The position numbers were made by a program, and so were the translations under genes. A stretch of 64,000 nt of DNA. Source: a virus (lineage: Duplodnaviria > Caudoviricetes). The first letter of the stretch is position 1, and each line of letters begins with the position of its first letter. The notes beneath the pieces are model-generated. The model had not been told where the DNA came from. It saw nothing but the letters and a program-made list of their open reading frames with translations, and made no database searches. The stretch is taken from positions 32,001 to 96,000 of the IMG/VR virus record IMGVR_UViG_3300037721_000031. One strand, given 5' to 3'. Of the stretch, positions 1 to 64,000 are shown one piece after another.

Positions 1-1
1 G

Positions 2-700
2 CCTATTAGAGTATTACGTCATCCTAAAAGTGATCTAGCGTTAAATATACCAGATGGCAATTCGTACAACATTGAAGAAGGCATTGCTGTTATAGCTATT
101 AACTTACCAATGTTGGCGCTGCAATACCGTGAGTATCAGATTTACGAAGACTCAGTAGCTCTCTCTAGAGGTGAATCGCCTCGTGGATTGACACATTACA
201 TCTATAGTTACGCATTGACAAATATGATGTACAGTCATCTAGATGTAGCCATATTTAACAGATTGTACAACTTACTAATTGGTGCGCCTCTTGGGGTATC
301 TACTAAGAAACACTCTTTCTACATTCAAGATTATGAAAGTAAGCTAACAGATCTTCAGTTACTTCAGCTTCGTATGTTAGAAAGAAATCCTCGTAAGTTA
401 GACGCAATGATGCGAATGATTCCTCTTGTGACAGAAGCTAACTTATCAACCATGTCTAGATTACCAGACATGGTACCAACAAGACCTGTTGTATGGTCTT
501 TAGTGCTGAGTCGATTACAGTTACTATCGTTTATATACGGTGCTAATACAGACGGTGCAAGAGTTAGAAACGGAACCGAAGTAAATAGAATAACTAGAAT
601 GTTTCAGTTATTCGATATAGAAGAAGTGTTAGGTAGAATTCTACCTATTGATTACTTCCTTGATGTGAGCCAACAAATCAAGAAAATCACACAGGCATAA
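2..700 (+). CDS. 5'-truncated conserved phiKZ-like protein, probably virion structural
   Basis: Frame is open from position 2 (PIRVLRHPKSDLALNIPDG...) into the listed 110 ATG, so the gene starts before the window. Its TAA stop lies inside the GGCATAA palindrome arm. Confidence 0.6.
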   Translation, partial: PIRVLRHPKSDLALNIPDGNSYNIEEGIAVIAINLPMLALQYREYQIYEDSVALSRGESPRGLTHYIYSYALTNMMYSHLDVAIFNRLYNLLIGAPLGVSTKKHSFYIQDYESKLTDLQLLQLRMLERNPRKLDAMMRMIPLVTEANLSTMSRLPDMVPTRPVVWSLVLSRLQLLSFIYGANTDGARVRNGTEVNRITRMFQLFDIEEVLGRILPIDYFLDVSQQIKKITQA

Positions 701-737
701 AGACTAGAGCCTTGTAAGGCTCTAGTCTAATTATGCC
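694..737. terminator. GGCATAA-family palindrome, likely bidirectional terminator between convergent genes
   Basis: ggcataa-agactagagcctt-gt-aaggctctagtct-aa-ttatgcc. Confidence 0.75.
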
Positions 738-746
738 GTCTCGGTT

Positions 747-2879
747 TTAATACTGATCCATCGCCAGACGAGTGATGTTGTCATTAGCTATGTAGTAACC
801 TAATGTTTCAAGAATTAGATATAGAATACCAGTCATATCGAAAACGATCTTACGGATATCCATTACAATTTCTATCTCTTCAGGCATACCTTTTAGGCGT
901 AAACTTTCTTGCGGAAGTATTACAGTCTGCATCCCTAGCTTTTGATTTTTTATCATCCAACTTTCTAATCTTTGAGCTAATGCTTTATCCTTAATATTCG
1001 CTACCCACTTCTTCATTGATGTCGAAGATTTAAGGTCAACATTAACTTTGACACCGGCATACGGAGGTATTGGTGCATCTCCATACTTAGGAGCAAAAAC
1101 TTCTTGCCACATTGTGTAATGCTGATATGGTGAATCTTCCTCAGACTTAGTGTAAGATTCTGGAGACTTTATTTGGGCACTGCGGAAGTAGGTTGACTCA
1201 CCAGCTTTTACAGATCTTACTATTTCTCTTTCTGTATCTGCTACTTTTCTAAGTAACGCATACAGAGATATCTTCTTACCAGATACAACAGTATCCATGA
1301 TCTCTTTCATCATGCTTTCTGCTTTATCTGTGATAATCGAAGGTACATTTGAAGACTTAAGGTGGACTCCCTTAATCTCCATTTCATAATCCTTATAGAT
1401 ATTACCTTCTTGGCAAGAGATATATGCAAAGTAGTGCTTACCTACTTGAGTTGGAATAAATACATCAAACTTGTATTCATTCTTCATTGCAATCTGGTGT
1501 ATTCGTTTTGACTCAATACCCATATTAGCGCTCATACGAGCTAATACGTGCGTAATGGTTTCGGCTGCTAAGAATATCATTGTCGCAGCGGTAGCTGTTG
1601 TTTCTGCTGTAAAGCCAGGATTATTACCGTGCTTCCAGAATACCCAATCTTGTACTGTGAAAATAGTAGAGTCAGTATCAGAGGTAAGAGCAGCTCTGCG
1701 AATAGATTCAGGAAAGAATGCTAACGACGCAGGTACGTTATCAGTTACGAATAAGGCCTCTATCAGACTTGTGTAGTCTGTTACAGTCTGATGAATGTTC
1801 AGTACAGTGGACGCGATAAACTGTTCAATCTCTTTACCTTTTATCTTATCCATCGTCATCCCACGCATTTCTGCTGGAAAGAACTGAGTAGCTAATACAC
1901 GATATTCTTCACGATGTGTCTTGAAGACAGTTTCAGAGTCGCTACATGGTTGCCGAACTGCCATCGATAAACGAGTAATAAACGTACGGACTACTTCATC
2001 ATTAAACTTAGCTAAATGATACAGGTCGCCAGTATATGTATACGCTGAGCGCTGCTCTGGTGTTAAGCTATATACTAGATCACGTATGTGATCCATAACT
2101 TGTTCATTCTTCCAGTATAAATTAGTAGAGTAAGTAATGCATTCCATTGTTTCAGCTGCAGAAGGATGACGAATCCCCCAGTCAGACATAGCCTTACTAA
2201 GCTTAACGTAATCTGTATGGTTTATAATTGAAATGATATTATTTAAAACAATCTTAGGGTTCCAGTAATGTCTGTTACCGCAAAGAATCTTTTCATTATT
2301 AGCATTACCATAACCAGAAGTACTACGACAAGTACTAGTGAGCGTTGAATGTGCAGTCTTATTAAAAAGCGGTGTAGAATTAGATACGTGAGCGCCGGAG
2401 ATAGAATTGTTACTAATCTTCTTATTACCCTGCTCTAACTTTTTAACAAACTCTAACAGCTTGTCGCCATTCATCTTTGCAGAGAACATAGCCTTTTTAG
2501 CTTTAGAACGAGCTGCTACGTTAGCGTCAATAAAGTCTACTAGTAGAGATTTATTAACTTTAGGAGATAAGTATGTTGTAAACGTTGGAGCTATAATCTG
2601 TTCATCCTTAACGCTATCTCCAATATACTTACTCATTGTAGAGATCTTTTTCTCTCTGTCGCCGTTATCTTTACGTTCTAGGTAGTATGTTGTCGGATCT
2701 TTAAATTCAAACTTCTGGCCTGGCTTCAATTGATTTAACACATACTCACGACATTCGTCTAATGGCTTCTTAGTGGCGATATGTAGATATGTTGCCGCAT
2801 CATCCACGTAATGTCTGAAAATATCTAAATCTCTCTTATACTCATTCTTTTCCAAAACAAACGGATTAGCAGCAGTCAT
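747..2879 (-). CDS. Family B DNA polymerase, C-terminal (motif B/C) subunit, phiKZ gp50-like
   Basis: Motif B-like KKISNNSISG, motif C SDTDS and KGVHLKSS are present. No exonuclease or motif A (DxxSLYPS) is visible. Confidence 0.88.
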   Translation of the reverse strand: MTAANPFVLEKNEYKRDLDIFRHYVDDAATYLHIATKKPLDECREYVLNQLKPGQKFEFKDPTTYYLERKDNGDREKKISTMSKYIGDSVKDEQIIAPTFTTYLSPKVNKSLLVDFIDANVAARSKAKKAMFSAKMNGDKLLEFVKKLEQGNKKISNNSISGAHVSNSTPLFNKTAHSTLTSTCRSTSGYGNANNEKILCGNRHYWNPKIVLNNIISIINHTDYVKLSKAMSDWGIRHPSAAETMECITYSTNLYWKNEQVMDHIRDLVYSLTPEQRSAYTYTGDLYHLAKFNDEVVRTFITRLSMAVRQPCSDSETVFKTHREEYRVLATQFFPAEMRGMTMDKIKGKEIEQFIASTVLNIHQTVTDYTSLIEALFVTDNVPASLAFFPESIRRAALTSDTDSTIFTVQDWVFWKHGNNPGFTAETTATAATMIFLAAETITHVLARMSANMGIESKRIHQIAMKNEYKFDVFIPTQVGKHYFAYISCQEGNIYKDYEMEIKGVHLKSSNVPSIITDKAESMMKEIMDTVVSGKKISLYALLRKVADTEREIVRSVKAGESTYFRSAQIKSPESYTKSEEDSPYQHYTMWQEVFAPKYGDAPIPPYAGVKVNVDLKSSTSMKKWVANIKDKALAQRLESWMIKNQKLGMQTVILPQESLRLKGMPEEIEIVMDIRKIVFDMTGILYLILETLGYYIANDNITRLAMDQY

Positions 2880-2967
2880 GCTTGTTTCTCATGTAAATTA
2901 ATTTCTCAGCCAAATGTACAAACTACAACATAGAAAATAATGACAGCATAAAAAAAAAATAATGTCT

Positions 2968-3001
2968 TACAAATAGTGCTCCGTACGGAGCACTATTTGT
3001 A
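2968..3001. terminator. Perfect 34-bp palindrome, terminator-like
   Basis: tacaaatagtgctccgt|acggagcactatttgta, preceded on + by gacagcataaaaaaaaaa (TTATGCTGTC plus U-tract on the minus strand). Confidence 0.7.
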
Positions 3002-3018
3002 GTAGACGTTAACATACA

Positions 3019-3987
3019 TTACGGAGTAGCCATAGCCCTTTCAAAACTCCAACCATAACACATTAGTCTGTTATAAAGTCTTGTGTAATTTTTATTATAT
3101 TCTTTAGCCCACTCGGATACTTTCTTTGTAATTCCGTTATGTGTAAAAGTTGTTTCTGTCTTTATAGATACAGTTGTGGCTTTCTCAAAACTCCAACCAT
3201 ACTGCATTAGCCTACCGTACAGTGTATGATACGGAATTTTGTATTCAGTCGCCCACTCTCTAATACTTTTCGTTACTCCATTATGAGTAACAAAGCAAGT
3301 ACTCTTCCTTTCTAAAGAACCCATCTTTGTATTAAAAGCCCTCTCAACGGTCCAACCACATCTTACAATTCTTGAATACAAATCAGTATATATTAAATTC
3401 TTGGCCTTAGCTTCCGGTGTCTCAGCTAATTCTAGTAATGTTAACTGTCTACCGTTATATTCATAACTTGGCTTTACCTTATAAGATCCTGGTTCACTAT
3501 AAATTGGCTTCCATTTACAGCTACCAGGTTCATAAATCTTAGACATATGTTTTCTAACAACTTTATGTTTATGGTCGGGACTCGGACCCATATCGTTATA
3601 GAAATTTTCAAATGAGTCTTTCCACCAATCACAAACAGTAATACCTCTGTTGCCAAAATTAGAATACTTCTTATCAGACTTATTGTAACAGACGCTAAGT
3701 ATATCTTCCCAGACTTTTCTTTCAAAGTCTCCTGGGTTACTATAAGTTGGTTCTACTTCATCTTGAGTATCGGAAACATCTTGTTTATTACAAAATTTAG
3801 AGCTATTACTTGTAATACATCCGCAGTCAGTCGTAACTTTACCAACGAGACCGTTACCAGAAAATGTCGTTATTGTACCACAATCACAATGACAGACCCA
3901 ACCATTTCCTTCAAAGAATGAAAAATCATTATTCATTTCTTTTACAGTAAGAATACCGAATCTACGTCCTACTAAGTCTTGAAACAT
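3019..3987 (-). CDS. Free-standing HNH homing endonuclease-like protein with a degenerate active site and three C-terminal HTH-like repeats
   Basis: Has GRRFGILTV, CHCDCG, DCGC and YSNFGNRGITVCDWWKDSFENFYNDMG. C-terminal repeats follow (T/E)xNG...LY.RL..(Y/C)GW.xE(R/K)A. Confidence 0.75.
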   Translation of the reverse strand: MFQDLVGRRFGILTVKEMNNDFSFFEGNGWVCHCDCGTITTFSGNGLVGKVTTDCGCITSNSSKFCNKQDVSDTQDEVEPTYSNPGDFERKVWEDILSVCYNKSDKKYSNFGNRGITVCDWWKDSFENFYNDMGPSPDHKHKVVRKHMSKIYEPGSCKWKPIYSEPGSYKVKPSYEYNGRQLTLLELAETPEAKAKNLIYTDLYSRIVRCGWTVERAFNTKMGSLERKSTCFVTHNGVTKSIREWATEYKIPYHTLYGRLMQYGWSFEKATTVSIKTETTFTHNGITKKVSEWAKEYNKNYTRLYNRLMCYGWSFERAMATP

Positions 3988-4000
3988 GATATAGATTCCT

Positions 4001-4429
4001 TTACGGTTTAGATGTAATAGAAACTGATCTTGCTTTTAATGAATAAATAGTTCTGATAGCTTCCACAGAATCCGTTACCTGTGAGATAGCACAATGTATG
4101 GAATCTTCCTTAAAAGGATCTTTCGTCATACTGACTGAATTATAAAGGAAGTCATAAACTATCTTATCACCATATGACCAGATGAGAGTATAATGATGCG
4201 GTTTTGCAGGGCTACGATAAACTCTGAGAAATACCATTAATCCGAACTGTTCATCCTTGGTGAGCATGTATAGCATAGCTATTCGCTGAAAGCCGCAATA
4301 TGTTTTACCATATTTATCACGCCTCAGTCTTGTTTTTGTAACTGGATGAAATACCTTTGAAAGTTCTAAGAAATTTAACAGCGGGTCTTTCTCTGGCTTC
4401 TTAAGTAAACTTTTAAACCAATTAAACAT
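4001..4429 (-). CDS. Hypothetical protein
   Basis: 142-aa ORF, co-oriented with neighbours; AGAG upstream of the ATG. Confidence 0.6.
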   Translation of the reverse strand: MFNWFKSLLKKPEKDPLLNFLELSKVFHPVTKTRLRRDKYGKTYCGFQRIAMLYMLTKDEQFGLMVFLRVYRSPAKPHHYTLIWSYGDKIVYDFLYNSVSMTKDPFKEDSIHCAISQVTDSVEAIRTIYSLKARSVSITSKP

Positions 4430-4451
4430 CTTTAGACTCTCTTCCTAATTA

Positions 4452-4496
4452 CGGCATAAACACTGAAGCCCTAAGAAAGCTTCAGTGTTTATGCCG
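4452..4496. terminator. GGCATAA-family palindrome
   Basis: cggcataaa-cactgaagc-(9 nt)-gcttcagtg-tttatgccg. Confidence 0.75.
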
Positions 4497-4548
4497 CATT
4501 TCTGTAATGCGTACATATTAGTTATAAGTATTACAACTAGTCTAACGA

Positions 4549-4705
4549 TAGTGCTGTCTGATTGTAGATATAAGTAGCACACGCGTAGATGTAAGTTATC
4601 TAACACAGTGCTTATCAATACAACCAGACAGCATTAGCTACCGGGCTTTCTTACGCCTTGGAGGAGCGCTTCTATCACCATGGAAAAAGGTAAACACAGT
4701 GATAG
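4549..4705. ncRNA. Candidate structured intergenic RNA of unknown class
   Basis: Long nested stem at 4549-4636 (tagtgctgtctgattgta / tacaaccagacagcatta, with inner agcac/gtgct and tagat/atcta), then ctatcac/gtgatag hairpin at 4672-4705. No ORF of 60 aa or more in this 280-bp gap. Confidence 0.3.
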
Positions 4706-4781
4706 CGATTCAGAGACAGCCAGTCCCTTACAGATCATAGCAATACTCTGTAACTTTTTACAAAACATATACTAATACTAT

Positions 4782-5177
4782 TTAGATCAGCTGAATATCA
4801 AGATTATTGAAACCATTCTGAACCAACGCAATCCGTACTCTCTCAACATCAGAGCTACTAACACCTTCGATCTTAACCACCATACGCCTGGACTCTACTA
4901 ATTCAAGCGTGTCCAGGTTAATCCATGGAATGCCAAGAATTGTAGCTACTCCAGATGCAGTTCTGATACGAATATAGTCGTACTGTGACGGATCATCAGG
5001 AATACCGGACGGTAAATGAGGATATACGTTAGTGTGAATAGCTGGAATATCAACTGTCTGTAACGCTGTCTCGTAATCTAAGATTGCAAGAATAGTGATG
5101 TTCTTGAAATCATTACCTAAAATAGAAGTAGGGTGGACGTCAAAATTGTAGACGCTTTTTAACTCAAATGGATACAT
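4782..5177 (-). CDS. Conserved phiKZ-like small protein, possibly virion-associated
   Basis: 131 aa with YNFDVHPTSILGNDFKN...ILGIPWIN, a pattern recalled from jumbo phage conserved proteins. Confidence 0.55.
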   Translation of the reverse strand: MYPFELKSVYNFDVHPTSILGNDFKNITILAILDYETALQTVDIPAIHTNVYPHLPSGIPDDPSQYDYIRIRTASGVATILGIPWINLDTLELVESRRMVVKIEGVSSSDVERVRIALVQNGFNNLDIQLI

Positions 5178-5589
5178 TATAGGTCCTTACTGTAGATTCT
5201 GGGGTTTGTGTTAGTAATAGATCGCCCGATGAGACTATACTGCAATTTAAGTAAAGTCTTAAAGACATAAGGTTCTTCAAAGAATACTCTACCCATAAAC
5301 ACTGTATCTCAGAAGCATACTGTTTTAGATACCTAATAACCATGTTTCTATCGTTACCGTCATATATTTCAAGAACATCTAGTATCTCGTCACTAGGAAA
5401 ATCTAGACATTCCATACTAGGGTAACGATCGTAAAGCTCTGAGAATAACTCCGAAAGAATGTACTGAAACATTCTTTCGATATTACTCTTAATAAGTTCT
5501 CTACCGCGCAGTACGTGCATCAAACGTTGATATTGCTCTGCGGCAGGCAGTATCAATTCGCATGGCAAGGAATCTATCGTGTTGTTCAT
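5164..5589 (-). CDS. Hypothetical protein, member of the array upstream of the polymerase
   Basis: ORF track 5164..5619; likely start is MNNTIDS at 5589. Confidence 0.6.
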   Translation of the reverse strand: MNNTIDSLPCELILPAAEQYQRLMHVLRGRELIKSNIERMFQYILSELFSELYDRYPSMECLDFPSDEILDVLEIYDGNDRNMVIRYLKQYASEIQCLWVEYSLKNLMSLRLYLNCSIVSSGDLLLTQTPESTVRTYNVSI

Positions 5590-5986
5590 TATTAATAAAA
5601 GGTATTTGCATCTTCTCAAGAACTAGTACGTATTGGTCTACATGACTTAGTTGATAGTACAGTACGCCACCAACATACAACCCGTGACTATTTAGTTCCT
5701 TGTACAGACCTATCCCGTAAGCTTCACGAGCAGTGACGTATACTCCGACGTCATTACCTAGCTCTGAAGATAACTGGATATCATCAAGCATTTCATGACT
5801 GGATACAGCTAGATTATAAAGTGCTGTTTCTTTTACCCTGATAAGTTCTAGAATGTCGGCGGTGGCTACCTGTACTTCAATCCCTAAGATTTCAAGTTGT
5901 TCTAACTTGTTTAGGAAATCTTTTAATCCTGGCGGAGAATTCAGCAGTACCGTTTTCGGTAAGTGCGGACACACATCGCGGTACAT
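5501..5986 (-). CDS. Hypothetical protein, array member
   Basis: ORF track 5501..6025; likely start is MYRDVCP at 5986 after a GAAGGAG RBS; C-terminal HGLYV motif. Confidence 0.65.
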   Translation of the reverse strand: MYRDVCPHLPKTVLLNSPPGLKDFLNKLEQLEILGIEVQVATADILELIRVKETALYNLAVSSHEMLDDIQLSSELGNDVGVYVTAREAYGIGLYKELNSHGLYVGGVLYYQLSHVDQYVLVLEKMQIPFINNEQHDRFLAMRIDTACRRAISTFDARTAR

Positions 5987-5990
5987 CTCA

Positions 5991-6422
5991 TCATCTCCTT
6001 CTTCGAAGAACAATAGATTTATCATCGATCATACTTCCGTATTCAAAGACCAGGTATTGATCCACATAAAGACCGTGTTGTTTAAAGTATCTACATAACA
6101 CATAACTGACTTTCACTATATTAGTAAATACACGTTCTAGCTCTGTTATGCATTCATAGAAGTTACTTGACCCACTTATGCATGCGCGTGTATCAAGTAT
6201 GTCGTCTTGAATTAAAGCATCTGGTAATGCAGTTATCTCATTTTCTGCTGTTACGTAATGAGATACCGACTCCACAATACGACTCAAAAGAACATCGATG
6301 TCTATGGTGGGGAGATTAGCCTGGTTAATTGAACTTTTAAGTTCAGTCAAGTAATCCTCTACTCCGATAATTACTTGACTGGGCATGGGGTATGCTTGCA
6401 GCGAGTGAATAGCATTCATCAT
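5991..6422 (-). CDS. Hypothetical protein, array member
   Basis: 143 aa; ATGA overlap with the upstream gene; HGLYV motif shared with the neighbour. Confidence 0.65.
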   Translation of the reverse strand: MMNAIHSLQAYPMPSQVIIGVEDYLTELKSSINQANLPTIDIDVLLSRIVESVSHYVTAENEITALPDALIQDDILDTRACISGSSNFYECITELERVFTNIVKVSYVLCRYFKQHGLYVDQYLVFEYGSMIDDKSIVLRRRR

Positions 6423-6883
6423 CGCTCTGCCACTAAGATAACTGATGTGCCGTTATCTATAAACTGTACATCTGCTATTATTACAACGTTATTACCAAGG
6501 TATTGATTAAGTTCAACGTATATGGCTTGTTCTACTTGTTTAGTAGCTAACTCAAGCTTATTCCATAAATCTGTATAGTTCGACGGAAGTGCATTATTCT
6601 TATCCATTGATTCCAGGTACAGATCATAGTCATGCGTTACTGGATTACTATAATAACATCTATCATACTGCTCAGAGTACTGATACGTAGATAGTAATGC
6701 TCTTACGGCTTCAGCTATACCTCCCTTATAAAAGTAGAAGCACGGCGCCCAACAATCTAACTCTATTACTAGGTCAGTAATCGAGATAACGAAGCGCCAT
6801 GTATGGGACAAGTTTTGCCCGCAGTCCCGGATCGGTAATGGAGTTTGGATTTGTCGGTACATACAAGATAAACATATCCCCAT
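6419..6883 (-). CDS. Hypothetical protein, array member (start uncertain)
   Basis: 154-aa ORF overlapping the upstream gene by up to 110 nt. Confidence 0.55.
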   Translation of the reverse strand: MGICLSCMYRQIQTPLPIRDCGQNLSHTWRFVISITDLVIELDCWAPCFYFYKGGIAEAVRALLSTYQYSEQYDRCYYSNPVTHDYDLYLESMDKNNALPSNYTDLWNKLELATKQVEQAIYVELNQYLGNNVVIIADVQFIDNGTSVILVAER

Positions 6884-7247
6884 GCGGGTAGTAGTATGGA
6901 AACGTCCTATCCGTACAATTAACTGGAATTAGCTCTGATATAATGTCTGTTAGCTCTAATCGACACTCGTGTAGTGTAAGACTATTTTTTATTTTATCAA
7001 AGCCGTCTTGAGGTAATAGCAGCGCTAGTGCATTTTCCGCTTTACTACTTTCAAGATTACCATCATCGATAAGAATGTCTTTAAGTATTTCAGAAATTAC
7101 CAGACCGCACTCTATCTCAAAGTCATCAAATACAAATGCTAGTCTTTCCATCAGTGGTCTCACCGATACGATCAACGGCATATACATCTGAATATCTTCT
7201 AACTCATCTGCTTTACCAGCCCAATTGAGTGGAGGTGTAGTAGTCAC
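6774..7247 (-). CDS. Hypothetical protein, array member
   Basis: 157 aa, GTG start abutting the stop of the upstream gene. Confidence 0.6.
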   Translation of the reverse strand: MTTTPPLNWAGKADELEDIQMYMPLIVSVRPLMERLAFVFDDFEIECGLVISEILKDILIDDGNLESSKAENALALLLPQDGFDKIKNSLTLHECRLELTDIISELIPVNCTDRTFPYYYPHGDMFILYVPTNPNSITDPGLRAKLVPYMALRYLDY

Positions 7248-7829
7248 CTAAATTACCCTTTCACGCTTTAACCTCATGTATTCGTGAATTCTAAAGTCTC
7301 CTAACTTGCTAATCTTCAGGTCATAACCTATCTGACTAGTATGATAGATACTCCAGTTATCCTGACCGATGAAGTTACATATATCAGTGGTAAGATCTTG
7401 TAAAATACATCTAATACGCTCTTCGCAGAATTGAGATTGTTCTGTGTTTCCGGGATCTATTAAGTATGCGTCTAAGATATGTTGAAACCTTATCTTATTT
7501 TCTACCCAGTTCAATGAGTTATCTATTAAAGAGTTTACAAAGTCTTTAACCAGACAAACACCTATAGTGCCTCTTGAACGCTCATGATAAGTAGTATTGC
7601 GGCTAGGCAATGTCATGACGATTCTACCGTCATCGTGCGAAATACCGACAGATACCTTTTGAGTTTCTATACTGTTACTTCTACCAAAATTCAAACCAAC
7701 CACATTCCTGCAAGCTGGTGTGTACAATCCAGGTAGAGAATTAATCAGTAGATACTGCATCTCGTCTTCAATCATTCCGCCATATTCTTGAATCGGCACA
7801 ATGATAGTTCTAATCGGTTGTTGCATCAT
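7248..7829 (-). CDS. Hypothetical protein, array member
   Basis: 193 aa; AGAGAAG upstream; C-terminal KLGDFRIHEY. Confidence 0.65.
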   Translation of the reverse strand: MMQQPIRTIIVPIQEYGGMIEDEMQYLLINSLPGLYTPACRNVVGLNFGRSNSIETQKVSVGISHDDGRIVMTLPSRNTTYHERSRGTIGVCLVKDFVNSLIDNSLNWVENKIRFQHILDAYLIDPGNTEQSQFCEERIRCILQDLTTDICNFIGQDNWSIYHTSQIGYDLKISKLGDFRIHEYMRLKRERVI

Positions 7830-7853
7830 ATTTCTTCTCTCTATGATATATCT

Positions 7854-8237
7854 TTAAAACCATGATGAACCATCACTTTTTCTTAAGATAAGACAATTGT
7901 GATAATAACTTACTGACAGTTGATCAGTAGGTATAAAGCGCGATGGTAGAACATCTAGTAACGCTCTAGAAAAATCTACTTCAAATAGTGAACCGTACAT
8001 ATTCTTCAACTGATAGTAACTACGTTCATACCACGGATCATGTCTGGAATAGTTGCTGATATTTACAAAAGGGAAGACATCATCCAATACTCTTTTCAGT
8101 ATCCACTCTATTGAGTTATTTGTAATTCCACGACCTGACTCAGTGTAGACTCCAAGCGTCGTAGTGTGTGATAGCTCAATTATCTTTTGTATGAATTCGT
8201 CAACATTGATGACCATGCCATTACACTGGAACTTCAT
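7854..8237 (-). CDS. Hypothetical protein, array member
   Basis: 127 aa; AAGGGAG RBS upstream of the ATG. Confidence 0.65.
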   Translation of the reverse strand: MKFQCNGMVINVDEFIQKIIELSHTTTLGVYTESGRGITNNSIEWILKRVLDDVFPFVNISNYSRHDPWYERSYYQLKNMYGSLFEVDFSRALLDVLPSRFIPTDQLSVSYYHNCLILRKSDGSSWF

Positions 8238-8300
8238 AGTCTCCCTTTATAGTGCTATTGGTTACTACAAAATAATGCCAGAAGATAAAAAAATGACGCA

Positions 8301-8354
8301 GCATAGTAGCCTATAGGGTCTCTCGTTTGAGAGACCCTATAGGCTTTTTATGAC
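8301..8354 (-). terminator. GGCATAA-family palindrome terminating phuZ
   Basis: 17-bp stem agcctatagggtctctc-gttt-gagagaccctataggct, flanked by gcata and ttttatgac; minus-strand U-tract follows. Confidence 0.8.
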
Positions 8355-8372
8355 ATTCTAGAGGCTCTTATA

Positions 8373-9362
8373 TTAGAGAACAAGCCCGTTATCTGTAGCG
8401 CTATCCTTATCTGTCAGAATCGTAGGAGTGTTAATCCTAGCGCGCTGAATTTGTTCAAGCTCTTGCAGCTTTGAACTCAATGCTTTAGCAGCATGTGCCA
8501 TCAAGTCTGTTGTGATAACCAAATTAATTGGAGCAGCATTGATCAAACGATCATTCGCGCCTTCAGGCATGAATCCAACTGCTTGATAATCTGGTGTAAT
8601 CGGCAGGCTAGAATCCCCACCCTTTTCACACAGAGTAACTACACTTACAACTTCACCAGCATGTTCAGTAGGGAACTGCCCAAAGTAGGTGTTCAGAGCA
8701 GCAAGCTGAGGCGCGAACGTAGTCGCTCTATTGAAGTTCAAGAAGTTGAACAGATCTTTAGAATCAAGTTCACTGTTCTCTCTGGAGTATGCAGTCAATA
8801 ATGCGGACACTGTTTGCAGTACTTCAGAATCAACTTGTGCACGAGGAGTTACTGAGCTGTTTTGCATATACTTCACAACTACAGGCTTTCCACGAAGCTT
8901 GCTGATTGCTTCATAGGACTTGATAGTCTTCAGAGTGTTGTCCACATCCAAACGAGTATCACTTGCTCCAACCAACACCACTACAACTGCAGTATCTCGC
9001 TCCAGCAACTCAGAAACGATGGACGGTGCGATAACAGAACCAGAGCCACCGGAAGCTGAAGAGATGACAACAGACAAATCAAGCGGTTCATGACGTTGCA
9101 GAATGTCTCGTGTATGCGCGGCGATCTGTTGGTAGTTTTCCTTACGGATCTTACCAGAACCATCAAGATCTTTCAGGAGATACACTGCACCTTCAGGAAC
9201 ATTGGTCGAAAGATTACTACGGCTTGTGTCGATGTATGAAATTTCAAGCTTTGATACACCGATCTCTTCATTATTCCGAAACTTCTCTAGCTGCGAAGCG
9301 ATATTAATCCCGGCGCCACCACATGCAAAGATCCTGATAATTCCTTTTAGCTTTTCGGTCAT
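8373..9362 (-). CDS. phuZ: Phage tubulin PhuZ (spindle that positions the phage nucleus)
   Basis: CGGAGINI, YIDTS and DGSGK motifs, tubulin signature SASGGSGS, T7 loop LDSKD, and an acidic-hydrophobic C-terminal tail DSATDNGLVL. Confidence 0.93.
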   Translation of the reverse strand: MTEKLKGIIRIFACGGAGINIASQLEKFRNNEEIGVSKLEISYIDTSRSNLSTNVPEGAVYLLKDLDGSGKIRKENYQQIAAHTRDILQRHEPLDLSVVISSASGGSGSVIAPSIVSELLERDTAVVVVLVGASDTRLDVDNTLKTIKSYEAISKLRGKPVVVKYMQNSSVTPRAQVDSEVLQTVSALLTAYSRENSELDSKDLFNFLNFNRATTFAPQLAALNTYFGQFPTEHAGEVVSVVTLCEKGGDSSLPITPDYQAVGFMPEGANDRLINAAPINLVITTDLMAHAAKALSSKLQELEQIQRARINTPTILTDKDSATDNGLVL

Positions 9363-9429
9363 GACATATCCTTTATAGATTCATATGAGCTATACTTTTG
9401 GCAACACTATTATTACATTGCTCAGGATT

Positions 9430-9437
9430 GTAATATA
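9430..9437 (-). promoter_or_regulatory. phiKZ-type early promoter motif TATATTAC upstream of phuZ
   Basis: Minus strand reads ctatatattacaatcc about 70 nt upstream of the phuZ ATG; matches the published phiKZ early consensus. Confidence 0.5.
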
Positions 9438-9480
9438 TAGTTGAAACATAATAGATTACGATATTTAAACAGGAATAAAA

Positions 9481-10284
9481 ATGAACCCTATCGCGATGGC
9501 GTTGAACCATATAAAATTCACGATACCTCGAGAAATCCTGGATACTGTCTTTATTGAAAGAAACCGTTTTCTTCGACAAGTACCAATGACTGTTGATGCC
9601 CACATCACAAATGAAGTTATCAGAGCACGCATTCTTCCTGAACTTAATCTGGTTGGTGGTGCTGAAATATTTGTAGCATTACAGGGAATAATGCCAGAGC
9701 GGATTAATCAATACACGTCAGTCTATAAAATTCCGAAGAGCAGGACTGGTGGGCGTTCAATAATTAGTGTTCTAAATGTAACATTCTCAGATCCAACAGC
9801 TACCTCTAATTATGGTACAGCAACGGGTTGTCAAAGTACTGAAATGCTGACTACTGCGCAAGCAATGGTTGACGCAATGGGTACAATTCCAATTACATCT
9901 ACTTCACATGTTCAGTTAGTTGGTGAGAATACAGTAATGGTTAGAGATACAGTACTTTTACCAGCCAACATATATTTGCGTTGTGTTGTCGAGAATGATT
10001 CTAATCTTAGTCATCTACAAGCTCGTAGTTATCCGGCATTTTTTAAGCTAGTAGAATTTGCTGTAAAAGCTTTTATTTATAATAATCACATCATTCAGAT
10101 GGATGTTGGTGAGCTTTACGGTGGTCACAATTTAGGCAGGTTCAAAGAAGTCGTTGATAGCTACTCTGATGCTGAGGAAATGTACCAAACTCACATGAGA
10201 GAAGTAATGGCTAAGGTAATGATGATGAACGATACAGAGTCTATAACCCGACACATTAGAATGCTTGTGGGCGGGCGTAGATAA
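9481..10284 (+). CDS. Conserved phiKZ-like virion structural protein
   Basis: 267 aa (MNPIAMALNHIKFTIPREIL...KAFIYN), divergent from phuZ as in related phages; AGGA RBS. Confidence 0.6.
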   Translation: MNPIAMALNHIKFTIPREILDTVFIERNRFLRQVPMTVDAHITNEVIRARILPELNLVGGAEIFVALQGIMPERINQYTSVYKIPKSRTGGRSIISVLNVTFSDPTATSNYGTATGCQSTEMLTTAQAMVDAMGTIPITSTSHVQLVGENTVMVRDTVLLPANIYLRCVVENDSNLSHLQARSYPAFFKLVEFAVKAFIYNNHIIQMDVGELYGGHNLGRFKEVVDSYSDAEEMYQTHMREVMAKVMMMNDTESITRHIRMLVGGRR

Positions 10285-10293
10285 TTATAAATT

Positions 10294-10349
10294 GACATAT
10301 GAGAGCTATAAGCTATTCAATAAAGAATAGCTTATAGCCTTTTATGCCG
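10294..10349. terminator. GGCATAA-family palindrome between convergent genes
   Basis: gacata...gctataagctattc-aataaa-gaatagcttatagc-cttttatgccg. Confidence 0.75.
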
Positions 10350-10371
10350 TACAATTATTTTATAAACTCAT

Positions 10372-11490
10372 TCAGAAGTCTACATCAAACACTTTACCAG
10401 TATCGGTACGCTGCATTACGTTTACCTTGTACTGCCCATTTTGCTGTTCTTGAGGAGCAGCTTGTGTCTTAGAGATATCAATCCACTTTTCCATAAATGG
10501 GAGAGGATTACTCTTAGGCATTTCAAAATCAGAGTCGGGTTGAATCTCTAAGATATCGTAAACATCACCGGCTGAGTAGATGGTCCACTTATCCAACATC
10601 TTACCGTTAAGACCAGCTAATGGTTCTGTATCGAGATCCAGACCCTTATTCCATACAAGCTCAGACATCACTACTTCTTTGATTAATTTCTTAACCAACG
10701 GAAGAGTCTCCTGTCTTGCAATCGCACCCATTGAAGTTTGATGTTCATTAGCGAGTACTAGTCTACCTAGCTCCACATGTACTTCAAACTCGTCTTGGCA
10801 GATTTTTTGTACAGTTTTAGCAATAGGAACAAACGCACCTGCCGAACCAATAGCAAACGTTACTGCGAACGAACTCATAAACTGAATACGTTCCATCACC
10901 AACATTGCCACGACAAGCATGTAAATTGCATTATACGTACTTTGGTCAGCTTGACGCAACCCTAATGCATACTCGTGACTAACTTTGTAAGTGTGAGCCA
11001 TAACCTCAGAGACTATAGTCAGTCTCTGCATTGCTTCCTTAACCTTGAGTACTTCATCAAGTACCTTGTGTGGGTCATCAAAGCTATAACGAACAATCTC
11101 AGAATATGCTGATGCGTGTACAATCTCATTATCTGTGATTCTACCGTACGCTGCTTGTAATTCAGGAGAGCTAATGAATGGAGCCATAATTGGCAACAGT
11201 GTACGCGCTGCAACTGAGTCAGCTTCCCACTGCCATGCCAGGGTCTTAATCATTCTTTCCGAAATAGACTTAGGACGAGTCTTGAATTCGGTATTACACG
11301 TCTTGAAGTCCATTGTGAACTCTTGTTCATCCCAATCCAAAGACTTCATGTTCTTATAGTTTTCCCAAATCTTAGGAAATCTACGATTCACTGTATCAAA
11401 CAAGCCGGCTTGCTGACCAAGAAACAAACTAGTGTGCCCACTAACAGCATAGTCTGTTTTATCAGTATTGAAAATATTCTTATCAATCAT
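10372..11490 (-). CDS. nrdB: Class Ia ribonucleotide reductase beta subunit
   Basis: Diiron/radical motifs WEADS, NEIVHASAY (radical Tyr), MERIQF and DEFEVH; adjacent to nrdA. Confidence 0.93.
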   Translation of the reverse strand: MIDKNIFNTDKTDYAVSGHTSLFLGQQAGLFDTVNRRFPKIWENYKNMKSLDWDEQEFTMDFKTCNTEFKTRPKSISERMIKTLAWQWEADSVAARTLLPIMAPFISSPELQAAYGRITDNEIVHASAYSEIVRYSFDDPHKVLDEVLKVKEAMQRLTIVSEVMAHTYKVSHEYALGLRQADQSTYNAIYMLVVAMLVMERIQFMSSFAVTFAIGSAGAFVPIAKTVQKICQDEFEVHVELGRLVLANEHQTSMGAIARQETLPLVKKLIKEVVMSELVWNKGLDLDTEPLAGLNGKMLDKWTIYSAGDVYDILEIQPDSDFEMPKSNPLPFMEKWIDISKTQAAPQEQQNGQYKVNVMQRTDTGKVFDVDF

Positions 11491-11521
11491 GTTACTTTCT
11501 TTTTCAGATATAGTTACAATC

Positions 11522-11555
11522 AGGACTAGGGGAATGTTCCCCTAGTCCTTTATGT
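11522..11555. terminator. Hairpin between nrdA and nrdB, family variant
   Basis: aggactagggga-atgt-tcccctagtcct followed by ttatgt. Confidence 0.6.
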
Positions 11556-11562
11556 AAGCGTA

Positions 11563-14142
11563 TTATAAAGAACAAGCCCCGGAATCGCAACCGGCGCTTG
11601 AACCAGCTGTGTTTTCTGACTCCACATAGATAACGTTACTATTTTCAAGCGATGCAGTATCGCTATTAATCATAGCTTCGTCAGAATGAATATTTCCACC
11701 ACTTGCTTCTACTTTAGCAAGAGTATCGAAATGAACTGTTGCATCAGTTTTCTTCAACACTACCTTCTTAGCTGACTTTACATTCATGTAGTATTGTGAT
11801 TTCATTCCTACACGAACCATATGGAAGAAGTTCTCAAGCATTTCATCAGTAGTCACCTTCTCAGCGCCACGAATATGTCTATACAAGTCTGCTGAAATCG
11901 ATTGATCTGTAAATCCTTGAATAATACCATAGATGTCAATTAGATCTTTAGTTGGTACATCCCAAGCTAATTCATAATTTAGCTTATCGCCATCTGGTGC
12001 TGCCCAATACGTAATGATATTATTATCACTTTTATTAAGAGTAATGTCCCTTACTGGATAAAGGCAATTTGTTGCAGCTGCGGCTTTCGACGAGGTCTCA
12101 CCAGGCATGTATGCTACAACAAAAGAATTACGAATTCCTTTATTCTCTACAATTTCAGCACGTAATTGTTCCCAGTCATACTGAAGCTCGACATTAGGTA
12201 CGATCTTTTCAACAACGTACTGATTACGTGTATCGATAGGTAACCAACCTTCGACCCACTTAGTACGATGGATCCATGGAGCATTACCGAGCTCCCGACC
12301 TAATTGAAGAGATGCCTTAATGCAGTGATAGCTGTGTCGTTCAGCAACACGATGGATTTCTTCTTTACCTTCTTGACTAGAATACTTCAAGTTTTTCTTA
12401 GCCATGTAGTGTGCCAAACTCATAATGCCTACACCAGCAGACATTCTATTTTTAGCTGTATATCCGATATGTGGTAGTGTGTACTCTGATTTATGAATAC
12501 ACTTATCAATCATGAGGAGAGTGTAGTATGCGGCTTTTTCATACTGCTCGTCAGTATCGACATTAGAAATAATGATCGCACCTAAAGAGCACAATGCTAC
12601 TTCGGGTTCTTTCTTCAGGTTCAGTATTTTAACAACTTTTAAACCCATAAGACTGAGCGAGGGTACGTCGCAAAGATCGCCGATTTGTAACTGCTGTGCA
12701 GCAACGTACTTATACTTACCAGAATACAAACGAACGACACGTGGTGCATCCAGTCGACGGATAATCTCATATTGGTCGATAAATTCAATATATCCCACAG
12801 ATTGCTTAGAATACAAGTCTTCCATTGACTCATACGGTTCGGTGGATTCTACGATTTCGACACATAAGTTCGAACTAAAAATAGGGTCTTTAGCCGGAGT
12901 GTGTCTATTAATCTCATCAATAAACGTTAAATAAGCACGGCCAGTCTCAAACGTCTCATTTCTATTTGCCAGAACTACTTCACGAGCAGAAATGTACTTC
13001 TTCTTAAACTCTGGATCATTCTCATACTTAGAGTAAAGATATTCAAAAGTCTTTGGATCCGAATCAAACATTGAATAATAAAGATCTGGTGCAGTATGTG
13101 AATTAAACTGCATAATTGGTTCATCCAGAGCAGCTTTACGCGCTAGTAGCTTATTCGCATGCATAGTGTAATCCATGTCGCGAATTTGCTTCTCTGTCGG
13201 TGTCATTGGATTCTTTAAAGCTTGCAGAGTCTCTACTTCTGGATCAAATGCACTAAAGAAAGAGTTACATGCACCAGCTCTACCATTTTGCATGTTAGCG
13301 CGTACAGCGCCATTCATAGCACGCAAGTATGGGAGCTTTCCTTGATGTATGATCATACCACCACGAATGGAATCACCTACAGAGCGTGTATGTAAGATAT
13401 TACCAATACCGGCTGACTGTACAGTCATCTTGTATGCAATGTGATCACCAACACCTAATGAGCTAGCTGTGTCCGATGATGCGTATAAACAACATGACGC
13501 ATAACCGTTTAACGGAGTGCCTAGATTAGTATAGTTCGGTGTAGGTGCACTAATAATGTTCTTGGAAAGAAGATTATAAAACTCTTTCACGTCATTCATG
13601 CGACGATCACGAGGCTGATCCTCAGACAGAGCCATAGCCATCCGCATAAACACAAATTGAGTAGACTCAAATTCGTGACCCCCTAGACGATCACGCAAGG
13701 CATACTTAAACCGGATATGGTAATGTTGAAAATGAGCATATTCAAAATCACGTGTGTGTTGAATAATATCTTCAGCGATAGCATATTCAGAATCATCATA
13801 GTCGAGATTAACCATGAGCCCTGCTTTATTAGATGCTTTAAAACAGTTCTTTACAGTTGGAACACCTTGTGGATAAATTTCTTTATACATAATGGCAGCA
13901 TAAAGTCTACCAGCCATTCTGTTATAAGACCATGTGTCACGATCAAGACATTCTCTGATCAATGCATACTGAAGATCAGAACTACTGCAAGCTTCAGGTA
14001 ACGACCCTACAGCGTTCAGCACAACACCAGACCAATCCACATAGTCACTTAATGACTCAGCGGCCCAGATACCCCATCCATTGACTTTAGTGGCATTAAA
14101 TGGCTCACGTGAACCATCACGCTTAATAATTTCGTTGATCAA
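11563..14142 (-). CDS. nrdA: Class Ia ribonucleotide reductase alpha subunit with ATP-cone and an internal insertion
   Basis: N-terminal IIKRDGSREPF ATP-cone, ASCCL, SSNLCVEI, ALCSL, MPGETSS, KSQYY and C-terminal CDSGACSL shuttle cysteines; TTG start after AGAGGT. Confidence 0.95.
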   Translation of the reverse strand: MINEIIKRDGSREPFNATKVNGWGIWAAESLSDYVDWSGVVLNAVGSLPEACSSSDLQYALIRECLDRDTWSYNRMAGRLYAAIMYKEIYPQGVPTVKNCFKASNKAGLMVNLDYDDSEYAIAEDIIQHTRDFEYAHFQHYHIRFKYALRDRLGGHEFESTQFVFMRMAMALSEDQPRDRRMNDVKEFYNLLSKNIISAPTPNYTNLGTPLNGYASCCLYASSDTASSLGVGDHIAYKMTVQSAGIGNILHTRSVGDSIRGGMIIHQGKLPYLRAMNGAVRANMQNGRAGACNSFFSAFDPEVETLQALKNPMTPTEKQIRDMDYTMHANKLLARKAALDEPIMQFNSHTAPDLYYSMFDSDPKTFEYLYSKYENDPEFKKKYISAREVVLANRNETFETGRAYLTFIDEINRHTPAKDPIFSSNLCVEIVESTEPYESMEDLYSKQSVGYIEFIDQYEIIRRLDAPRVVRLYSGKYKYVAAQQLQIGDLCDVPSLSLMGLKVVKILNLKKEPEVALCSLGAIIISNVDTDEQYEKAAYYTLLMIDKCIHKSEYTLPHIGYTAKNRMSAGVGIMSLAHYMAKKNLKYSSQEGKEEIHRVAERHSYHCIKASLQLGRELGNAPWIHRTKWVEGWLPIDTRNQYVVEKIVPNVELQYDWEQLRAEIVENKGIRNSFVVAYMPGETSSKAAAATNCLYPVRDITLNKSDNNIITYWAAPDGDKLNYELAWDVPTKDLIDIYGIIQGFTDQSISADLYRHIRGAEKVTTDEMLENFFHMVRVGMKSQYYMNVKSAKKVVLKKTDATVHFDTLAKVEASGGNIHSDEAMINSDTASLENSNVIYVESENTAGSSAGCDSGACSL

Positions 14143-14172
14143 TTGACACCTCTTGAAGAGATAAGATAGACC

Positions 14173-14216
14173 TTAATTCCTTATCGTTTTACTGACTGCA
14201 AATGATAAGGAATTAA
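14173..14216. promoter_or_regulatory. 13-bp inverted repeat upstream of nrdA
   Basis: ttaattccttatc-(18 nt)-gataaggaattaa. Confidence 0.4.
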
Positions 14217-14331
14217 AAATATAAGTAAATATTGATTATTGTTACAGAGTAATAGTTACTAGTTATTCTGTAAAGACTAACACATAAGGTACTTCCCAGT
14301 CATGAAAAAATACTTCAAGTTTTATGTAAAA

Positions 14332-14369
14332 CGGCATAAAACCCAAGAGAGTAAGTCCCCTGGGTTTTA
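14332..14369. terminator. Degenerate GGCATAA-family element
   Basis: cggcataaaaccca...tgggtttta; the right outer arm is not conserved. Confidence 0.45.
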
Positions 14370-14400
14370 CGTTACATATCTGACTCTACTAACTAGACAT

Positions 14401-14859
14401 TCAGTCCGACATAATGAAAGAGATATATCTCTTAGACTGTAAGTGTAAAAGTTCAAACTTCAGACACATGTCTTTTGTAGACGTTACTTGAGTCTCACAC
14501 CCTAAGTACTTAGTAGTAAAGCTCTTCAATATACCAGATCCTTGAATATGATCTTTCTTATTATACTCAAGAGGTAGACTCACTCTTTGTGTTAGTGAGC
14601 TGTCACTACTATGCAGTAGTTGCTCCAGAACATTACTAGGATTCTGGATATCTGGAGACTCTCCAGGAATACGCGTCATTAAATGCACATTTACAGTAGT
14701 ATTACTAGAACTCTTGTTAGAGATTCTAGCTACCAGACTCTTAGGAAGAGTCATGCAGTAAATAAGTGTTGCTAGACGTATAACTGGAGACTCAGTATGT
14801 TTATTACCATGAATAGTTAACATCCATGGGTCTAATATGTTATCTACATAGTTATTCAT
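14401..14859 (-). CDS. Hypothetical protein
   Basis: 152 aa; ATGA overlap with the upstream ORF. Confidence 0.55.
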   Translation of the reverse strand: MNNYVDNILDPWMLTIHGNKHTESPVIRLATLIYCMTLPKSLVARISNKSSSNTTVNVHLMTRIPGESPDIQNPSNVLEQLLHSSDSSLTQRVSLPLEYNKKDHIQGSGILKSFTTKYLGCETQVTSTKDMCLKFELLHLQSKRYISFIMSD

Positions 14860-15515
14860 AAAACACCATTAGATTGTTGTGCTTGAAAATCAAAGCATAA
14901 ACTTAAGTAATGACTACGGCTAGATTTATGACTGATATCCATACTTATAACTGGACCATTATCCATACTGATGTAGCTTTCTTGAATAACGATCTGATCT
15001 TTCATCTTCTTAATAAACTCTAGAACTTGACATGCTACAAAACCAAACATAAGGCCGTTATGCGTGACAGACCTTTGCATTAATACATCAGGGTTACCTG
15101 TCACGTATTCTAGTTCATTCATTAGTTTACTAACACCTGTATCAGCATTTTTACTATTTGCACCAAATGATGCTTTTCGGTTAGTCTCTACAGGTTGAAG
15201 AGAGATATTGCTACGTTGATCATCATCACTTACTAGAGAAAGTGATTCACTAATATGGTATCTAGCAGATCCTTCAGGATAATACTTAAAAGCATTATAT
15301 ATCATCTTGTCCGTACTATTTGTCTGGACATTCTTCATTAGCTCTCTAACTAAATCAATAAAGTCCCCCATCACTGCTGGATATTTTCTATGGAAATTCT
15401 TTTTAATGAAGCCTACCTCAGCGTTGGTGAATAAGAATTCATTAGTGGAAATCATCAGTGATGGTTTGTGTTGAGTCATGACTTTATCTTTTTCGATTTT
15501 AATGATGTGTAGCAA
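14856..15515 (-). CDS. Hypothetical protein (start may be the internal MTQH)
   Basis: 219-aa ORF, translationally coupled to the next gene. Confidence 0.55.
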   Translation of the reverse strand: MLHIIKIEKDKVMTQHKPSLMISTNEFLFTNAEVGFIKKNFHRKYPAVMGDFIDLVRELMKNVQTNSTDKMIYNAFKYYPEGSARYHISESLSLVSDDDQRSNISLQPVETNRKASFGANSKNADTGVSKLMNELEYVTGNPDVLMQRSVTHNGLMFGFVACQVLEFIKKMKDQIVIQESYISMDNGPVISMDISHKSSRSHYLSLCFDFQAQQSNGVL

Positions 15516-15557
15516 CTACTGCTGAAACATATTATCTTACAAACTAAGGACACAATA

Positions 15558-16175
15558 ATGGCATCCATCATTCGAAACGCTCTTGCTTCTATGGAAGGTA
15601 TGGAAGTAAAGCTGGAAATCACTCAAGCACCAGTTGTTAAAGAAGATGTGGTCGTTCCTAAAATGACCACTACAGTTGTTACTAACACTACTACTGTTGC
15701 AAAACCTGTAGACGATAAAGAAGAAGTAAAGATCGTTTTAGATGGTCCTTTATCAAGTATCTATTTTAAAGCCCTTAACATTGCCTATGCAAAACCAGAT
15801 CCAGTAACTGGAATGGTATCTACGGAATCGTTGGCACTTACGGACTACTACAGAGCTGCTGAGATTCAAAAGAAGTTAGCTAGTGAAGTCGTCACACACG
15901 AAGTGGAAGAAGCAGTTAGTTCTAATCCTAGCAGTACTGCACTAGTTGCCCCGATGACTAAGGATGAAGTTATTCCTGTCGTTAAGGAACTTATTGATGT
16001 CAGTGGTGGAGCACCTACTGATTTTTGTATTGTATTTAACACCATGGCTCCAACTCATTACTCACCTATGGGTTCTTCTGATGGCGTGGAAGTTGTAGTT
16101 ATGGATCGTGCTCAACCAATTGCTTTTGAAGACATTGAAGGTGTAACGATTTTTGTAAAAATGAAAAAGAAGTAA
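15558..16175 (+). CDS. Hypothetical, possibly protease-processed head protein
   Basis: 205 aa; AAGGA RBS; N-terminal ALASMEG and internal VSTES resemble (S/A/G)-X-E cleavage sites. Confidence 0.6.
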   Translation: MASIIRNALASMEGMEVKLEITQAPVVKEDVVVPKMTTTVVTNTTTVAKPVDDKEEVKIVLDGPLSSIYFKALNIAYAKPDPVTGMVSTESLALTDYYRAAEIQKKLASEVVTHEVEEAVSSNPSSTALVAPMTKDEVIPVVKELIDVSGGAPTDFCIVFNTMAPTHYSPMGSSDGVEVVVMDRAQPIAFEDIEGVTIFVKMKKK

Positions 16176-16181
16176 CGAATA

Positions 16182-16224
16182 GACATAAACAGACAGTTTC
16201 ATAGCGAAACTGTCTGTTTATGTC
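16182..16224. terminator. GGCATAA-family palindrome
   Basis: 19-bp stem gacataaacagacagtttc-atagc-gaaactgtctgtttatgtc. Confidence 0.8.
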
Positions 16225-17029
16225 GTCATTTAGACAAAGTTTTATTAATAAGATATATGCTTATAGTTTAAAAAATACATCAATACTAATGATTTGAACC
16301 ACCGTAAGAGGAGAATAGGGCGGGGGTTTGGGGGTGGGTTAAGAGGAGTTTCCTCTTATTATAGGGCGGGCGTAGCGACGACCTCTAATAGAGTAGTGGT
16401 GTTATACTTTTCTTACAGCCATAAACCATTCCACTATCCCAGGGTCAACAGGCCCTGGGGAATAGGTAATGATGGTTTTAATTAAAACATATATAAACGC
16501 GCGCGAGCGTGCGCATGTGTGATGTTATATAGTGAATAAATGAAATGATTTAAAAGAGTTATGAGCTATTTGTTTTAATAAGAGTATGAACTCTACCATA
16601 CATTGAAACAAATCTAACATGGATAAGTTTGAAAGGTTTTAGAGACATTATTAGTAGATATTTTAGAGAGCTATAACTAGAATATTCTTTACTACAGTAA
16701 CAACCAATACTCCTACTCTAAAAAAAGAAATTTTAAAACAATTCTTATTTTACTTTTTACACTACGTGTAGTAATATGAGTATGTCAATTTAATAAGATG
16801 TAAGTTAATCTAAAAATAAGAAAAAAGTATACAGTCTTAAATCTTAGTGATGATTATGATAATTTAAAAGATATACAAAGTGATCTATAAACGTTTACAT
16901 TCTTTATAGCGGGAATACTACTATCTAATGAAATTAAACGTTTGTAGATGATTCTGAAAAGATTTAGAACTATGTTCGACGTCTATTAGATTTGTATAGA
17001 TTATTTTTTACGATAAAAGGAATCTGGAA
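16225..17029. other. Long non-coding locus with a G-quadruplex motif, hairpins, a Z-DNA-prone tract and an AT-rich stretch (candidate origin or packaging site)
   Basis: GGG C GGGGG TTT GGGGG T GGG at 16318-16338; hairpin taagagga-gtt-tcctctta; cccaggg/ccctggg stem; acgcgcgcg-a-gcgtgcgcatgtgtg at 16497-16521; line 16801-16860 has 12 G+C in 60 nt. Confidence 0.45.
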
Positions 17030-18274
17030 ATGAGTAGCATGATAAAAGAAATATTTGATAAACTAGTTGGAGCTTCGTTACCAATTGATTCTTATATGGT
17101 AAAACAAGTACACCGTTATCAAACTGATTTTGTTAACAAAAATAAAGATCACACCGAGTTCTTTGGTGGGAACTTGACAGGTGTACACATTACCAGGTTT
17201 ACAGACTCTGATAAGTCTAAGTGGTTTGAAGATGTATTAGATAATGCAGACTCTGAGGAACTTAGAGAGAAGTTACATACAGTCCCAGCATTGCAGAATG
17301 AAAAAGGTGTGTTTATCATATCTGGTGATGTAATGAATTTATCCTGCATGTGGCTGTTACATAAGTTTCACAATGCTTCAAACATTCCTTTAGATCATAG
17401 ACGAAATGCGATGATCGATGTAATGTTAGCAATGCAATTCAAGATGTTGACATCGTTATTATTTCACTACTTTAGATATCCTGCTGATAGAGCTGTAGCC
17501 GAGGCTACTTATGCAATGCTTACAAATAAGTACTCATTGAAGGTATATGGGTCTTGGATCGGAGTATTGCGTTCTAGGTGTGAAGATGTAATATCAAATA
17601 CATCTATCCACTTTGACACTATTAGTAAAATGGATAACGATGTTGGTGTTGTTAGAGCTATTAATGATATTCAAGGTAGACTACGTGATATGTTGAAAAA
17701 CATTTACGGTGTATTCTTGCAGGCTCACCACTCAGGTGCTAAAGTAAGCGCTACTTCGTCTGTGATTGAACACGATGGAGTGGAGATACTTAAAGATACT
17801 AGTAAATCACAAACCACTTATATTCGATATATTAAATCCATAATTGGAGATAGTAACTCATTTATACGTGAAGAATTACTGAGAGTAGTGGCTAACATCA
17901 TGCCATCGGCACCACCTAAGCATCTGAGAACAACTCTTGAATTTTTATCAAGAAATTACTTGAAAGCTCAATCTGATGAGGTAATTAAATTACTTGATAA
18001 TACTCTTATCCATAGCTTCACATATCTGGCTGAGAATCGTGCAACAATGCGTTCAGGTATTGACTTACCGTCATTACTAACACGTCTTAGAGGTGTATAC
18101 ACCTCTTCACGTTCTACTGATCCTGATCTGTTAGAGTTAAGAAAGATAGTAGAAGATATTACAAGAACTGCGATTGATGTAAAGACTGAAGCAGTAATAG
18201 CTTCCGTACGTACCGCAGTGTTATTGTACATCATAGCCAGAACATACACTATGCGACATTATCTAACTAATTAA
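17030..18274 (+). CDS. Conserved virion structural protein, phiKZ gp32-like
   Basis: 414 aa with FFGGNLTGVH..RFT and LTSLLFHYFRYP motifs; position next to the terminase. Confidence 0.65.
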   Translation: MSSMIKEIFDKLVGASLPIDSYMVKQVHRYQTDFVNKNKDHTEFFGGNLTGVHITRFTDSDKSKWFEDVLDNADSEELREKLHTVPALQNEKGVFIISGDVMNLSCMWLLHKFHNASNIPLDHRRNAMIDVMLAMQFKMLTSLLFHYFRYPADRAVAEATYAMLTNKYSLKVYGSWIGVLRSRCEDVISNTSIHFDTISKMDNDVGVVRAINDIQGRLRDMLKNIYGVFLQAHHSGAKVSATSSVIEHDGVEILKDTSKSQTTYIRYIKSIIGDSNSFIREELLRVVANIMPSAPPKHLRTTLEFLSRNYLKAQSDEVIKLLDNTLIHSFTYLAENRATMRSGIDLPSLLTRLRGVYTSSRSTDPDLLELRKIVEDITRTAIDVKTEAVIASVRTAVLLYIIARTYTMRHYLTN

Positions 18275-18291
18275 AACTAAGGTTAACTATT

Positions 18292-18702
18292 GTGGTGCGG
18301 TTTATTTATCAACTACTGAAATTATTTCTTCGTTTAATTTCAGTGCTCTGTAAACAGGTACTAGGGCCTTATACATTTACAGATATTTCATTAAATTGTC
18401 CAGCAGTGACAATGACTATTACTACAATTGATGGAATAATTACCACAATTCATTGTAAGGAACGAAGATATTTACGAAGATACGCAAACTGGTATGTTAG
18501 AGATCGTACTGTAAGTACTTACACCGTATACGCGACAGTGTGTGGTGATGTATCTGAAAATTATAATAGAGCTTGTAATACAGTACACTCGTTTCCTAAA
18601 CTACTTCATCCGTGGATGTCAGCAGATAACCATAGAGAGGCGGTTGTCGAAGCATACATCGATATACTGTTATGTAGTTTGCGTGTAACTAATGACACGT
18701 AA
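18292..18702 (+). CDS. Hypothetical protein
   Basis: 136 aa, GTG start, fills the gap before the terminase. Confidence 0.45.
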   Translation: MVRFIYQLLKLFLRLISVLCKQVLGPYTFTDISLNCPAVTMTITTIDGIITTIHCKERRYLRRYANWYVRDRTVSTYTVYATVCGDVSENYNRACNTVHSFPKLLHPWMSADNHREAVVEAYIDILLCSLRVTNDT

Positions 18703-18745
18703 TGTATTCTACCTTTCATAACTACATCAGTTACGTTTATTAAAT

Positions 18746-18800
18746 ATAACGATCAATATGTCATGAGCTATAATGCTTAGACATATTGATCGTTATGCCG
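18746..18800. terminator. Palindrome, family variant
   Basis: taacgatcaatatgtc-(17 nt)-gacatattgatcgtta followed by tgccg. Confidence 0.6.
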
Positions 18801-18842
18801 AACCATAGTTGGTTCGTCTATAGAAAAAAGAGAGTAAAATAA

Positions 18843-21056
18843 ATGACTATCCTATTTGCATCGGACTGGGGTAAATACCCAGGTGCAATCATAGATTTAA
18901 AAACCCGCAACACTTCTTTTATTCGCATGGCGAGTGTACTGCGTTCAATGGGTGTTAAGAATCATGCTTTTCCTCTTGCACTGCATGATAAAACATTACA
19001 AGGTGTAGATCCTTTTGATATTACGAGACTCACTCTTGAACAGCAGTTACGTATTGCGTTAGAATGTAAAAATAATTATTGGTATTATTTTCGAGAGATA
19101 GCAAAAACTTCATCTATCGGTAGTACTGATTCTAAACCATTTCAATGCAATCGTGGTAACATTGCTTTAGCGTGGTTATTCTTTAACCACATTATGCAAA
19201 TTCTTATCCAGCCACGTCAGACTGGTAAGTCTTTCGGTACTGACACAATAATGACTTTGTTATTAAACGTCGTTTGTGTAAATACAAAAATAAATCTATT
19301 AACGAAAGATGATACGTTGAGGCGTTCTAATATACAACGCTTGAAAGATATTGCTAATGAATTACCAATTTATCTACAGCAAAAAGGTCCGACTGACTTA
19401 AACAATACTGAGGAAATTACAATTAATTCATTAGGTAATAGATATACAACACACGTTCCTCAGATGTCAGTTAAGAAAGCTATTGGTTTAGGTCGAGGTC
19501 TGACAACACCAATATTCCACATTGATGAAGCTCCATTTCAGTCAAATATAGAAATTGCTTTACCAGCAGCACTAGCCGCTATGGGTGCCGCTGTGGATAA
19601 GGCTGCCGATGAAGATGCTCCTTATGGTACTATTATTACAACTACAGCTGGTAAGAAGGATGATAAAGACGGTCGTTTTATTTATAACATGATGTCTGAA
19701 TCAGCTAATTGGACAGAACGTTTTTTAGACGCTGTTGATCATTCTGATTTAGAAAATATGATACGTCGTAATAGTCGTACTGGTAAGTTAAGAGTGTCGT
19801 GTGTTTTTAATCATCGACAACTAGGCAAGACAGATGACTGGTTACGTCGTAAGTTAGAAGAAGCTGTGCAATCAGGAGACGATGCTAACCGAGACTTCTT
19901 TAACATGTGGACTTCTGGCTCACAGACTAATCCATTACCTACAAGTGTCTTGGAAACAATCCGTGCTAGTGCTAAAGAAGTGAAGTATGTAGATATCTCG
20001 CCAATAAACGGTTATGTCACTAACTGGTACATTAATGAAGATGAGATAGAAGCTAGAATGGCGAATGGTCAATTCGTTCTAGGTATGGATACATCCGAAG
20101 CTTCTGGTGGCGATGATATTTCGCTTATTCTAGTAGATGTACGTACATTAGATTTAGTTGCATCAGGTACTTACAATGAAACTAATCTACTCATGTTTTC
20201 TAAGTGGGTAGCTCAGTGGTTTGTTAGGTTTCGTAACTTTACAGCTATTATTGAAAGACGATCTACTGGCGGTATGCTTCTTGATTATCTTCTCATTATG
20301 TTACCGGAAATGGGAATTGACCCATTTGTGAGACTGTTTAACATGATTGTTCATGAGAAAGATGAACAGCCTGAGCGTTACGCTGAAATTTGTCAACCAA
20401 TGAGTAGACGTGATTCTAATATTTACGTCAAGATGAAGAAGGCTTTTGGTTACGCCACCAGTGGATCTGGAGTAACTTCTCGCACAGCCCTGTATTCAGC
20501 AACATTGAAATTAGCCGCTACTCGTGCTGCATCTAAAATATATGATAAAAGTCTTATTGATCAAATAACAGGCTTAATTGTAAAGAATGGTAGAATCGAC
20601 CACGAAGATGGGGCACATGACGACATGGTCATTGGTTGGCTACTATGTATGTGGTTAATTACTTCTGGCGTTAATTTATCACATTACGGTATAGATACAT
20701 CTAAGTTAATGAGTAGAATTGTTGAGATTGAACATTTAGACCCTCATGAGATTTTTGAGAGACGGCAACAAGCTGATCTGAGAAAGAAGCTAGATGATCT
20801 TAGTGATCAATTAGCTAAAACTGCTGATGATTACGTGTCGATGAAAATTGAACATCAAATGCGATCATTAATGCACGGTATCACAGTAGAAGAAGATGAA
20901 ATTCTTTCTGTTGACGAAATGATAAGAATTAGTCGAGAGCGTCGAAAGACTAACAGACTTGATAAGTATTCATCGAGTAATGGACAGAATAATCATTGGT
21001 CTAAGTATCAACAACATACTCCGCAGTCTAGCGGGTATTTTGTAAGAGGTGTATAA
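18843..21056 (+). CDS. terL: Terminase large subunit (phiKZ gp25-like)
   Basis: Walker A QPRQTGKS, Walker B FHIDE, RNase H-like nuclease VLGMDTSE, and HDDMVIGW. Confidence 0.92.
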   Translation: MTILFASDWGKYPGAIIDLKTRNTSFIRMASVLRSMGVKNHAFPLALHDKTLQGVDPFDITRLTLEQQLRIALECKNNYWYYFREIAKTSSIGSTDSKPFQCNRGNIALAWLFFNHIMQILIQPRQTGKSFGTDTIMTLLLNVVCVNTKINLLTKDDTLRRSNIQRLKDIANELPIYLQQKGPTDLNNTEEITINSLGNRYTTHVPQMSVKKAIGLGRGLTTPIFHIDEAPFQSNIEIALPAALAAMGAAVDKAADEDAPYGTIITTTAGKKDDKDGRFIYNMMSESANWTERFLDAVDHSDLENMIRRNSRTGKLRVSCVFNHRQLGKTDDWLRRKLEEAVQSGDDANRDFFNMWTSGSQTNPLPTSVLETIRASAKEVKYVDISPINGYVTNWYINEDEIEARMANGQFVLGMDTSEASGGDDISLILVDVRTLDLVASGTYNETNLLMFSKWVAQWFVRFRNFTAIIERRSTGGMLLDYLLIMLPEMGIDPFVRLFNMIVHEKDEQPERYAEICQPMSRRDSNIYVKMKKAFGYATSGSGVTSRTALYSATLKLAATRAASKIYDKSLIDQITGLIVKNGRIDHEDGAHDDMVIGWLLCMWLITSGVNLSHYGIDTSKLMSRIVEIEHLDPHEIFERRQQADLRKKLDDLSDQLAKTADDYVSMKIEHQMRSLMHGITVEEDEILSVDEMIRISRERRKTNRLDKYSSSNGQNNHWSKYQQHTPQSSGYFVRGV

Positions 21057-21058
21057 GC

Positions 21059-21097
21059 CGGCATAAAGACCACGGGATTCCCGTGGTCTTTATGCCG
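21059..21097. terminator. GGCATAA-family palindrome between the convergent terL and tube genes
   Basis: 19-bp arms cggcataaagaccacggga-t-tcccgtggtctttatgccg. Confidence 0.85.
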
Positions 21098-21123
21098 TTT
21101 GCGTGTCCAGCGCTTTTAAAAAA

Positions 21124-21993
21124 TTAAACTTGTAAAGCCGTGTTGGCTAAACCAGTTACCCGAGAACCATAACCTTCGCTTTGCTTCGAAACATCAGCAG
21201 AGATTCCATCCACAAAGGATTGACGTGCATAGGGGTTCGCGCCCACTACAGACATGGAATCAAGCAGTGTCTGACAGAATGCGTCAACACCAATACCAGT
21301 TTGAGAAATAGCAGTGAAGTTGATGTCATAAGTAACAGCTTCACCAGCTGCAGCCAATTCACGCTTACCTGTGATTTCACCGGTTCCTTGCGGGAACATG
21401 TTAGTGCACAGCCAGCTCTTGACTACCTTTGAATGAGTAGGATCAGGTTCGATGAACGCACACGTCATCGAGTACATATCCATCAACATGTCAGCAGGAA
21501 CCTGACCGCCTAAAGTAGCAATATTAGCCACCTTAGAATCCGGATCCATCAACAGGTTACGAATCCATGCGCCCATGAAGCTAGCCACCGGCATGCCATA
21601 CTTTTCATTCCAGCGAAACACAGGGTTAGAACGTGCACGAGTCACATTCATGTAATCCTGATGCATTTCACCAGCGCCACCAACAGGCGATGTATCGTCA
21701 ACCGCAACTTCAAGACCTTGAGACAAACCATCGATAGAGATGGGATGGAGTTCAACAAGAGCTCTCAGAGTAGCTACCCAGTTATCCGGGTTAGACATAA
21801 ACTGGAAACCACGAGGAGCTTCCACTAACAGACAGATGAGATTACGACGAACGTATGCTTGATTGCTCACGACCCGAGTCAGGTCGTTTGCATATCCCAT
21901 TTGCCCACCGTAACGCAGATCAACCATTGGGTTTTGATGGCCAGCAGCAAAATCCGGGTTGTTCTGCAAAATTGTATTTGCAAGTCGTGCCAT
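21124..21993 (-). CDS. Tail tube protein (phiKZ gp30-like)
   Basis: 289 aa directly downstream of the sheath; WNEKYGMP and SWLCTNMFP motifs; GC-richer codon usage as expected for an abundant protein. Confidence 0.8.
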   Translation of the reverse strand: MARLANTILQNNPDFAAGHQNPMVDLRYGGQMGYANDLTRVVSNQAYVRRNLICLLVEAPRGFQFMSNPDNWVATLRALVELHPISIDGLSQGLEVAVDDTSPVGGAGEMHQDYMNVTRARSNPVFRWNEKYGMPVASFMGAWIRNLLMDPDSKVANIATLGGQVPADMLMDMYSMTCAFIEPDPTHSKVVKSWLCTNMFPQGTGEITGKRELAAAGEAVTYDINFTAISQTGIGVDAFCQTLLDSMSVVGANPYARQSFVDGISADVSKQSEGYGSRVTGLANTALQV

Positions 21994-22129
21994 TACCTGG
22001 CTCCTTCTTAGAAAACGTTAAAGATTCTTAAATGAGAGAATAGTATCGATAGCTATTGGAAGATATTTTTAATAGTGGGTAGAAATTCTCACTTCTACCC
22101 ACTCAAGCTTCTTAATAGCTTAGTAAATA

Positions 22130-24205
22130 TTATTCTTCCAAGTCACTAATGCGACGAGCTTCGATACTCAGCACCGACACAGTCTTCATGTTAGGCGCGT
22201 AGATCTTGATCTTCGTAGTCCACGAATACCCACGAGCAACGTCAGCTTCTGTGAAGTAGACATCAGGTTCAATCACAAAACGATCATCGAAACGACCAAT
22301 GGTGTTATCGATAATGAAACGCTTAACACGCTCGATCAACTGAGCATTTGTCAAATTAGCGCTTCCAGTGAATTGACGCCATGCCCGCTCGCCAACCTTT
22401 TGCAGTTCAACAATAGCCATGGCTGTGAAGAAGCTATTCAGCACAGACGTATCATTGTCATAAACTGTCTTAAGGGCCGGGAAGAAGTAACTACGACGCC
22501 CAAAACTCTGCACCCAGTTCAATCCAGCATCCCAGTCCTTATTCCGAACTGAGGCAGGAGTGAACGTCACGTTGATGTCAGTGAACATCGAAACGTTATT
22601 CAGAGGAGATGCGTCAAATGCAAAACCAGGCTTCCAGCGACCATTACCAGCACCCATGTAAGAAGCCGCCTTACGAGCAACTTCAAGAGTGAGGGGAAGG
22701 TTCTTAGTATACTGCGATTGCAGCAGACGACCAGAACGACCAACCACCATACCGCGCATTACTGCAGTACCGAAGAACTCAGATTCAGGAAACAGTTGAA
22801 GACGCGTCTTCAGAGCAATAGCCAGAGAGCTTTCTTGAGAAGCAGTCAGAGTCAGACCAAGAACGTCGTGCGTAGACAGAACAACAAACGTATCCTTACG
22901 CACAGCAATGAAACTACAAAGAGCGTGCTTCGTAGCCAGGGGGAACCCGCTATCATAAATGATAGATTCAGGATAACGTGCCGAGTCCATGAGTACACTG
23001 TTCTCGTTAGCATACTCAGTGACAGCGGTAGTCACCAAATCAGCAAACAAGGTTTCATTCATTGTACCATCTTTACCACCAATCGCGTAGATTGTGGACG
23101 ACTCACTCAACCGAACGCTGTTGCCAGCTTCAATTAATTCGAATGTTTCGTACGGAACACCAGATGAATGCAGACCGTTAATAAGGTTGACCTTATATTC
23201 CCCGCCAGCAGTACCGTCTAAGTCATTACCGTCACCAGTCCACAAAGATTCAGTATCGTAGACATCGTTCAGGATACTAGCCAGATTGGCGTGATAAATA
23301 TGCATTTCGCCAAAAGGACCATACGTCGGAGGATTCACTGTGGAATCAAAATCCTGATAAGCTTGAAGGAAGACATCTTCAATCGACAGCTTACTATCAG
23401 TATTACGGTCAATAACTTGAGCTTTCCAAGTCACATCTCTAAACTGTTCAGCAGCCAGTGTCTCAACGATAGTCGGTGTCGACAGATCATCCTTACGATA
23501 CACGCAAGCAATACGGAAAGGATATACCTTTTCATTGGAGATAATACGTTCATCGACAGGCGACGATGAAGTAGTTGTCGGTGCCCAAATGCGAATACCG
23601 AAGTTGCTGCTATCGGCACCGAAATACGGGCCACGAAGATCCATGATCGGATAACGAACAGATTGAGTAGCTCCGTCAGTTTGATCACCAGGTGCTTGAG
23701 CAGCTTGGCCGAATGAGTCATTACCGCTAACGGGTAACACTTCAGCGACTACCCACTTTGCCTTGATACCAGCAACTTGTTCCCCAGTAGGAACCTTTAA
23801 GCCATCAACGTCAAGAGTGAATGAGCCATCAGCTTCACGTTCATACGTATCGATATCTCCTTGCAAGACATCCAGATATAAACGAATAGAAGCAGGAGAA
23901 CCAGCGTCAGAAGGCTTCACGCGCTGAACCATCTGCGCGTTACCCTGACTGTTGATGATGTTGCTAAGAACAGTAGCATGCGTTGCAAACGAGCTACGAA
24001 GATCAAAGCTATCAGCACCGTACATTGCTGTACGGCTATTACCCACTACCAGTTGAGGAGTGGTGGGGCCTTTCTTAGCATAGATGTATACTTTCGGGAG
24101 GTGAGTAGGAATTACTTCCGGCTCAGGGACAAGAGCGCGAGTGCTCTTATCATCCGTCCCACGAAAGATGGTCATCGGCGCGCCATTGACAATAGTAGTG
24201 GACAT
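22130..24205 (-). CDS. Contractile tail sheath protein (phiKZ gp29-like)
   Basis: 691 aa; PTHLPKVYIYAKKGP, IIYDSGF and C-terminal GYSWTTKIKIYAPNMKTV sheath-like motifs. Confidence 0.85.
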   Translation of the reverse strand: MSTTIVNGAPMTIFRGTDDKSTRALVPEPEVIPTHLPKVYIYAKKGPTTPQLVVGNSRTAMYGADSFDLRSSFATHATVLSNIINSQGNAQMVQRVKPSDAGSPASIRLYLDVLQGDIDTYEREADGSFTLDVDGLKVPTGEQVAGIKAKWVVAEVLPVSGNDSFGQAAQAPGDQTDGATQSVRYPIMDLRGPYFGADSSNFGIRIWAPTTTSSSPVDERIISNEKVYPFRIACVYRKDDLSTPTIVETLAAEQFRDVTWKAQVIDRNTDSKLSIEDVFLQAYQDFDSTVNPPTYGPFGEMHIYHANLASILNDVYDTESLWTGDGNDLDGTAGGEYKVNLINGLHSSGVPYETFELIEAGNSVRLSESSTIYAIGGKDGTMNETLFADLVTTAVTEYANENSVLMDSARYPESIIYDSGFPLATKHALCSFIAVRKDTFVVLSTHDVLGLTLTASQESSLAIALKTRLQLFPESEFFGTAVMRGMVVGRSGRLLQSQYTKNLPLTLEVARKAASYMGAGNGRWKPGFAFDASPLNNVSMFTDINVTFTPASVRNKDWDAGLNWVQSFGRRSYFFPALKTVYDNDTSVLNSFFTAMAIVELQKVGERAWRQFTGSANLTNAQLIERVKRFIIDNTIGRFDDRFVIEPDVYFTEADVARGYSWTTKIKIYAPNMKTVSVLSIEARRISDLEE

Positions 24206-24640
24206 ATTAAAATTCCGTAAATGAGTGGAGACAGATACCTTAAATGTATAGAATTTTCTTTGTACTATACGTTGACGGTAAGATTTCCTAAAAGACTAAT
24301 CTGACAACAGTGCGTGTGACTATACAAATAAGTTTTTTATTTCAATACAAATCACTTATTATTTAGAAGACGCTATTATTGTTTAGCCTGAATTTTTTCA
24401 AATCACAAGTGAAAAAGACTGACTAGTCTTTTCATATGTGACGCAGAGTGGTATTTCGACCGTAGATGTATATCCCGGTAAATACAATTTATGAGTAAGA
24501 TCTTTTTTAATAACACTGATCATAAAAAATGTGATTCTTTATGCGAATGTGTTGTCGCATTCATAATAAATGTCAGTAAGAAGATAATGCTCCATTTTCT
24601 ATACAAATTATTTACAGTTAGCTGAGAAAAGGATAACGAT

Positions 24641-25561
24641 ATGTCTATTTTTAAAACTGCTTATGATACAGCAGCATGTCGAGGTTACATTACAGATAAA
24701 ATTACCGATGGACTTACTCGTGCTGATATCAAGAGTCTTTTAACATCATCTAAGCTAAATGATGTTGCGTTAGTTACCGGCAGTCATTTGGTAGATGAAT
24801 TAGTTCCTACTTTTAGTCATCCTATTTTATTTAAAGACCGTAATGGTACTGAAAAGCTAGCTATTGACGTACGAGGCTATGGTAAGTGGGACAGCGTACA
24901 GCAAGAATATGTGGTGCGTGACACAGCCTCTTATGATGGCTTGATGGTGCGTGCTGGTCTTAATGAGATCTGGTTAGAAGCTAATGGTCCTGATAGAATT
25001 AGGTCTATGTCTGTTTTCCCGTTAAGTGTATTTGCTTCTTGGATAGGTGAAGCAGTAGCAAAACGTTTAGCATTGGAAGCACAAGATCAGTTCACTGTAT
25101 CTGTACTAGCAGCTATTTTCTATTTAAATCTTTTTTGGGATAATGAACGCAGTACAAATCCTAACAAGATGGATAAAGCTTTTCTTGTAAGTGTTATATC
25201 TAGAGGCTTGAATTACAAGTCTGATATGGTTTACGATATTGTTGAAAAACATGCGGGTATCGCGAATGTTAACGACTATTGTGAAGCTTGCAAGAGTTAC
25301 TCGCAAAGTGTACGGCTACGTGATCTAAATGTATCTACACTTTTTGCAATGATTGGTGGTTACTGGTATGGTAATAGCGGCCGCGAAGTTATCGCAGTTG
25401 CACTCGAACATCCGCCAACATGGTTATCCTTGTTATGGCAAGCAATGTATATTCAGGGGTATCGTAACGCAGGTCTTACAAAGATTCTGGAACGCAGTAC
25501 CTATAAGCGGCAGAGTAGCCAGTTCGGATTAGCGGTATCTAGTCTTTTAAAGACTAACTAA
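24641..25561 (+). CDS. Conserved virion/structural protein (phiKZ gp28-like)
   Basis: 306 aa (MSIFKTAYDT...ALEHPPTW), divergent from the sheath gene; assignment by synteny. Confidence 0.6.
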   Translation: MSIFKTAYDTAACRGYITDKITDGLTRADIKSLLTSSKLNDVALVTGSHLVDELVPTFSHPILFKDRNGTEKLAIDVRGYGKWDSVQQEYVVRDTASYDGLMVRAGLNEIWLEANGPDRIRSMSVFPLSVFASWIGEAVAKRLALEAQDQFTVSVLAAIFYLNLFWDNERSTNPNKMDKAFLVSVISRGLNYKSDMVYDIVEKHAGIANVNDYCEACKSYSQSVRLRDLNVSTLFAMIGGYWYGNSGREVIAVALEHPPTWLSLLWQAMYIQGYRNAGLTKILERSTYKRQSSQFGLAVSSLLKTN

Positions 25562-25635
25562 TGCTCCAACTGGTGCCGTCCAATTTGTAAAACCGCTAGA
25601 ATATATTTACTAGAGGTCTTCTAGGATACACTTCA

Positions 25636-28257
25636 ATGAGCAATAGTTATAAAGTAATGGGTGATTTCTTGCAACGCCATGCATATCAAAATGTATGGTG
25701 TACACCCGATCAAGACAAACAAGCAATATTTAAACCTGCACGAATTACTAGAGACAATGGTACTTGGAGTACTATTACTGTAATGTGGCGTACTTACAGG
25801 CTACCTGACGAGACCTCTAGATTTCATGTATATCAGCTAGGGCAAGTCCACCCAATGCTGTTAGGTCTTGCAGCTGCTATTGGTGAGTGGAAGTCTGTAG
25901 CTCAAACGTGTATAGATGAGAGTCTGATAGTTGATCTATATACAGTAACAGGTGTACAGATTCACCGCACACAAGCTTACTATTTAGTAACAGCTGAAAA
26001 GAATTTAGTATTAGTTGTAAGGATACCCAATAAAACTAAAGTACCAATCGATCTTAATACAGATGATTTATATATTAGACTTTATTCCAATGCATTTTAT
26101 AATACGTTACGTGCTGATGGAGTAGACGACATTGTCCATGTAGAAGGACGTGTAATTACCAGTACACAGGACATTCTTGATGTTCAGCAGAATCTGGCTA
26201 CTTGGAATACTCGCAGTATAGGTCACTGTTATTGCTTTATTAACGGATTTCGTGTAGACGCAATCGACATGATTACTGCTAGAGTTGGTGATCTGGTTGA
26301 GTTTGTTTATGACGGATCTATCAAGCTAGTTGTAAGCTTCCCGGTTTCAGATTTACAACAATTCACAAGTACACTCGACCAAAATAGCAAGTACTTGCTG
26401 CACCATAGTCAACCAAGTACTACGATCGACTACATTGACGATATTGATGTCTTTCTAGTAAAGCCACTACCGAACAGCCGCTACAAAGGCATATACTTCC
26501 ATAAGAACAACCCTGCAGCTTTACGCATGGTTACTCATAAAGACTACTCTGTGCCTGTACAATACCTGGCATCATACGCACAGCAACGACCAGAGTTAGG
26601 TAGTAATGTTGATAATTTGGTAGTAGAGTTGCATATTCGAAAAGCCGGTTACCAACGAGAACTTGTACTAGAACATCAACGTATTGCTCAGCTATATACA
26701 TTACCAGATGACGATGTAACTAGAGCTATGGCTGGTATAGATTCCACAGTAAGTGTATGGACAGCCGCAGCATTAGAAGCAAGCGGGTACACTGCATTAA
26801 TGCGAGCTAGGCTCGGTGATATTAGTACCGAGTTAGTACAGAATGCTTACGGATACAATGCTGCGAGTAAGTTGGTAGGAGATACACCGACTCATGTGGA
26901 AGTAATGGGTAACATTAAATTTATTAATGTACCGATTGCATTACAAAACGAATCTACTGCTTACGAATATGACTCTGATGGATTACTGCTTGGATGGAGT
27001 GTTCATACAGGTAGTTCAGTGTATGTAGCCCAGTATGAAGATACCGCACTTATAGAAATGATGTTCGGCGCAGCTTCTGAAAGTTTACAAACTTTCTGGG
27101 ATCAACAAACATCGTTACTACCAGTAGGCTATAACTATAGATTCTATACCTGCGGTAAATCTGGTCAACTAATTGATAATAATTGGGTAGACCGTACTGA
27201 TTCAGGATATTACGCCATTATTAATGGGGCGGTAGAATGGGCTGTTAATTCTAGTAATACGTACACTGTTGTTCGTGGTAATAAAAATCATTTGACTTAT
27301 GAATTAGAGTACTACGCAGTAGATAGTCTTATAGCATTTACTTTACGCGAATACCACACGGAGTTACAAACATATAGAGTTCTTCCATTCCCACCCGGTA
27401 AGATCGAAATCTTTCTTAACGGTAAAAGCTTGATAGAGACACTCGATTACTTTATAGACTTCCCTAGAGTAGTGGTTACAAATAAAGAATATTTAGATAA
27501 TCCACATATTGAAGCTCAGAAAATAGTAGTGAGAATGACTGGCTTCTGTGATAATCAATTAGATTATGAACAAGTACAAGATGTTGGCTTTGTACGCTAC
27601 GGTGTGTTATCGATGAACAATCGATTTGACGTACGTGGTGATAAAGTTAATCGCATAGTTGTAGATGGTGCGCTGTATCGGTTCGATGAATTTGAGTATG
27701 CTGAAAGTGATTTCGATGTTCATGTTACAGATGCCCGTAATGGATCACCGTACTCAATTACAGATATTGTAGTACCGATGAATAGTCACTTGCATTCTGA
27801 AGATACTCGAGATGACCCGACATACCGGTTAAGAGCTCTATCTAGAGAAGTCGATGTGGAAGTATCTGATTACTTGTCATTGAAGATCCCAGAAAAAGAC
27901 CCTGAGGAACCTAGTGCAATTACTGAAAGATATAGGATCGTTAGTCCGTTTTTTAGTAAGATTATTTATGATCTGATTAGTGGCGCGTTATGGCAGCAAA
28001 GATTCACAGAACACTACGGTGAAGACTACGTAAGAGAGATGTGTCTTCCTTATGAGTACTTGCTAGCTACAGATCCAATTAAAGAAGGTCTTACCCCAAA
28101 TACAGATTTTGTAACTATTCATCCTCATAATCTCAATAACTATGTGGACATGGGTATTTATCAGTATAAATTTCTGAACAGGGTAGTTACTATATACGGA
28201 TTAGGAAAGATTGAAATATCTTCTCATGTCAGAGTTTTAATCTTCGGTGAAGAGTGA
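25636..28257 (+). CDS. Virion structural, probable baseplate protein (phiKZ gp27-like)
   Basis: 873 aa with NVWCTPDQD.Q and RMVTHKDYSVP motifs; synteny. Confidence 0.65.
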   Translation: MSNSYKVMGDFLQRHAYQNVWCTPDQDKQAIFKPARITRDNGTWSTITVMWRTYRLPDETSRFHVYQLGQVHPMLLGLAAAIGEWKSVAQTCIDESLIVDLYTVTGVQIHRTQAYYLVTAEKNLVLVVRIPNKTKVPIDLNTDDLYIRLYSNAFYNTLRADGVDDIVHVEGRVITSTQDILDVQQNLATWNTRSIGHCYCFINGFRVDAIDMITARVGDLVEFVYDGSIKLVVSFPVSDLQQFTSTLDQNSKYLLHHSQPSTTIDYIDDIDVFLVKPLPNSRYKGIYFHKNNPAALRMVTHKDYSVPVQYLASYAQQRPELGSNVDNLVVELHIRKAGYQRELVLEHQRIAQLYTLPDDDVTRAMAGIDSTVSVWTAAALEASGYTALMRARLGDISTELVQNAYGYNAASKLVGDTPTHVEVMGNIKFINVPIALQNESTAYEYDSDGLLLGWSVHTGSSVYVAQYEDTALIEMMFGAASESLQTFWDQQTSLLPVGYNYRFYTCGKSGQLIDNNWVDRTDSGYYAIINGAVEWAVNSSNTYTVVRGNKNHLTYELEYYAVDSLIAFTLREYHTELQTYRVLPFPPGKIEIFLNGKSLIETLDYFIDFPRVVVTNKEYLDNPHIEAQKIVVRMTGFCDNQLDYEQVQDVGFVRYGVLSMNNRFDVRGDKVNRIVVDGALYRFDEFEYAESDFDVHVTDARNGSPYSITDIVVPMNSHLHSEDTRDDPTYRLRALSREVDVEVSDYLSLKIPEKDPEEPSAITERYRIVSPFFSKIIYDLISGALWQQRFTEHYGEDYVREMCLPYEYLLATDPIKEGLTPNTDFVTIHPHNLNNYVDMGIYQYKFLNRVVTIYGLGKIEISSHVRVLIFGEE

Positions 28258-28276
28258 TTCTCTTAACAATTTCTAA

Positions 28277-28300
28277 GAGGGCTCTAGAAATAGAGCCCTC
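28277..28300 (+). terminator. Hairpin with a GAAA tetraloop
   Basis: gagggctcta-gaaa-tagagccctc followed by aatttt. Confidence 0.55.
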
Positions 28301-28321
28301 AATTTTGGAGCTATATTTAAA

Positions 28322-30025
28322 ATGAGTGATCCCATATCGACCAGTGGTATTTATGGGTCGGTCGACGGGCAGACTCCAATTTATAATGCCGCAGGACGTT
28401 TTACAGTTTGGGCATTGACGGAGATCTACCAAGGTACAATCGGTGAAAATCGGTATGTACCAAAGATCGGCGACTTAGTAAAAGACATGGACTTAGGTCT
28501 TGAGTTTAAGGTAACGGCAATTGATCCATCTACATTGATGGTTACGCTTCAACCAATTAATACTATTCAAAGTGGTGACTTTACTGAAGAAGATTTGTTA
28601 CTCGGTGTTGGACCTGGTACTCAGTCTGATACTTATCGTGTTTATCTTGACAGCAGTGTTGTGCCTCATGCTCTTGCCGTAGATGCACGACTGTCTGTTG
28701 CTGGGACGATGGCATCATACTGTCGTATCTTCCGTGGAGCAGATTTAACTAGTGGCGGTGACGTTATTAGTGGCTTCTATGATACTCAAGGAAACCTCAC
28801 AAGTGACGTTGTTCCGTTAGAAGTTGTGTACATGCCAGCTGGTCAGAATACGTCTATCAAGACTGTTCCGGTATGTTACACGATGGATACCCTTCCAGAT
28901 GGTGAAATCGTAACAGCGGTGATGTATTCGGATGCCGGACATGTAATCTCTAAGCGTCAGTTACTTATCGAAAATACTTCATTTATTCGTGCAGCTAGTA
29001 GTCCCGCGCGTTACATTACAGGTATTTCGTTAGAGTGTCCATTCCTGTCTACATCAGATACACGACTGATTAACCTTCCGATTAACGTATTACTTACCGG
29101 CATCAACATGCTGGGTGTCGTACACTACTCAGATGGTGCTGTTGTTAAGATGCCTGTGGACGGTACTAAGTTTGCTATTCTTGGTATGGACGGTTACGTA
29201 GCCACTGTTGTAAATCAACAAGCTTCATTAGTACTTCGCTATCGCTTGTCATCTGATGAAGTAGTATACGGTCACGGTACAGGAGAGTTTCCACATATCT
29301 CTGAAGCGTATCGGATTAAGACAGCTCAAGCTGACGGTGCATACAGTGTTAAGCTTTACTGCTATCCTATTTGGCTGGACTCAGTCAATGGGTACACTCT
29401 GCGTTGGTACATGTATAATGCTGATCGTACTGTAGTTTACAATGTGACAGGACTAGTAGAGATTAGTTCTACAGGACCTGCATTTAATCCTATTCTGTAC
29501 GGCGTTAATCAACGACTTTCTGTAGCTATTAATCTACAAGAGGTAAATGGTTCTTACCGTAACTACAGACATACTCAAACTGTCGAAATCATTCTGTGGA
29601 CTCCTGGATCCGAACATAATGATGTCAACTGGTCTATTGCATTCGATATTGGTCAAAATCCTCCGTTTGGTGTTGATCCGCATTATGCTGCATTAGAATT
29701 CGTTAACTCGAATCTATACCGTTTGAATTTAGCATCAGGAGCCACTACCTTGAATGAGTGGCTTGATAAGATATATTACAGTACTAAGCCATTGATTGAT
29801 CAACAAAGAGAATTAGTAGCGCCAGCTCCTACTCACTTTAGAATTAAGTTTGGTGTTTACGATCTCACATTCAATATTTCTGAATGGAATGTTACTAAGC
29901 AAATTGGTACCGGCTTAGCTAACAACGATACTGTATTTGTTGAATTTATTAAGCGTACTTCACTAACGGACATTCAACTCAGTATTGCAGGATTACCAGT
30001 ATGGCAGCTTTCTTCAGTACCATGA
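28322..30025 (+). CDS. Virion structural, probable baseplate protein (phiKZ gp26-like)
   Basis: 567 aa with RYVPKIGDLV and LLGVGPGTQSDTYRVY motifs; synteny. Confidence 0.65.
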   Translation: MSDPISTSGIYGSVDGQTPIYNAAGRFTVWALTEIYQGTIGENRYVPKIGDLVKDMDLGLEFKVTAIDPSTLMVTLQPINTIQSGDFTEEDLLLGVGPGTQSDTYRVYLDSSVVPHALAVDARLSVAGTMASYCRIFRGADLTSGGDVISGFYDTQGNLTSDVVPLEVVYMPAGQNTSIKTVPVCYTMDTLPDGEIVTAVMYSDAGHVISKRQLLIENTSFIRAASSPARYITGISLECPFLSTSDTRLINLPINVLLTGINMLGVVHYSDGAVVKMPVDGTKFAILGMDGYVATVVNQQASLVLRYRLSSDEVVYGHGTGEFPHISEAYRIKTAQADGAYSVKLYCYPIWLDSVNGYTLRWYMYNADRTVVYNVTGLVEISSTGPAFNPILYGVNQRLSVAINLQEVNGSYRNYRHTQTVEIILWTPGSEHNDVNWSIAFDIGQNPPFGVDPHYAALEFVNSNLYRLNLASGATTLNEWLDKIYYSTKPLIDQQRELVAPAPTHFRIKFGVYDLTFNISEWNVTKQIGTGLANNDTVFVEFIKRTSLTDIQLSIAGLPVWQLSSVP

Positions 30026-30068
30026 TGATTATACTTTAATAAGTATAAGTACATTAGAAAAAAATATA

Positions 30069-30110
30069 GCATAATACACTAGGTCTCACAAGACCTAGTG
30101 TATTTATGTC
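30069..30110. terminator. GGCATAA-family palindrome
   Basis: gcat-aatacactaggtct-caca-agacctagtgtatt-tatgtc. Confidence 0.75.
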
Positions 30111-30306
30111 ACTTAGTAAAAGCGTCTTGAATTGATAATTTTGATTTATATAACCTGTAATACACGTTTAAGATAACTTGGGTTACTAGTCACTAGCTCT
30201 GTAAAAGTTTAAATTTAGTTTTTTTATAATTAATGTCATGAATACCATCAGTATCTTTAATACAATTAATCTAAACGTGGCTAACTTAGCTATACATCTA
30301 AGTACC

Positions 30307-30540
30307 ATGAGTTTGATTGATTTAATTGTAGTTGTACTACCGTGGATATTATCAGTAACAACATTATGGATAACATTCATAACTGGGAATAAGCACCCTA
30401 GAACATGGTTTTTAGGATTAATTAATCAAGCGTTATGGTTAGTGTGGATACTACTTTCCAAGAACTGGGGGCTGATTCCACTTAACGTAGGTCTTTGGAT
30501 TATTTATTACAGAAATCATCGTAAATGGACTAGTGAATAA
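30307..30540 (+). CDS. Small 3-TM membrane protein, half-size PnuC-like
   Basis: 77 aa from MSLIDL; three hydrophobic segments with WFLGLINQALW and WGLIPLN..WIIYYRN; ORF track extends to 30238. Confidence 0.5.
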   Translation: MSLIDLIVVVLPWILSVTTLWITFITGNKHPRTWFLGLINQALWLVWILLSKNWGLIPLNVGLWIIYYRNHRKWTSE

Positions 30541-30556
30541 AAAAAAAATAAAGACA

Positions 30557-30598
30557 GCATAATAGCTAGAGCCCTGATGGGCTCTAGCTATTTATGCC
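30557..30598. terminator. GGCATAA-family palindrome between convergent genes
   Basis: gcat-aatagctagagccc-tgat-gggctctagctatt-tatgcc. Confidence 0.8.
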
Positions 30599-30609
30599 AT
30601 TGCTAAAAT

Positions 30610-31242
30610 TTAATGCCAAGTAGTGTTGTACATGTCGTCAATTTCAGCATGATAACCAAGCTCTTTAAGCTGTTGTAAGTTTTCACTATCTTTAGCAATA
30701 ACAGCGTTATCTGACCTAGAAACAATGGAAAGATGACTGCCTCCATCAGTGAGCGGAATTGCTTTAACGCACAGTATTTCGTTCTCAACATTAAGCTCAA
30801 AGACATGTGTGTTATTTAAATATACACAACATTCTGATATAAAATCAAATATGCTGCGTTTAAGTAAAACACTACAGTATTCTTTATCAAGTAAGTAAGT
30901 CTTTAATTCGGATATGATTAAAGGCAGTGGCTTTGGTTGATACTCTGTCTTTCTACTTAAGTCAACAATGCAATTATCTAGCATGATTGATAGTGAAAGA
31001 TGTCCGTGACCTTCATCAGAAAGACTTACTTTTTCACACCAGTGACCGTATTCATTAGATATTACATACTTTAATATCTGTCCGGTATGTTTATCCACTA
31101 AAAGTCCCTGGTAGAACTTTTGCATACGACCTTGTAGCTCACTACAGATGTTATTGTAACTATTACCGATTAGTCTTTTAATAATTTTCTTAAAAGACTC
31201 TACAGAACGATTCTCAATAGAAATGCATGATGTTTGAGTCAT
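30610..31242 (-). CDS. Hypothetical protein
   Basis: 210 aa, abuts the stop of the upstream gene. Confidence 0.6.
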   Translation of the reverse strand: MTQTSCISIENRSVESFKKIIKRLIGNSYNNICSELQGRMQKFYQGLLVDKHTGQILKYVISNEYGHWCEKVSLSDEGHGHLSLSIMLDNCIVDLSRKTEYQPKPLPLIISELKTYLLDKEYCSVLLKRSIFDFISECCVYLNNTHVFELNVENEILCVKAIPLTDGGSHLSIVSRSDNAVIAKDSENLQQLKELGYHAEIDDMYNTTWH

Positions 31243-31839
31243 TTAAAAACCAGTCATTTTGTTAGAGGATGTAGACTGTTCAATAACCTGATTGGAACGA
31301 TACACTGGTGAGAGAATGGATTGCATCAATAACGGCTTATCGGCAGAAGTAATGCAGAAACAATGATACGCTGGATCTACTACTCTTGCTATTTTAGAGT
31401 ATGAGCCATAATACTCAATAATGTTCTTACAAGCTTTCTGATATGCTTGCGAGACACCGCTGGTTTGTTTATGCCCATTTTTAGAAAGGTATCTGTTTGT
31501 ATAATCCAGTAATTCAAAGTTTGCACACTTTGTTACCTGAACATCAGTCTGTTGAATTTGACCGTCTGATAGCATGAGTGTAATCTCAGCAGCTAATGCT
31601 GACGGGTGTCTATAGCTAAGAATTTCTGAGTAGCTGTCACCCGTAGTCAGAGTCATGGTACCAACCCATTCTTTTTCAAGAATGTCAATAAGTGGCTTTA
31701 CCTTCTTTAGAAGCTTAACTCTTTCTTTAAGGATATACTGGTCTAGCTCAGAATTCAGAATATCATTAAACCATTCAGATCCGTATACATCATTGTACGG
31801 ACCTGAGATTTGTATAGTTACTGAGTGACTATTTTCCAT
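31243..31839 (-). CDS. Hypothetical protein
   Basis: 198 aa, overlaps the upstream gene by 11 nt. Confidence 0.6.
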   Translation of the reverse strand: MENSHSVTIQISGPYNDVYGSEWFNDILNSELDQYILKERVKLLKKVKPLIDILEKEWVGTMTLTTGDSYSEILSYRHPSALAAEITLMLSDGQIQQTDVQVTKCANFELLDYTNRYLSKNGHKQTSGVSQAYQKACKNIIEYYGSYSKIARVVDPAYHCFCITSADKPLLMQSILSPVYRSNQVIEQSTSSNKMTGF

Positions 31840-32581
31840 GATGTTGAAGTTCTTGACTCCTCATAGCTTGAAGTTGTAAATAATCGACACCGTCATGCAG
31901 ATTAAGTTCTCCGATTACTTGATCTAAAATAATCGTGACACCTTCGATTACAGTATTAGCATATATTTTAGAAGCCCCATGCACAACGCAGCTTTGTCTA
32001 ATCTCTACGTTATCTGTAATTGCTGATGTCCCAGCTAAGCGAGCTGAGCCACGTGCTCGTGAGTTCTCGTACATTTGGGCGTACTCACACACTACTGATA
32101 AATCGCAGGCTTCAGAGTTATCAGCCATAACTGCATTATTGCGTATTACGGCATCTCCATATACTCTAACATTATCAGTAAGTAATGCGTCATCACATAT
32201 ACAGGAATCACCAAAAGCATGAATGTTGCCAGAGAGTCTGGCTCGATCTCGGACAACACAACACCCGTACACCTGACAATTTCCACCTATGACAACATCG
32301 TCACTAATGACTGCATCTTCACTTATTAGTGAGTTGCCTTGGACAATAGCTCTGTCTTTGACGACTGCATCATGCTCTACTCTAGAGTTCTGTGTAACCT
32401 TGGCATCGTTAAATATCCAACAACTGCCTCTTTGGCTCAGGTTATCTTCGCACTCTATAAACCCACCAAAATCACCCAGCTTAACACCCGCTAAAGGTAT
32501 ATCTCGAAGAGCCCTGATACGATAAAGTACAGTGTCATTATCTTTCGGAGCTTCAACTAATACTAGTTCGTATTTTTTCAT
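31829..32581 (-). CDS. Left-handed beta-helix (hexapeptide repeat) protein, YdcK-like
   Basis: N-terminal LYRIRALRDI...GDFGGFIECEDNLSQ.G.CWI followed by many [VI]xxxAx hexapeptides. Confidence 0.75.
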   Translation of the reverse strand: MKKYELVLVEAPKDNDTVLYRIRALRDIPLAGVKLGDFGGFIECEDNLSQRGSCWIFNDAKVTQNSRVEHDAVVKDRAIVQGNSLISEDAVISDDVVIGGNCQVYGCCVVRDRARLSGNIHAFGDSCICDDALLTDNVRVYGDAVIRNNAVMADNSEACDLSVVCEYAQMYENSRARGSARLAGTSAITDNVEIRQSCVVHGASKIYANTVIEGVTIILDQVIGELNLHDGVDYLQLQAMRSQELQHHGK

Positions 32582-33168
32582 TATTCACCTTCAACTGAGC
32601 TATCTGTTGGGTCTAGTTTACCAAAGTACAACGACCACTCCGAAGCAGTTTTATTATTTTCAACTTCCTTTACTCTAGATCTAGACCTAGGCTTTTTATC
32701 TGTAGGGTCTTTACGAGCAATCCATTGACAGTTATTTGGTTCGTAATTACCATTGGTATCACTTCTCTTTAATGCGTGCTTGCCTTCTGGTTTAGAACCT
32801 ACATCAGTTATAAAATTCTCGAAAGAGTTTTTCCAGCGATCACATACCTTTATACCTCTACCACCATAATCTTCGTATTGAACGGACTTAGGGTTAGTAC
32901 ATCGTTGAATCATTACTTTCCAGATTTTGTATTCTGGCGTATCGCTTTTTCCGTGTCTAGTATTAGCTTTTCGTGAAGCTTCTCTTTGTAGACAACCGCA
33001 GCTAGCGGTACTTCCTTTAACTAGATAATCCCCTCTAACCACAGTCTTATTACCGCAATCACAAACGCAGTTCCATTTGATACTACCGTGTGTAGTTCTT
33101 TCAGAAATCTCACTGATAACTTTCAGTCTTCCAAACTTTTTACCAGTTAACACTAGTGGTTTAAACAT
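32581..33168 (-). CDS. HNH endonuclease-like protein with a degenerate active-site segment
   Basis: GKKFGRLKV, CVCDCG, SCGC, YEDYGGRGIKVCDRWKNSFENF and NGNYEPNNCQW. Confidence 0.75.
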   Translation of the reverse strand: MFKPLVLTGKKFGRLKVISEISERTTHGSIKWNCVCDCGNKTVVRGDYLVKGSTASCGCLQREASRKANTRHGKSDTPEYKIWKVMIQRCTNPKSVQYEDYGGRGIKVCDRWKNSFENFITDVGSKPEGKHALKRSDTNGNYEPNNCQWIARKDPTDKKPRSRSRVKEVENNKTASEWSLYFGKLDPTDSSVEGE

Positions 33169-33261
33169 AGTTTCACTCTTATGAAACTTTCATCATTAGT
33201 GTTTAATCTAACGATAATAAGTCTCGTTTGTCAAATAGTATAAAAAATGAATTAACCGTCA

Positions 33262-33299
33262 TAGGTAGAGATCACAGCTATAGCTGTGATCTCTACCTA
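33262..33299. terminator. Perfect 38-bp palindrome
   Basis: taggtagagatcacagcta|tagctgtgatctctaccta; the minus strand continues tgacgg then a U-tract. Confidence 0.75.
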
Positions 33300-33322
33300 A
33301 TCAATAACGATGGGTAACCTGA

Positions 33323-33781
33323 TTAACCCAGCGCCTTCATGGCAAGCTCAGCCAAGTGACTCTTCACCTTAGCCATCTCACCACGAGGACGAGTAGAGTA
33401 CACGGTGAATCCAGCGGTTGCTGCACCATACACAGTACTATGTTCCTTGGTAGACGGGTTGATAACAGTCTTCTCACGCTTGATAGACACATCGAGTGCG
33501 TCCTTACCGACCATCGGGATGGACAGTTCGACTGAAGCCACACCCTTATTCTTCCTCATGTAAGGGACAGCAAGTTCACCAGTGGCCAGTGTAGCTGCAG
33601 CAGCGAGTTCACTGTGAAAACTCTGCAGTTGCTTGACGCTGTCTTCGCTGATGCCTTCCGGCAGCAAAGCGACGTAAGTACCAGGTTCAACAACGGCTAC
33701 ACCGTTCTCACCGATGGTGATCTTACCCTTCAGGGTCTTGGACAGGGACACGATGTCTGACTTGATTTCGGTTGCGCTCAT
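33323..33781 (-). CDS. Hypothetical, probably very abundant protein
   Basis: Likely start MSATEIK after AAAGGA; strongly GC-shifted codons (32 G+C in the 60 nt at 33601-33660). Confidence 0.7.
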   Translation of the reverse strand: MSATEIKSDIVSLSKTLKGKITIGENGVAVVEPGTYVALLPEGISEDSVKQLQSFHSELAAAATLATGELAVPYMRKNKGVASVELSIPMVGKDALDVSIKREKTVINPSTKEHSTVYGAATAGFTVYSTRPRGEMAKVKSHLAELAMKALG

Positions 33782-33843
33782 GATTGAAATTTCCTTTTTA
33801 CACACAGTTAACGAAAGTGATGATTAGAAAGAAGATGCGGACT

Positions 33844-34461
33844 TTAATGAAGTCTGTTGTTATTTAACTTTTCTTCAGTGAAATACTTGCCAAGAAGACT
33901 GGCATTATGACGGAGATCCTGTACCTTTTCAGAATCGTCTTGATTCAAAGCTTGGTGAGTAAAATCTACAGTTTGAGACTTCTCTTTAGAGACAGCGGTA
34001 GAGTCTGATTTCTTATCAGTTTCACTACCTAATGTTGCTCGATCCAAGTACATGACTTCTCGCGTCCCAACGGATACAACACACAAGTGTTGAGCTTGTT
34101 CTTTTACAACATCAGAATCAAACAGCTTAAAGATGTTTTCTTTATTTCCAGCGGCACCGATCAGAGACATCGAGCTGTCGAAAATACTTCCGTTATCTGG
34201 AACGTTTACCTTATACAGATAGAACAGGTGTTCGTTTGTAGGCCAGATATCGCAAGGTGCCAAAGCATTATCAAAGTTATTCAAGTAGTTTTGAACGGAC
34301 TGCTTGAACTCATTAACTGTGGCATTGTCTGGCGGTGACGGAAAGTAGTCCGAATAAAGGTTAACAAACCTCACATTCTTCACGATATTATTCAAGCTAA
34401 TATCGATACCGCAACTACTCTTTATATCGTCAATGACTTCTTGAATCGTGTACAGTTTCAT
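33844..34461 (-). CDS. Hypothetical protein, paralog of 35115..35549
   Basis: MKLYTIQEVIDDIK...RFVNLYSDYF...CDIWP. Confidence 0.65.
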   Translation of the reverse strand: MKLYTIQEVIDDIKSSCGIDISLNNIVKNVRFVNLYSDYFPSPPDNATVNEFKQSVQNYLNNFDNALAPCDIWPTNEHLFYLYKVNVPDNGSIFDSSMSLIGAAGNKENIFKLFDSDVVKEQAQHLCVVSVGTREVMYLDRATLGSETDKKSDSTAVSKEKSQTVDFTHQALNQDDSEKVQDLRHNASLLGKYFTEEKLNNNRLH

Positions 34462-34512
34462 AGTGACTCCTTTTGAAATCTTCTATGTCAAAGCATCGAT
34501 AGTGTTTACGTA

Positions 34513-35028
34513 CTATCGATTTCGTTGATGGCTCTTCGAAGACTTCTGGTTGAAGTCGCTCTCTTCAAAATACCCCGCTCCGCGAACCACGCTGGGCCTA
34601 TCATTGTAACGGTCAACTTGATTGCGCCTTTGATAGGAGTCTCTGTCGCGATCTGGGAAGGTATCTATGATGAACTGCTTGGACAAGTTCGCCTGGTTAG
34701 GAAGAACTTCAATACGCTTCAGAGCATGCCTTGTAATCAGAACTCCAGGAATGAGTACCAGAGACTTATCTTCCACATGCGCATTGTCCCTTAGCGCATT
34801 CAAAACAGTATTCATCCCGAGCAAGACATAATACTTTCCGTCGTACTGATAGAAAGCTACCGGTTGCTTGGTATCATCGAAGTCGTTCGGCAGTGTTACC
34901 GAACTTTCAAAGTCAGAAGCAAGGTCTGTTACCCTGACATTAATCTCGAGACCGCTCTTAGCTGCGGTTTGAAGCCTGTCGAGATAGTACGACTTGTCCT
35001 TGAATGCGAAGGTCTGAGTTGACGACAT
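34513..35028 (-). CDS. Hypothetical protein
   Basis: 171 aa; PVAFYQYDGKYYVLLG; GC-shifted codons; own AAGGA RBS. Confidence 0.65.
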   Translation of the reverse strand: MSSTQTFAFKDKSYYLDRLQTAAKSGLEINVRVTDLASDFESSVTLPNDFDDTKQPVAFYQYDGKYYVLLGMNTVLNALRDNAHVEDKSLVLIPGVLITRHALKRIEVLPNQANLSKQFIIDTFPDRDRDSYQRRNQVDRYNDRPSVVRGAGYFEESDFNQKSSKSHQRNR

Positions 35029-35114
35029 GAGAAAAAGATGTTCCTTAGATTAAAAAGATAATAGTGTTAAAACGCACTATTGCATGACATGTATCAGTAG
35101 TGTATTTTTATATA

Positions 35115-35549
35115 TTAATGCAACGACCTCTTAAAGAAGTTAACCTCAGAGATCTCTGAGTTTACGACACAGATAAGACAGGTAGTATCAATCTTACTAG
35201 AAGCTATATCCCTCACTTCTTCTTCAGAGTCTGATGTGCCTAGTAAAGACATATCTTCATCGACAAGCAATGTACCAGTCTCAGAGAGCTTAGCTTTGTA
35301 GGCCCAAAATTTAGACTTTGTATCAGGAAAGATATCGCATGAAGGAAGCATCACGTTATCAGCATGAATAAATTCATGCACACGTTTATTGAAACTATCA
35401 ACAGTCATTTCACCGTTCACTGGCTTATCATAAAACTCAGAATAGAGTTTCAGAAATCTTGCTCGCTGAATAGCGTCTGCGAATTGACAAGTGACTTGTT
35501 CAAAGCGTTTAATATCTTCTACGACGTCGTCAAATGTATGAAGCTTCAT
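35115..35549 (-). CDS. Hypothetical protein, paralog of 33844..34461
   Basis: MKLHTFDDVVEDIK...RFLKLYSEFY...CDIFP; ORF track starts at 35573. Confidence 0.65.
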   Translation of the reverse strand: MKLHTFDDVVEDIKRFEQVTCQFADAIQRARFLKLYSEFYDKPVNGEMTVDSFNKRVHEFIHADNVMLPSCDIFPDTKSKFWAYKAKLSETGTLLVDEDMSLLGTSDSEEEVRDIASSKIDTTCLICVVNSEISEVNFFKRSLH

Positions 35550-35579
35550 GATTTTATTAGATGTTGTAAACAAGACAAG

Positions 35580-35879
35580 TTAAGATTCTACGATGCTAAT
35601 GTATTCTTTCAACCTATTAATTCTAGTTTGAATTTCTAGAACGTTACCATCTCTATTGTGCTGTTTTAGATCAGATAAACAGCTTTTAACGCCAGACAGA
35701 AGACTCTCCGGAGAGCCGTTATACGCACACTCTACATGGTCTTTGTAAATAGAGAATCTTGAAGTACTATGGACTATCATCGACACTTCACGTACTAAAT
35801 CAAGACTAGCTTTTTCAGAAGTGACATACAAGTGACTCTCATCATGCAGTTGTGTACCGATAATAGTAAATTTATTCAT
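35580..35879 (-). CDS. Hypothetical protein, triplicated family copy 3
   Basis: MNKFTIIGT...RINRLKEYISIVES. Confidence 0.7.
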   Translation of the reverse strand: MNKFTIIGTQLHDESHLYVTSEKASLDLVREVSMIVHSTSRFSIYKDHVECAYNGSPESLLSGVKSCLSDLKQHNRDGNVLEIQTRINRLKEYISIVES

Positions 35880-35911
35880 TGATAGCTCTCAGTGAAATAA
35901 TAATTGTGAAA

Positions 35912-36220
35912 TTAAGTTTCAGTAACTTTCATATATTCACGTAACCTATTGAGGTTCCTATCCACTCTTTCTTTATTAGTACTGTAGATAAGCTTCTTAG
36001 CTAAAGATTCTTGAAATATCAAGTGATTACTGACAGTGCTACGAAGCAACCGTGTATCGCATTGATTAACAGGCTCAACATGCCCCTCAAAAATCATATT
36101 CGGTAAATCACCGAATATGATTTTGAAAACTTCTTTTACTAGGTCAAGATTAGCATTTTCAGAAGTAAAACGGGTAAAAGCTCCACCACTGTGTGTGCAG
36201 ACAATAGTGAATTTATTCAT
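35912..36220 (-). CDS. Hypothetical protein, triplicated family copy 2
   Basis: MNKFTIVCT...NLNRLREYMKVTET. Confidence 0.7.
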   Translation of the reverse strand: MNKFTIVCTHSGGAFTRFTSENANLDLVKEVFKIIFGDLPNMIFEGHVEPVNQCDTRLLRSTVSNHLIFQESLAKKLIYSTNKERVDRNLNRLREYMKVTET

Positions 36221-36516
36221 TTAGTACTTTCAGCAATCTCAATATACTCTCGCAGCATGCGGATGCGTGCTTCAGCGTAAAAGGTATATGCATCCTCGTC
36301 CTTTAAATAGGAGGTGAGGCGCTCTTTAGCAGCTGATAATAGTTGTTCTGGTACAGCACCATTAATACACTTGACGTGACCTTCGCAGATTACGTACGTT
36401 ACATCACGGTACACAATTCTTAGAACATCGTCCATCAGTCCTGAATTTACTTTATCAGAAACCACGTACAATGTAGATTTATTTTTATGAGTACCAATAG
36501 CTGTAAATTGATTCAT
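36217..36516 (-). CDS. Hypothetical protein, triplicated family copy 1
   Basis: MNQFTAIGT...RIRMLREYIEIAESTK. Confidence 0.7.
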   Translation of the reverse strand: MNQFTAIGTHKNKSTLYVVSDKVNSGLMDDVLRIVYRDVTYVICEGHVKCINGAVPEQLLSAAKERLTSYLKDEDAYTFYAEARIRMLREYIEIAESTK

Positions 36517-36584
36517 GGAAAGCTTTCAGAAACATTAGTTAAAGAATATGAAGTTATGTTGATTACTCCATGTTGCTCAAGTAT

Positions 36585-36592
36585 GTGATATA
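36585..36592 (-). promoter_or_regulatory. Early-promoter-like TATATCAC upstream of the accessory operon
   Basis: One mismatch to the phiKZ early consensus TATATTAC, about 70 nt before the 36516 ATG (same spacing as at phuZ). Confidence 0.4.
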
Positions 36593-36615
36593 TGGTTAAA
36601 AGATTTTAGATTACG

Positions 36616-36651
36616 GCATAAATAGCTAGGGATATCCCTAGCTATTTATGC
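36616..36651. terminator. GGCATAA-family perfect 36-bp palindrome after the protease gene
   Basis: gcataaatagctagggat|atccctagctatttatgc. Confidence 0.8.
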
Positions 36652-36659
36652 TGTTGTTA

Positions 36660-37436
36660 TTACCAACCCTTCCAAGCAGGAGCTTTTGCAAAAGCATTAA
36701 TTGTCTCTTGATCAGCTTGCCATCCCATAGTCTGGAACAATTCAGAGGCAGATAAAGAAACAGATTCTTGAGCAATACTACTACCAGCGTTTACCTTTAC
36801 ACCGCGCCTAATCTGGCTACGAGTAAACACTACATCTGAACCTAAATCTTCCAGTGCAGGAGATTTAAATTTCTCAGCTACAGCAATGCCTGGTTCATTT
36901 ACATAGTCAAATGTAACGACTGTCTTCAAAGTTCTCTTCAGTACACCACGGTCCATAAAGTCGTCTGTAAACGAACGAATGGAGAAACACACATTCTCTC
37001 TAGGATTCTTTAAAGAACGCTCTAACACGTGTCCAAACGGCCCAGAAGGGGCAACCTTCGACACAATCGCAATCACGGGACTACCGTTGTTATCCTTAAC
37101 ACGCTCGAAGTCTAAAAACAACTCAGCGTGATGACAACAAACTTGTTCTTCGTGGATAGATAATACACGATGAGCAAAGTCATCCATAGACTGACTAATT
37201 TGTCGTTTAGGATGACCGTACTCTCCGCGCAATGCACCGCGTTTAACACGCCGCATTAATTGACTAGAGTTTTGAAAAAGTTCGCAGGACTTATCGTACA
37301 CGTAATACTGACCGGCAGAATTGTACATATTCAAAGCGCCGACAATGCATTCGTAGTAACCGTCTTTATCCTGCTTAAGATTGCCGGTTTTATTTATGCC
37401 GACAAGAGAAGTACAACCAAATCGGACAGAATTCAT
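36660..37436 (-). CDS. Prohead maturation serine protease (phiKZ gp175-like)
   Basis: LRGEYGHP (His), VCFSIRS (Ser) and TFDYVNEPGI motifs; C-terminal AQE is a possible self-cleavage site. Confidence 0.85.
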   Translation of the reverse strand: MNSVRFGCTSLVGINKTGNLKQDKDGYYECIVGALNMYNSAGQYYVYDKSCELFQNSSQLMRRVKRGALRGEYGHPKRQISQSMDDFAHRVLSIHEEQVCCHHAELFLDFERVKDNNGSPVIAIVSKVAPSGPFGHVLERSLKNPRENVCFSIRSFTDDFMDRGVLKRTLKTVVTFDYVNEPGIAVAEKFKSPALEDLGSDVVFTRSQIRRGVKVNAGSSIAQESVSLSASELFQTMGWQADQETINAFAKAPAWKGW

Positions 37437-37493
37437 GATATTTTTTTATACTAAGATAATTTATAAACGTACTGTGAGGTACTCAATAGTTAA

Positions 37494-38216
37494 TCATTTT
37501 AAAAGAGATTCGATTCTTTCAACTCTTTCGGAAGGATTTACTAAAGCTGAAACAATACCATCTTGCATGTATGATCCGGCAAGTTTGTTGGTAGTGTTAG
37601 TAGCAGAATAAGCCACACTCTTCAGAGGAATAAACGCAGGTTTCTTATTTTTGATATCATCTGGGCTATGTATGGACTGACGATAGTATTCTGCTCTATT
37701 ACTTTGATTTCTACAGATAATACTAACCAGTAACTCAGTTACTTCTCTTTCACTACCAATATTAACACCACCAAATTTCTTAGCGGTATCAAATATCTTA
37801 GCAAGATCTTCGTAACTTAGAAATGCAGGTATTCTACCCTTAGCAAAGAATTCACTATAGATTCTGTAAGGAATCTTGTTATTCTGAACCACATTCATAT
37901 TTGGTATAACTGTGCTTCCAGCTGGGAAAGTGAATTCGTAATACTCATCGCCATCAATTACAATGCGGTTTACAGATTCTGGAGTTATACGTAAGGTAGT
38001 ATTGACAAGGGATATTGCAGAGTACTTACCTTCCATAACTAACAGATAGATACCTACAATGTTAGTTTCAACACCTACTGAAGCCAGTCCGCATTCTGAG
38101 AAGCGGACTGGTAAGTAGATGGCACAGCTCTTAACAGTAACTAACCTATCGTCCGCTAACTCGCGGAGATGGGCACGAACGTACTGTGGGTCTCGGACTA
38201 GACCTTTAATATCCAT
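37494..38216 (-). CDS. Virion RNA polymerase beta'-C-terminal fragment subunit (phiKZ gp176-like)
   Basis: EVTELLVSIICR resembles beta' KHIEVIVRQMLR; the C-terminal LKSVAYSATNTTNKLAGSY..GIVSALV resembles ITKASLATESFISAASFQ..VLTEAAV; synteny with the protease. Confidence 0.55.
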   Translation of the reverse strand: MDIKGLVRDPQYVRAHLRELADDRLVTVKSCAIYLPVRFSECGLASVGVETNIVGIYLLVMEGKYSAISLVNTTLRITPESVNRIVIDGDEYYEFTFPAGSTVIPNMNVVQNNKIPYRIYSEFFAKGRIPAFLSYEDLAKIFDTAKKFGGVNIGSEREVTELLVSIICRNQSNRAEYYRQSIHSPDDIKNKKPAFIPLKSVAYSATNTTNKLAGSYMQDGIVSALVNPSERVERIESLLK

Positions 38217-38233
38217 GCCCTTTCTCCTTTACA

Positions 38234-39655
38234 TTATCGAATAGCGCTAGCTACCTTAAACTGAGTAGAGATCCAATAAGCAATGTATTCCAAAGTAGCA
38301 ACAGCGGCTGCTTCTTTGACATCGGCTTCAGGACTGTGTGCTTTGATACGATTAATTCCATCCAAGATCTGGAATGCATCAGTCTTATAGAACCAGCTAT
38401 CACACATGAGCCGCAGTGCCCAGCTATACAGATCTGTTACTTCAGACTCTTTAGTAATAGCTAGTGCTGCATCGAATCGCTGTTTACAGAATTCTCTGTC
38501 TTGAATAGGTAGTACGGCTTCATCAGCACTACGCACCATAGCAGAAAATTCAATTGCGACAATTTCTTTTGCTGTATTAAACTTCTTATTAGCTACAGAA
38601 GTCTTTTGTACCATGCAGTAGGTTTCCCAGATCTGCTTATACTTATCGGCATTTTTGTTGATTTCATCAACAGTAAGAGACGGCATGGTATTCATCACGC
38701 TGCCAAAAATGACAGAATGCTCGCCACCATCGCTCAACCACTTACGATAAACTACGTCATTGACTTCGACAGAATTACGAGTAAATGAGCGAATAAGTAC
38801 ACCGTGCTTTTCATCACGATTAACACGATCAAGTTCATAGCCAAGCCGTACAGCGCATTGGTTACGAATCACTACCATTTCATCTTCGTATACCTTAAGC
38901 GATGTCTCAGTACCTTCAGGAGGACTGTCCCATAACTTTCTAGAGATGAGGAAGCCAACAAGGGCCATGTTCAAGCCATCAGCACTATTGAACAATGTCC
39001 ACATGTCTGAGTGACTACTCTTAGTGGTGAACATTTCTTGATAGACACTAATGAGCTTACCAGGCTCCATGCTTTGCACATACTGGCTGACTGACTCATC
39101 CAGAGATGTATTCCCTGACTTCATCCATTCAGTGATCTGTGCTTCATCAGCATCAGTTGATAAATGTGCGCCGGCAAGCGTCTTTTCAGGACTAACGTCT
39201 TTTGCACGCATGAATGAATCAACTAAAGAATCATCATACATCGGTGCCGGCAAACGCCATACCATGATCTCTAACTGGTTCATATCAGAACGCATTGTCT
39301 GCTCGATAGAGGTACCAATACGTTGTACCAGGTCATCGATAGTCGGAGCTACGACAGTGCGAGCATATGACAGATGTTTGGAGACAGCGTCACTTACGAC
39401 ACTTACTAAATCACCCATCTCCAGGTCATGAATACATGCGCCAGTAACCGGATCTGTACGATTAGTATCACTAACCACATTTTCAATCATGATCTTACGA
39501 GTACCTTGATCACCCCAAACATGATCATCGCTTGTGCTTGACGCCTCACACAGCTTATACAAGTTAGTACCGAGAATCGGAGTAACGATTAAATTTCGTG
39601 CGTCGAGTACTGCTGCTAATGGAGCAGTACTATTGAGTGCTTGCAATGACAGCAT
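38234..39655 (-). CDS. Virion (head) protein, phiKZ gp177-like
   Basis: 473 aa between the vRNAP beta gene and the beta'C/protease genes; assignment by synteny. Confidence 0.55.
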   Translation of the reverse strand: MLSLQALNSTAPLAAVLDARNLIVTPILGTNLYKLCEASSTSDDHVWGDQGTRKIMIENVVSDTNRTDPVTGACIHDLEMGDLVSVVSDAVSKHLSYARTVVAPTIDDLVQRIGTSIEQTMRSDMNQLEIMVWRLPAPMYDDSLVDSFMRAKDVSPEKTLAGAHLSTDADEAQITEWMKSGNTSLDESVSQYVQSMEPGKLISVYQEMFTTKSSHSDMWTLFNSADGLNMALVGFLISRKLWDSPPEGTETSLKVYEDEMVVIRNQCAVRLGYELDRVNRDEKHGVLIRSFTRNSVEVNDVVYRKWLSDGGEHSVIFGSVMNTMPSLTVDEINKNADKYKQIWETYCMVQKTSVANKKFNTAKEIVAIEFSAMVRSADEAVLPIQDREFCKQRFDAALAITKESEVTDLYSWALRLMCDSWFYKTDAFQILDGINRIKAHSPEADVKEAAAVATLEYIAYWISTQFKVASAIR

Positions 39656-39659
39656 ATAT

Positions 39660-39854
39660 TTACTCCCCTAACTCTTTAGCAATCTTCTTTTGGAAGACGG
39701 ACTGCGACAGTTGATGAACCATGTCTTTAGACAAAGGTGATCCACAAAACGTATCCGCAACTTCTTTACCTAGTACTTTCTCAGCAACCTGCGCTACTAA
39801 CTCAGCCGCATTGCCGAGCGTGACGATAGTCGTGAGGGTCATTACGTTTTTCAC
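39660..39854 (-). CDS. Small hypothetical protein
   Basis: 64 aa; GTG start after AAAGGA; stop 4 nt from the next ATG. Confidence 0.5.
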   Translation of the reverse strand: MKNVMTLTTIVTLGNAAELVAQVAEKVLGKEVADTFCGSPLSKDMVHQLSQSVFQKKIAKELGE

Positions 39855-39906
39855 GGCAATGTTCCTTTAATAAATCAAACTAATTTTACTACTGACTGCA
39901 AAAATA

Positions 39907-39968
39907 GAAAAAAAAGCGATAATGAAAATTACTCATAACATCTCTGTTTAGAGCATTCTCATTATCGC
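39907..39968 (-). terminator. Rho-independent terminator after the vRNAP beta gene
   Basis: gcgataatga...tcattatcgc stem followed by a T9 tract on the minus strand. Confidence 0.55.
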
Positions 39969-39976
39969 AATTCAAC

Positions 39977-41095
39977 TTACGATCGATATGCCTCAACAGC
40001 CAGCTTACCGATTTTATTTAGTAGCGTAGCTGTTGTGCCAATGATTAGAGCGCTAACCACAATGCGGTCATCAATAGATGATGCTGAGAATACTGCATCA
40101 ATATCTGTACCAGACTCTGTTCGAATGTTGTTTTCAAACACTCTACCAAATACAGTCTTCATCTGATTAGCGAAAACTCCCTTATCACCGACACCGGCAG
40201 ACACATCCGATGTAATGTAGACTTGAATAGCCGCAGTATCTAAAGCTAATGGTTCGTTTTCTATTCTGTAGTTATCATCAACAGAACCAGTAAAAGCAGT
40301 CTTATTAACTGCTTCATTACGCTTTACCATGATTTCATCAGACACGTCAGTCAAAGATCTTAAACTCTGACTCATGTCTTCTTTATCACCGTGGTAGAAT
40401 ACCTCAATTCGCTCAACCACTCCACGAACTTTAGCCTGAGGAGATTGCGCTCCTAGAACTCGCAAAGTATCGAGAGTCTCTTGATCCAATAGAGAACTAC
40501 TTACGCTGACGGCATCTTCAATTAAGCATAGAATACTCTCATATTCTAACTTATCTCCTACTTTTACCAAATTATGTATCTGCTGATTAAAGTTCACTAC
40601 AACAGCACGCATCGTAGTTGTTTTGGTTGTGAGCTTACTAGCCAGTCTACGAGACACTGCAGAAGAATCTTCAAACGTGTACGTTGATTCCATTAATACT
40701 GTCTTAGCATTAACGGATGATTTCCAAATTACTTGTTTTGGATTTAGTACATCACGCTCGAAGAAACCTGTATTGTACGCAATAGTATCACCTCTACTAA
40801 ATGCCAAACCATTAGTTAAATGAGTTACGATTTCATGAGGAATTACTAATCCAGCTGCTTTGCCATAACGTCTACCTAGCTCAACTCCAACACGAGAACC
40901 GTCAGCATACTCAACAACAATTCCATCGTCATTAAGCTTAATTACTTTACCATCTTGCTTTGCCATCACATGAAACAAGTCACTAGTGCGAGCACCTAAT
41001 ACTTGTTCGTAACCTGTTCTTACCTGGGCTTGATGATAACCTTCACACGAGATACCATGACCGTGTTGAATGCTGATAAAGTTAGTTCTCTTTGG
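39977..41095 (-). CDS. Virion RNA polymerase beta-like subunit (phiKZ gp178-like), 3' exon
   Basis: Begins PKRTNFISIQHGH and contains GVGDKGVFANQMK (beta GDK motif); the in-frame MDIK start in the ORF track is intron sequence. Confidence 0.9.
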   Translation of the reverse strand, partial: PKRTNFISIQHGHGISCEGYHQAQVRTGYEQVLGARTSDLFHVMAKQDGKVIKLNDDGIVVEYADGSRVGVELGRRYGKAAGLVIPHEIVTHLTNGLAFSRGDTIAYNTGFFERDVLNPKQVIWKSSVNAKTVLMESTYTFEDSSAVSRRLASKLTTKTTTMRAVVVNFNQQIHNLVKVGDKLEYESILCLIEDAVSVSSSLLDQETLDTLRVLGAQSPQAKVRGVVERIEVFYHGDKEDMSQSLRSLTDVSDEIMVKRNEAVNKTAFTGSVDDNYRIENEPLALDTAAIQVYITSDVSAGVGDKGVFANQMKTVFGRVFENNIRTESGTDIDAVFSASSIDDRIVVSALIIGTTATLLNKIGKLAVEAYRS

Positions 41096-42494
41096 CTTTA
41101 TGTCCACTGAGTTCGTTATTTCTCAGTCGGTGTGCTATGACACCCGCATTGACTTTCATCAATGAACAGACTATATCTTCACCCTACAGATAGGGTGTTT
41201 CCTATTTCCACTCACTTGAGTGTACACCGTGATAAGCGGCTAGTCGTTGAACGTTCTTCCTAAGTTAATTAGGAGCTTCGCTGCGGATTACCCAATCCTT
41301 ATATCTTTTACCATACCCGGGTAGTTAGTCCGGCCATCAATGCATTGCTGTCATCGACTTGGTGTATAAGGCTCTTAGGGTGTCCCCGTCAGTTAAGGAA
41401 AATACCATCTGACCATTTCTGATCAGTGGGACCATATGGATAATAACCATATCGAAAGTTATCAGAAAAAACTTTACTTCCTTGAGTCTTCAGTCTGTAA
41501 TCCAAAGCAGTTGGTGATATTCCCATTGCTTTGGCACAATCTGAAGCAGAATGATAATAGCCGATGTTTCCGGTTTTCTCACATATCAGTTTAACAATTT
41601 TCTTTGCGTATCCAGAAGTATTAAATTCTAGCAAAGGGTCGTTAATCTGACACCAAGGTGTTTCATCTGAAGACCACTTAATTTGAAGTAGTCCGGGTAA
41701 AATTGACTGACTTTTCCTCGATAACCATTGAGAGACAGTAGATGGCAGAATATTTTCTTCTTCACAGAAGTCTGTTATTCTTGCATACTCTTTGACAGTA
41801 TTGTCAAAGACGTTCCTAACCAAGATACTCTTGGATGTACTGTTTTTCTTCAATTCGTGTTCGATGGAATTTGGAATGTACCACGGTTCTTCACTGTATT
41901 CTCTGTATTGTTTCTTTTCAGGGAATATACGTTTTTCACCGATTTTAACTCGATACCCAATAGCGTCTTTTGACATACTGTAATATCTTGCGCATTCGAT
42001 AATACTCGGAAAATGCATCACAATCCCAGTAACAGTATTTCTTACTGAAATTGGCACACATTTTTCAGTGAGTCCATTCTTACCAGCATGCTCTGCATTT
42101 CCTTGGTAAGTAGTCCATTCTAAATTGTCAAGGCGATCATCGCCTTTTATGCCATTTTTGTGATTTACAACAAGATCATCGTAAGAGCAATCCATGGGTT
42201 TGAATACCATGCAAAGCACTCTATGTCTACCCAACGTTGTGCGTTCACTACTATCTTTGTACAAGAAGTAGTTGTAGTACCCGTCAGGATTTCGATGATA
42301 ATGTCTGATCACATTGAGTTTCTGGTCTATAATAACACCTTCCGGCGAAATCACGTATCGTGAAAATCCAGAAATCTCATAAAACCCTTGATAACATTTC
42401 GATGCAGTTGGCTCGAATAAATTCATTTTCTACTCTGCGAAGTTATATCACATTATAGAGTTAATTTCATTCTAATTCAACTATATCCATTTTA
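41096..42494 (-). mobile_element. Group I intron (IA2-like) carrying an HNH endonuclease
   Basis: 5' exon ends in U (GAT|TAA) and the intron ends in G (taaag|CCA). Q aatccgcagc at 41280-41289, R gttcaacgacta at 41241-41252, S aagatatagtct at 41168-41179; P7.1/P7.2-like hairpins and P8 caccc/gggtg. Splicing restores DRDDPKR. Confidence 0.92.
41389..42426 (-). CDS. Intron-encoded HNH homing endonuclease (NUMOD4-like N-terminus, HNH, three NUMOD1-like repeats)
   Basis: GRHRVLC...VVNHKNGIKGDDRLDNLEWTTYQGNAEHA; C-terminal repeats such as HFPSIIECARY and YYHSASDCAKAMG. Confidence 0.9.
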   Translation of the reverse strand: MNLFEPTASKCYQGFYEISGFSRYVISPEGVIIDQKLNVIRHYHRNPDGYYNYFLYKDSSERTTLGRHRVLCMVFKPMDCSYDDLVVNHKNGIKGDDRLDNLEWTTYQGNAEHAGKNGLTEKCVPISVRNTVTGIVMHFPSIIECARYYSMSKDAIGYRVKIGEKRIFPEKKQYREYSEEPWYIPNSIEHELKKNSTSKSILVRNVFDNTVKEYARITDFCEEENILPSTVSQWLSRKSQSILPGLLQIKWSSDETPWCQINDPLLEFNTSGYAKKIVKLICEKTGNIGYYHSASDCAKAMGISPTALDYRLKTQGSKVFSDNFRYGYYPYGPTDQKWSDGIFLN

Positions 42495-45400
42495 ATCATC
42501 ACGATCTGACGCTACTGATAAGAGTGCTGCGGTAGAAAACAATGCAGTAGCTCCGGTTTTACCAATAACATATCTGTTAGATGTTCCACGTAAAGAATTA
42601 AATTGAGGATCTGCACTTGTGTATGTATTGATAGCTACATCTGAAGAATCCACTGTTGCCTCTGAAATAGTACCCATATCGTTTTTATGGTAAGCACGAT
42701 TACGTTTCACCATTGAACGACCAGTACGTCCACCAACACCTGAGAATGTTACAGCTTCAGATTCTTTCAAATTCTGAATTGGATTTATTTCAAGGTTTTG
42801 ATTTTTAGCAGAATCTTCATTGATAGCTATCCATACGGCGTACGGATTTAAATCGATGGCGGCAGTAGTCTTATTTGCTCGAGCCCCATGCATTCTAACT
42901 GATCTAACTAGTTCAGAATAAAGAATACCTGCAAAACGCTCATATCCCTTAACTCTCATAAATGCAGGGTCAAGTTCGTAAGGATGTTGATCGTCTGTCA
43001 ATAACTCACCACTACGCAGTAAGAGCTTTGTGAATTCTACTGGTTCATTCATCTGCTCTAAGAGATCCTTAGTAATTGGATCAACGAACATTTGATTTAG
43101 TAGATCCAACTCTCTCATGTACCTCACACCTAAGCCAGCATCTTCAAGTAAATTGAAGTATACATCTTTACGATTGAACTCATGTGCAGGATAGTTATAA
43201 GTACTATCTTCGTGATCTTGCCAACCAGCAAGGATCATTGTGGCTAAGACATCGTCTCTGGAGAATATCCAAGTTTCGTCTTGAAATACAATACTCCATT
43301 CATCAGCTGCTAAACTAGGTCTTTGACCAGCAGGAATGATGCGTGGGTTTACTTTCAGGATCTTAAGCAGGTTATCTAACCCAATCAAGTAACCAAGTAC
43401 AACGCCTAGAGAGATGGCCTTACCGAATACCTTTAACTCAGCGTGTTCGATTGGTGCCTTATTTAAACGCAGTCCTATGAGATCCTCTAATGATGATAAT
43501 GCATGAAGTCTATTACCATTAGGACTACCATCAACAGTATAGAGTGCACCATTTCGACCCATCACCATCAGATCACCATCTTCACTCATTCCGATTAGTG
43601 TATTACCACCTTCTTCAACATCTTTTAAACTAAGATCACCCATTATTAAGTGTCTACGGTTTATCTCAAAGTTGAGTTTCCAGTTCTTATCGTTTATACG
43701 TAATGTAAAACTACGAAAGTTCTTGGCGATCGTGGTGTATAACTTTGGAGCAGCCACGCTTGGTTGAAATGCATCTCCAGTAACAACATCTGTAATCAGA
43801 TCTTGATCACTAAGGCCGATCAGCATAATAGCATCAGTAAGCCAACGACCATAGTCGTTAACTTTCTTCTCACTACGAGCAACAAAGATCTTTCCATAGT
43901 AGCTAGTCAAGGCTACTTGATTTGGAGAAATCTTACGGATCGGAAGATCGCTCTTTTGTTTACGAGTTCTGTAGTTAACATTGTTAACACGGAAGCTGCC
44001 GTCTTCAGTTACTTTTGGAATTCTGAAACGCAGTGTCGATGTAGCTCCTTGTAATGGCTTTACTTTGACGGTGTAGCTGTTGTAAGCCATCGAGACATTT
44101 TCAACTTGTTCGACCTGATAATCTAGTACGATAATTCCAGCTTTCTGCAGGTTCATTACCATACCAGCAATATCTCGCTGCATTACTTTAGTAATGTATT
44201 TTTCATCGAATTCCATCAGTGACGATTTAAGCATGGTCTTATCGACTAAGGTGCTTTTATCAGGAATAGAAGGAGATTCTTTAATGTCGAGTAGGTCTCT
44301 AGGAATGTTAATAAACTGATCTAATGTGGTACCATCAGGAGCAGTAATACTCTTATATGTCCCAGCTAACTCTAGATACTTACGATAATCCGCAGCAGAT
44401 AATCCTCCAGAGTCAGCCAGAGCATTACATCTGGCAATGATGGAATCTTCAAGGGACTGTCCAGTAGGAATTACTGTAGCAATATCGAAAACTTCTTGAT
44501 CGTCAGTTAATTCGGTATCGTTAGAACTAACAGCAATATCTTCAAGTGTTTCTAAGTCAGCATCTACCTGTGCATCTATGTTTACGATGTCTTCTGGTGA
44601 CTGCACTTCTTGTTCGTCGTCTTCTTCAGGACTAACTACTTCGATGTCGTCATTATCCAGATTAGAAGTAAACGAATCATCAGTATTATCAGTTACACTA
44701 GTTGCTGTTTCTTGTACTTTACTTACAGCCGCAATAGTATCAGAGTTCTCTTCATCTTTACTCGGTTCATTAACAATACCGGCACGAGCCTCGAACAAAC
44801 TCATTGATAACCGAATGAACAGCTTCTGCATCCGATCAGCGGGATGACCGTGAGCGTTAAGAGTAGAATCTTTTTCTAACTCTTCTTTGGTTGCTTTACG
44901 CCAGACATTCAATTGTCCGAGATTAAGTACAAACCAGCGTCCTGACTCTCTAAATATTAGATTCACACGATCTAAGTTTTTAACAGGAATTTTAGAGATC
45001 GCTGATTCTTCTCTCTTAGTACCCAACCATTGCCATACTTGTAACAGAATGATTGATTCTGACGATGTGAATATCCGTGCTGACTTCTGATCGATAGCTC
45101 TCTCAGCCTGACGTAATTGTGTCAAGCTAGGTAACGTCTTAGGAATATCGAATTCGATGAACTGATGTCTATCAGTAGTCTCAGCTACCTCAGCTACTTT
45201 AGTAAATACAGTAGAAATTAAATTATTCCACCGGTAATACGACGTATAGTAATTACGCAGGTATTTGTATAACCTGTGTATGAAACTATAGTTATACACT
45301 AGTACAGACTGTGGATCACGAACAGCACTCTCTAAAGATTTGAAAGGTCTGAATCGTGGATTCTTAGCTCTGTGACTACGGATTACGCGGTTAACGTCTA

Positions 45401-45656
45401 TCAGTAAACGCCTTGGATTACCATCGGTGTGCTTAAGTTCTGTAACTGTGTCTATAGTAAATGGTCTAGCTGAACTCTTGATAGCATTCTCTGATTCAGT
45501 AGGTCCATCATCCAAAGGACCTGTACCTAAATAATGATAGATTGAATTGCGTGGTAAGTCTAACAATTCTAATCTAGACAGAGGAGGCTTGATTAGTTGA
45601 TCAATCTTACGAATACCGTATTTTCTATAAAAAACTGGATACTGTAGTGTGGTCAT
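42495..45656 (-). CDS. Virion RNA polymerase beta-like subunit (phiKZ gp178-like), 5' exon
   Basis: 1054 codons; GVGGRTGRSM and DMGTISEATVDSSDVAIN motifs; ends ASDRDD at the intron. Confidence 0.9.
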
Positions 45657-45670
45657 ATTTCTATTAGTAC

Positions 45671-47296
45671 TTAATCATCACCCGTAAGATTACGACATAC
45701 GAGTTCGACAGTGTGTACTCCTGTACGATTAATAAACTGTCCGTCAGTACCTACGTAGGCACGACGACTGTTGAAAAACTCTTCACATTCTTCTATAGCC
45801 TCTTGAGAGTACGCTACAGTATAGCTGGAAGTGTCGCCATCGAAGTCGGCACCCATACGGGCGAGTTTATTGACAGCAGGAATAAGAGAGTTTACAAATG
45901 CTGCTCCTTTTACAGGGAACTCATAAGCCATTGCATCATCACTCATTGGCTGCCATTGCTCATTAAGCTGCATTCGTCTTTCAGATGTAAGAGTTACTCG
46001 AAGATAAGTTCTACTAGGATAAATAGAACCAATGCCCGTAATGGGATATCGAGTAACCATTGCTGGATATGTATTAGCCTTCTTATAAACAGCAATGTAG
46101 AACAGTTCAGCTAGTGAAATTGGTCTCACATCCTTCTTACTACGAGAAGAAGGTAGTTCAGAAATATCATGCATAATCCTGAATGTATTGTCAGGACCTA
46201 GGTACAGTAATGCTATATAACGGCCGTCAATTTCTAAAGGTACGTCGCGAATACTTTCTTCCTTGAAAGAAGAAATAATTCTTTCAATACCTTCGTTTGT
46301 AGCCCATTGATTATAATAGCGACTATGTAATAGTACCTCTTCTGACTCTAGTGTTTCTTTATTTACTAGACGAGCTGGCTGGTTTACATCAGGAAAGATA
46401 GATTCCAATAACCTACGAATTTGAAATACTGTTACCGGCAATGTAGCCTTCATGAACTGATATAACCCTACAATTGTAGAGTTGACATCAGGATTACCTT
46501 TTCTACCAAGATATGGTACAGAGGTATCCATAGCAGTAATCACGTTTCTAGTACCATTGAATACTCTGCGAGATGCCCACTTTCCTAGCAACAGTTTCTT
46601 CTTACCTTCAATTAGTGAGAAGATCATGTCGTAGATAGTGTTGAAAATTATCTGCATCTGATATCTCGGAGTGTCTAGCGCATCGACCTGAGTTTTTACA
46701 GTAGACTCATTAATAGTGTTTGAAATAGATATCAGTTGACGATAAGGCTTATTAATTTCATCTTCACTAATTCTGTTGTAGTTATCTATTTCAATATCAC
46801 GTAGTCCAGCAGGTAAAACAGCTACTTTGTCTGTTAGCGCTCTATTACCATATTTCTTAATAAGTAATACAGCTTGCTCTCTGTTAATTGAACTGGTAGT
46901 ATCGAAATGAATCTTTAACCAATGCTCAATAAAAAAAGCATACCCTGTAGAGCCATCGATGGCGCTAGCTTTAACAAAGTCTCTCAGTTCTTCATCAAAG
47001 CGACCATATCCTTTACCGGATAAGATGTCGCCATAGAGATGTTTCATTTTGACTAATACGTTAAAAATAGCCGGATGCAAAATAGGTACTTTTATATCAA
47101 TGTATGCGAAGCGAAGGCTACGTCGTTCATCACCTACTCTTCCAAAGATAGATGTTGAAAATAGACCTTCTTCTGAAAAATCAGAAGATCCACCTTCAAA
47201 GATATCTAGCTTTGATATTTTCTTTAAACCACGTAACTTCTCAGGAGTTAGGTTTAAAAGGTCAACGTTAAACGGGACATCGGATGGTTTTGACAT
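45671..47296 (-). CDS. Virion RNA polymerase beta'-like catalytic subunit (phiKZ gp180-like)
   Basis: GADFDGD catalytic motif, RYPI, VFNGTRNVI, GLFSTSIFG and VLPAGLRD. Confidence 0.93.
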   Translation of the reverse strand: MSKPSDVPFNVDLLNLTPEKLRGLKKISKLDIFEGGSSDFSEEGLFSTSIFGRVGDERRSLRFAYIDIKVPILHPAIFNVLVKMKHLYGDILSGKGYGRFDEELRDFVKASAIDGSTGYAFFIEHWLKIHFDTTSSINREQAVLLIKKYGNRALTDKVAVLPAGLRDIEIDNYNRISEDEINKPYRQLISISNTINESTVKTQVDALDTPRYQMQIIFNTIYDMIFSLIEGKKKLLLGKWASRRVFNGTRNVITAMDTSVPYLGRKGNPDVNSTIVGLYQFMKATLPVTVFQIRRLLESIFPDVNQPARLVNKETLESEEVLLHSRYYNQWATNEGIERIISSFKEESIRDVPLEIDGRYIALLYLGPDNTFRIMHDISELPSSRSKKDVRPISLAELFYIAVYKKANTYPAMVTRYPITGIGSIYPSRTYLRVTLTSERRMQLNEQWQPMSDDAMAYEFPVKGAAFVNSLIPAVNKLARMGADFDGDTSSYTVAYSQEAIEECEEFFNSRRAYVGTDGQFINRTGVHTVELVCRNLTGDD

Positions 47297-47349
47297 GATG
47301 ACTTTCAGGAAATCAGTAATAGTTATATTTTCTCTTATAACGAGAAATG

Positions 47350-47399
47350 AGGTTTTGTATAAGGTTACTGTATGATTAAAATATCTTTATACAAAACCT
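47350..47399. promoter_or_regulatory. 13-bp inverted repeat in the divergent promoter region
   Basis: aggttttgtataa-(24 nt)-ttatacaaaacct. Confidence 0.4.
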
Positions 47400-47505
47400 A
47401 TGAAGCATACCGTGAAAGAATAGGCATTGTATTAGTAACATTGTTTATTTTCTATTACTTGGATAGGCTATAATTTCTAAATACTTCATAAGCTAGGACT
47501 AACCC

Positions 47506-50500
47506 ATGGCAACGAAGAATAATTCAAAGACAAAGTACGAATCGAATGATTTTAATATAGATTCTAGTCTTGACTTACCAGATTTTGATTTTGATGCTAC
47601 TGATATTAAAGAAGATCGTAACCCAGTTATTTCAGCCGCGAAGTCCGCAGCACAAGGTGTTGCAGATTCTGTATTCAATACTGGTGTGATTCGTTCTACT
47701 ATTAATAAAACTCTACCAAAAGAGTATGGTAGTATTTTAAATATCACAGATCATACAACTGACTCCATACGTTCACTATACGATACCGCGGCTAAGGAAT
47801 TTAAACCAGCTAAGAATGACCTTAAGAGAATAGCTGGGCGTGTAGCGCCAGCAGTAGAAGGTGTTCTTGGTAAGAAGATTGCTGACAAGCTTAGAGCAAT
47901 GTCTAAGTCAGGTGAATCGGTAGGTATTGACCTTAGTATTGAAAGGCAGCGGGACGACAGTCTCGTTATGGAGCTTGGTAATATATTTAAGGCTCAGGCA
48001 GATGTTGCTGATCAAAAAGAAGCTACTGATGAAAGTAGAGAGCAATTTAGAGACAGTATTGATCAAGTAAGGCATCGTAACGAGATTAGTCAGCTAGACA
48101 GTATTCGAGTAGGTATTGAGCAGCTTACTAGTTACCAAGATAATGTCTTATCTAATTATCAGAAGAAATCTCTTGAGTTACAATTCAGACAGTACTTTGT
48201 CACTGCTGACTTACTAGAGATTACTAAGAAATCAGCTGCTGAACAAGATACGAAATTGCAAGGTATCTTGAAGAATACTGGATTACCTGAATTTGTTAAA
48301 ATTAATGAGTCTGAAAGATTCTCAGAATTAGCTCGTAATAAATTCTATTCAGATATCCGCGACAGTCTCTTCGGAGAGATGGATGGTACTGAATACATAA
48401 AGAAATTTGTTAATAATGTTAAGAAATCATTAACGGCAAATATCCAAGAATGGGCACAATCAGCCAGTCAAATTACGTTCATGGCTGATATGGCTACAGG
48501 GGCCATAAGTGACGGTGAAGGTCCTAGTAAAGCTCAACTGCTAGGAGGTGTTGCTGGCGGGCTAGTTGGTGATTATGCTGTAGGTAAAGGGCAGGAGAAG
48601 CTTAAGAAACTTCTTGAAGGTAATAAGGAATTAGCTAAAGGTGCCGAGAATGTAGCTTACAGAGTTAACAATTCTGCACAACTAGCTGATGACTACATGG
48701 CTGAAGCTGACTGGGGTGGATTCGAAGGACTTCGTCAGTTCTTAGATGATAACCGTCCACAGATTATGGCAGACACGGCAATGGATGCAGATTCTCTGTC
48801 GGAGATGCATAAGCCAATGCCGTTTAGTCGCGCTGCTAGTAAATCTATCATTGAAATCATTCCAGGTTACTTGGCTCGTATTCATCAAGAAATACAAATT
48901 CTTAGAACAGGTAATGAGTCTATAGGTTTGTCAGCGTACGACTATAATACTAACAAGTTCACTACTCAGAAGAATTTGAGTAAAAAGATAGTTAACGACC
49001 TTATAGTTAAAGATGATGGTAATGGTTCTAACAGTGTTAGTGAAATTAAGAAACGTCAAAACGATATCTTAAAGATAGTTGACCCTGAAGAGAAGCTTAC
49101 AGGTACTCAGCGTAAGGCTATTAGTGACACGCTACTTCGTACGTCTGTTACTCGTAGATCTACAGATGCTAAGCATTTATCTAATAAACATTTCTGGCGT
49201 AAAGCTGGTAGCGAAGCAGATGGTATTGCTAATGTTTTTGCGAAGATGCTTGAAACTGATAAAAACGGTAAGCGTGCTGACACGTTACCAGCTATTAGAA
49301 ATCAGAATATTATTTCTAATGCGGTACGCGGATTGACAAAGGGTATAGATGATCCTAGGGCTAAAATACAAGAGATGATCAACACTGGACAGTACAGTGT
49401 TCTTAGAGATTCTGGTCTTATTGACGACGATAACAGAATTTCAATTGACAATCTTGTAAAGATACTTAGCGGTGATTCAGATAAGGTACAAACAGAAAGC
49501 GATAGAGCGCTTGGTACTGTTAAAAATAAGAGTGTAAATATTGGTAAAAATGTTCAACGTGACAAACCAGTAAGAGCTTTTAGTACGACAGTTTCTAAAG
49601 TTGAAGCGATAGCGCGCATTGATCCAGAAGCTTTTGAACCATTATCTAAAGCAATATATTCGCTACAAGACAGTTTTAAAGTATCTTCCACGCTGAAGCC
49701 TGTTGAGACCTTAGTAGAGTTGGTTACTTCAATAGACAAGCGTCTTAGCGAGGGATTAGCAGTTTATGGCGATACAACTGGCCGCATACTCACTGGCGAT
49801 AGGAATCAGCCAGGTTGGTTCTCTGAAAAAGTAAAAGAAACTCGTAAGAAGTGGTCAGAAATTTCAATAGGTGAACTAGGTGCTAAAGCTAAAGAAGTTG
49901 GCGCTAAAGGCTTTACTTATGTAAAAGACCACATGAGTAAGCTCGCTAGTACTGCTGGAAATATTGCAGTTAAGGCACGTGATCTTGTTCAGACTACTTT
50001 ACAAAGAGCTGCTGACAGGATGGGTGATATCTACGTAGGTAGTGAGTTAAAGCCACGGTTGACACGTGCTAAAATGCTAGCTGGAGAATACATTGACCAG
50101 GCTACTGGTAAGGTACTATCTTCTCTCGATGATATTAAAGGCACTGTTATAGATAGAGATGGTAACATCATCTTGAGCATTGAGGATTTAAAAATAGCTC
50201 AATTGCGCGGTAAGACGATCGAGTATCTGAAAGATAAAATTCAAGGACTTGGTGGTTTGCTAGCGAAAGCAGCATTACAAGGTAGTACCATGTTGGGCGG
50301 GCTGTACGGTAGAATGTTCTCTATCGGTATGGTTGGCTTACATAAAGCAAAGCTACTGCTGCCACCATTCGATGTGTATGTTAACGGTAGTATGGAAAAA
50401 CCATTACTATACGCGTCTCAGTTTAAACTTGGATCATACTTCTCTAAGAAAACAGGTAATGTAGTTAAGCATCCTAGAGATATCGACGGACCTGTTCTTG

Positions 50501-53500
50501 ATAAAGATGGTAATATCATTGTCACAGAAGAACAAGTAAATAAGGGCTTAGTTGATAGGAACGGAATCGCTATATCTAACATACTTGGTCGTGGTCTGAA
50601 CAAAGTTAAAGAACTTGGCCTTGCAGGCTTTTCTTTAATTAAGAAATTTGGCATGTCTGTTAAGAATTTCGCCACAGATGCATTTGGTGCATTAGGTGAA
50701 ATGGTCAAAGGCTTATTCAACGGCTTTTCTTACTTTGGTGAGAAGTATGTTGAGATTAATAAAGACCAACTTGACGTTCAGTTAGAAATCTTGAAATTGT
50801 TACAGGAACGTTTACCTAAGAAAGTTACTGGTGATTCAGACGGAGACGGTGTTAGAGAAGGATCCGTTCAAGACATCATTAACCGTAGAAAAGAAGAGAA
50901 AAGTAAGAAGGAAGAAAAGCTGTCTGATAAAGCTAAGACCACTGGTACTGGTGGATCTAGTCTCTACGGAGCTATTGCTGGTCTCTTCAAAGGTAAGAAG
51001 AAAGATGAGGGTGAAGAAGGTGGTAAAGATAGTAGTCTTTTATCTGACGCTGCTGATGCTGCCGATATCTATGATTCCGTAAGAAGTGACAAGAGTGGTA
51101 TTCCTGATTCTAAAGACACTGTCAAAGGCAAGGGTGTTGGTAAAGTTACTGCAAGAGCGACAACTAAGGTAGGTCGTTTACTCCAAGGCGCTAAAGGGCT
51201 AGCAGGTAAAGCCGCTGGTACAATTGGTAAAGTTGGTGGAACAGCAGTAGGTGCCGCAGCGTCATTCTTTGGTTTAGGAAGTGTTCTAGGTAAAGCCGGC
51301 GGTGCTCTGGGTAAGATTGCTACAGTTGGTGGTTCAGCCATTGGCAAAGTGGGTATGGGTCTTGGTCGGTTAGGCTTAGCAGCATTAACTAGTGGTGGTA
51401 CTATAGCTGTAGCGCGCGCGGCTTTAATGGGTTTGACTGGCGCACTGTTCTCACCGATAGGCTTAGCAGCATTAGGACTTACTGCCGCTTACTACGGATA
51501 TAAATATCTAACTCGTAAGAAATTGGAAGTACTGAATAAAGTTCGCTATGTTCAGTATGGTTTCAATGCTAATGACGAAGATCACTTTAAAGCAGTGTTT
51601 GAACTGGAAGATTCTTTAGAAGAGCATGTTAAACTTGATAACGGAACTGCTAGTTTAGATGATAAGAAAATCGATCTTAACGAATTAGCTGAACCGTTTG
51701 GTATTAAAGCTACAGATAAAGAATCTGTTCGTAAATGGGCGTACTGGTTTAATGATCGTTTCAAGCCAATCTTCTTAGCTCATAAGTCAGCGTTGCGAGC
51801 AATTAAACCTGATCTGAAGATTGCAAATGTAGATGGGTCAAAACTCACGCCGCAGGAAAAGTTAAACTACTTAGGTGCGACAGAATTACCTGGGGCTAAT
51901 TATAGTCTAACTACATCACCATTTGTAGATTTAGAAAGATTGTCTTCAGATAGTCGTGCAGTTCAGGCTCAGATTGAAATTGCTAGAACTACAATTCAGC
52001 AAGAAGTAAAGACTGGTAGTACTTCTAAAAATACAGTCGCTACAGCTACAGCTATGGCTACATTGTCTGCTAGTGGTCTTAATAAAGATGGTTCTGTTAA
52101 TAACAATAATCAACTGAATACTAGTAATGCTAAATCACTAGGGTTAAGCTCATTAGTTAACGGACTGAATAAAAGAGAAACTATCAAAGACGCTAGTAAC
52201 AGTATTTCTGCACAAAGTACGTTATCCTCTGATTACCTGTTTACAGGCGATAAAGGTCAGATGGATGCTTTAACTGTTATCCGTTTTAAAGCTTACGGCT
52301 TAATAACAATGGATGCGGAAAAAGTAAAAGCGTTACGTTACTTGGAAGTTTATGTTGCACGCAGAACAAACTTTAGTAAAGACGGTGCTGAATACGCTCA
52401 AGATGTAGAGGCTCTGTTAGAAGATGTAAAGGTTTATTTCGGTATTAGCGGGGCTCGTTCACCACGCGGCTATAAGTGGATAACTTGGTTCCGTTCACGA
52501 TTCTTACCTGTATTCTTGAACTTTTCTACAGCTGTAGAAAAAGCAACAAGAAAAGCAGACGTTGTCCAAGCTGAGAGAACACTTACATCTGAACAAGCTG
52601 TGGCTGTAGCATCGGCTGTCTATACAACTACTTCTATCTATGACGGTAGAAAGATGTCTGTTTGGAAAATAACAGATTGCTCACCGTGGGACAACTATCC
52701 TCTTAACGGTAATGACTCTTCAATTGAATTAAATTTAGAAGCTTTGAAAGAAGCAACTAAGGCTGTAATTCGTGGGGAACATAAGTCAGACAGTATTCGT
52801 CAGAAGACAGCCGATAATCGCAACAGAGCTGTTAATGAAGGTAGTACTTCTGATAACAAGACCCGTTCAGAATTAGGTAGTGGTGCAGTTGTGATGTATG
52901 CTAAGCCAACTAGTATTACTGAAAAGCAACGTGGTGAATCGTCCGTTTATGGTAATAACCAACCAGAGCTATTGCGGCAAGATGGGCGCAATGTTCGTGC
53001 TGTTGGTGAGTACCTGACTGGAGTAAAGATAAACCATCCAGGGGCCGGTACTGGCGGTGATATTAACTCATTACCTGATCCAGGAACAGCTACTGGTGCA
53101 GAAGCCATAGTTCCGTTGTTACGCGAAGTAGCAAAGATGACCGGTGTGGATCCGAAAATCTTGATAGACATGTGTGCGATTGAATCTAAATTTGATCCAC
53201 AAGCAAGACCATTTGATCCACGTACTGGTAAATATCTGTCTAGTGCAGTAGGCTTGCTACAATTCCTGAAAGGAACATGGGCAGACCAACTTCGTGCGAA
53301 TGGGTCTAAGTATGGTATTGCAATAGGGACACCACCAACAGATGCTAGAGCGAATGCATTAATGGGTGCCGAGTTCATTAAGAGCAATATGAATTACTTA
53401 AAGAGCAAAGTCAAACGAGATCTGACAGAAACTGATGTTTACTTGGCTCATTTCTTAGGAGCGGAAGGAGCTTCTAAATTCTTGCAGATGGATCGTAATA

Positions 53501-54345
53501 CGCCAGCAGCTACAACAATGCCAGATGAGGCGCAAGCTAATCCAGGTGTGTTCTTTGATAAAACTGGTAGGACTCGTACAGCTGGTGAGATTTACGAACA
53601 TTTTACTAAGAAAATATCTAATCAGGCTAGAGATCTCGGTGTAACTGATTCAATGTTTACAGAAGTGCAGCAAAGTACTAATAAGAAATCTAAAGTACAA
53701 GATTCATCACAAAGTACTACAGCAGCGGTTCCAGTAAGCAACTCGGTGTCAGGTAATCAAAAGTCTCAGGCTACATCTAGTGCAACATTAGGTACTAGTT
53801 CCAAGACAAACATGATGAGTACCCCGACTGTTGATAGTGGTACTACTACATCTAGTCAACCTAGTAAGTCAAACGCGGTCAATGCTGTTAAGAGTATTAT
53901 TGATTCACCTGCAAAGACTTCCGCAGTCATTAAAGAGCAATCTAGTAAATTGCCAACAAATGCAGGTATTGATAGTTCTAATGAAACTGTTATTGAGACG
54001 CAGTCAAAGAAGCAAGAAGCTTCAGCAGCACAGGTGATTCGTAAACCAGAAGGCTTTATGGGTTTCCAACCTAGGATACGTCCTAGCCCACAAGAAATCC
54101 AGGCCATCGAACTTGCTAATCGTCCTAATATGGAGAAAGGTATTAATGATGTTAATCGAACGTTACTGCAATCATTGGGTGTGCATGAGGAATCACGTGA
54201 CCTGTTACGCAGGATTGTAGATAATTTATCATCAGTACCTGTAACGAATGATGTCAAAGCTCCCGCGACATTACCACAAGCAGTACAACCTCGTATTCCA
54301 AAAGAAGCGACTAAGGTCCCTATCAACATGGGTCGTAGAGGTTAG
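47506..54345 (+). CDS. Tape measure protein with a C-terminal lytic transglycosylase (phiKZ gp181-like)
   Basis: 2279 aa, helical and Gly/Ala-rich; SLT motifs AIESKFDP, SSAVGLLQFLKGTW and YLAHFLGAEGA. Confidence 0.9.
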   Translation: MATKNNSKTKYESNDFNIDSSLDLPDFDFDATDIKEDRNPVISAAKSAAQGVADSVFNTGVIRSTINKTLPKEYGSILNITDHTTDSIRSLYDTAAKEFKPAKNDLKRIAGRVAPAVEGVLGKKIADKLRAMSKSGESVGIDLSIERQRDDSLVMELGNIFKAQADVADQKEATDESREQFRDSIDQVRHRNEISQLDSIRVGIEQLTSYQDNVLSNYQKKSLELQFRQYFVTADLLEITKKSAAEQDTKLQGILKNTGLPEFVKINESERFSELARNKFYSDIRDSLFGEMDGTEYIKKFVNNVKKSLTANIQEWAQSASQITFMADMATGAISDGEGPSKAQLLGGVAGGLVGDYAVGKGQEKLKKLLEGNKELAKGAENVAYRVNNSAQLADDYMAEADWGGFEGLRQFLDDNRPQIMADTAMDADSLSEMHKPMPFSRAASKSIIEIIPGYLARIHQEIQILRTGNESIGLSAYDYNTNKFTTQKNLSKKIVNDLIVKDDGNGSNSVSEIKKRQNDILKIVDPEEKLTGTQRKAISDTLLRTSVTRRSTDAKHLSNKHFWRKAGSEADGIANVFAKMLETDKNGKRADTLPAIRNQNIISNAVRGLTKGIDDPRAKIQEMINTGQYSVLRDSGLIDDDNRISIDNLVKILSGDSDKVQTESDRALGTVKNKSVNIGKNVQRDKPVRAFSTTVSKVEAIARIDPEAFEPLSKAIYSLQDSFKVSSTLKPVETLVELVTSIDKRLSEGLAVYGDTTGRILTGDRNQPGWFSEKVKETRKKWSEISIGELGAKAKEVGAKGFTYVKDHMSKLASTAGNIAVKARDLVQTTLQRAADRMGDIYVGSELKPRLTRAKMLAGEYIDQATGKVLSSLDDIKGTVIDRDGNIILSIEDLKIAQLRGKTIEYLKDKIQGLGGLLAKAALQGSTMLGGLYGRMFSIGMVGLHKAKLLLPPFDVYVNGSMEKPLLYASQFKLGSYFSKKTGNVVKHPRDIDGPVLDKDGNIIVTEEQVNKGLVDRNGIAISNILGRGLNKVKELGLAGFSLIKKFGMSVKNFATDAFGALGEMVKGLFNGFSYFGEKYVEINKDQLDVQLEILKLLQERLPKKVTGDSDGDGVREGSVQDIINRRKEEKSKKEEKLSDKAKTTGTGGSSLYGAIAGLFKGKKKDEGEEGGKDSSLLSDAADAADIYDSVRSDKSGIPDSKDTVKGKGVGKVTARATTKVGRLLQGAKGLAGKAAGTIGKVGGTAVGAAASFFGLGSVLGKAGGALGKIATVGGSAIGKVGMGLGRLGLAALTSGGTIAVARAALMGLTGALFSPIGLAALGLTAAYYGYKYLTRKKLEVLNKVRYVQYGFNANDEDHFKAVFELEDSLEEHVKLDNGTASLDDKKIDLNELAEPFGIKATDKESVRKWAYWFNDRFKPIFLAHKSALRAIKPDLKIANVDGSKLTPQEKLNYLGATELPGANYSLTTSPFVDLERLSSDSRAVQAQIEIARTTIQQEVKTGSTSKNTVATATAMATLSASGLNKDGSVNNNNQLNTSNAKSLGLSSLVNGLNKRETIKDASNSISAQSTLSSDYLFTGDKGQMDALTVIRFKAYGLITMDAEKVKALRYLEVYVARRTNFSKDGAEYAQDVEALLEDVKVYFGISGARSPRGYKWITWFRSRFLPVFLNFSTAVEKATRKADVVQAERTLTSEQAVAVASAVYTTTSIYDGRKMSVWKITDCSPWDNYPLNGNDSSIELNLEALKEATKAVIRGEHKSDSIRQKTADNRNRAVNEGSTSDNKTRSELGSGAVVMYAKPTSITEKQRGESSVYGNNQPELLRQDGRNVRAVGEYLTGVKINHPGAGTGGDINSLPDPGTATGAEAIVPLLREVAKMTGVDPKILIDMCAIESKFDPQARPFDPRTGKYLSSAVGLLQFLKGTWADQLRANGSKYGIAIGTPPTDARANALMGAEFIKSNMNYLKSKVKRDLTETDVYLAHFLGAEGASKFLQMDRNTPAATTMPDEAQANPGVFFDKTGRTRTAGEIYEHFTKKISNQARDLGVTDSMFTEVQQSTNKKSKVQDSSQSTTAAVPVSNSVSGNQKSQATSSATLGTSSKTNMMSTPTVDSGTTTSSQPSKSNAVNAVKSIIDSPAKTSAVIKEQSSKLPTNAGIDSSNETVIETQSKKQEASAAQVIRKPEGFMGFQPRIRPSPQEIQAIELANRPNMEKGINDVNRTLLQSLGVHEESRDLLRRIVDNLSSVPVTNDVKAPATLPQAVQPRIPKEATKVPINMGRRG

Positions 54346-54357
54346 TACTTTATGTTT

Positions 54358-54387
54358 CAGGAGAGGGGGAGTTCCCCCTCTCCTGAG
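54358..54387. terminator. Strong hairpin between the tape measure gene and the next gene
   Basis: tcaggagaggggga-gt-tccccctctcctga followed by gtatttt. Confidence 0.6.
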
Positions 54388-54410
54388 TATTTTCGAAGAG
54401 GAACAAAAAC

Positions 54411-56420
54411 GTGTCTCTCCGTCGACAAGTCAGGGATACCCAATGGGTACGCCAATCATTTCTAGTATCTCTTGATGCTAAGAACAAACCGCAACTCGAC
54501 AATATCGAATTGCGCAATAGAACGTTTACTACCGCTAGATTTAAGTTTGTAGATACTACTCCTGGCGGTAACTTATGTATTAATCCGCCACCGCAGTTTA
54601 CACGGAATGCAGACCCAAAGGTAAATAACATTTTTACCCCACGTACACAGACTGGTCGCACTGTACAGACTACGGCTTCTCGTGGTCTTGGACGTTACTA
54701 TAGCGAGGCTATGGATGACAACATGCGTATAATCAGCATGCGTATGGGAGTACCTCAGTTTAATTCCTTGACGACATTCTTTACCGGATTCTATAATGCA
54801 GATGCAGGTTCTCTTGCCAGAACAGGTAGAGCTTCTAGTTGGATTTATACATTCTTTAGGGCAGCTGCGTTTATAGTACCATTACTGTCATTACCTATCT
54901 TATTCATTACTTGGGCAGGTAATACGTGGCGTTTTCTGAATGGTAATCCAAGTTCCAAGTATTACTATTTAAAACCAACAATGCCTTTATACTGGAATGC
55001 AGTTAATTCAATTGTGAATTTAATTGCTGTCAATAAAGGCATCATACCTCGTTTTTTTGATGAAGATACAAAGAACAAGATTGGTGATAATAGGTTTGCA
55101 TTTACTGGTGCCGATCTGCAACGATTCAGTCAGTTAATGCCTGACATTATGCGCCCAGATGGTGGTATTGATGTTTATGCTTTATCTACACGAGCCCAGC
55201 GTATAGCTCGTAGAGTTTATAAGCAAATGGATGTTGTTTATAGTCAGTTACATGCTTCTGGTGGAGGTCCGGATCAAATAGCTGAATATCTTGACAGAGT
55301 AGATAGACTCGGCATGCAAATAGATCCAGAGGATCGCGCACGTACATTCTCTCGTTATTTATCGGATTGGTTTGCAGCTACTCGCTCTCAAGTTAAGGCA
55401 CCTACAGCTCCTCCTTCAGCAGGCGCACAGGCGGCTAATAGTAACGGAAGCAGCGGTGTAGAGTCATTACCTACTGAACAAAGCGATGTAGATTCTTGGG
55501 ATAAGTTCCTAGAAGCCGAACTAGATGACGGTTCGTCTTTTATCTCCTTCCGTGTAGACTCTGACGGACCAGCTAGTGAAAGCTTTAGTAATACAGTAGG
55601 ACAATCAGACATTGCTAGTAGGTTTAACTCAATGTCGGGTAGTTCGCGTTCTACTGCGTTTAGTTTTGCTGGAGGTAACGTATCAGGAGATACCTTGGTT
55701 GGTGGTGCTGTGCAGGCTGTATTGGGTGCTGCTGCGGATGCTGTGCGTGGTGTTAGAGATGGTTTGCAACTTACAGGCCTGGCTGCTCTTGGTGGCGCTG
55801 CATTTGTTGATATTCCAGAGCACTGGCAATCATCTACCGCTAACTTACCAACAATGAGTTACTCATTCACACTGACTTCTCCTTATGGTAATAAGATGTC
55901 ACAGCTTACGAATATTTATATTCCACTAGCAATGATACTGGCATGTGCTTTACCATTATCTACAGGACGTCAATCATACACAAGTCCGTTTCTAATAGAA
56001 CTTTATGATCGTGGTCGAGCGCAAACTCGTTTAGGCATTATTGACTCTTTAAATATATCACGAGGTACTTCTAATCTGGCGTTCAATACTGCTGGAGAAC
56101 CAATGGCTATTGATGTATCATTCACTGTTAAAGACTTATCAACAGTAATGCATATGCCAATTATCCAAGGCTTCTCACTGACCAACCCGACAGCTAGTGT
56201 ATTCGACGATGATAATACATTTACAGATTACATGTCGGTACTTGGTTCACTTACTCTTCAAGAACAGATCTATACTGGTGATAAGCTTAAGTTAGCTTTT
56301 ACTAGATTAGGAGCTCAGTTCAGGTCATGGAAAAGCACAGCACGATGGATGCAATTAATCGGTGACCTACCTCCTGCAAGACTTGCAAGTATATTTTATA
56401 CGGGTATTAATAACAGATAG
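54411..56420 (+). CDS. Tail/baseplate structural protein (phiKZ gp182-like)
   Basis: 669 aa directly after the tape measure; GLGRYYSEAMDD, SPYGNK and ALPLSTGRQSYTSPF motifs. Confidence 0.7.
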   Translation: MSLRRQVRDTQWVRQSFLVSLDAKNKPQLDNIELRNRTFTTARFKFVDTTPGGNLCINPPPQFTRNADPKVNNIFTPRTQTGRTVQTTASRGLGRYYSEAMDDNMRIISMRMGVPQFNSLTTFFTGFYNADAGSLARTGRASSWIYTFFRAAAFIVPLLSLPILFITWAGNTWRFLNGNPSSKYYYLKPTMPLYWNAVNSIVNLIAVNKGIIPRFFDEDTKNKIGDNRFAFTGADLQRFSQLMPDIMRPDGGIDVYALSTRAQRIARRVYKQMDVVYSQLHASGGGPDQIAEYLDRVDRLGMQIDPEDRARTFSRYLSDWFAATRSQVKAPTAPPSAGAQAANSNGSSGVESLPTEQSDVDSWDKFLEAELDDGSSFISFRVDSDGPASESFSNTVGQSDIASRFNSMSGSSRSTAFSFAGGNVSGDTLVGGAVQAVLGAAADAVRGVRDGLQLTGLAALGGAAFVDIPEHWQSSTANLPTMSYSFTLTSPYGNKMSQLTNIYIPLAMILACALPLSTGRQSYTSPFLIELYDRGRAQTRLGIIDSLNISRGTSNLAFNTAGEPMAIDVSFTVKDLSTVMHMPIIQGFSLTNPTASVFDDDNTFTDYMSVLGSLTLQEQIYTGDKLKLAFTRLGAQFRSWKSTARWMQLIGDLPPARLASIFYTGINNR

Positions 56421-56479
56421 TTTATACCTTATGTTAAAATAGATACTATTTACAGTAGTACAGTTGAAAAAAAAGAAGA

Positions 56480-56524
56480 CGGCATAATAGCTAGAACCTT
56501 ACTGGGTTCTAGCTATTTATGCCG
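56480..56524. terminator. GGCATAA-family palindrome between convergent genes
   Basis: cggcat-aatagctagaacc-ttactg-ggttctagctatt-tatgccg. Confidence 0.8.
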
Positions 56525-56528
56525 TATT

Positions 56529-57641
56529 TTAATTAGAAGCTAGAATACCGACAACAGATACTATTTTCAGTAGAGTTCTCGGATCAATGGTATTTGTTTT
56601 CTTAACACTTTTAGGTGAGCTTTGAGAAATCAGTACTACTCTTGGAAAGAAGCGTTTAACTTCAGCTTCAACAGTAGTTTCTTTGTATAGTCCATGAAGT
56701 AAGTAATTCTTTCTGGGATCATCATCTAGCAGGAATTTTACACCATCAATAATTAAGTCTTGGAAAGCCGCGGAGCTACCAAGTAATCTTAAGATGTTGA
56801 TACCAGCTGAATCACCATTTGAACTAAACTTATCCCAATCTTTAAAAGCATTATCCATAGTAGCAAGGTACTTATTAAAAATACCTACCTTGTTACGAGA
56901 ATCTCTTGACATCTTAGTGCCATACGCCTTGCTTAGGTCCTGTCCTAGATTTGGATAAAGCATACCCATACTCTTTCCTACAGGAGAGCTAGATATCTCA
57001 AATATAGAGTCTAGATCACCATTAGAAAGAAGTTTAGGAAGTGATTTTTGAGCAGCTCTAGTAAGCACTGGTATCTCTTGAATACCAGAAGTTAGCTTAG
57101 TCCATACTCCACTCATTCCTAAATCAGAACTCTCACCAACTAATCCACCGACTACACCACCAACTGCATCAAAGTCGTCTATCTTGCAGACATTTTTATC
57201 ACCAGTGTAATCTGCTAGGAATGATCCTAAACCTGTAAGATCTTGAATATTTGCACTGTCTACTTTTGACTTTACACCACTAATATCTACTTCTAATTTC
57301 TCATTCATGTTCATACTGCCGAACATGTTACCTTTAGCATCATTTCCTAATGTTCTAAAAGAAGAGTTAGTTTTTGAATTAGTGGCCAGTAGTCTTTGAG
57401 TAAGAACATCTTTATCTACTTCTAGTTTCTCACCGCTAATTACTTTTATAGCAGTACCTAATTCAGGCTTGCTACTACTGTTTCCTATAACGCTAGATAC
57501 ATCAAATTCAGACGTATTAGATAATGACTGAATACTATTAACTGTTTTTTCACCAGGCTTACTTTTATAAGTATCTATGGCTGCTAAGTCATCTTTAGCA
57601 CCAGTTGAGAAAACAGTCTTTACTAAAGGCTGACTGGCCAT
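56529..57641 (-). CDS. Probable virion structural protein
   Basis: 370 aa with FSTGAKDDLAAIDTY N-terminus, recalled from phiKZ-like virion proteins. Confidence 0.5.
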   Translation of the reverse strand: MASQPLVKTVFSTGAKDDLAAIDTYKSKPGEKTVNSIQSLSNTSEFDVSSVIGNSSSKPELGTAIKVISGEKLEVDKDVLTQRLLATNSKTNSSFRTLGNDAKGNMFGSMNMNEKLEVDISGVKSKVDSANIQDLTGLGSFLADYTGDKNVCKIDDFDAVGGVVGGLVGESSDLGMSGVWTKLTSGIQEIPVLTRAAQKSLPKLLSNGDLDSIFEISSSPVGKSMGMLYPNLGQDLSKAYGTKMSRDSRNKVGIFNKYLATMDNAFKDWDKFSSNGDSAGINILRLLGSSAAFQDLIIDGVKFLLDDDPRKNYLLHGLYKETTVEAEVKRFFPRVVLISQSSPKSVKKTNTIDPRTLLKIVSVVGILASN

Positions 57642-57662
57642 AATTGATATCCTAAATTTGGC

Positions 57663-57693
57663 AAAAAAAAATATAGAGAGGGCGAACCCTCTC
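57663..57693 (-). terminator. Rho-independent terminator with a UUCG loop
   Basis: Minus strand gagaggg-ttcg-ccctctc-tatattttttttt. Confidence 0.7.
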
Positions 57694-57712
57694 CTTTTGA
57701 AACCGTTATGAT

Positions 57713-58288
57713 TTATTGATCAGTAGAGTCAGACACATAACGCATTGCAGCATTAGTCCAACACTGTGGTACATTACCTTCTTTTAAAGCAGTTCGTATA
57801 TCTTCCATTCCATCGATCAACCAATCGGAATTCTTTGGAAATATTACAATACGTCCGAGCACTGCTTCTGTATCACCTTTTTGACGAAATAAATAAAAGT
57901 GAGTCAGGGGTAGAGAAGATGCTATAAATGATTTCATCAAACCTTCATCCTGTATGATCTTTTGGTAGTTACCTGCCAAAATATCTTCCTGGAAGTTAGG
58001 ATTGTGAACCATTGGAAGTTCTTTACCAGCAACCTTAGCTCGAATACCGTACAGATAGCGTAGAGAATCTTGGCACTTTCCAGTTCTCATGTAGAACCAA
58101 AAACCTTCCATAGATTTGAAAGGTCCAAAGTAAGGATGTACGAACGGTGTAAGTGAAAAGTGTGAAAGCTTCTTTCCTAATCGCGTCACACAATTGCTGT
58201 ACATATTCAAGTACTCGATACCGTCCTTTGAAGGATCAATATCACTAGCCTTACGAAACATCTTCTTGGCTTGAATAGGTTTGTTCAT
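57713..58288 (-). CDS. NADAR-like (T4 gp30.3-type) protein
   Basis: LSHFSLTPF...F.SMEGFW...K pattern matches the NADAR LSNF..PF...F.S.E signature. Confidence 0.5.
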   Translation of the reverse strand: MNKPIQAKKMFRKASDIDPSKDGIEYLNMYSNCVTRLGKKLSHFSLTPFVHPYFGPFKSMEGFWFYMRTGKCQDSLRYLYGIRAKVAGKELPMVHNPNFQEDILAGNYQKIIQDEGLMKSFIASSLPLTHFYLFRQKGDTEAVLGRIVIFPKNSDWLIDGMEDIRTALKEGNVPQCWTNAAMRYVSDSTDQ

Positions 58289-58770
58289 ACGCTAGCTTCT
58301 CTCTGATTATACTTGCTAATGTTACCCAGCTTAATGTCTTCTACAACATCTCTAAATGACTGATCGTCGCTCGGGGGAGAATCAGCTGTCGACATATCAA
58401 CAATTGTTGAGTGCGCGGACTTTTTACCATTTTCATGCTCGGCGATAATTACGATCCCAAACCTACGAATCTTGAGCAACATCATACCGCGACAGAACAC
58501 TTTCCATGTCATTCTACCACGAATGAATTCCTTATTTAGATTACCACGTATACTGGTGCGGTCACGTCTGTTATTTTTGTTGTGGACTTCTGATTCTACT
58601 TGTACATATTCGTCCATGAGATGACTCCATCTCATTCCGTTAATATTCAAGTCCAACAACATTTTCCTGAACAGTCCAGCAAGTACACCAGTGATACCTG
58701 AAGTGGCACCTACGCCTCTATCAGGACGGGAAAGTAAGTCCCGTATCTTGTCTTTCTTTTGAATCATATA
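58285..58770 (-). CDS. Conserved hypothetical protein
   Basis: Likely start MIQKKDK after AGAGG; GNLNKEF...MTWKVF.RG motif. Confidence 0.65.
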   Translation of the reverse strand, partial: YMIQKKDKIRDLLSRPDRGVGATSGITGVLAGLFRKMLLDLNINGMRWSHLMDEYVQVESEVHNKNNRRDRTSIRGNLNKEFIRGRMTWKVFCRGMMLLKIRRFGIVIIAEHENGKKSAHSTIVDMSTADSPPSDDQSFRDVVEDIKLGNISKYNQREASV

Positions 58771-58817
58771 TAACCTCTTTTCAAAGGTGTTACTAATTAA
58801 CAATACTCAGGTCACTA

Positions 58818-59327
58818 TCAGTCCTTGTATGTAAGGACATCTAGTAGACCGGCATTGACATCTTTTAAACTCGAGAACACTTTTGTAAGCATTCTGTTGT
58901 TATGCTCATGAACACCAACTGTTGCTTTTTCACAAACTTCAGTCAGAGTGTAAAACTCTTTGATTGCCTTACAATAATCAAGGATCTTAGAGTGACTAAT
59001 ATAATAACCATCTCGTTCAAAGAAGTTATTAATGGTAGTAGGTTCATCAGTAAAGTAGCACCTACTCATACTTAAAGCAGTGTTATCTTTCAAAACACTA
59101 TTCAATTCTATTACCAATTCAGTTAAAGAAATTAGATTGGGCTTAATACATTTGAAATGTACTAGTCCGCCAGCTACTGCTTTAAATGAGTAATTGGTGT
59201 AATTACTTAATTCTAAATGTAAAAGACGACCTTGCTCTCTCACACTTTTCTCATTAATCGGAATACTATCTTCACTAGGCTTAAGACCTAATTTCAGTAA
59301 TATTCTTTTCCACCATAGAGTTATCAT
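58818..59327 (-). CDS. Hypothetical protein
   Basis: 169-aa ORF. Confidence 0.6.
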   Translation of the reverse strand: MITLWWKRILLKLGLKPSEDSIPINEKSVREQGRLLHLELSNYTNYSFKAVAGGLVHFKCIKPNLISLTELVIELNSVLKDNTALSMSRCYFTDEPTTINNFFERDGYYISHSKILDYCKAIKEFYTLTEVCEKATVGVHEHNNRMLTKVFSSLKDVNAGLLDVLTYKD

Positions 59328-59478
59328 GAGAATTTTTTAACTCGAAGACAACAGTTATGAACTGTTGAATTTACTAATTTATAAGACAAATAACAATACT
59401 CCTGTCAGTTATACCACAAATATGATATGTGTCTGAAAGAATCCTGACTTCATCTTTTTATAATGAAAGTAACTCGTT

Positions 59479-59913
59479 ATGAGTCAACCTACCGTTCCGC
59501 CTGAAATGTCTGAAGATCAAGTATTGGCGTATACTCAGAGTAAACGCCGCCATATTGTTGAGAAGCTTACCATTGACGGTAAGGTACCAGACGAGAAAAC
59601 AGAAGTCTCTCTACTTATAAGTGCCCTGGACGGGATGGATCGTGCAGCACTTACTAACAAGAGAATAAAAGCTGACGAGAAAGCTTCACAGGGTATTGCA
59701 GGTGCAGCCAGTGTGATTGCTAAACTTCTTACCCAAGTGAATTCTAAAGGTAAGAGTACTGACTTAGAAATCATATCGGGTGCACCACTCACACTAGGTA
59801 CCGATATTCCTGCCCCTGATTTAGTTCCTGGAGAAATAGAAATTACCCCAGGTCAAATGGATTTCGATTCATTTACTGCTAGTTTTCAAAATGCAACAAA
59901 TCCATCGTCATGA
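59479..59913 (+). CDS. Conserved hypothetical protein
   Basis: 144 aa; LDGMDRAALTNKRIK; 28-nt convergent overlap with the next gene. Confidence 0.6.
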   Translation: MSQPTVPPEMSEDQVLAYTQSKRRHIVEKLTIDGKVPDEKTEVSLLISALDGMDRAALTNKRIKADEKASQGIAGAASVIAKLLTQVNSKGKSTDLEIISGAPLTLGTDIPAPDLVPGEIEITPGQMDFDSFTASFQNATNPSS

Positions 59914-60746
59914 TCAGTAACTGATTCTGAGTGATTTACATTGATAACGCTAGGGTCGGGGAGCTTAGGCTCTTCGGCTTCTATGCCGTCTTTATTTTTA
60001 GCTTCTAGAATTTCTTTACTAATGCAGAATACTGAGACATCAGTTAATCTCAATGTAAAGAACGGGGACATAGTCAATTCTACAGCTGCAAACGGATGCA
60101 CATTCATCTCTTTGAGTTCAGCTAATTCCTGCTCACTAGGGTATCTTTGATATAAAGCTGGTGATATTACAGATACTTCAGGCATCTTCACTTTTTCAAA
60201 CGCATGACTATCGTGATGAATCTTTAACCATGATTGGTAGTCGTACCGAATCATCATCGTGTATGTATCTTTACAGTATTGAGGCGTAAGGAAAGCATCA
60301 CTAATGTTCACGACATTAACATCAGCCATCTCTTTTAATCTGCTCCAGACTGCTACTGATATTTCCGCCATTTCTTCTTCATTTAAATCGTAAGGATATA
60401 CGTTCACTTGAATCTGAAGAGGCTTAGTATTTACATTAGTAGCAGCTGCTTCAAATGTACTCTTTATACATGAATGTAATAAAATAAAGACATCAGTAAA
60501 TGTAGATAAGATCAACGTATCTACATTTCTTTTCTCATATGCCTTTTTAAATATCTCATACGGAGCATCTTGAAAATCATCTATGTTGCGAGACGTATAT
60601 CCATTCATTAAAGCATTGACTGCGTATTCGTTTTTAAGAAGTGCCAATGTTCCTAATCGCGTATCCAGTAATGAGTCAATATCGACATAGACAATATCTG
60701 CGTCTAGTACTTTCTTAGTATCGGATGGTAATGTCTTTGTCGTCAT
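59886..60746 (-). CDS. Conserved phiKZ-like protein with an N-terminal HAD-like DxD strand
   Basis: IVYVDIDSLLDTRLGTL. Confidence 0.6.
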   Translation of the reverse strand: MTTKTLPSDTKKVLDADIVYVDIDSLLDTRLGTLALLKNEYAVNALMNGYTSRNIDDFQDAPYEIFKKAYEKRNVDTLILSTFTDVFILLHSCIKSTFEAAATNVNTKPLQIQVNVYPYDLNEEEMAEISVAVWSRLKEMADVNVVNISDAFLTPQYCKDTYTMMIRYDYQSWLKIHHDSHAFEKVKMPEVSVISPALYQRYPSEQELAELKEMNVHPFAAVELTMSPFFTLRLTDVSVFCISKEILEAKNKDGIEAEEPKLPDPSVINVNHSESVTDHDDGFVAF

Positions 60747-60749
60747 AGT

Positions 60750-61247
60750 TTACTTCTTTTTAGCTTCTTCGATCTCGATACGTAAATATAAAGATATCAT
60801 AGCTACTGTAACTAACCACTTGTTTGTAAGCAGAAGAGTCTTGATGTCGTCATACTCCGGTAGACGTAACTTCAACTCTTCTGGAACAGCTACGGTCTCA
60901 GAAGACACATCTGCATTTTTAATAGATGGCGTTGGGAATACACATAGTGCAGAGGCAAGTACCTCAGGTAACTCGTTATTATCTTGCTCAGACATACCCA
61001 GTCTTGTAAAGAATGCACCAGTAAGTCTTAGAACAAAATCTCTAACAGTATCGTTACTAAAGACGTCTTTCATCATCCTACTAAGACCGTCACTTGTAAA
61101 TGCAAGATAGAGTGAGTACTGCATCGTAATACCGCTTACAAACTTAAGCACTACGTTACGACGAGTCGGATCAGGAAAGTGACTAAGTGTATGTTCATAA
61201 GCATCGCGAAAGGCAATCTCATTTGCGTTCATCTTCTTAATAGACAT
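60750..61247 (-). CDS. Hypothetical protein
   Basis: 165 aa; AAGGA RBS. Confidence 0.6.
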   Translation of the reverse strand: MSIKKMNANEIAFRDAYEHTLSHFPDPTRRNVVLKFVSGITMQYSLYLAFTSDGLSRMMKDVFSNDTVRDFVLRLTGAFFTRLGMSEQDNNELPEVLASALCVFPTPSIKNADVSSETVAVPEELKLRLPEYDDIKTLLLTNKWLVTVAMISLYLRIEIEEAKKK

Positions 61248-61256
61248 AATTTATCC

Positions 61257-61928
61257 TTAGATTCCACTTGGTGACAAGTGCATGGCTACTAGGTATGTGC
61301 GTAACGCATCACTGGACTTAACACGAGTTCCTAAAGCAGCGATAGCGTCCTGACTTACACCACCAGTCTTAGCGATAGATTCATTCATTGCATTAAATCC
61401 TTGTGTGTCGCCACCACGGTATTTAATAAGTTCAGTTAAAGTTTTATCGAGATTAAGCGCTGCAAGAATCTGTACTTCAGGATAACTAATTTTAGATCCC
61501 TTAGATTCACCTGTAGGTTGACCAGTAAGATTATCTACAGAACGATTATGTTCAGGAATAGAGATCTTAGAAATCAACAGCTGAGCTTGTCGACGTAAAG
61601 GTAAGTCTATAACAAGATACGGAATTGGAGACAAGTACGGAGCTGATCCTTCCTTACTCTCCATCCAAATATGTTCAAAGAACTCGTGACCAATTTCTTT
61701 AGCTAATGCTAAGTTTCTCTCAACAGTCAAAGAGGTGTCATTCATAATTGGAGAGATAATGGCTAGTTTAATTGAACCATTATCTAATCCATTGATGAAG
61801 TTTTCAAACTGTTCATCATCCATCTCTTTAAATGCATCTTGATACATCTGTGGATTACTGGATCCTGGCAGTAACTTATCGACAAGCTTAATAATTACAG
61901 CCTCAGCAGCTGATCTATTTCCTGGCAT
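61257..61928 (-). CDS. Virion RNA polymerase beta C-terminal fragment subunit (phiKZ gp149-like)
   Basis: LTGQPTGESKGSKISYPEVQIL...ELIKYRGGD parallels bacterial beta [23 protein letters not shown]...EMLTVKSDD. Confidence 0.75.
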   Translation of the reverse strand: MPGNRSAAEAVIIKLVDKLLPGSSNPQMYQDAFKEMDDEQFENFINGLDNGSIKLAIISPIMNDTSLTVERNLALAKEIGHEFFEHIWMESKEGSAPYLSPIPYLVIDLPLRRQAQLLISKISIPEHNRSVDNLTGQPTGESKGSKISYPEVQILAALNLDKTLTELIKYRGGDTQGFNAMNESIAKTGGVSQDAIAALGTRVKSSDALRTYLVAMHLSPSGI

Positions 61929-61931
61929 GAT

Positions 61932-62633
61932 TTATTCCTGGTTTATGGTGTCTGGCTGAACTTTAAATACAAGTGTAGGTATCTCTTTACTAAGAGCTAG
62001 CTCAATCATATTTTTTGTTCCGTTACTGTTCATATCGAAAAATGCTATTAAATGCGTAGCTACTTCAGCCATCTCAGCATTACGTACAAACCCTGCACGC
62101 TTACCAAGATTATCCCAATCAGCTGTAAATGGTACCCAACGTACACCGTTGCTTTCAGCCCACTTAATAGCCATGGCGTCAGCTCCACGACTTGCATTTC
62201 CAGATACGATCACAAAATTAGAAACACCAAGCATCTTTATCGCTTTTTCTAAGCGATCACAGAAATCCGTATAGTTATTCCAATTACGAGATCCAGCTAC
62301 TACAATCATAGCTGGAGGGTTGACTATATTGTCTGGTTGATGATGTAGATTACGGTTTGGTTTAGTTAATTTTCTACGACAATACTTCTTGACTCTAGAT
62401 TGGGAAATGTCTTTAGCAGTATACATCATTGATGATGCTGCGTGTACATCTCCCAATTCCATCTCTAGATCTCTACGATTAGTCTGTACTGGATCAAGAG
62501 GGTTATAGCTTTCATAACCATGTCGTAAGATCTTACCAACAGCCTTTACTGACTCACCGAGTTCCTCTACCAGGATCGAGAGTCTCTCTAGCTCAGCAGC
62601 ATTAAGTTGATTGGCATTATCCATAGTTACCAA
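61932..62633 (-). CDS. MazG-like NTP pyrophosphohydrolase fused to a SLOG (YspA/DUF2493-like) domain
   Basis: N-terminal LVEELGESVKAVGKILRHG...LEMELGDV; C-terminal IVVAGSR, IVSGNASRGAD, WDNLGKRAGFVRNAEM and SNGTKNMI. Confidence 0.75.
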   Translation of the reverse strand: MVTMDNANQLNAAELERLSILVEELGESVKAVGKILRHGYESYNPLDPVQTNRRDLEMELGDVHAASSMMYTAKDISQSRVKKYCRRKLTKPNRNLHHQPDNIVNPPAMIVVAGSRNWNNYTDFCDRLEKAIKMLGVSNFVIVSGNASRGADAMAIKWAESNGVRWVPFTADWDNLGKRAGFVRNAEMAEVATHLIAFFDMNSNGTKNMIELALSKEIPTLVFKVQPDTINQE

Positions 62634-62983
62634 CTAAGGTTCGGAAGTTGATGCTTAACAATTACAGGTACTACACTTTCTTTAAACAACAGTAACCAGG
62701 TATACATAGGACCTTCATCCATAATGCAGTACCGTGCAACAGTGGTGTCTTCATCGACCATACCCAGAACAGGCCGCCAATACCTATTAACTAAAAACCT
62801 CTTAGCCATCTGAGGAGTACTGGGATCAGAGGCTACAGGATCTAAACCAATAGTCCACTTACTAGGCTCAGAGTGTCCGGCTTCAATCAGCAGCTCAGTA
62901 ATCGCTTGTACAGGATCAATTGCTTCTTCGGTAGGGTACTTATCCCTAAGTAATTGATTTGTACTTTTTTGGTCATTAGACAT
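62627..62983 (-). CDS. Conserved hypothetical protein
   Basis: Likely start MSNDQ at 62983; RYCIMDEG..WL.LF...VVP motif. Confidence 0.6.
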   Translation of the reverse strand: MSNDQKSTNQLLRDKYPTEEAIDPVQAITELLIEAGHSEPSKWTIGLDPVASDPSTPQMAKRFLVNRYWRPVLGMVDEDTTVARYCIMDEGPMYTWLLLFKESVVPVIVKHQLPNLSW

Positions 62984-63084
62984 TATGTAACTTTCTAGAA
63001 AAAAAAAAGAATGATTGTTACAGAATACTGCTTGCATCACCGCAAGCAGTATTCTTTTATTAAATTAAGCTAACGAAAATATAT

Positions 63085-63573
63085 CTAGTCATCTCGTCCA
63101 TAATAGTGTAAATATCCTGGATAACTGACGTAATCGTGATATGATTGTTCTACAGTCTGATGAATGACAGTTAAGCCAACAGCTTTCTTATTTAAAGCAG
63201 TTACGTTGGTCTTTCCAAATTTCAACATTAACCTATCAATAATCGATAGTCGATAAACCACACCCATTGATGTAAACAGAATCGGTTTACCAGTTATAGG
63301 GTCAGACCACATAAATGGATTGACCCTACCTTTTTTCTTAATCTTATTAGCTAATGTTGCCCTTGTGATATCGTAGCGTGCAATTCTAGTTTGTTTGCGA
63401 TCTATTGTCTTTATAGAAAGCAGTCGGTATTTTACTAGAAATGCTTCTAGCTTTGTTAGATAGTAATGCTTACAAGTACAGGTTACAAGATAAGGTTTAC
63501 CGTTATTGTAGTGAAAATACTCACTTATAATCTTCTCTTGCGAAGGCTTCGGATCGAACATCTTAATGGACAT
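63085..63573 (-). CDS. Hypothetical basic protein
   Basis: 162 aa; AAGGAG RBS. Confidence 0.6.
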   Translation of the reverse strand: MSIKMFDPKPSQEKIISEYFHYNNGKPYLVTCTCKHYYLTKLEAFLVKYRLLSIKTIDRKQTRIARYDITRATLANKIKKKGRVNPFMWSDPITGKPILFTSMGVVYRLSIIDRLMLKFGKTNVTALNKKAVGLTVIHQTVEQSYHDYVSYPGYLHYYGRDD

Positions 63574-63661
63574 ATAACTCCTTTGTTAGGTCGACTACAT
63601 AACAGTCTTTAAAATATCTACTTCAATTGAGTTATATGTGTTTAATTTATTTCACATTTAA

Positions 63662-64000
63662 TTATCTACGAGTCCACGGACTATCATTTTTACTATTGTA
63701 AAAATCAATAGCTTTCTGAGGAGGATTTTCCATCCAATACGGAATGTATTTTCCAACACAGCACAGAATCAAGTCCATTGTAGATAAGAATGGGATATCC
63801 TCAAACTCGCCTTCAGGAGCCCACCAGCCGCGTGTATTGAGTAGTACGTTCCAATCGTAGCCTAAAGCAATAAGGCCGTCATAGAGCTGCTTTGGTGTAA
63901 GCTTTAGCTCAGGACTGATATGATGCCACAGTTCATTAATCTGTAGTAGTTCTGAAGCAATATTCAAACCACGACGCAATTCAGGATGTCGATCAATCTT
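63662..64000 (-). CDS. 5'-truncated hypothetical protein
   Basis: Frame is open to the window edge (KIDRHPELRRGLNIASE...). Confidence 0.5.
   Translation of the reverse strand, partial: KIDRHPELRRGLNIASELLQINELWHHISPELKLTPKQLYDGLIALGYDWNVLLNTRGWWAPEGEFEDIPFLSTMDLILCCVGKYIPYWMENPPQKAIDFYNSKNDSPWTRR

Follow-up and report, generated by a model that had tools for sequence, protein, structure and literature searches.

In phage phiKZ, 61 terminators mapped by ONT-cappable-seq share a stem-loop followed by the motif YTTATKYYGT (Putzeys et al. 2024, PMC10914365). Motif A of 201phi2-1 resembles it, and eight terminators of that phage have been validated in vivo; the same eight also stop transcription by the host RNA polymerase (RNAP), as seen in Pseudomonas chlororaphis cells free of the phage (PMC11512511).

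The window analyzed here, a stretch of 64,000 nucleotides, is part of the 266.6-kb genome (98% complete) of an uncultivated, phiKZ-like jumbo phage sampled by sediment metagenomics. The one sequencing run listed for this DNA, a DNA metagenome from sediment, may have supplied the assembly. The window carries a dispersed family of intergenic palindromes whose tail, TTTATGCCGT, fits the phiKZ motif. Judged by this likeness and by their placement, the elements are very probably phiKZ-type transcription terminators. The multisubunit RNAP genes are split, and both virion and non-virion enzymes are encoded: PHROG RNAP beta-subunit matches lie at 39977-47296, a homologue of gp123 (nvRNAP) lies at genome positions 145643-147271 and a 541-aa protein matches the gp180 group. 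The RNAP subunits share ∼30–45% amino-acid identity with those of phiKZ, RP12 and FLC9. Neither megablast against phages nor peptide-pattern scans of viral and metagenome contigs returned a close relative; relatives (a sediment clade, L032–L039) were reached by protein search.

The element family and its tail

An earlier note had listed 15 hairpin sites in the window, and all 15 are hairpins. Perfect hairpins (stem of at least 10 bp, loop of at most 14) number 24 in the window, where 20 first-order Markov simulations average 1.15, and 125 in the whole genome against 3–6 in shuffles. Most of those in the window end in (T)TTATG(C/T)(C/T)GT; TTTATGCCG occurs nine times where 0.38 are expected, a count reached by none of 100 shuffles. 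Because MAFFT cannot cope with stems that differ in length and are unrelated in sequence, the family was surveyed by hairpin-plus-tail scans made for this analysis. No Rfam family covers the elements.

The tail is a property of TATG words that follow a hairpin. At the 93 intergenic TATG sites that have a hairpin just upstream, T stands at −2 and −1 with frequencies of 0.68 and 0.74, a pyrimidine at +4 and +5 (0.90 and 0.88), G at +6 (0.62) and T at +7 (0.67); the flanks of the remaining 369 intergenic sites are flat. TATGCCG occurs 24 times without a hairpin, near the ∼23 estimated from base composition, and the excess consists of 30 hairpin-linked copies. As a family, the elements show the phiKZ-type arrangement of a stable stem-loop followed directly by TTAT-K-Y-Y-G-T.

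Details of the elements are given in Table 1. At three sites the hairpin stands but the tail departs from the family pattern: at 2968 TTATGCTGT lies 18 nt past the stem, beyond a T10 run; at 11522 the sole tail is a weak TTTATGTAAG on the antisense (+) strand, the sense strand being tailless; and at 33262 the minus strand carries the variant TATGACGGT. The element at 692..739 supplies, as had been claimed, a stop codon: the TAA at 698-700, inside the arm GGCATAA, ends the upstream plus-strand ORF. An inner AATAGCTAG is indeed common to the elements at 30557, 36616 and 56480.

Table 1. Palindromic elements (putative terminators) of the window, with assigned strand, gene context, stems and tails
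Positions	Strand	Element	Gene context	Stem and tails
692..739	both	palindromic terminator	convergent ORF 110-700 (+) / DNA polymerase 747-2879 (-)	inner stem 701-728; plus ATTATGCCGTC; minus weaker, TTTATGCCTGT
2943..3001	-	variant	3′ of ORF 3019-3987 (-)	perfect 17-bp stem 2968-3001; minus-strand order: stem, AGACATTA, T10 run, TTATGCTGT at 2943-2951
4451..4497	both	palindromic element	tandem minus-strand array, ORFs 4001-4429 / 4782-5177	18-bp perfect arms, 9-nt loop; TTTATGCCG on each strand
8298..8356	-	terminator	3′ of ORF 8373-9362 (-)	stem 8308-8345; sense ACTATGCTGCG, then T7 run; plus strand weaker, TTTTATGACAT
10294..10350	+	terminator	convergent ORFs 9481-10284 (+) / 10372-11490 (-)	stem 10301-10341; tail TTTTATGCCGTA; 5′ arm degenerate, GACATATGAGA
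11522..11558	.	weak variant	ORF 10372-11490 (-) / ribonucleotide reductase 11563-14142 (-)	13-bp stem
14331..14368	-	terminator	3′ of ORF 14401-14859 (-)	imperfect stem 14338-14368; tail TTTTATGCCGTT
16180..16226	+	terminator	after ORF 15558-16175 (+)	19-bp perfect arms 16182-16224; sense tail TTTATGTCGTC; antisense arm weaker
18746..18801	+	terminator	ORF 18292-18702 (+) / terminase 18843-21056 (+)	long stem 18746-18796; tail GTTATGCCGAA
21058..21098	both	perfect palindromic bidirectional terminator	convergent terminase (+) / 289-aa virion/tail-tube-like gene 21124-21993 (-)	
30066..30112	both	two-armed element	after virion protein gene 28322-30025 (+)	
30554..30600	both	bidirectional terminator	convergent small membrane ORF 30238-30540 (+) / ORF 30610-31242 (-)	minus tail TTATGCTGTC, then T10 run
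33256..33299	-	variant	3′ of ORF 33323-33805 (-)	19-bp perfect palindrome; tail CCTATGACGGT
36613..36654	both	palindromic element	immediately 3′ of prohead protease gene 36660-37436 (-)	TTTATGCCGTA on sense (-) strand, TTTATGCTGTT on plus strand
56479..56525	both	bidirectional terminator	convergent ORFs 54411-56420 (+) / 56529-57641 (-)	full TTATGCCGT tail on each strand; minus-strand T8 run after
59947..59989	+	additional member, absent from the earlier note	35 nt past ORF 59479-59913 (+), within 3′ part of convergent ORF 59886-60746 (-)	imperfect GC-rich hairpin, then TCTATGCCGTC, then TTTATTTTT

The arms had been described as a fixed signal outside the stem. They are conserved, but they are not separate from the rest of the element: the 3′ arm is the tail itself, which separates the stem from the release site, and the “fixed outer arm”, (C)GGCATAAA, is the reverse complement of the tail and serves the opposite strand. 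Elements are two-sided mainly at convergent genes.

The family does not have the architecture of canonical intrinsic terminators (a GC-rich hairpin followed within 0–2 nt by a T-rich run, at least 5 of 8). A scan for this arrangement in 20001-40000 found 12 cases against 11.4 expected, no enrichment, and caught a single family member, at 36613; the fixed tail therefore appears to replace the usual U-tract. U-tracts do follow some elements at a distance, as had been noted: in 19 of 77 members a run of at least six T occurs no more than 32 nt past TATG, as it does at 14 of 2002 other TATG words; such runs, where present, begin 5–9 nt after TATG. The stem runs through the tail in 46 of the 77 oriented elements. 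We considered a two-tier terminator, in which outer arms would lengthen the stem and a downstream T run would then act as a canonical U-tract, and rejected it: T runs follow 10 of the 46 extended stems and 9 of the 31 others, an association that lends the idea no support.

Placement, conservation and occurrence in other phages

The elements lie at convergent and tandem gene junctions and never at divergent ones, which upholds the operon-end placement, chiefly between convergent genes, that had been proposed. A good tail is present in 16 of 17 elements at convergent junctions, on both strands in 11 of them; loci with a good tail number 30 at tandem junctions and none at divergent ones. The family thus marks the 3′ ends of transcription units, with bidirectional copies at convergent genes. 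The need of convergent genes for a tail on both strands would account for perfect palindromes in which the outer arms are fixed and the inner stem is free; in tandem arrays one or both arms are kept. Eight tandem-junction loci carry a good tail solely on the strand antisense to both neighbors. A pure sense terminator has no need of such tails, and they count against the terminator reading; antisense terminators make up 9% of those mapped across six phages including phiKZ (PMC10914365).

At orthologous sites in phages 67–93% identical the arms are kept and the inner stem is replaced. One such case is the terminase/tail-tube junction (21058..21098), where the window and all five relatives covering the junction (67–88% identical by marker protein) show this pattern; RNAalifold on the six orthologs serves as a rough count only. 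The junction at 18746..18801 has an orthologous hairpin-plus-tail in four relatives, that at 33256..33299 a hairpin-plus-TATG in L032–L035, and that at 36613..36654 a conserved element in L032, L033 and L035. In L032 the stem of the 30554..30600 ortholog differs by two compensatory pair changes. No part of the tail varies less across relatives than TATG.

The comparison with 201phi2-1 used the eight positions printed in the text of PMC11512511, placed on NC_010821. A hairpin plus tail is found at all eight published termination sites, and seven of the eight published 3′ ends fall directly after the stem and TTTATGYY, with the conserved G next. An unbiased k-mer count of TATGC after perfect hairpins gave 62 in this genome against 3.4 expected, 64 against 2.0 in RP12, 22 against 2.8 in phiKZ and 10 against 0.9 in 201phi2-1. 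The hairpin-coupled check for absence covered SPN3US and T4: neither is enriched, and the tails there are plain T-rich ones. Plain pattern counts (TTATGYYGT against a reversed control) suggest that the motif is also present in FLC9, PhiPA3, Ea35-70 and Eowyn. They showed no enrichment in EL, PCH45, RSF1 and AR9, which is weak evidence of absence, the measure being a blunt one that gives merely 39 against 22 in this genome itself. Not every phiKZ-like phage has the tail, which the hairpins of SPN3US lack, and this counts against the terminator reading.

Of the functions that had been put forward for the palindromes, the terminator is the one that fares best: stem plus tail is the motif mapped in phiKZ and 201phi2-1, and the restriction to convergent and tandem junctions fits. 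By homology, we infer that in this phage RNA 3′ ends lie at the elements and are formed by termination. That the signal is read by a phage factor alone is unproven, given that 201phi2-1 terminators work with host RNAP in uninfected cells. Nonetheless, the same fixed tail is retained in phages whose hosts belong to different genera and whose GC contents range from 37 to 53%, which suggests that it is tuned to the phage polymerases.

Alternative explanations

It is unlikely that the elements serve chiefly in RNA 3′-end processing or stabilization, with transcripts reading through and then being cut or trimmed to the hairpin, and with the 5′ arm and tail pairing into a long blunt-ended stem that would protect phage mRNAs. 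Exonucleases acting from the 3′ end stall several nucleotides from a stem, which would suit such a role, as would the extension of the stem through the tail, seen at some unidirectional sites too, and an arm complementarity that stretches to almost exactly the mapped 3′ end. Mapping of 3′ ends cannot, moreover, by itself tell termination from processing or exonuclease trimming (PMC10914365). However, when tested in a terminator trap in uninfected cells, the 201phi2-1 elements reduce expression of a reporter placed after them (PMC11512511), and the 5′ arm is missing from many members. In addition, transcripts end at a single fixed base beside the conserved G; since G and the following T are past the RNA end, their conservation would not be expected of a signal that works in RNA alone. 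TATG is also the strictly required consensus of phiKZ late promoters, so that a combined terminator and promoter might be imagined, the hairpin-adjacent TATG being the nvRNAP late-promoter core (−3 TATG +1) and restarting transcription for the next gene, or producing programmed antisense RNA at convergent junctions. The invariance of TATG across relatives and the benefit of stop-and-restart to tandem arrays speak for this; yet the elements are fullest where genes converge and no sense gene comes next, and are missing at divergent junctions, where promoters must lie and where TATG is extended as TATGTTTCA instead of TATGCCGT. Published 201phi2-1 data, too, put 3′ ends and not 5′ ends here (PMC11512511), and we regard the promoter role as very unlikely.

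Mobile or recombinogenic DNA (attC-like borders, REP/RAYT-type repeats or PeSL-like shuffling sites) would account for arms in ∼50 copies per genome and CTAG-rich cores shared by several stems. It would also fit a gene content that differs between relatives in the element-rich region and an extra 254-aa gene in L032 that adjoins one element. Such an origin is nevertheless extremely improbable. Searches of the 98%-complete genome returned no match to tyrosine recombinases/integrases (PF00589) or to RAYT/Y1 transposases (PF01797), and neither the integron arrangement (an integron-type tyrosine recombinase with single-gene cassettes) nor that of REP/BIMEs with RAYT (a Y1 transposase with near-identical copies) was found. 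The inner stems are unrelated between copies, which are therefore not replicas of a single element. The earlier note had seen a PnuC-like ORF bracketed by two copies in the manner of a cassette. The ORF in question, 30238-30540, has no Pfam match, and no PnuC match was found in the ORFs tested; the ORF keeps its place in synteny in every relative, whether or not the upstream element (30066..30112) is there; that element is present in L033, degenerate in L032 and absent from L034, L035 and L036. Between conserved elements lie 2 to 11 genes, not one per element pair, and their number varies among relatives within the blocks so bounded rather than gene by gene; the elements therefore mark operon ends, not cassettes. 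With genes 65–82% identical to those of relatives, intergenic DNA is too diverged for base-level indel borders to be drawn. The integron-like cassette border is an attractive idea for these palindromes, but it is unsupported and we remove it.

Proposed mechanism and comparison with known systems

Under the terminator reading, the phage's own multisubunit RNAP would transcribe the variable stem-loop (10–19 bp) and then the fixed tail UUUAUG(C/U)(C/U). The hairpin would form behind the polymerase while the U/A-rich start of the tail provides a weak RNA:DNA hybrid, and release would follow ∼8 nt past the stem, at the two pyrimidines preceding the conserved G (then T). Beyond this, it is conceivable, though rather doubtful, that the same four-base word TATG both starts and stops transcription. 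During elongation the post-stem TATG may be caught by the core pocket that recognizes promoter TATG; capture would cause a pause two bases on, at Y-Y before G, much like a sigma-dependent or core-recognition-element pause, and the hairpin would then release the RNA. If true, this would explain a fixed tail in place of the U-tract, conserved positions just past the RNA end, and the occurrence of the tail in only some clades. Five residues of the GP123 pocket are named; alignment with this phage and RP12, at 27–30% identity, shows conservation of Ser334 and Gln466 only.

With RP12 and a distant clade of sediment phages, the range of the mapped phiKZ/201phi2-1 motif is hereby widened. Re-read in this light, the 201phi2-1 data place release at a single fixed tail base; with the new structure showing how a core RNAP subunit recognizes TATG, a specific pause-and-release mechanism becomes open to test in vitro. 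For uncultivated phiKZ-like phages the elements offer an annotation rule for the ends of transcription units: a hairpin plus TTATGYYGT, palindromic at convergent junctions.

Several known systems share features with the family. Like attC sites and REP/BIMEs, the elements are dispersed imperfect intergenic palindromes with conserved ends and variable centers. In contrast to these, however, there is no integrase or RAYT gene, RYYYAAC/GTTRRRY cores and a GTAG head are absent, placement follows gene orientation, and orthologous sites persist while stems change. Promoter-early stem-loops (PeSL) of T4-type phages, which Arbiol et al. (2010) are said to have described, reportedly contain an early promoter and are linked to cassette shuffling. 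These too are repeated regulatory stem-loop modules that adjoin small variable genes where large phage genomes are plastic, whereas the present elements are putative terminators at conserved operon ends, and no link with indel borders could be demonstrated to the base.

Canonical Rho-independent terminators are closer: they share a hairpin, a U-rich segment and release ∼7–9 nt after the stem, the palindromic A-tract/T-tract design of their bidirectional forms is the same two-way solution, and the 201phi2-1 versions function with host RNAP. Here, however, only the first five bases of the tail are U/A-rich, positions 6–10 being fixed as G-Y-Y-G-T in place of further U. Closest of all are the terminators of phiKZ and 201phi2-1. 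On sequence grounds the type is already known from these two phages, and the elements are this phage's putative copies: a stem-loop with (T)TTATG/K-Y-Y-G-T directly behind it, a stem lengthened by a 5′ arm as in the motif A/B combination of 201phi2-1, bidirectional copies between convergent genes, and a phiKZ-like genome with two multisubunit RNAPs. There are differences: known here from sequence alone, the family has a bigger share of perfect palindromes, its inner stems are AT-richer and often contain CTAG where those of phiKZ have CCYCCCC/GGGRRGG, and its tail is more uniform, with TATGCCGT dominant.

Hairpins with a conserved tail

The palindromes listed in the earlier note are real: a hairpin folds at all 15 listed sites, with 11522 just a weak variant and with displaced or altered tails at the variants 2968 and 33262. 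Most elements join a variable stem-loop to a fixed 3′ tail, (T)TTATG(C/T)(C/T)GT; the 5′ arm, (C)GGCATAAA, reads TTTATGCC(G) on the opposite strand. Perfect hairpins in the window (stem ≥10 bp, loop ≤14) number 24, where 20 first-order Markov simulations gave 1.15 on average, and the whole genome holds 125 against 3–6 in shuffles. The word TTTATGCCG occurs nine times in the window (0.38 expected).

As a guard against circularity, intergenic TATG sites were chosen solely by an adjoining upstream hairpin, which gave 93 sites. Strong biases mark the flanks of these, with T at −2 and −1, pyrimidine at +4 (0.90) and +5 (0.88), G at +6 (0.62) and T at +7 (0.67); the remaining 369 intergenic TATG sites have flat flanks. 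The tail alone is not enriched: TATGCCG lacking a hairpin is present in 24 copies, about the number estimated from base composition, and the excess consists of 30 hairpin-linked copies. Three elements do have a common AATAGCTAG core, one element supplies a stop codon, and the distant T runs described earlier hold up (in 19 of 77 members, versus 14 of the 2002 TATG sites outside the family). These runs start 5–9 nt past TATG in a quarter of members and, within the family, show no association with extended stems. One further member had been overlooked (see table).

Features in and around the window (window positions unless marked genome)
Feature	Position	Strand	Remarks
Stop codon supplied by element	698-700		
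Additional family member	59947-59989		
Small membrane ORF	30238-30540		
Small-gene block	33323-36516	(-)	between 33262 element and prohead protease
Second hairpin class	25561-25636; 28257-28322		between tandem late structural genes
RNAP beta-type subunit gene	39977-45656	(-)	
RNAP beta-type gene piece	42492-45656	(-)	profile positions 2-1050
RNAP beta-type gene piece	39977-41107	(-)	profile positions 1051-1421
Group I intron	41147-41452		Rfam RF00028, 78.8 bits
HNH endonuclease ORF	41389-42426		carried by the intron
TATGTTTCA	9450; 15531; 54351; genome 4883, 25881, 240591, others		candidate promoter word
Terminator element plus flanks	genome 115-150; 266459-266494		both contig ends
Tail-less hairpin region	genome 216000-244000		beyond window

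Gene orientation and the RNA end

Counted per locus, a good tail (TATGYYGT with at most one mismatch) is found at 16 of 17 convergent junctions, and on both strands at 11; tandem junctions have 15 sense-only, 7 two-sided and 8 antisense-only tails, and divergent junctions have none. This distribution, two-sided at convergent junctions and absent from divergent ones, argues that the palindrome is a two-way terminator, whose arm would be the tail of the opposite strand. A standard stem-plus-T-run scan of 20001–40000 shows no enrichment (12 vs 11.4 expected) and catches just one member; sigma-70-like promoters are likewise not enriched there (43 vs 55).

Eight termination-site coordinates are printed for phage 201phi2-1 (PMC11512511), and on NC_010821 all eight carry hairpin and tail. 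At seven the coordinate is the final base of stem+TTTATGYY, the conserved G coming next, and the eighth is off by one base; this end position is our own reading of the published coordinates, ONT-cappable-seq being accurate to ~1–2 nt. So read, the fixed tail would be the eight-base segment from stem to release point, and the two conserved bases after it would lie outside the released RNA. Termination would most likely be intrinsic and hairpin-driven, with UUUAU as the source of the weak hybrid and the distal U-tract replaced by G-Y-Y-G-U. The phiKZ late-promoter core is TATG, and it may be speculated that the TATG-binding pocket proposed in RNAP subunit GP123 of phiKZ could pause the elongating polymerase at the tail. 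The pocket residues align only partially in this phage, and because sense-strand TATG is frequent inside genes (1072 sites) such a pause would need the hairpin too.

TATGTTTCA, made up of TATG and TTYM, is a candidate promoter word found ahead of genes: 15 of 19 intergenic copies point toward a downstream gene, several in divergent regions. Where genes diverge, sites resembling promoters take the form TATGTTTCA rather than TATGCCGT; they have TATG in common with the terminator tail and differ from it after that, which counts against the tail being a promoter.

Two other kinds of hairpin were seen. One has a variable stem, then conserved TTTTAGGATACACT or TTTTGGAG(C/T)TATATTTAAA running into the next start codon, without the TATGCC tail; it is kept in six to seven relatives with stems replaced, and so may be an attenuator or translation-coupling hairpin. 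The other lacks a TATG tail and consists of perfect hairpins, numerous between the small minus-strand genes of a region that may carry the early genes, be transcribed by the virion RNAP and use another type of 3′ signal.

The phage, its relatives and the cassette proposal

The window spans bases 32001–96000 of a single contig (266,566 bp, 39–40% GC, CheckV completeness 98%) of a phiKZ-like jumbo phage, as judged by PHROG matches to split multisubunit RNAP beta-type genes, tail sheath, terminase, DNA polymerase and ribonucleotide reductase. Its closest isolates, Burkholderia phage FLC9 and Ralstonia phage RP12, have RNAP subunits only ~43–57% identical in amino acids; a DNA-level search of phage records gave no match, and the sole sequencing run matching the phage DNA is a sediment metagenome. 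Bases 101–222 of the contig recur as its last 122 bases, suggesting that the contig ends overlap in the assembly and that the genome is circularly permuted or terminally redundant. The RNAP beta-type gene interrupted by the intron is unsplit (1402–1432 aa) in L034, L035 and L039, contigs of uncultivated relatives.

A protein search placed such relatives in a graded series, 93% to 67% identical, and eight contigs were compared. Palindromes with the CGGCATAA arm occupy the convergent terminase/tail-tube junction in the window and in all five relatives covering it; their inner stems are wholly different, and every one folds perfectly. In a rough alignment of this junction the CATA/TATG columns are invariant and five stem pairs show compensatory changes. 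Three more places keep their element: one follows the small membrane ORF, another adjoins the prohead protease gene and the third is the 33262 position. Gene number between conserved landmarks varies (2 to 4 and 2 to 11), which points to the elements marking predicted operon ends. The small-gene block is a hyperplastic region within one apparent operon, with 7 genes in the window and 7, 11, 4 and 2 in L032, L033, L034 and L035.

The earlier note had also proposed an attC-like cassette arm, with the small membrane ORF bracketed by two copies. In one relative, L032, an additional gene of 254 aa does adjoin an element; the intergenic DNA is too diverged for its borders to be placed. The small ORF is syntenic and 54–76% identical in all relatives, and in L034, L035 and L036 no element separates it from the upstream gene. 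Neither a tyrosine recombinase nor a RAYT transposase was found in the genome. The cassette proposal is thus unsupported.

A known terminator class

The terminator option was the right one: the elements have the form of the phiKZ and 201phi2-1 terminators, at convergent and tandem junctions. The tail here, TTTATGCCGT, matches the phiKZ consensus. Motif A of 201phi2-1 (n = 59) “strongly resembles” the phiKZ motif, a second motif extends the stem where the two co-occur, and eight terminators were also active in uninfected P. chlororaphis when assayed in a terminator trap (PMC11512511). Across whole genomes, 5-mers adjoining perfect hairpins were counted; SPN3US and T4 differ in having just ordinary T-rich tails. 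Plain TTATGYYGT counts are a blunt measure, this genome itself giving just 39 vs 22. The exact word TTATGCCGT exceeds its control in RP12 (24 vs 4), FLC9 (15 vs 2) and phiKZ (4 vs 1).

Tail counts in phage genomes
Phage	TATGC after hairpins (vs expected)	TTATGYYGT (vs reversed control)
This phage	62 vs 3.4	39 vs 22
RP12 (53% GC)	64 vs 2.0	
phiKZ (37% GC)	22 vs 2.8	
201phi2-1	10 vs 0.9	41 vs 12
PhiPA3		46 vs 16
Ea35-70		18 vs 6
Eowyn		34 vs 18
SPN3US		1 vs 10
AR9		3 vs 12
T4		3 vs 6
EL		3 vs 9
PCH45		5 vs 11
RSF1		10 vs 14

By analogy with these phages, we regard the palindromes as real, well-defined and functional members of the terminator class published in 2024 for phiKZ and 201phi2-1.

Follow-up and report, generated by a model that had tools for sequence, protein, structure and literature searches.

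R-loop origins, which combine a promoter with an unwinding element, are known from T4, ColE1 and mitochondria (PMC4412123). In the chimalliviruses, for which no primase has been identified and whose polymerase complex includes an RNase H (Rhc), initiation from RNA:DNA hybrids has been proposed as a possibility (PMC13648698, a 2026 preprint). The most stable hybrids of this kind come from purine-rich RNA, and triplexes stabilised by an R-loop, termed "H-loops," have been documented (PMC11667243). In H-r DNA, the purine-motif intramolecular triplex, the triads are CG*G, TA*A and TA*T (PMC11667243). In the literature that we searched, we found no mapped replication origin for any phiKZ-like, nucleus-forming phage. 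The module that we describe here, from a phage of this type, is non-coding, conserved and present in a single copy.

The window that we analyzed comprises 64,000 nt and corresponds to bases 32001 to 96000 of a 266,566-bp uncultivated virus record that is ~98% complete; features are given in window coordinates and lie on the plus strand unless stated otherwise. Judged by gene content, the genome groups with the phiKZ-like, nucleus-forming jumbo phages, its nearest cultured relatives being Burkholderia phage FLC9 and Ralstonia phages RP12 and RP31, at ~50% amino-acid identity. We found an RNase H domain in a 511-aa ORF of this genome, and no match in it to the DnaG zinc ribbon, Prim-Pol or Toprim_2 families. 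A first-pass annotation had drawn attention to the largest gap in the window, ~2 kb from terL, as a locus combining motifs for non-B DNA with an AT-rich unwinding region, and had offered three functions for it: a replication origin, a packaging-initiation site, or a genome anchor for the nucleus shell or spindle. The sequence features that it listed, namely, the G-runs, repeats, hairpins, alternating tract and AT-rich stretch, were all found in place. With 854 nt free of ORFs (16176-17029), the gap is indeed the largest in the window, and it ranks fourth in the genome. A 63-aa ORF at 16294-16485 was considered as a gene and dropped because no ORF keeps its strand, frame or length across the relatives. 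A blastn search of 50,697 phage records with the gap gave zero matches, and a scan of the gap for tRNA and tmRNA found none.

The gene immediately downstream of the gap (17030..18274) encodes a homolog of phiKZ gp32 (33% identity; PHROG 2921) that carries the annotation of a structural head protein. Next come a 136-aa gene and then terL (18843-21056), which does lie ~2 kb away as annotated; these genes are context and stand outside the module. On the 3' side of terL, the relatives have a tail tube and a phiKZ gp29-type sheath. The 205-aa protein encoded 5' of the gap is without a family and without a usable Atlas match, and family searches found no initiator-like family among the proteins flanking the module.

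At the left end of the gap lies the terminator of the upstream 205-aa gene, T1 (16182..16228), a perfect 19-bp inverted repeat followed by TTTATGTCGTC. This is the hairpin plus TTATKYYGT that is known as a terminator motif from phiKZ (PMC10914365), and inside the motif lies TATG, the late-promoter core (PMC7598289). A T1-type terminator after the upstream gene is kept in all relatives, in the form of a hairpin followed by TTATG(C/T)(C/T)GT. Beyond T1 and 5' of the purine block, alignments revealed a conserved segment of ~55 nt (16245..16300) that contains GATATATG and a quasi-palindromic A/T-run motif, GTTTAAAAAATAC (16266-16278), which takes the form GTAA-W4-TTAC in the relatives and is palindromic in L047, L012 and L016. 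The segment could be a promoter or a protein-binding site. K-mer and T-run searches for an early-promoter consensus returned only the terminator motif and the coding YMTP repeat of a fibre gene, and a sigma-70 promoter scan was uninformative because these phages use their own RNA polymerases.

Relatives were collected through the gp32 homolog (all uncultivated, 57 to 87% identity), and their contigs were compared. The gap has the same neighbour genes on its two sides in eight distinct relatives. As far as the contigs permit, the closer relatives (63 to 87%: L008-L018, L047 and L049) share a gene order that begins with the RNR large subunit and continues with two or three small genes pointing leftward, a rightward gene of ~200 aa and the gap (415 to 1060 nt), after which come the gp32 homolog, one small gene and terL; as variants, L016 and L018 have two or three small genes before terL, and L049 has a terL-sized ORF on the opposite strand. 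In L051 (58%), another gene lies upstream and the gap is nearly absent. The conserved parts of the gap also follow a fixed order, namely, the terminator, the ~55-nt segment, a pyrimidine run with the purine block, two hairpins and an alternating tract. A covariance model of 143 positions, covering the CAAC-loop hairpin and the CG-tract half, found exactly one copy in the whole genome.

The purine block is a purine-rich mirror repeat, or H-motif (16308..16348), consisting of a 5' arm, GAGGAGAATAGGGCGGGGGT, a central T and a 3' arm, TGGGGGTGGGTTAAGAGGAG. Eighteen of the 20 arm positions match, a score that none of 200 shuffles attained, and no other mirror repeat in the whole genome scores as high. 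Inside it lies the G-run block GGGCGGGGGTTTGGGGGTGGG (16318-16338), which is a G4 motif. A canonical G4 motif, defined as four runs of G3 or more with loops of 7 or fewer, occurs once in the 266,566 bp, both strands counted, against 0.13 expected from first-order Markov genomes; a G5-N1-4-G5 block likewise occurs once in the genome (0.05 expected), and CGCGCGCG occurs twice (0.25 expected). The copies of TAAGAGGAG at 16305 and 16340 and of ATAGGGCGGG(G/C)GT at 16315 and 16361, which had been annotated as direct repeats, are present, but we prefer to see in them the arms of a 20-nt mirror repeat.

In the relatives, the arms measure 20 to 23 nt and the centre 1 to 3 nt, and a pyrimidine run precedes the purine block. 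Mirror symmetry is kept in L009, L014, L015, L016 and L047, and the arms co-vary in six relatives: shuffles never matched the observed mirror score in five sequences, and the arm-to-arm mirror identity is 0.83 within a sequence versus 0.49 to 0.55 between sequences. Most of the arm mismatches (15/22) set an A in the 5' arm against a T in the 3' arm. The purine fraction of the arms is 0.79 to 0.90; L009, L016 and L047 have a 5' arm made up wholly of purines, whereas that of this phage is broken by one T and one C. We take these patterns as signs of selection on mirror symmetry itself while the sequence drifts. The correspondences between the arms (G-G, A-A and T-A) match the H-r triads exactly, and the T-bearing 3' arm fits the prevalent H-r3 isoform. 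The block is built like an H-r triplex motif, a candidate structure known from its sequence. The canonical four-run G4 is not conserved among the aligned relatives, all of which keep only a G4-7 N1-7 G4-7 core; L016/L020 and L047 have just two G5 runs, their further GG or GGG runs being distant and separated by loops longer than 7.

A hairpin formed by TAAGAGGAG-TTT-CCTCTTA (16340..16358) overlaps the 3' arm and occurs in this phage alone, and the equivalent place in several relatives holds a TTAC-GTA-GTAA hairpin with a bulged A. The hairpin/G4 switch that had been proposed, in which TCCTCTTA pairs with either copy of TAAGAGGA, did not survive the comparison, as the relatives lack it. The other hairpin (16438..16459), with a stem of 7 to 9 bp and a CAAC(N)A loop, is conserved according to covariation and folds. 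In this phage its stem, CCCAGGG/CCCTGGG, is nested within an outer ACCAT/ATGGT pairing, and an extended imperfect hairpin covers ~16417-16477. The stem varies from one relative to another (CCCAGGG, CACAGGG, CCGGGGC, CTGGAGGCC, CTGGGGGC, CTGCAGACC and CACTTCAG), and pairing is retained: both partners changed in five of nine pairs, pairing holds in 91% of cells, and none of 500 shuffles equalled this covariation. Among the G-runs and stems that the first-pass annotation had picked out, it is thus the G4-7 N1-7 G4-7 core and the pairing of the CAAC hairpin that are conserved, and not the four-run G4.

The interval at 16474..16534 contains an AT spacer, TTTTAATTAAAACATATATAAA, an alternating purine-pyrimidine (CG/CA/TG) tract, ACGCGCGCGAGCGTGCGCATGTGTG (16497-16521), and a conserved GTTATATAGTG. 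The tract extends for 25 nt as annotated, except that its alternation is not strict, being broken once. In the relatives, AT spacer, alternating tract (CG/CA/TG) and GTTATATAGT follow one another in the same order. Alternating tracts of differing sequences are present in L008, L009, L014, L015, L016, L020, L047, L021, L022, L034, L050 and G001; L012 lacks one and is the sole exception among the close relatives that span this part of the gap. The tract differs in sequence even between L016 and L020, although their gp32 homologs are identical. What is conserved is the alternating CG-rich type of the tract, which is predicted to be Z-prone, and not its letters.

The right 495 nt or so of the gap (16535..17029) form an AT-rich flank with 24% G+C, compared with 46% in the left 250 nt of the gap and 39% in the whole window. 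The flank contains a conserved box, TAGTAATATGAGTATGTCAATTTA (16769-16792), and copies of TTTAGAG at 16638, 16662 and 16716 (minus strand); three copies compare with 0.19 expected (P about 0.001), for a motif picked after viewing the data. It is AT-rich also in L008, L009 and L014 and not in the GC-richer L015, L016, L018 and L047. The flank is a candidate unwinding region and may also be the promoter or leader of the downstream late operon.

Two relatives bear on how far the module depends on its surroundings. In L014, the whole module, including the ~55-nt segment and the AT-rich flank, is inverted between unchanged flanking genes. An invertase-type switch was considered and rejected: the L014 module has no flanking inverted repeats, and the source run shows a single orientation. 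Among sequencing runs, the sequence was found in contigs of two DNA runs, one of them the probable source, and in no RNA run. The distant relative G001, whose 218 kb include terminal repeats, has a gp32 homolog of 45% identity with no gap on its 5' side. Its only G5-N-G5 blocks lie ~100 kb from that gene, in a lineage-specific region, where they occupy a 660-nt ORF-free gap together with a CGCGCGCACACGCCCGCGCGTG tract and a giant mirror repeat. The arms of this repeat are 82 nt long, one composed of G/A/T and the other of pure G/A, with mismatches only of T versus A; mirrored pyrimidine tracts flank the repeat, and the order of the module parts is permuted. Inverted in L014 and non-syntenic in G001, the module is independent of context and autonomous. 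It is not universal in the family, because the genomes of phiKZ, FLC9 and RP31 lack a G5-N-G5 block. In a distant group (L021, L022 and L050), a CG tract and a C-rich mirror block stand on either side of a plus-strand terminator, and the block is at most a possible homolog of the module.

Using a degenerate scan of IMG/VR followed by mirror scoring, which yielded a small sample selected by score, we found the asymmetric purine mirror block also in unrelated contigs of 20 to 60 kb. In L145, it lies within a DnaD-like replication-initiator gene, with about six AAGGGGCT iterons and a pyrimidine tract just ahead of it, and in the L116 family it lies within an O-like initiator gene and is followed by ACGTGAC-type repeats. 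The block of L087 adjoins a DnaB-like helicase gene and is followed by three GTGACTGTCGC iterons. In the L121 family, it is located between cro and a helicase-primase pair, and the cultured Klebsiella phage ST16-OXA48phi5.3 has a shorter version of it between cro and the helicase-primase genes. One further family has the block near the terminase genes, where it precedes terS-terL by 116 nt in L096 and terS by ~1.5 kb in L137/L084. Even so, and despite the small score-picked sample, initiator genes and iterons are a very specific neighbourhood, and together with the helicase genes they point to replication initiation. The exact G-run pattern was found in three unrelated GC-rich contigs of IMG/VR. 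Matches at contig ends (L101 and L111) resemble poly-G artefacts and were discounted.

Three supercoil-driven non-B potentials (triplex/G4, hairpin/cruciform and Z-DNA) thus lie within 230 bp, beside the AT-rich flank, and show selection on structure, not on sequence, which argues for a cis-acting DNA element. To this extent, the annotated view of a non-B cis-acting locus beside an AT-rich unwinding region is supported in part, since mirror symmetry, hairpin pairing and the alternating tract are conserved. Taken together, the selection on structure, the neighbours of the block in small phages, the primase-less biology of the chimalliviruses and the precedent of R-loop origins favour an origin, which is also the most supported of the three functions originally offered; the results have no bearing on the third, a shell or spindle anchor. 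We tentatively propose, at a little less than an even chance, that the module is a structure-based replication origin, probably activated by transcription or an R-loop.

Such an origin might work as follows. Negative supercoiling or transcription across the module would give rise to a purine-rich transcript of the G-rich strand, for which the TATG just 3' of terminator T1 is the candidate start. This transcript would form a very stable RNA:DNA hybrid with the pyrimidine template, while the displaced purine strand would fold into a triplex or G4 (an "H-loop") and so hold the region open. The Z-prone tract and the hairpins would take up supercoils, and the AT-rich flank would melt. Finally, the phage RNase H would trim the hybrid to a primer, and the exposed single strand would allow helicase entry. 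The steps from transcript to hybrid to primer are ones that we infer.

A bolder version of this proposal, which we consider possible but rather unlikely, is that the module represents a new class of origin that needs neither an initiator protein nor a primase, in which the purine mirror repeat (H-r triplex/G4), the Z-prone tract and the hairpins would turn supercoiling from transcription into an R-loop that stays locked open, and its RNA would prime the RNase H-bearing chimallivirus replisome. The same H-motif would then provide the unwinding element for the iteron origins of numerous small phages, which are often GC-rich. A conserved single-copy element of 250 bp, with potential for triplex, G4, Z-DNA and hairpins beside an unwinding region, offers a concrete site at which to test the idea of RNA:DNA-hybrid initiation in chimalliviruses.

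A less likely but plausible alternative in our estimation is that the GC-rich half of the gap is a structured non-coding RNA, made either as a separate late transcript or as a 5' leader; such an RNA would begin at the TATG that follows T1, with the purine block, the hairpins and a CG hairpin as its folded domains. The CAAC hairpin covaries and its loop is conserved, and covariation of this sort suits an RNA as well as single-stranded DNA. The bulged A of the second hairpin is also conserved, the plus-strand fold has a z-score of -3.2, and the pyrimidine tract of G001 pairs with the purine arm only via many G-U pairs (judged by eye). RNA folding, however, gives no rationale for a mirror symmetry with A/T asymmetry, and the CG tract is conserved as an alternating tract, with neither its sequence nor a consistent hairpin retained. 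There is also no Rfam match, the best E-value in a covariance-model scan of the gap being 0.42 and all matches falling far under the gathering score. Many short RNAs arise from phiKZ 5' UTRs (PMC10914365), and the GC-richer L015, L016/L020 and L047 have another phiKZ-type terminator, located on the G-rich strand past the CG tract and delimiting a unit of 320 to 390 nt, but this second terminator is missing in this phage, L009, L008 and L014. Moreover, the L014 module is inverted with respect to flanking transcription, the part order is permuted in G001, and other phages hold the block within protein-coding initiator genes.

That the module might be a pac site, or else a structure that terminase recognises and cuts, strikes us as improbable, and the packaging function suggested in the first-pass annotation is weakened on two counts. 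Although terL follows the module at a distance of 2 kb in the window clade, the G001 module is ~100 kb from the gp32 homolog, which is the neighbour of terL in the window clade, and lies in a lineage-specific region. Furthermore, close relatives differ in module orientation, yet packaging is directional. The small-phage family with the block upstream of terS (L096 and L137/L084) speaks for packaging, but replication genes and iterons accompany most small-phage blocks. The contigs of L008 and L017 terminate within the gap, and H-motifs are breakage-prone (PMC11667243); against this, G-rich/AT-rich contig ends are a common assembly artefact, and the source run crosses the gap in one contig.

We ran the GC-skew check that had been suggested for the locus, with correction for gene orientation. 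The corrected GC3 skew is significantly non-random in both complete genomes, G000 and G001, and its signs are opposite in the two: the module sits in a broad minimum in G000 (36 to 63 kb) and at the maximum in G001 (128 to 146 kb), both basins being 20 to 27 kb wide. At fourfold sites, the G000 minimum shifts 10 kb away. The G001 module coincides with the minimum of the AT skew, and the skew of this genome looks more like that of a terminus; overall, the skew speaks neither for nor against an origin. A CG tract at the G001 skew minimum proved to be coding. It is very doubtful that the module is a programmed polar barrier or boundary (a site that blocks replication forks or transcription, a terminus, a sink for supercoils that separates transcription domains, or a hotspot of recombination), as the iterons and initiator genes that accompany the block in other phages and the adjoining AT-rich flank are left unexplained and the module lies at a skew minimum, not a maximum, in G000, even though H-r motifs act as orientation-dependent stall sites for DNA and RNA polymerases (PMC11667243), the G001 position is terminus-like in both skews, and the gene orientation switches ~700 nt from the module in this genome. 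Besides this lack of support from the skew, several points weigh against the origin that we favour: H-motifs are best documented as polymerase blockers rather than starters (PMC11667243), the promoter searches identified none, phiKZ, FLC9 and RP31 lack the block, the flank of the GC-richer relatives is not AT-rich, and in one family of small phages the block precedes terS.

As a candidate origin, the module can be compared with several known systems. Like the R-loop origins (T4 oriF/oriG, ColE1 RNA II, the T7 primary origin and mitochondrial OriH/CSBII), it has a G- or purine-rich segment, whose transcript would form a persistent hybrid, followed in this phage by an AT-rich region that would melt readily, and the phage encodes RNase H (PMC4412123, PMC6317783, PMC8373140, PMC13648698). 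These origins, in contrast, have no counterpart of the mirror repeat, the Z-prone tract or the CAAC hairpin of the module. The G5-TTT-G5 core of the module resembles mitochondrial CSBII.

In ori-lambda, iterons and an unwinding region with purine strand asymmetry are embedded in the initiator gene O. The small phages come close to this arrangement, with the block in the middle of an initiator-like gene near iterons in L145 and L116 and near iterons and DnaB in L087, except that they have a G-rich H-motif in place of the AT-rich element. The jumbo-phage module departs further from it: an initiator gene and clear iterons clustered with it were not found there, and the signal is limited to a weak enrichment of TTTAGAG.

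Near the DHFR ori-beta of CHO cells lies a "Z-triplex" motif, a eukaryotic simple-repeat cluster with reported fork arrest. The term itself appears in PMC11667243 and PMC5027492. As in the module, a Z-prone tract stands beside a triplex-prone purine tract, near a replication initiation zone; unlike the module, the CHO motif has no hairpin module, and the likeness comes without evidence of homology. The retroviral polypurine tract is an A-rich purine run that ends in a G-run and serves as an RNase H-resistant primer. The 5' arm of L009 and L047, GAAGAAAAGGGGG, is likewise a stretch of A-rich purines ending in a G-run, which is a resemblance only, as reverse transcription plays no part in the module.

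The closest structural likeness is to H-r DNA and H-loops, with which the module shares a purine/pyrimidine mirror repeat, A-versus-T mismatches of the kind that the triads allow and, in the window clade, T in the 3' arm (PMC11667243). It differs in that its arms are short (20 to 23 nt; 82 nt in G001) and, in this phage, not strictly homopurine, and in that the known examples are eukaryotic repeats seen as obstacles or fragile sites, not conserved phage elements. Whereas H-DNA is mostly known as an obstacle, the presence of the block beside iterons and initiator genes suggests that it has a positive, selected role at origins, and the module would also be a rare case in a microbial genome of mirror symmetry visibly under selection.

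We computed the GC3 skew of the whole 266,566-bp phage genome (G000) and of its distant 218-kb relative (G001) genome-wide, subtracting the effect of gene orientation. Each genome showed a single significant V-shaped switch pair. In G000, the switches fall at ~47 and 156 kb; in G001, they fall at ~22 and 132 kb. Synteny holds between the two genomes for the minimum, which lies close to the gp32/terL/sheath region, but not for the maximum.

The distant relative also carries a giant purine mirror repeat within a gap on the minus strand (L053:1368-2026, corresponding to G001:C1 ~134,224-134,883). The arms of this repeat are 82 nt long, with 25/26 identity in the core and T versus A as the sole type of mismatch between the arms, and mirrored pyrimidine tracts lie on both flanks. 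This gap, whose locus is not syntenic with the gap in the window, also contains two copies of TTTAGAGCAAT in inverted orientation, along with a CG/CA tract.

Among uncultivated relatives at ~56% identity, the same gap as in the window clade contains a long CG/CA tract together with a mirror block rich in C, such as CCCTCCCCC-AAAG-CCCCCTCCC (L021:2030-2400, L022:2075-2300, and L050:2560-2900), in an arrangement unlike that of the window clade. A phiKZ-type terminator on the plus strand separates the tract from the block in L021 and L050. In two further relatives, the contig terminates within the homologous gap (L008:1, a 14-kb contig, and L017:1, a 104-kb contig); either the assembly broke where the sequence is difficult, or these termini hint at a physical end.

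Unrelated small phages, a cultured Klebsiella prophage among them, carry the same asymmetric G-rich purine mirror block as the window within or adjoining replication-initiator and helicase genes (L145:700-910, L116:8250-8400, L087:430-560, L121:8195-8250, and L180:2265-2290). Iterons immediately adjoin it, namely, about six copies of AAGGGGCT, ACGTGAC-type repeats, and three copies of GTGACTGTCGC. In another small-phage family, the block lies upstream of terS-terL and is not close to replication genes (L096:5780-5840 and L137:2310-2370).

The top genome-wide k-mers of G000 arise from a coding repeat typical of a fiber protein, a (K)YMTP-encoding motif of ~17 nt present in 12 copies in a large plus-strand gene outside the window (G000:C1:110366-115835). 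A 511-amino-acid open frame, likewise located outside the window, contains an RNase H domain (G000:C1:105676-106023), consistent with Rhc, the RNase H-clamp protein of chimalliviruses. Searches for DnaG zinc-ribbon, Prim-Pol, and Toprim_2 domains gave no matches across the whole genome.

The most overrepresented intergenic word in G000 was TTATG(C/T)(C/T)GT, the phiKZ-type terminator and late-promoter motif, which occurs in 39 copies genome-wide (for example, at window positions 731, 10342, 16218, 21090, and 36646) and is often followed by a run of 8 to 10 T residues. The motif's abundance shows that this uncultivated phage has transcription signals akin to those of phiKZ.

Follow-up and report, generated by a model that had tools for sequence, protein, structure and literature searches.

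A probably mobile group IA intron with an HNH endonuclease gene in its P1 loop interrupts the virion RNA polymerase beta gene of a phiKZ-like jumbo phage

RESULTS

Two annotated beta ORFs are a single virion RNA polymerase gene

The window analyzed here is a stretch of 64,000 nt (positions 32,001 to 96,000) of the IMG/VR virus record IMGVR_UViG_3300037721_000031, which is 266,566 bp long and rated 98% complete. An intron and both of its exons lie on the minus strand of the window, arranged as follows.

45656..42495, minus strand: exon 1 of the virion RNA polymerase (RNAP) beta gene, 1,054 codons, ending in ...SVASDRDD (GAT CGT GAT GAT) and followed directly by TAA (ORF list, tblastn, alignment to phiKZ gp178)
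42494..41096, minus strand: group I intron, 1,399 nt, starting with an in-frame TAA (UAA in the RNA) and ending with G 41096 (Rfam RF00028, exon-junction alignment)
42483..42427, minus strand: leader of the nuclease gene, with TTGAAT-17-TATAAT at 42480-42452 and a hairpin at 42461-42432
42426..41389, minus strand: HNH homing-endonuclease gene in the P1 loop, 345 aa, uninterrupted (Pfam, PDB 1U3E, identity to gp210)
41095..39977, minus strand: exon 2 of the virion RNAP beta gene, 372 codons, starting with PKRTNFISIQ (CCA AAG AGA) (tblastn, Pfam)

The interrupted gene encodes the virion RNAP beta subunit, its top cultured matches being gp178-type proteins, that is, homologues of phiKZ gp178. In tblastn searches, exon 1 was 43-44% identical to the beta subunits of Burkholderia phage FLC9 and Ralstonia phage RP12, and exon 2 was 59-61% identical to those of Ralstonia phages RP31 and FLC1-1B and 46.6% identical to those of phiKZ-like phages, with a weak match to Pfam RNA_pol_Rpb2_6. 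The surrounding gene order is that of phiKZ and PhiPA3 (gp212-gp206 in PhiPA3): the upstream neighbor (ORF 47296..45671) carries the beta' motif ADFDGD and is gp180-like, and the ORFs downstream of exon 2 resemble gp177.1, gp177, and gp176. The host of the element is an uncultivated phiKZ-like (chimallivirus-like) jumbo phage.

When the exons were joined, translated, and aligned to the uninterrupted proteins phiKZ gp178, FLC9 gp40, and RP12 ORF041, the stretch DRDD/PKRTNF (the slash marks the insertion point) was free of gaps, and the two annotated "beta" ORFs of the window are a single gene. The 5' junction has T (U in the RNA) at position -1 (42495), the 3' junction has the terminal G at 41096, and removal of the intron restores the exon frame. 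An initial annotation made from the sequence had placed an intron at 41096-42494, in the DRDD/PKR motif of the virion RNAP beta subunit, with U at -1, a terminal G, and a predicted ligated sequence; every one of these placements proved exact. It had also equated the site with the bacterial EHDDANR region, and the literature agrees: a putative group I intron of phage PhiPA3 lies in the virion RNAP beta gene directly after two conserved Asp residues, the second of which aligns with E. coli RpoB D675 (PMC11620839).

The intron carries a complete group IA ribozyme core

The initial annotation had proposed a search with group I covariance models. The Rfam model Intron_gpI (RF00028) matched positions 41452..41147 on the minus strand over its full length (model positions 1-253) with 78.8 bits (E 2.4e-18), compared with a gathering score of 50 bits. 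This was the sole Rfam match in the window, and no further RF00028 match was found in the 266.6-kb genome. The core elements that had been named earlier (P, Q, R, S, P7.1/P7.2, and P8) could all be located, and the structure reads as follows.

41426..41409, minus strand: P2 hairpin, CUGAUC-AGAAAU-GGUCAG, with compensatory changes (columns 22-46 of the eight-sequence alignment)
41401..41147, minus strand: catalytic core from P3 to P9 (Rfam alignment and element coordinates)
41401-41396 and about 41203-41198, minus strand: 5' and 3' strands of P3
41394-41383, minus strand: P element
41371-41365 and 41303-41297, minus strand: P5a
41289-41280, minus strand: Q
41276-41253, minus strand: P6
41252-41240, minus strand: R
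41239-41227, minus strand: P7.1, which covaries (alignment columns 260-277)
41222-41209, minus strand: P7.2, whose arms vary in step among relatives
41197-41180, minus strand: P8
41179-41167, minus strand: S
41164-41147, minus strand: P9
41144..41096, minus strand: 3' region, with P9.1, P9.2, and then the 3' tail UGGACAUAAAG with the terminal G
41144-41129, minus strand: P9.1, which covaries (alignment columns 367-384)
41126-41107, minus strand: P9.2

Because P7.1 and P7.2 are inserted as additional helices between P7 and the P3 3' strand, the intron belongs to subgroup IA. In an alignment of eight homologous introns, both partners have changed in 32 of the 51 predicted pairs without loss of pairing, and R and S hardly vary. 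The 3' tail contains GAAGAU, which is similar to the 5' exon.

P1 is a long-range helix that closes over the nuclease gene

The initial annotation could not confirm P1 or P10 by eye. We found the first of these as a long-range helix formed by the following two strands, whereas P10 was again not found.

42497..42484, minus strand: 5' strand of P1, made of exon G-3 A-2 U-1 and intron U1 A2, an internal loop (A3 A4), and intron positions 5-11 (AUGGAUA) (duplex prediction)
41442..41430, minus strand: 3' strand of P1, the internal guide sequence, UAUCCAU-A-UGGUC (duplex prediction, conserved motif)

In this predicted helix of 12 bp with one internal loop, exon G-3 A-2 U-1 and intron U1 A2 pair with 41430-41434 and intron positions 5-11 pair with 41436-41442, and U-1 (42495) forms a wobble pair with G 41432. 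The guide lies about 1 kb (about 1,050 nt) downstream of the 5' splice site, and P1 had escaped notice close to that splice site because the guide sequence is not located there. A GUC(C) motif just 5' of P2 is common to all relatives. Furthermore, cognate duplexes of junction and guide had a mean of -10.2 kcal/mol, versus -5.3 kcal/mol for non-cognate ones (permutation p = 5e-5). The guide region was the best partner of the 5' junction among all 1,354 20-nt segments of the intron studied here; over eight introns, it ranked first of about 1,300 segments in three (this one, L011, and L015) and 14th to 143rd in the other five. Exon and guide also change together, with exon GACGAU accompanying guide GUCGUC in C-ZP2022, L120, and L123, and GAUGAU exons accompanying guides GUCC, GUCA, or GUCU. 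In mini-introns that lack an ORF (L110, 335 nt; L116, 365 nt; L103, 400 nt), the equivalent P1 is a local hairpin followed by P2. Taken together, this evidence for a long-range P1 makes the nuclease gene an insertion in the P1 loop.

The exon contributes just 3 bp to P1 (GAU/GUC) in most members, and a local hairpin, AUAUGG/CCAUAU, to which Rfam assigned its first helix, competes with the 3' strand of P1. The base at -1 was T in all 16 distinct occupied alleles and in 18 of 28 empty alleles (Fisher p = 0.007, a value that ignores kinship). We ruled out that the last Asp is invariably encoded by GAC in empty alleles, since 18 of 28 use GAT. Candidate guides in the 68-nt leader 5' of the ORF (e.g., AGUUGA near UUGAAU) were inconsistent among relatives and often placed A opposite U-1, and they were rejected. 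An RNAalifold run that left out the 5' exon matched the guide GUC to GAU/GAC close to the 3' end, a result that we took as an artifact of omitting the true partner.

By inspection, pairing of the 3' exon with the guide (P10) gave nothing convincing; the window offers no more than 1 bp (C/G), and the relatives show no consistent pairing. Since P10 is not required for the group I intron family, its absence does not exclude membership.

The intron encodes an intact I-HmuI-like nuclease behind a conserved leader

As the initial annotation had stated, the HNH ORF is intact, its 345 codons being uninterrupted and its product scoring above the Pfam cut-offs for both HNH_3 (residues 68-111, 26.9 bits versus a cut-off of 24.8) and I-TevI_DNA-bd (residues 291-314). 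The layout is that of an I-HmuI-like N-terminal nuclease domain followed by a C-terminal I-TevI-type helix-turn-helix, and the sole solved relative by sequence was I-HmuI (PDB 1U3E; E 1.9e-5, aligned over residues 18-120). Compared with PhiPA3 gp210, the protein shows 46.7% identity across 91% of its length; identity is about 46% to ORFs of Serratia phage 2050HW and close relatives of that phage, and 35% to an ORF of Vibrio phage C-ZP2022. Every invariant column of a four-protein nuclease alignment, the HNH motif included, is kept, and His89 aligns with the catalytic His82 of gp210. The nuclease gene is present once in the 266.6-kb genome. Over its last ~54 nt, the ORF shares its sequence with the guide, P2, and the P3 5' strand. 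These elements thus lie within the coding region, and translation could therefore compete with folding.

A leader precedes the gene, and the 3' arm of its hairpin holds a weak ribosome-binding site immediately 5' of the ATG. A UUGAAU-N17-UCCUAU block and a CUCCUAU...AUAGGAG hairpin recur in eight of nine ORF-bearing introns. A sigma-70-like promoter was considered at 42480-42452, where 10 of 12 positions match; the region has 7 matches versus 6.1 in shuffled sequence, and the block was kept as a conserved leader motif only. Phages of this kind transcribe with their own polymerases. The nuclease gene of the T4 td intron likewise has its own leader, with a hairpin covering the ribosome-binding site, and by analogy with T4 intron ORFs the leader found here looks like a device for independent, delayed nuclease expression.

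The DD site is occupied sporadically among relatives

The identical DD/xKR codon boundary is occupied in PhiPA3, Serratia phage 2050HW, and Vibrio phage C-ZP2022, with an ORF between two "beta" ORFs in all three. An IMG/VR search with the single nuclease protein returned no match, and relatives emerged only with a four-sequence alignment. ORF-bearing IMG/VR members at this site are L009, L011, L013, L014, and L015/L016, and the occupied sites in eight homologous introns are those of PhiPA3, 2050HW, C-ZP2022, L009, L011, L013, L014, and L015. One member (L014) has two nuclease-like genes. Among 38 environmental relatives collected by exon 2, 10 carry an insertion exactly at the DD site, with or without a nuclease gene, and two others (L115 and L119) have their group I intron 11 nt farther downstream. 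The site is empty in FLC9, RP12, RP31, and FLC1-1B, the nearest cultured relatives of the window phage.

A presence/absence pair points to homing in the family

The intron has been gained or lost recently among relatives, as illustrated by the environmental phages L088 (intron present) and L089 (site empty), which come from two samples and match at ~100% identity for 1.7 kb upstream of the site and 4 kb downstream of it (5.7 kb). They differ only in a 1,306-nt intron and in four synonymous changes, all of which fall in the 50 nt of exon 1 next to the site. These silent changes look like a co-conversion tract, which would be the homing signature of a family member. Furthermore, the nucleases (34-52% identical) and the host genes (31-60% identical) do not diverge in step; the closest host gene, that of L013, is 60% identical, and its nuclease merely 45%.

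For the window phage itself, a megablast of the locus against phage records gave no match, and no contig from three DNA runs has the two exons directly joined. An intron-less, near-identical relative was thus not found in either of these sources, and the window copy could therefore be immobile. In a soil run from another study, short contigs at low depth were nearly identical to pieces of the intron, and pieces of the exons were 80-90% alike.

DISCUSSION

Our preferred reading, to which we give a probability of roughly 0.84, is that the locus holds a mobile IA group I intron in the virion RNAP beta gene of a phiKZ-like jumbo phage, and that this intron shares its insertion site, and its intron and endonuclease family, with PhiPA3 gp211/gp210/gp209. 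The PhiPA3 system has been characterized: gp210 nicks the intron-less PhiPA3 allele and phiKZ gp178 site-specifically, the H82R change abolishes nicking, and the enzyme gives PhiPA3 a competitive advantage over phiKZ (Birkholz et al. 2024, Science, PMC11620839). Interference of gp210 with phiKZ, which the initial annotation had invoked for its functional argument, is described in the same study. Because His89 of the window protein corresponds to His82 of gp210 and the site is shared, the earlier site assignment and functional reasoning are sound. With 47% identity to gp210, which is no guarantee of equal target or activity, and with the catalytic His conserved, the window nuclease can fairly be supposed capable of attacking intron-less alleles of related phages.

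The window element is a further example of a published kind and not a new kind. It resembles the PhiPA3 element in its host gene, its gene neighborhood, the insertion point after the second Asp of DD, a homologous ribozyme, a nuclease gene upstream of the core, and the conserved catalytic His. However, the beta subunit of the window phage is only ~40% identical to that of PhiPA3, and the window ORF is 15 aa longer, covering the guide, P2, and the P3 5' strand and reaching into the P element (J3/4); the guide and P2 are coding in both introns, whereas part of P3 is coding in the window only. The 3' tail also differs, with UGGACAUAAAG in the window versus the usual UGAAGAUAUCG of the intron family. 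Finally, the experiments on activity, nuclear import, and competition concern solely the PhiPA3 member.

Other systems share parts of this design. The I-HmuI, I-HmuII, and I-BasI introns of Bacillus phages SPO1, SP82, and Bastille are likewise group I introns in an essential polymerase gene and share the I-HmuI fold signature, but they interrupt a DNA polymerase gene, occur in another phage family, and have another C-terminal DNA-binding module. Enzymes of the I-HmuI group nick one strand, as gp210 does (PMC11620839). The T4 td intron with I-TevI is a phage intron of the IA type with an analogous leader hairpin and the I-TevI-type C-terminal DNA-binding domain; in contrast, I-TevI is a GIY-YIG enzyme whose gene sits in the P6 loop, while the window gene sits in the P1 loop. 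Homing-endonuclease genes in peripheral P1 have been reported for nuclear rDNA group I introns (PMC3679873).

A further comparison concerns phiKZ gp72, which lies between gp71 and gp73 and is a chimallivirus HNH gene that belongs, broadly, to the same family. We take gp72 to lie in an intron of an RNAP beta gene. It differs from the window nuclease, to which it is 24.8% identical over 87% of the query, in belonging to the non-virion RNAP beta, in its site, and in being a distant paralogue. The initial annotation had described the window intron as sitting in the virion "rather than non-virion" RNAP gene, probably in allusion to gp72. The assignment to the virion gene holds; as a contrast with PhiPA3 it does not, since the gp210 intron interrupts the virion RNAP beta gene at the same codon boundary.

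Under the preferred reading, the 5' junction of the pre-mRNA (GAU/UA and intron positions 5-11) would pair with the guide ~1,050 nt downstream to form P1, looping out the nuclease gene. Self-splicing, predicted from the sequence to depend on guanosine and to be initiated by it, would then join DRDD to PKR and yield a beta subunit of 1,426 aa, whereas on unspliced RNA translation would end at the first intron codon, UAA. By analogy with gp210, the I-HmuI-like HNH enzyme would nick intron-less alleles beside the DD/xKR codons. Such a nick could lead to homing, in which the intron is copied and the flanking exon co-converted, or, if recombination fails, to damage in the essential virion RNAP gene of a competing phage. 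Splicing in the window phage, the cleavage specificity of its nuclease, and any competitive benefit are inferences.

It is unlikely, in our judgment, that the intron splices while its endonuclease is no longer a homing enzyme (being inactive, a splicing helper, or in some other role) and the element is inherited vertically. Such a history would suit the absence of an intron-less twin of the window phage from phage records, IMG/VR, and the DNA-run contigs, the flat range of nuclease identities in the family (34-52%), which means that the copies are old, and the ORF-less introns L103, L110, and L116, which show that the nuclease gene is lost regularly. However, the ORF has been kept at full length with all invariant HNH columns and with His89 in the place of gp210 His82, the intron of a family member is present in one and absent from the other of two near-identical phages (L088/L089), a recent difference accompanied by a tract that resembles co-conversion, and the PhiPA3 orthologue is active (PMC11620839).

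We consider it very improbable that the intron is a splicing-dead relic and that beta is made as two polypeptides, residues 1-1054 and a piece starting from GTG 41107: jumbo-phage RNAP subunits are often naturally split, with beta and beta' in separate genes (e.g., ORF 47296..45671, which has ADFDGD alone), a GTG-started ORF is present at 41107..39977, and P10 was not found, but the break would fall within the conserved DD/xKR active-centre motif, the GTG lies inside P9.2 and the 3' tail without a ribosome-binding site, all ribozyme elements are intact with covarying helices, U at -1 and the terminal G are kept in 16 of 16 distinct occupied alleles, and the ORF-less mini-introns retain the whole ribozyme, which is sensible only if splicing is needed.

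The mobile-intron reading leaves room for a more speculative proposal, which we hold only tentatively and doubt on balance, namely that P1 over the nuclease gene is a splicing-versus-translation switch adapted to the phage nucleus, with the nuclease translated later. Splicing would then need a helix to close over ~1 kb of translatable RNA, and such a long-range helix may be workable because nucleus-forming phages transcribe and splice in a ribosome-free compartment. The nuclease would be translated either from the exported, excised intron or from a transcript begun at the conserved leader.

New in this work are a P1 helix that forms over a long range and loops out the nuclease gene, the wide occupancy of the site, variants with no ORF or with two, and a natural tract resembling a homing signature. 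In the literature, the PhiPA3 intron is the case in which a homing endonuclease confers a competitive edge on a virus, and our results indicate that the element is not peculiar to that phage, since it occurs in Pseudomonas, Serratia, and Vibrio phages and in about a quarter of the 38 environmental relatives sampled. The locus and its relatives thus offer natural material on the spread of intron-mediated interference among jumbo phages, and the P1 helix closing over the nuclease gene provides a defined RNA structure for splicing experiments.

Probable mobility of the intron family at the DD| site

Two environmental phage contigs, L088 (IMGVR_UViG_3300024312_000005) and L089 (IMGVR_UViG_3300024282_000001), are ~100% identical across the 5.7 kb surrounding the insertion site, except that L088 has a 1,306-nt intron of this family where L089 has none. 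Exon 1 differs between them by four synonymous changes, all within its final 50 nt, a pattern resembling the co-conversion tracts that homing leaves behind. In the public soil metagenome DNA run X2, which comes from a different study than the window, short contigs of very low depth, corresponding to window 41075-41322 and 41788-41986, were nearly identical to parts of the intron, with 0-1 differences in ~190 nt. Exon-like pieces in the same run, also at very low depth, were just 80-90% alike to the window. Judged by these sequences, the X2 contigs could represent the same intron within a diverged phage.

Intron variants and a second insertion site

Introns at the DD| site vary in coding content, and some relatives have a group I intron at a second position, 11 nt downstream of the first:

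L103:2601-3000, mini-intron without nuclease gene, 400 nt, DD| site
L110:2663-2997, mini-intron without nuclease gene, 335 nt, DD| site
L116:2636-3000, mini-intron without nuclease gene, 365 nt, DD| site
L014:2400-4551, two-ORF family member, 2,152 nt
L115, about 2185-2708, group I intron, second site
L119, about 2360-3000, group I intron, second site

The L103 mini-intron has lost the ORF and retains the nuclease leader motif. In L014, the first ORF is the HNH gene within the P1 loop, and the second, located deeper in the intron around P5, encodes 245 aa with a PD-(D/E)xK/DUF559-like motif (VIEADGSQH). The second-site introns are inserted after ...CGGGU|, with RV|NF restored, and the L119 intron retains just the remnant of a helix-turn-helix ORF. 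Most family members terminate in ...CUGAAGAUAUCG, an ending reminiscent of the S element (GAAGAUAUAGUC) as well as of the 5' exon (GAUGAU). Unlike these, the window intron ends in UGGACAUAAAG (41096-41106), resembling the end of the second-site introns (UGGACAAUAUG).

Locus L017 shares its 324-kb contig (IMGVR_UViG_3300033997_000478) with L016, whose virion RNAP site is occupied, and contains two matches to the Rfam group I intron model RF00028 spaced 1.5 kb apart, as well as an HNH gene with 28% identity. The number of group I introns in this phage is thus three or more.

Upstream gene and nuclease leader

Three further features were located in the window:

45671-47296, minus strand, gene immediately 5' of the beta gene, with the beta' active-site motif GADFDGDT
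42452-42480, minus strand, TTGAAT-17-TATAAT match in the nuclease leader
42432-42461, minus strand, hairpin over the ribosome-binding site in the nuclease leader

The upstream gene is the counterpart of phiKZ gp180 and PhiPA3 gp212, which public records label 'beta'. Both leader elements keep their positions in eight of nine ORF-bearing relatives, and this conservation suggests that the nuclease is expressed separately and under regulation.

Follow-up and report, generated by a model that had tools for sequence, protein, structure and literature searches.

A fusion of a MazG-type module to a YAcAr SLOG domain in a jumbo phage and its candidate roles in nucleotide processing

The fusion gene and its surroundings

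The window, a stretch of 64,000 nucleotides, belongs to the 266.6-kb, 98%-complete genome of a phiKZ-like jumbo phage, the closest isolates of which are the Ralstonia phages RP12, FLC1-1B and RSF1. Positions 61932..62633 of its minus strand form a single unbroken open reading frame (ORF), which measures 233 aa when counted from a TTG codon and which a sequence-only reading had taken in full as the gene. The ORF is real but its start required correction: in alignment, 14 of 14 homologues begin at ATG 62624, and the TTG at 62633 is not conserved as a start. From the ORF list, the sequence and this alignment, the real product is a protein of 230 aa (P0001), encoded with its stop codon at 61932..62624 of the minus strand.

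P0001 comprises an N-terminal MazG-type all-alpha module (aa 1-96; 62337..62624, minus strand), delimited by phrog_4856, a family profile, Foldseek and conservation; a linker (aa 97-104; 62313..62336, minus strand), placed by alignments and model confidence; and a C-terminal YAcAr/DUF2493 SLOG domain (aa 105-225; 61950..62312, minus strand), defined by Pfam PF10686, phrog_289 and VIA-align. The boundaries first proposed were essentially right, save that the SLOG domain ends at about aa 225 rather than 228. The sequence-only reading had proposed structure prediction as a check; the full-length AF2 model has a pLDDT of 88.9 and a pTM of 0.74. The linker is the block of lowest pLDDT (61-75), is of conserved length among fusion proteins and comes after YLHHQ, which alignments show to be the natural C-terminus of the standalone MazG-like family. 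The 230-aa fusion is a compact protein joining both predicted activities.

A gap of 3 nt separates the fusion gene from a downstream gene encoding a 223-aa fragment of the phiKZ-type split RNA polymerase beta subunit (61257..61928, minus strand; phrog_3233, E 2.1e-79), which is 58% identical to RP12 ORF055, annotated as a putative virion structural protein (GenBank AP017924.1), and which is a conserved neighbour of the SLOG gene. Upstream lies a gene without assigned function (62627..62983, minus strand; probable start ATG 62983) with same-position orthologues in L001 and L012, and its TAA stop precedes the ATG of the fusion gene by 2 nt, a spacing that suggests co-transcription and translational coupling of the two genes. 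Further upstream, a pattern match at 63022..63055 picks out a 14-bp palindromic hairpin followed 12 nt later by a T10 run on the minus strand, possibly a terminator or unit boundary before the fusion-gene operon. The fusion gene is placed among RNA polymerase and structural genes, outside any obvious anti-defence island; neither Pfam nor phmmer against the retrieved proteins produced a match for the nine neighbouring ORFs. Genes for ribonucleotide reductase and DNA polymerase are found within the same window.

The same minus-strand block contains a standalone gene for a 191-aa protein (57713..58288, minus strand), which co-occurs with the fusion in related contigs and has orthologues in L001, L012 and FLC1-1B. 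Its product matches phrog_652 (E 1.5e-30) and the N-terminal part of phrog_11222 (E 1e-23), the C-terminal part of which matches SLOG, and hhalign pairs it with the NADAR domains of SLOG fusions (probability 84.7%, E 6.7e-6); it has no Pfam match, and BLASTP against the NADAR-SLOG fusion proteins was not significant. The NADAR-like gene of the sequence-only reading is therefore only moderately supported, by hhalign and the shared phrog_11222, and this ORF possibly encodes a divergent NADAR-like domain, but the Pfam NADAR model finds no match anywhere in the 98%-complete genome. The same is true of the PnuC model, which leaves the proposed PnuC-like gene without support and the proposed nucleotide/NAD counter-defence repertoire weak, and of the dUTPase model. 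The genome does keep a 49%-identical orthologue of the dUTPase-fold gene of RP12 and FLC1-1B, phages that lack the MazG module; the module is therefore not simply replacing that gene, and the idea that it substitutes for a lost dUTPase was ruled out.

A MazG-type module and a YAcAr SLOG domain

Profile searches and structural models show the N-terminal module to be a small MazG-type all-alpha domain, a predicted NTP pyrophosphohydrolase in which the putative metal-binding acidic residues are all intact. The domain spans residues 8-96 and is modelled as helices at aa 9-35, 49-69 and 75-87 (AF2), with E20-E21-x-x-E24 on the first and E54-x-E56-x-x-D59 on the second, so that the EE..E ... ExxD motif recognised in the sequence-only reading, written for the superfamily as EExxE(12-28)ExxD on two long helices, is complete. 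In a profile alignment these acidic motifs correspond to EEMGE and EEELGDV of 5ie9 and 2gta; E21, E24, E54, E56 and D59 are invariant in 15/15 fusion proteins, and E21, E24 and E56 across 65/65 members of the MazG-like family. Among sequence profiles, phrog_4856 ('NTP pyrophosphohydrolase') matches the N-terminal half of P0001 (E 1.9e-14), and a profile of the 65-sequence family matches the solved MazG proteins 5ie9 and 2gta among PDB sequences (E 0.002). The Pfam MazG model (PF03819) scores P0001 at 17.0 bits (18.3 in the genome scan) against a gathering cut-off of 22, whereas close relatives exceed it (P0143, 24.7; P0179, 23.0; P0186, 22.9 bits), so the assignment to MazG depends on the family profile and not on P0001 by itself.

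An AF2 model of the isolated N-domain has a pLDDT of 94 and its ten best chains in a Foldseek search of the PDB are all MazG-family (5ie9, 7mu5, 2a3q, 2gta, 6sqw, 2oie), the best matches being MazG, DCTPP1 and YpjD; probabilities are 0.91-0.99 and TM scores 0.44-0.49, with weak E-values (0.3-0.7) because the domain is short. Viral MazG clusters of the ESM Atlas match it with a TM of 0.89. The module shares the all-alpha fold and the EExxE ... ExxD motifs with known small MazG-like enzymes (5ie9; YpjD, 2gta; DCTPP1/RS21-C6, 7mu5 and 2a3q; integron iMazG, 2q9l; phrog_4856), but is only 20-24% identical to them and belongs to a subfamily with invariant motifs of its own: LRHGYES, NR and the C-terminal YLHHQ. 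Members of this subfamily are normally standalone proteins of about 100-130 aa in mid-sized phages of Proteobacteria.

The C-terminal module is shown by the same kinds of evidence to be a typical YAcAr SLOG domain, a Rossmannoid fold predicted to bind nucleotides. Pfam YAcAr (PF10686) matches aa 107-171 (E 6.4e-15; 55.2 bits against a cut-off of 28.2, and 57.2 bits in the whole-genome scan), phrog_289 matches aa 106-229 (E 1.6e-29) and DUF2493 proteins in BFVD match the domain at E 1e-13, bearing out the initial assignment to the YspA/DUF2493 type. The AF2 model has five strands (105-111, 137-142, 163-166, 191-196 and 217-221) with helices interleaved. P0001 carries the motifs G111-S-R113, S141-G-x-A-x-x-G147-x-D149, R181-N182, D197 and S200-x-G202-T203, in which G111-S-R113, G142, G147, D149, R181-N182, D197, S200 and G202 are invariant in 15/15 fusion proteins and T203 in 14/15. 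The invariants of the YAcAr family, taken over 63 members, are G-x-R after strand 1, G..G.D, W, AG..RN and the G of the SxGT motif, and P0001 has them all (G111, R113, G142, G147, D149, W170, A177, G178, R181, N182 and G202); most catalytic or ligand-site residues of the fusion proteins are conserved in the standalone families too.

In fold, the domain resembles cellular SLOG proteins over ~113-120 residues, with VIA-align Z scores of 12.1 for YpsA (2nx2), 12.0 for ShosA (8zva), 11.1 for the ssDNA binder DprA (3uqz/4ljk), 10.1 for MCP, 9.0 for the 3'cADPR-sensing SLOG of ThsA (7uxs) and 8.8 for LOG (5ajt), a phosphoribohydrolase. It differs from these in lacking any significant sequence match to solved structures: phmmer with the whole protein found none among PDB sequences. 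The YAcAr profile yielded chance matches alone in the same sequences (LasR and ribosomal protein S3, E > 0.2). NCBIfam holds no family for P0001, and the sole PADLOC match is ShosA (E 0.007). When the whole model is compared with the PDB, Foldseek gives mostly spurious long alignments (KimA, eIF2B), the only meaningful rows being DprA, ShosA and MCP.

LOG phosphoribohydrolases, which are cytokinin riboside 5'-monophosphate N-glycosidases, carry a PGGxGTxxE motif, with the catalytic Glu at its end. In P0001 the sequence G202-T203-K-N-M206 places an invariant Met206 at this Glu position, as assigned by motif position only (the LOG fold match having a Z of 8.8), and LOG-type N-glycosidase chemistry is therefore doubtful. 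Similarity to DprA lies, as judged from the models, at the level of the fold only: the Pfam DprA/Smf model (DNA_processg_A, PF02481) falls below its cut-off (19.9 against 29.6 bits; E 4e-4) and covers only aa 105-162, and P0001 is without the SAM and winged-helix/C-terminal DML1-like accessory domains of DprA, for which it has no room.

Conservation, rarity and origin of the fusion

The fusion occurs in 15 protein clusters, that of P0001 and 14 more at 48-83% identity, from independent metagenome assemblies (JGI, ENA, Logan), and both halves are conserved throughout. The gene sits in a block of at least 11 genes that is collinear in L001, L012 and the contig of P0014, and the two halves have the same GC content as the sequence around them. 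The uninterrupted two-domain frame described by the sequence-only reading is thus reproduced in all 15 clusters and in conserved synteny. That a sequencing or assembly error or a recent frameshift joined two separate genes is vanishingly improbable and, on the sequence comparisons, effectively refuted: either half is known elsewhere as a standalone gene, and a Met (M106) two residues beyond the linker, present in 12/15 fusion proteins, stands where standalone SLOG proteins begin (for example MKIAVVGSR in L002), but the same unbroken frame recurs in independent assemblies down to 48% identity, three fusion members have no internal Met, linker length is conserved, and M106 is not preceded by a Shine-Dalgarno-like sequence. 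An internal translation start at M106, where the preceding bases are CCCTCC, was rejected on the last of these grounds.

The possibility that the fusion is common, also raised at the outset, did not hold up: among 1.84 billion representative proteins the MazG-SLOG pairing occurs as one 50%-identity cluster. The fusion is absent from 50,697 phage records and from BFVD, and a nucleotide search of the region against the same 50,697 records gave no match. In a whole-protein tblastn search, 958 phage records had a match to either domain, some 60 of these owing to the MazG half. Variovorax phage V45v66, with an apparent protein coverage of >80%, is not a fusion: there are stop codons upstream and only a 126-aa SLOG ORF. 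No published report of the pairing was found, and the available parts of two surveys (PMC7824862, PMC9503650) name SLOG fusions but none with MazG. The contexts of the standalone MazG-like relatives P0019 and P0028 contain no SLOG neighbour, so coupling of the two modules is not general; by this comparison the fusion arose once, in one lineage.

The closest isolates point to how it arose. RP12 (ORF056), FLC1-1B (gp55) and RSF1 (ORF052) each have a SLOG-only gene, annotated as 'putative GTP-binding protein' or hypothetical, directly upstream of the same RNA polymerase beta fragment and in the same surrounding synteny. Their products are 36-45% identical to the SLOG half of P0001 (query aa 96/99/106 to 222-225) but are without the N-terminal MazG module, and the genome records of RP12 and FLC1-1B contain no MazG-like gene of the fusion's family anywhere. 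Since the SLOG-only gene occupies the same position in these isolates, the MazG module is the later addition, and gene order and alignment together show that the fusion arose by placement of a MazG module ahead of a standalone SLOG gene that is older and keeps its position among these phages. As RP12, FLC1-1B and RSF1 are cultivable, their SLOG-only orthologues offer a natural with/without comparison. A UvsX gene lies near the SLOG gene in relatives.

Candidate functions of the fusion protein

SLOG domains of the YAcAr/DUF2493 type abound in phages, and current ideas on their role rest on domain fusions; one survey reports SLOG domains in 31% of jumbo phages (PMC9503650). Among relatives of the P0001 SLOG domain, the fused partners are NADAR (five proteins), DUF4326, DUF488-N3a, DUF7831, a PTP phosphatase and a PIF1 helicase, and published surveys describe viral SLOG fused to Macro, NADAR and Nudix, predicting that ADPr-derived signals are what these viral domains act on (PMC7824862, PMC9503650). 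P0001 resembles the viral YAcAr fusions in its SLOG family, its motifs and its jumbo-phage preference, and in combining SLOG with a small hydrolase of nucleotide phosphate or ribose linkages; it is unlike them in that the partner is a MazG-type all-alpha pyrophosphohydrolase, found in one protein cluster only. Natural fusion to a MazG module that is predicted to be catalytically intact adds a constraint on the ligand, which would be expected to contain a pyrophosphate linkage.

Our preferred interpretation, held tentatively, is that the fusion may be a bifunctional nucleotide-processing protein that removes a host nucleotide or signal early in infection. The SLOG domain would bind, and possibly process, the ribose/base portion of a phosphorylated nucleotide that the host makes or uses while infected; this nucleotide might be a signal derived from ADP-ribose, some other nucleotide signal, an alarmone, for instance (p)ppGpp, or a non-canonical NTP that is toxic. 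In the bound molecule the MazG module would most likely cut the pyrophosphate linkage, taking the part that Nudix, NADAR, DUF4326 and phosphatase domains play in other viral SLOG fusions, and the net effect of its early removal would be counter-defence or host takeover. The capture and destruction of an immune signal or alarmone proposed by the sequence-only reading is plausible; it fits the published predictions for viral SLOGs (PMC9503650, PMC7824862) and has a precedent in Atd1 of Pectobacterium phage PcCB7V, a phage MazG-like enzyme that hydrolyses ppGpp and protects against TIR-STING toxicity (Ho et al., bioRxiv 10.1101/2022.06.09.495361). Atd1, with its demonstrated anti-defence role, is single-domain and, unlike P0001, has no SLOG domain; the N-domain finds 60 phage records at E <= 1e-3, and that of PcCB7V is not one of them.

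A sharper proposition seems unlikely: that the fusion inactivates, in two steps, an immune signal or alarmone that is a phosphorylated nucleotide, with the YAcAr SLOG as the catalytic or capturing module. If true, it would define an unrecognised class of phage counter-defence enzyme and give a biochemical handle on the viral SLOG family, the MazG module revealing a pyrophosphate or triphosphate group on the natural ligand of that family (pppGpp/ppGpp, ADPR-derived signals or NTP-derived toxins, for example); more broadly, an immune signal or alarmone as target would make the fusion a new type of counter-defence enzyme. Several observations run against the preferred interpretation: standalone MazG-like relatives have no SLOG gene beside them, the SLOG domain is in fold no closer to ThsA or LOG than to DprA and ShosA, Met206 occupies the LOG Glu position, there is no obvious anti-defence island, and Pfam finds neither NADAR nor PnuC in the genome.

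A housekeeping role is possible though somewhat unlikely: the MazG module would hydrolyse canonical or aberrant (d)NTPs (dUTP, dCTP, dITP or oxidised dNTPs) so as to protect or bias phage DNA synthesis, with no immune signal involved, and the SLOG domain would be an allosteric nucleotide sensor or a degrader of the NMP product. Among proteins of solved structure, those nearest to the N-domain have house-cleaning roles (Bacillus MazG, YpjD, DCTPP1 and DR2231), and Iyer et al. 2021 suggest that the MazG-like enzymes of jumbo phages break down endogenous NTPs (PMC7824862), but the usual partners of this SLOG family are ADPr- or phosphate-processing domains rather than enzymes of dNTP metabolism, and the closest isolates do without any MazG module. 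The lack of a canonical dUTPase match in Pfam, together with ribonucleotide reductase and DNA polymerase encoded in the same window, would suit such a role; retention of the dUTPase-fold orthologue, however, shows no pattern of displacement. Similarly, LOG/PpnN-type NMP nucleosidases are among the fold neighbours of the SLOG domain, yet their catalytic Glu is Met in P0001. Were the target a dNTP, the fusion would be a house-cleaning enzyme of the ordinary kind, unusual only in its regulatory domain.

The resemblance to DprA and ShosA, taken with the PIF1 helicase fusion, makes a nucleic-acid ligand possible for the SLOG domain. A full alternative to removal of a host nucleotide can be built on this, in which a DprA-like SLOG binds ssDNA or RNA, possibly ADP-ribosylated or 5'-triphosphorylated, and tethers MazG to sites of replication, recombination or transcription, there, for example, to take pyrophosphate off 5'-triphosphate ends or clean dNTPs locally; we regard this as quite improbable. 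MazG enzymes are known for acting on free nucleotides, and the fold similarity to DprA and ShosA (Z 10-12) and the weak DNA_processg_A match (E 4e-4) are offset by a Pfam DprA score of 19.9 against a cut-off of 29.6 and by the missing SAM and winged-helix accessory domains. The conserved RNA polymerase subunit neighbour of the SLOG gene, and UvsX nearby in relatives, would fit such sites, but adjacency in tightly packed phage genomes is weak as evidence. As to partners, SLOG relatives are fused to PIF1 helicase (P0162) and, in ICP1, to HelB, and NADAR-DarT1-type partners are reported to act on ADP-ribosylated DNA (PMC11825919).

A single MazG-SLOG reading frame

One open reading frame occupies positions 61932-62633 on the minus strand, 233 codons long when counted from a TTG, and the PHROG and structural evidence supports both domains within it, confirming the uninterrupted MazG-SLOG frame proposed by the sequence-only reading. 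An ATG at 62624 lies three codons inside this frame and 2 nt past the TAA stop of the upstream gene; because all 14 homologues in the alignment share an M-x-N-x-N start at its equivalent, the real product is taken to be a protein of 230 aa (P0001). The next gene downstream, an RNA polymerase beta fragment (61257-61928, minus strand), starts 3 nt past the stop of the fusion gene. GC content matches the surroundings in the gene (40.1%) and in each half (39.9% and 40.2%), the window standing at 39.1%. A perfect 14-bp palindromic hairpin at 63022-63055, between two minus-strand genes and with a T10 run 12 nt on (minus strand), possibly marks a terminator or unit boundary directly upstream of the operon with the fusion gene.

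It had been allowed that the fusion might be a sequencing artefact or commonplace; it is neither. A search of 5.8 billion proteins placed both halves together in 14 further clusters (48-83% identity, 226-254 aa) from separate JGI, ENA and Logan assemblies. Eleven adjoining genes are collinear with the window in the contigs of two homologues, L001 (P0015, 48%) and L012 (P0012, 61%), and gene sizes follow the same order in the contig of a third (P0014); since the fusion recurs with its neighbours in all three, an assembly artefact is excluded. When 1.84 billion representatives at 50% identity were scanned exhaustively with HMMER, a single cluster was full-length; all others among the best 150 matches covered one half only. 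The fusion is absent from the 50,697 phage records searched, where a single apparent example proved to be a false join across stop codons, and none of the BFVD viral structures matches P0001 beyond the SLOG half. The architecture is a rare and apparently hitherto undescribed variant of the known theme of a viral SLOG plus a nucleotide hydrolase.

Properties of the two domains

Despite a Pfam MazG score of 17.0 bits, below the cut-off of 22, assignment of the N-terminal half to MazG is sound, because several approaches agree: residues 2-88 match PHROG 4856 ('nucleoside triphosphate pyrophosphohydrolase', E 1.9e-14); three close relatives pass the Pfam cut-off; a 65-member family profile matches Bacillus MazG (5ie9) and YpjD (2gta), the two acidic motifs lining up in each (E 0.002); the ten top-ranked Foldseek chains for the domain model (pLDDT 94) are all MazG-family; and the domain falls among viral MazG clusters in the ESM Atlas. 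The metal-binding residues E20/E21/E24 and E54/E56/D59 are present and conserved, and the module therefore looks catalytically competent. Its subfamily has invariant motifs of its own (LRHGYES, NR and a C-terminal YLHHQ) and, in the phage-record search, is usually a standalone protein of 100-130 aa, occurring in some 60 medium-sized proteobacterial phages.

Residues 107-171 belong to YAcAr (PF10686, 'YspA, cpYpsA-related SLOG family', formerly DUF2493) with 55.2 bits (cut-off 28.2), and residues 106-229 match PHROG 289 (E 1.6e-29). AF2 modelling of full-length P0001 (pLDDT 88.9, pTM 0.74) folds residues 105-221 into a five-stranded Rossmannoid domain, whose neighbours in an exhaustive structure comparison are YpsA (Z 12.1), ShosA (12.0), DprA (10.2-11.1), a molybdenum-cofactor carrier protein (10.1), the 3'cADPR-bound ThsA SLOG (9.0) and LOG (8.8). 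PDB sequence searches found no relatives of P0001 or the YAcAr profile among solved structures. P0001 keeps every residue invariant across 63 YAcAr sequences (G111, R113, G142, G147, D149, W170, A177, G178, R181, N182 and G202). LOG-type N-glycosidase chemistry is doubtful, because an invariant Met occupies the place of the LOG catalytic Glu in the fusion proteins, the equivalence being of motif position only. Another unusual architecture within the family is P0068, a metagenomic protein of 271 aa with two tandem YAcAr domains (aa 19-134 and 155-269).

Phage context and origin of the fusion

The virus genome (IMG/VR, 266,566 bp, 98% complete) is that of a phiKZ-like jumbo phage, encoding among other things a tail sheath, a ribonucleotide reductase and RNA polymerase beta subunits in split form. 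The three beta fragments in the window (1054, 541 and 223 aa; 42492-47296 and 61257-61928, minus strand) fit the usual pattern of multisubunit RNA polymerases in phiKZ-like phages. GenBank labels the orthologue of the 223-aa fragment a putative virion structural protein in RP12 (AP017924.1), RP31 and FLC1-1B. Elsewhere, a 737-aa ORF (18843-21056, plus strand) matches terminase large-subunit PHROGs through residues 2-194 (profile positions 58-216 of 807), the similarity being confined to its first 200 or so residues; possibly it is a jumbo-phage terminase that has been split or has diverged strongly.

By the adjoining polymerase fragment, the closest isolates (56-58% identity) are Ralstonia phages RP12, RP31 and FLC1-1B and Burkholderia phage FLC9. 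Directly upstream of that fragment, RP12, FLC1-1B and RSF1 carry a gene for a SLOG alone, whose product shares 36-45% identity with the fusion's SLOG half (from residue 96, 99 or 106 to 222-225); no MazG module of the P0001 family was found in the RP12 and FLC1-1B records. The junction falls directly past YLHHQ, the natural C-terminus of the standalone MazG-like proteins, and 12 of 15 fusion members have a Met where a standalone SLOG starts. In the simplest history, a MazG-like gene would have arrived ahead of a pre-existing SLOG gene, after which the frames merged.

The RP12 protein, ORF056 (NC_041911.1), is annotated as a 95-aa 'putative GTP-binding protein' at 4695-4982. This annotation looks N-terminally truncated, leaving out the first strand and GSR motif, because in-frame SLOG similarity spans 4515-4982 and so begins before the annotated start. 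Our analyses found no evidence supporting the 'GTP-binding' label of the phrog_289 family.

Possible function

Fused partners among the retrieved relatives of the SLOG half are NADAR (five proteins), DUF4326, DUF488-N3a, DUF7831, a PTP-type phosphatase and a PIF1 helicase; excerpts of published surveys (PMC7824862, PMC9503650) add Macro and Nudix, and predict that viral SLOGs detect or act on host signals derived from ADP-ribose, the fused hydrolases dividing the labour. We found no mention of MazG as a partner in these excerpts. By analogy with the Nudix partners of other viral SLOGs, the MazG module would cleave a pyrophosphate bond within the same logic. The phage MazG-like protein Atd1 hydrolyses ppGpp and blunts TIR-STING toxicity (bioRxiv 10.1101/2022.06.09.495361). 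Given the partner pattern, the Nudix analogy and the Atd1 precedent, we tentatively favour P0001 as a tandem enzyme that would remove an alarmone, a toxic nucleotide or a signal in the form of a phosphorylated nucleotide. The proposal of an enzyme destroying an immune signal or alarmone is reasonable, if unproven.

It seems rather unlikely that the MazG module performs dNTP house-cleaning with the SLOG as a regulatory domain, a reading weakened by the genome's retention of a dUTPase-fold gene common to MazG-less relatives. A nucleic-acid-directed role, resting on the DprA-like fold of the SLOG half, is more improbable still. Beyond the window, a 202-aa ORF (G000:C1:183082-183624) shares 49% identity with an FLC1-1B gene that weakly matches the dUTPase fold (PF00692) and has itself no match to the Pfam PF00692 model itself. 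The main value of the fusion is as a tractable way into the experimentally unexplored viral YAcAr SLOG family.

The sequence-only reading also invoked PnuC-like and NADAR-like genes. For the former, the Pfam PnuC model has no match anywhere in the 98%-complete genome. The latter has some support: the 191-aa ORF at 57713-58288 (minus strand) has no Pfam match, NADAR included, but hits phrog_652 and also phrog_11222, the latter in its N-terminal part (the C-terminal part of phrog_11222 being a YAcAr SLOG), and in profile-profile comparison its family aligns with the NADAR domains of SLOG fusions at 84.7% probability. A divergent NADAR-like protein is a plausible identity for it. This ORF accompanies the fusion gene in related contigs and is conserved with it across the phage family, lending mild support to a shared pathway.
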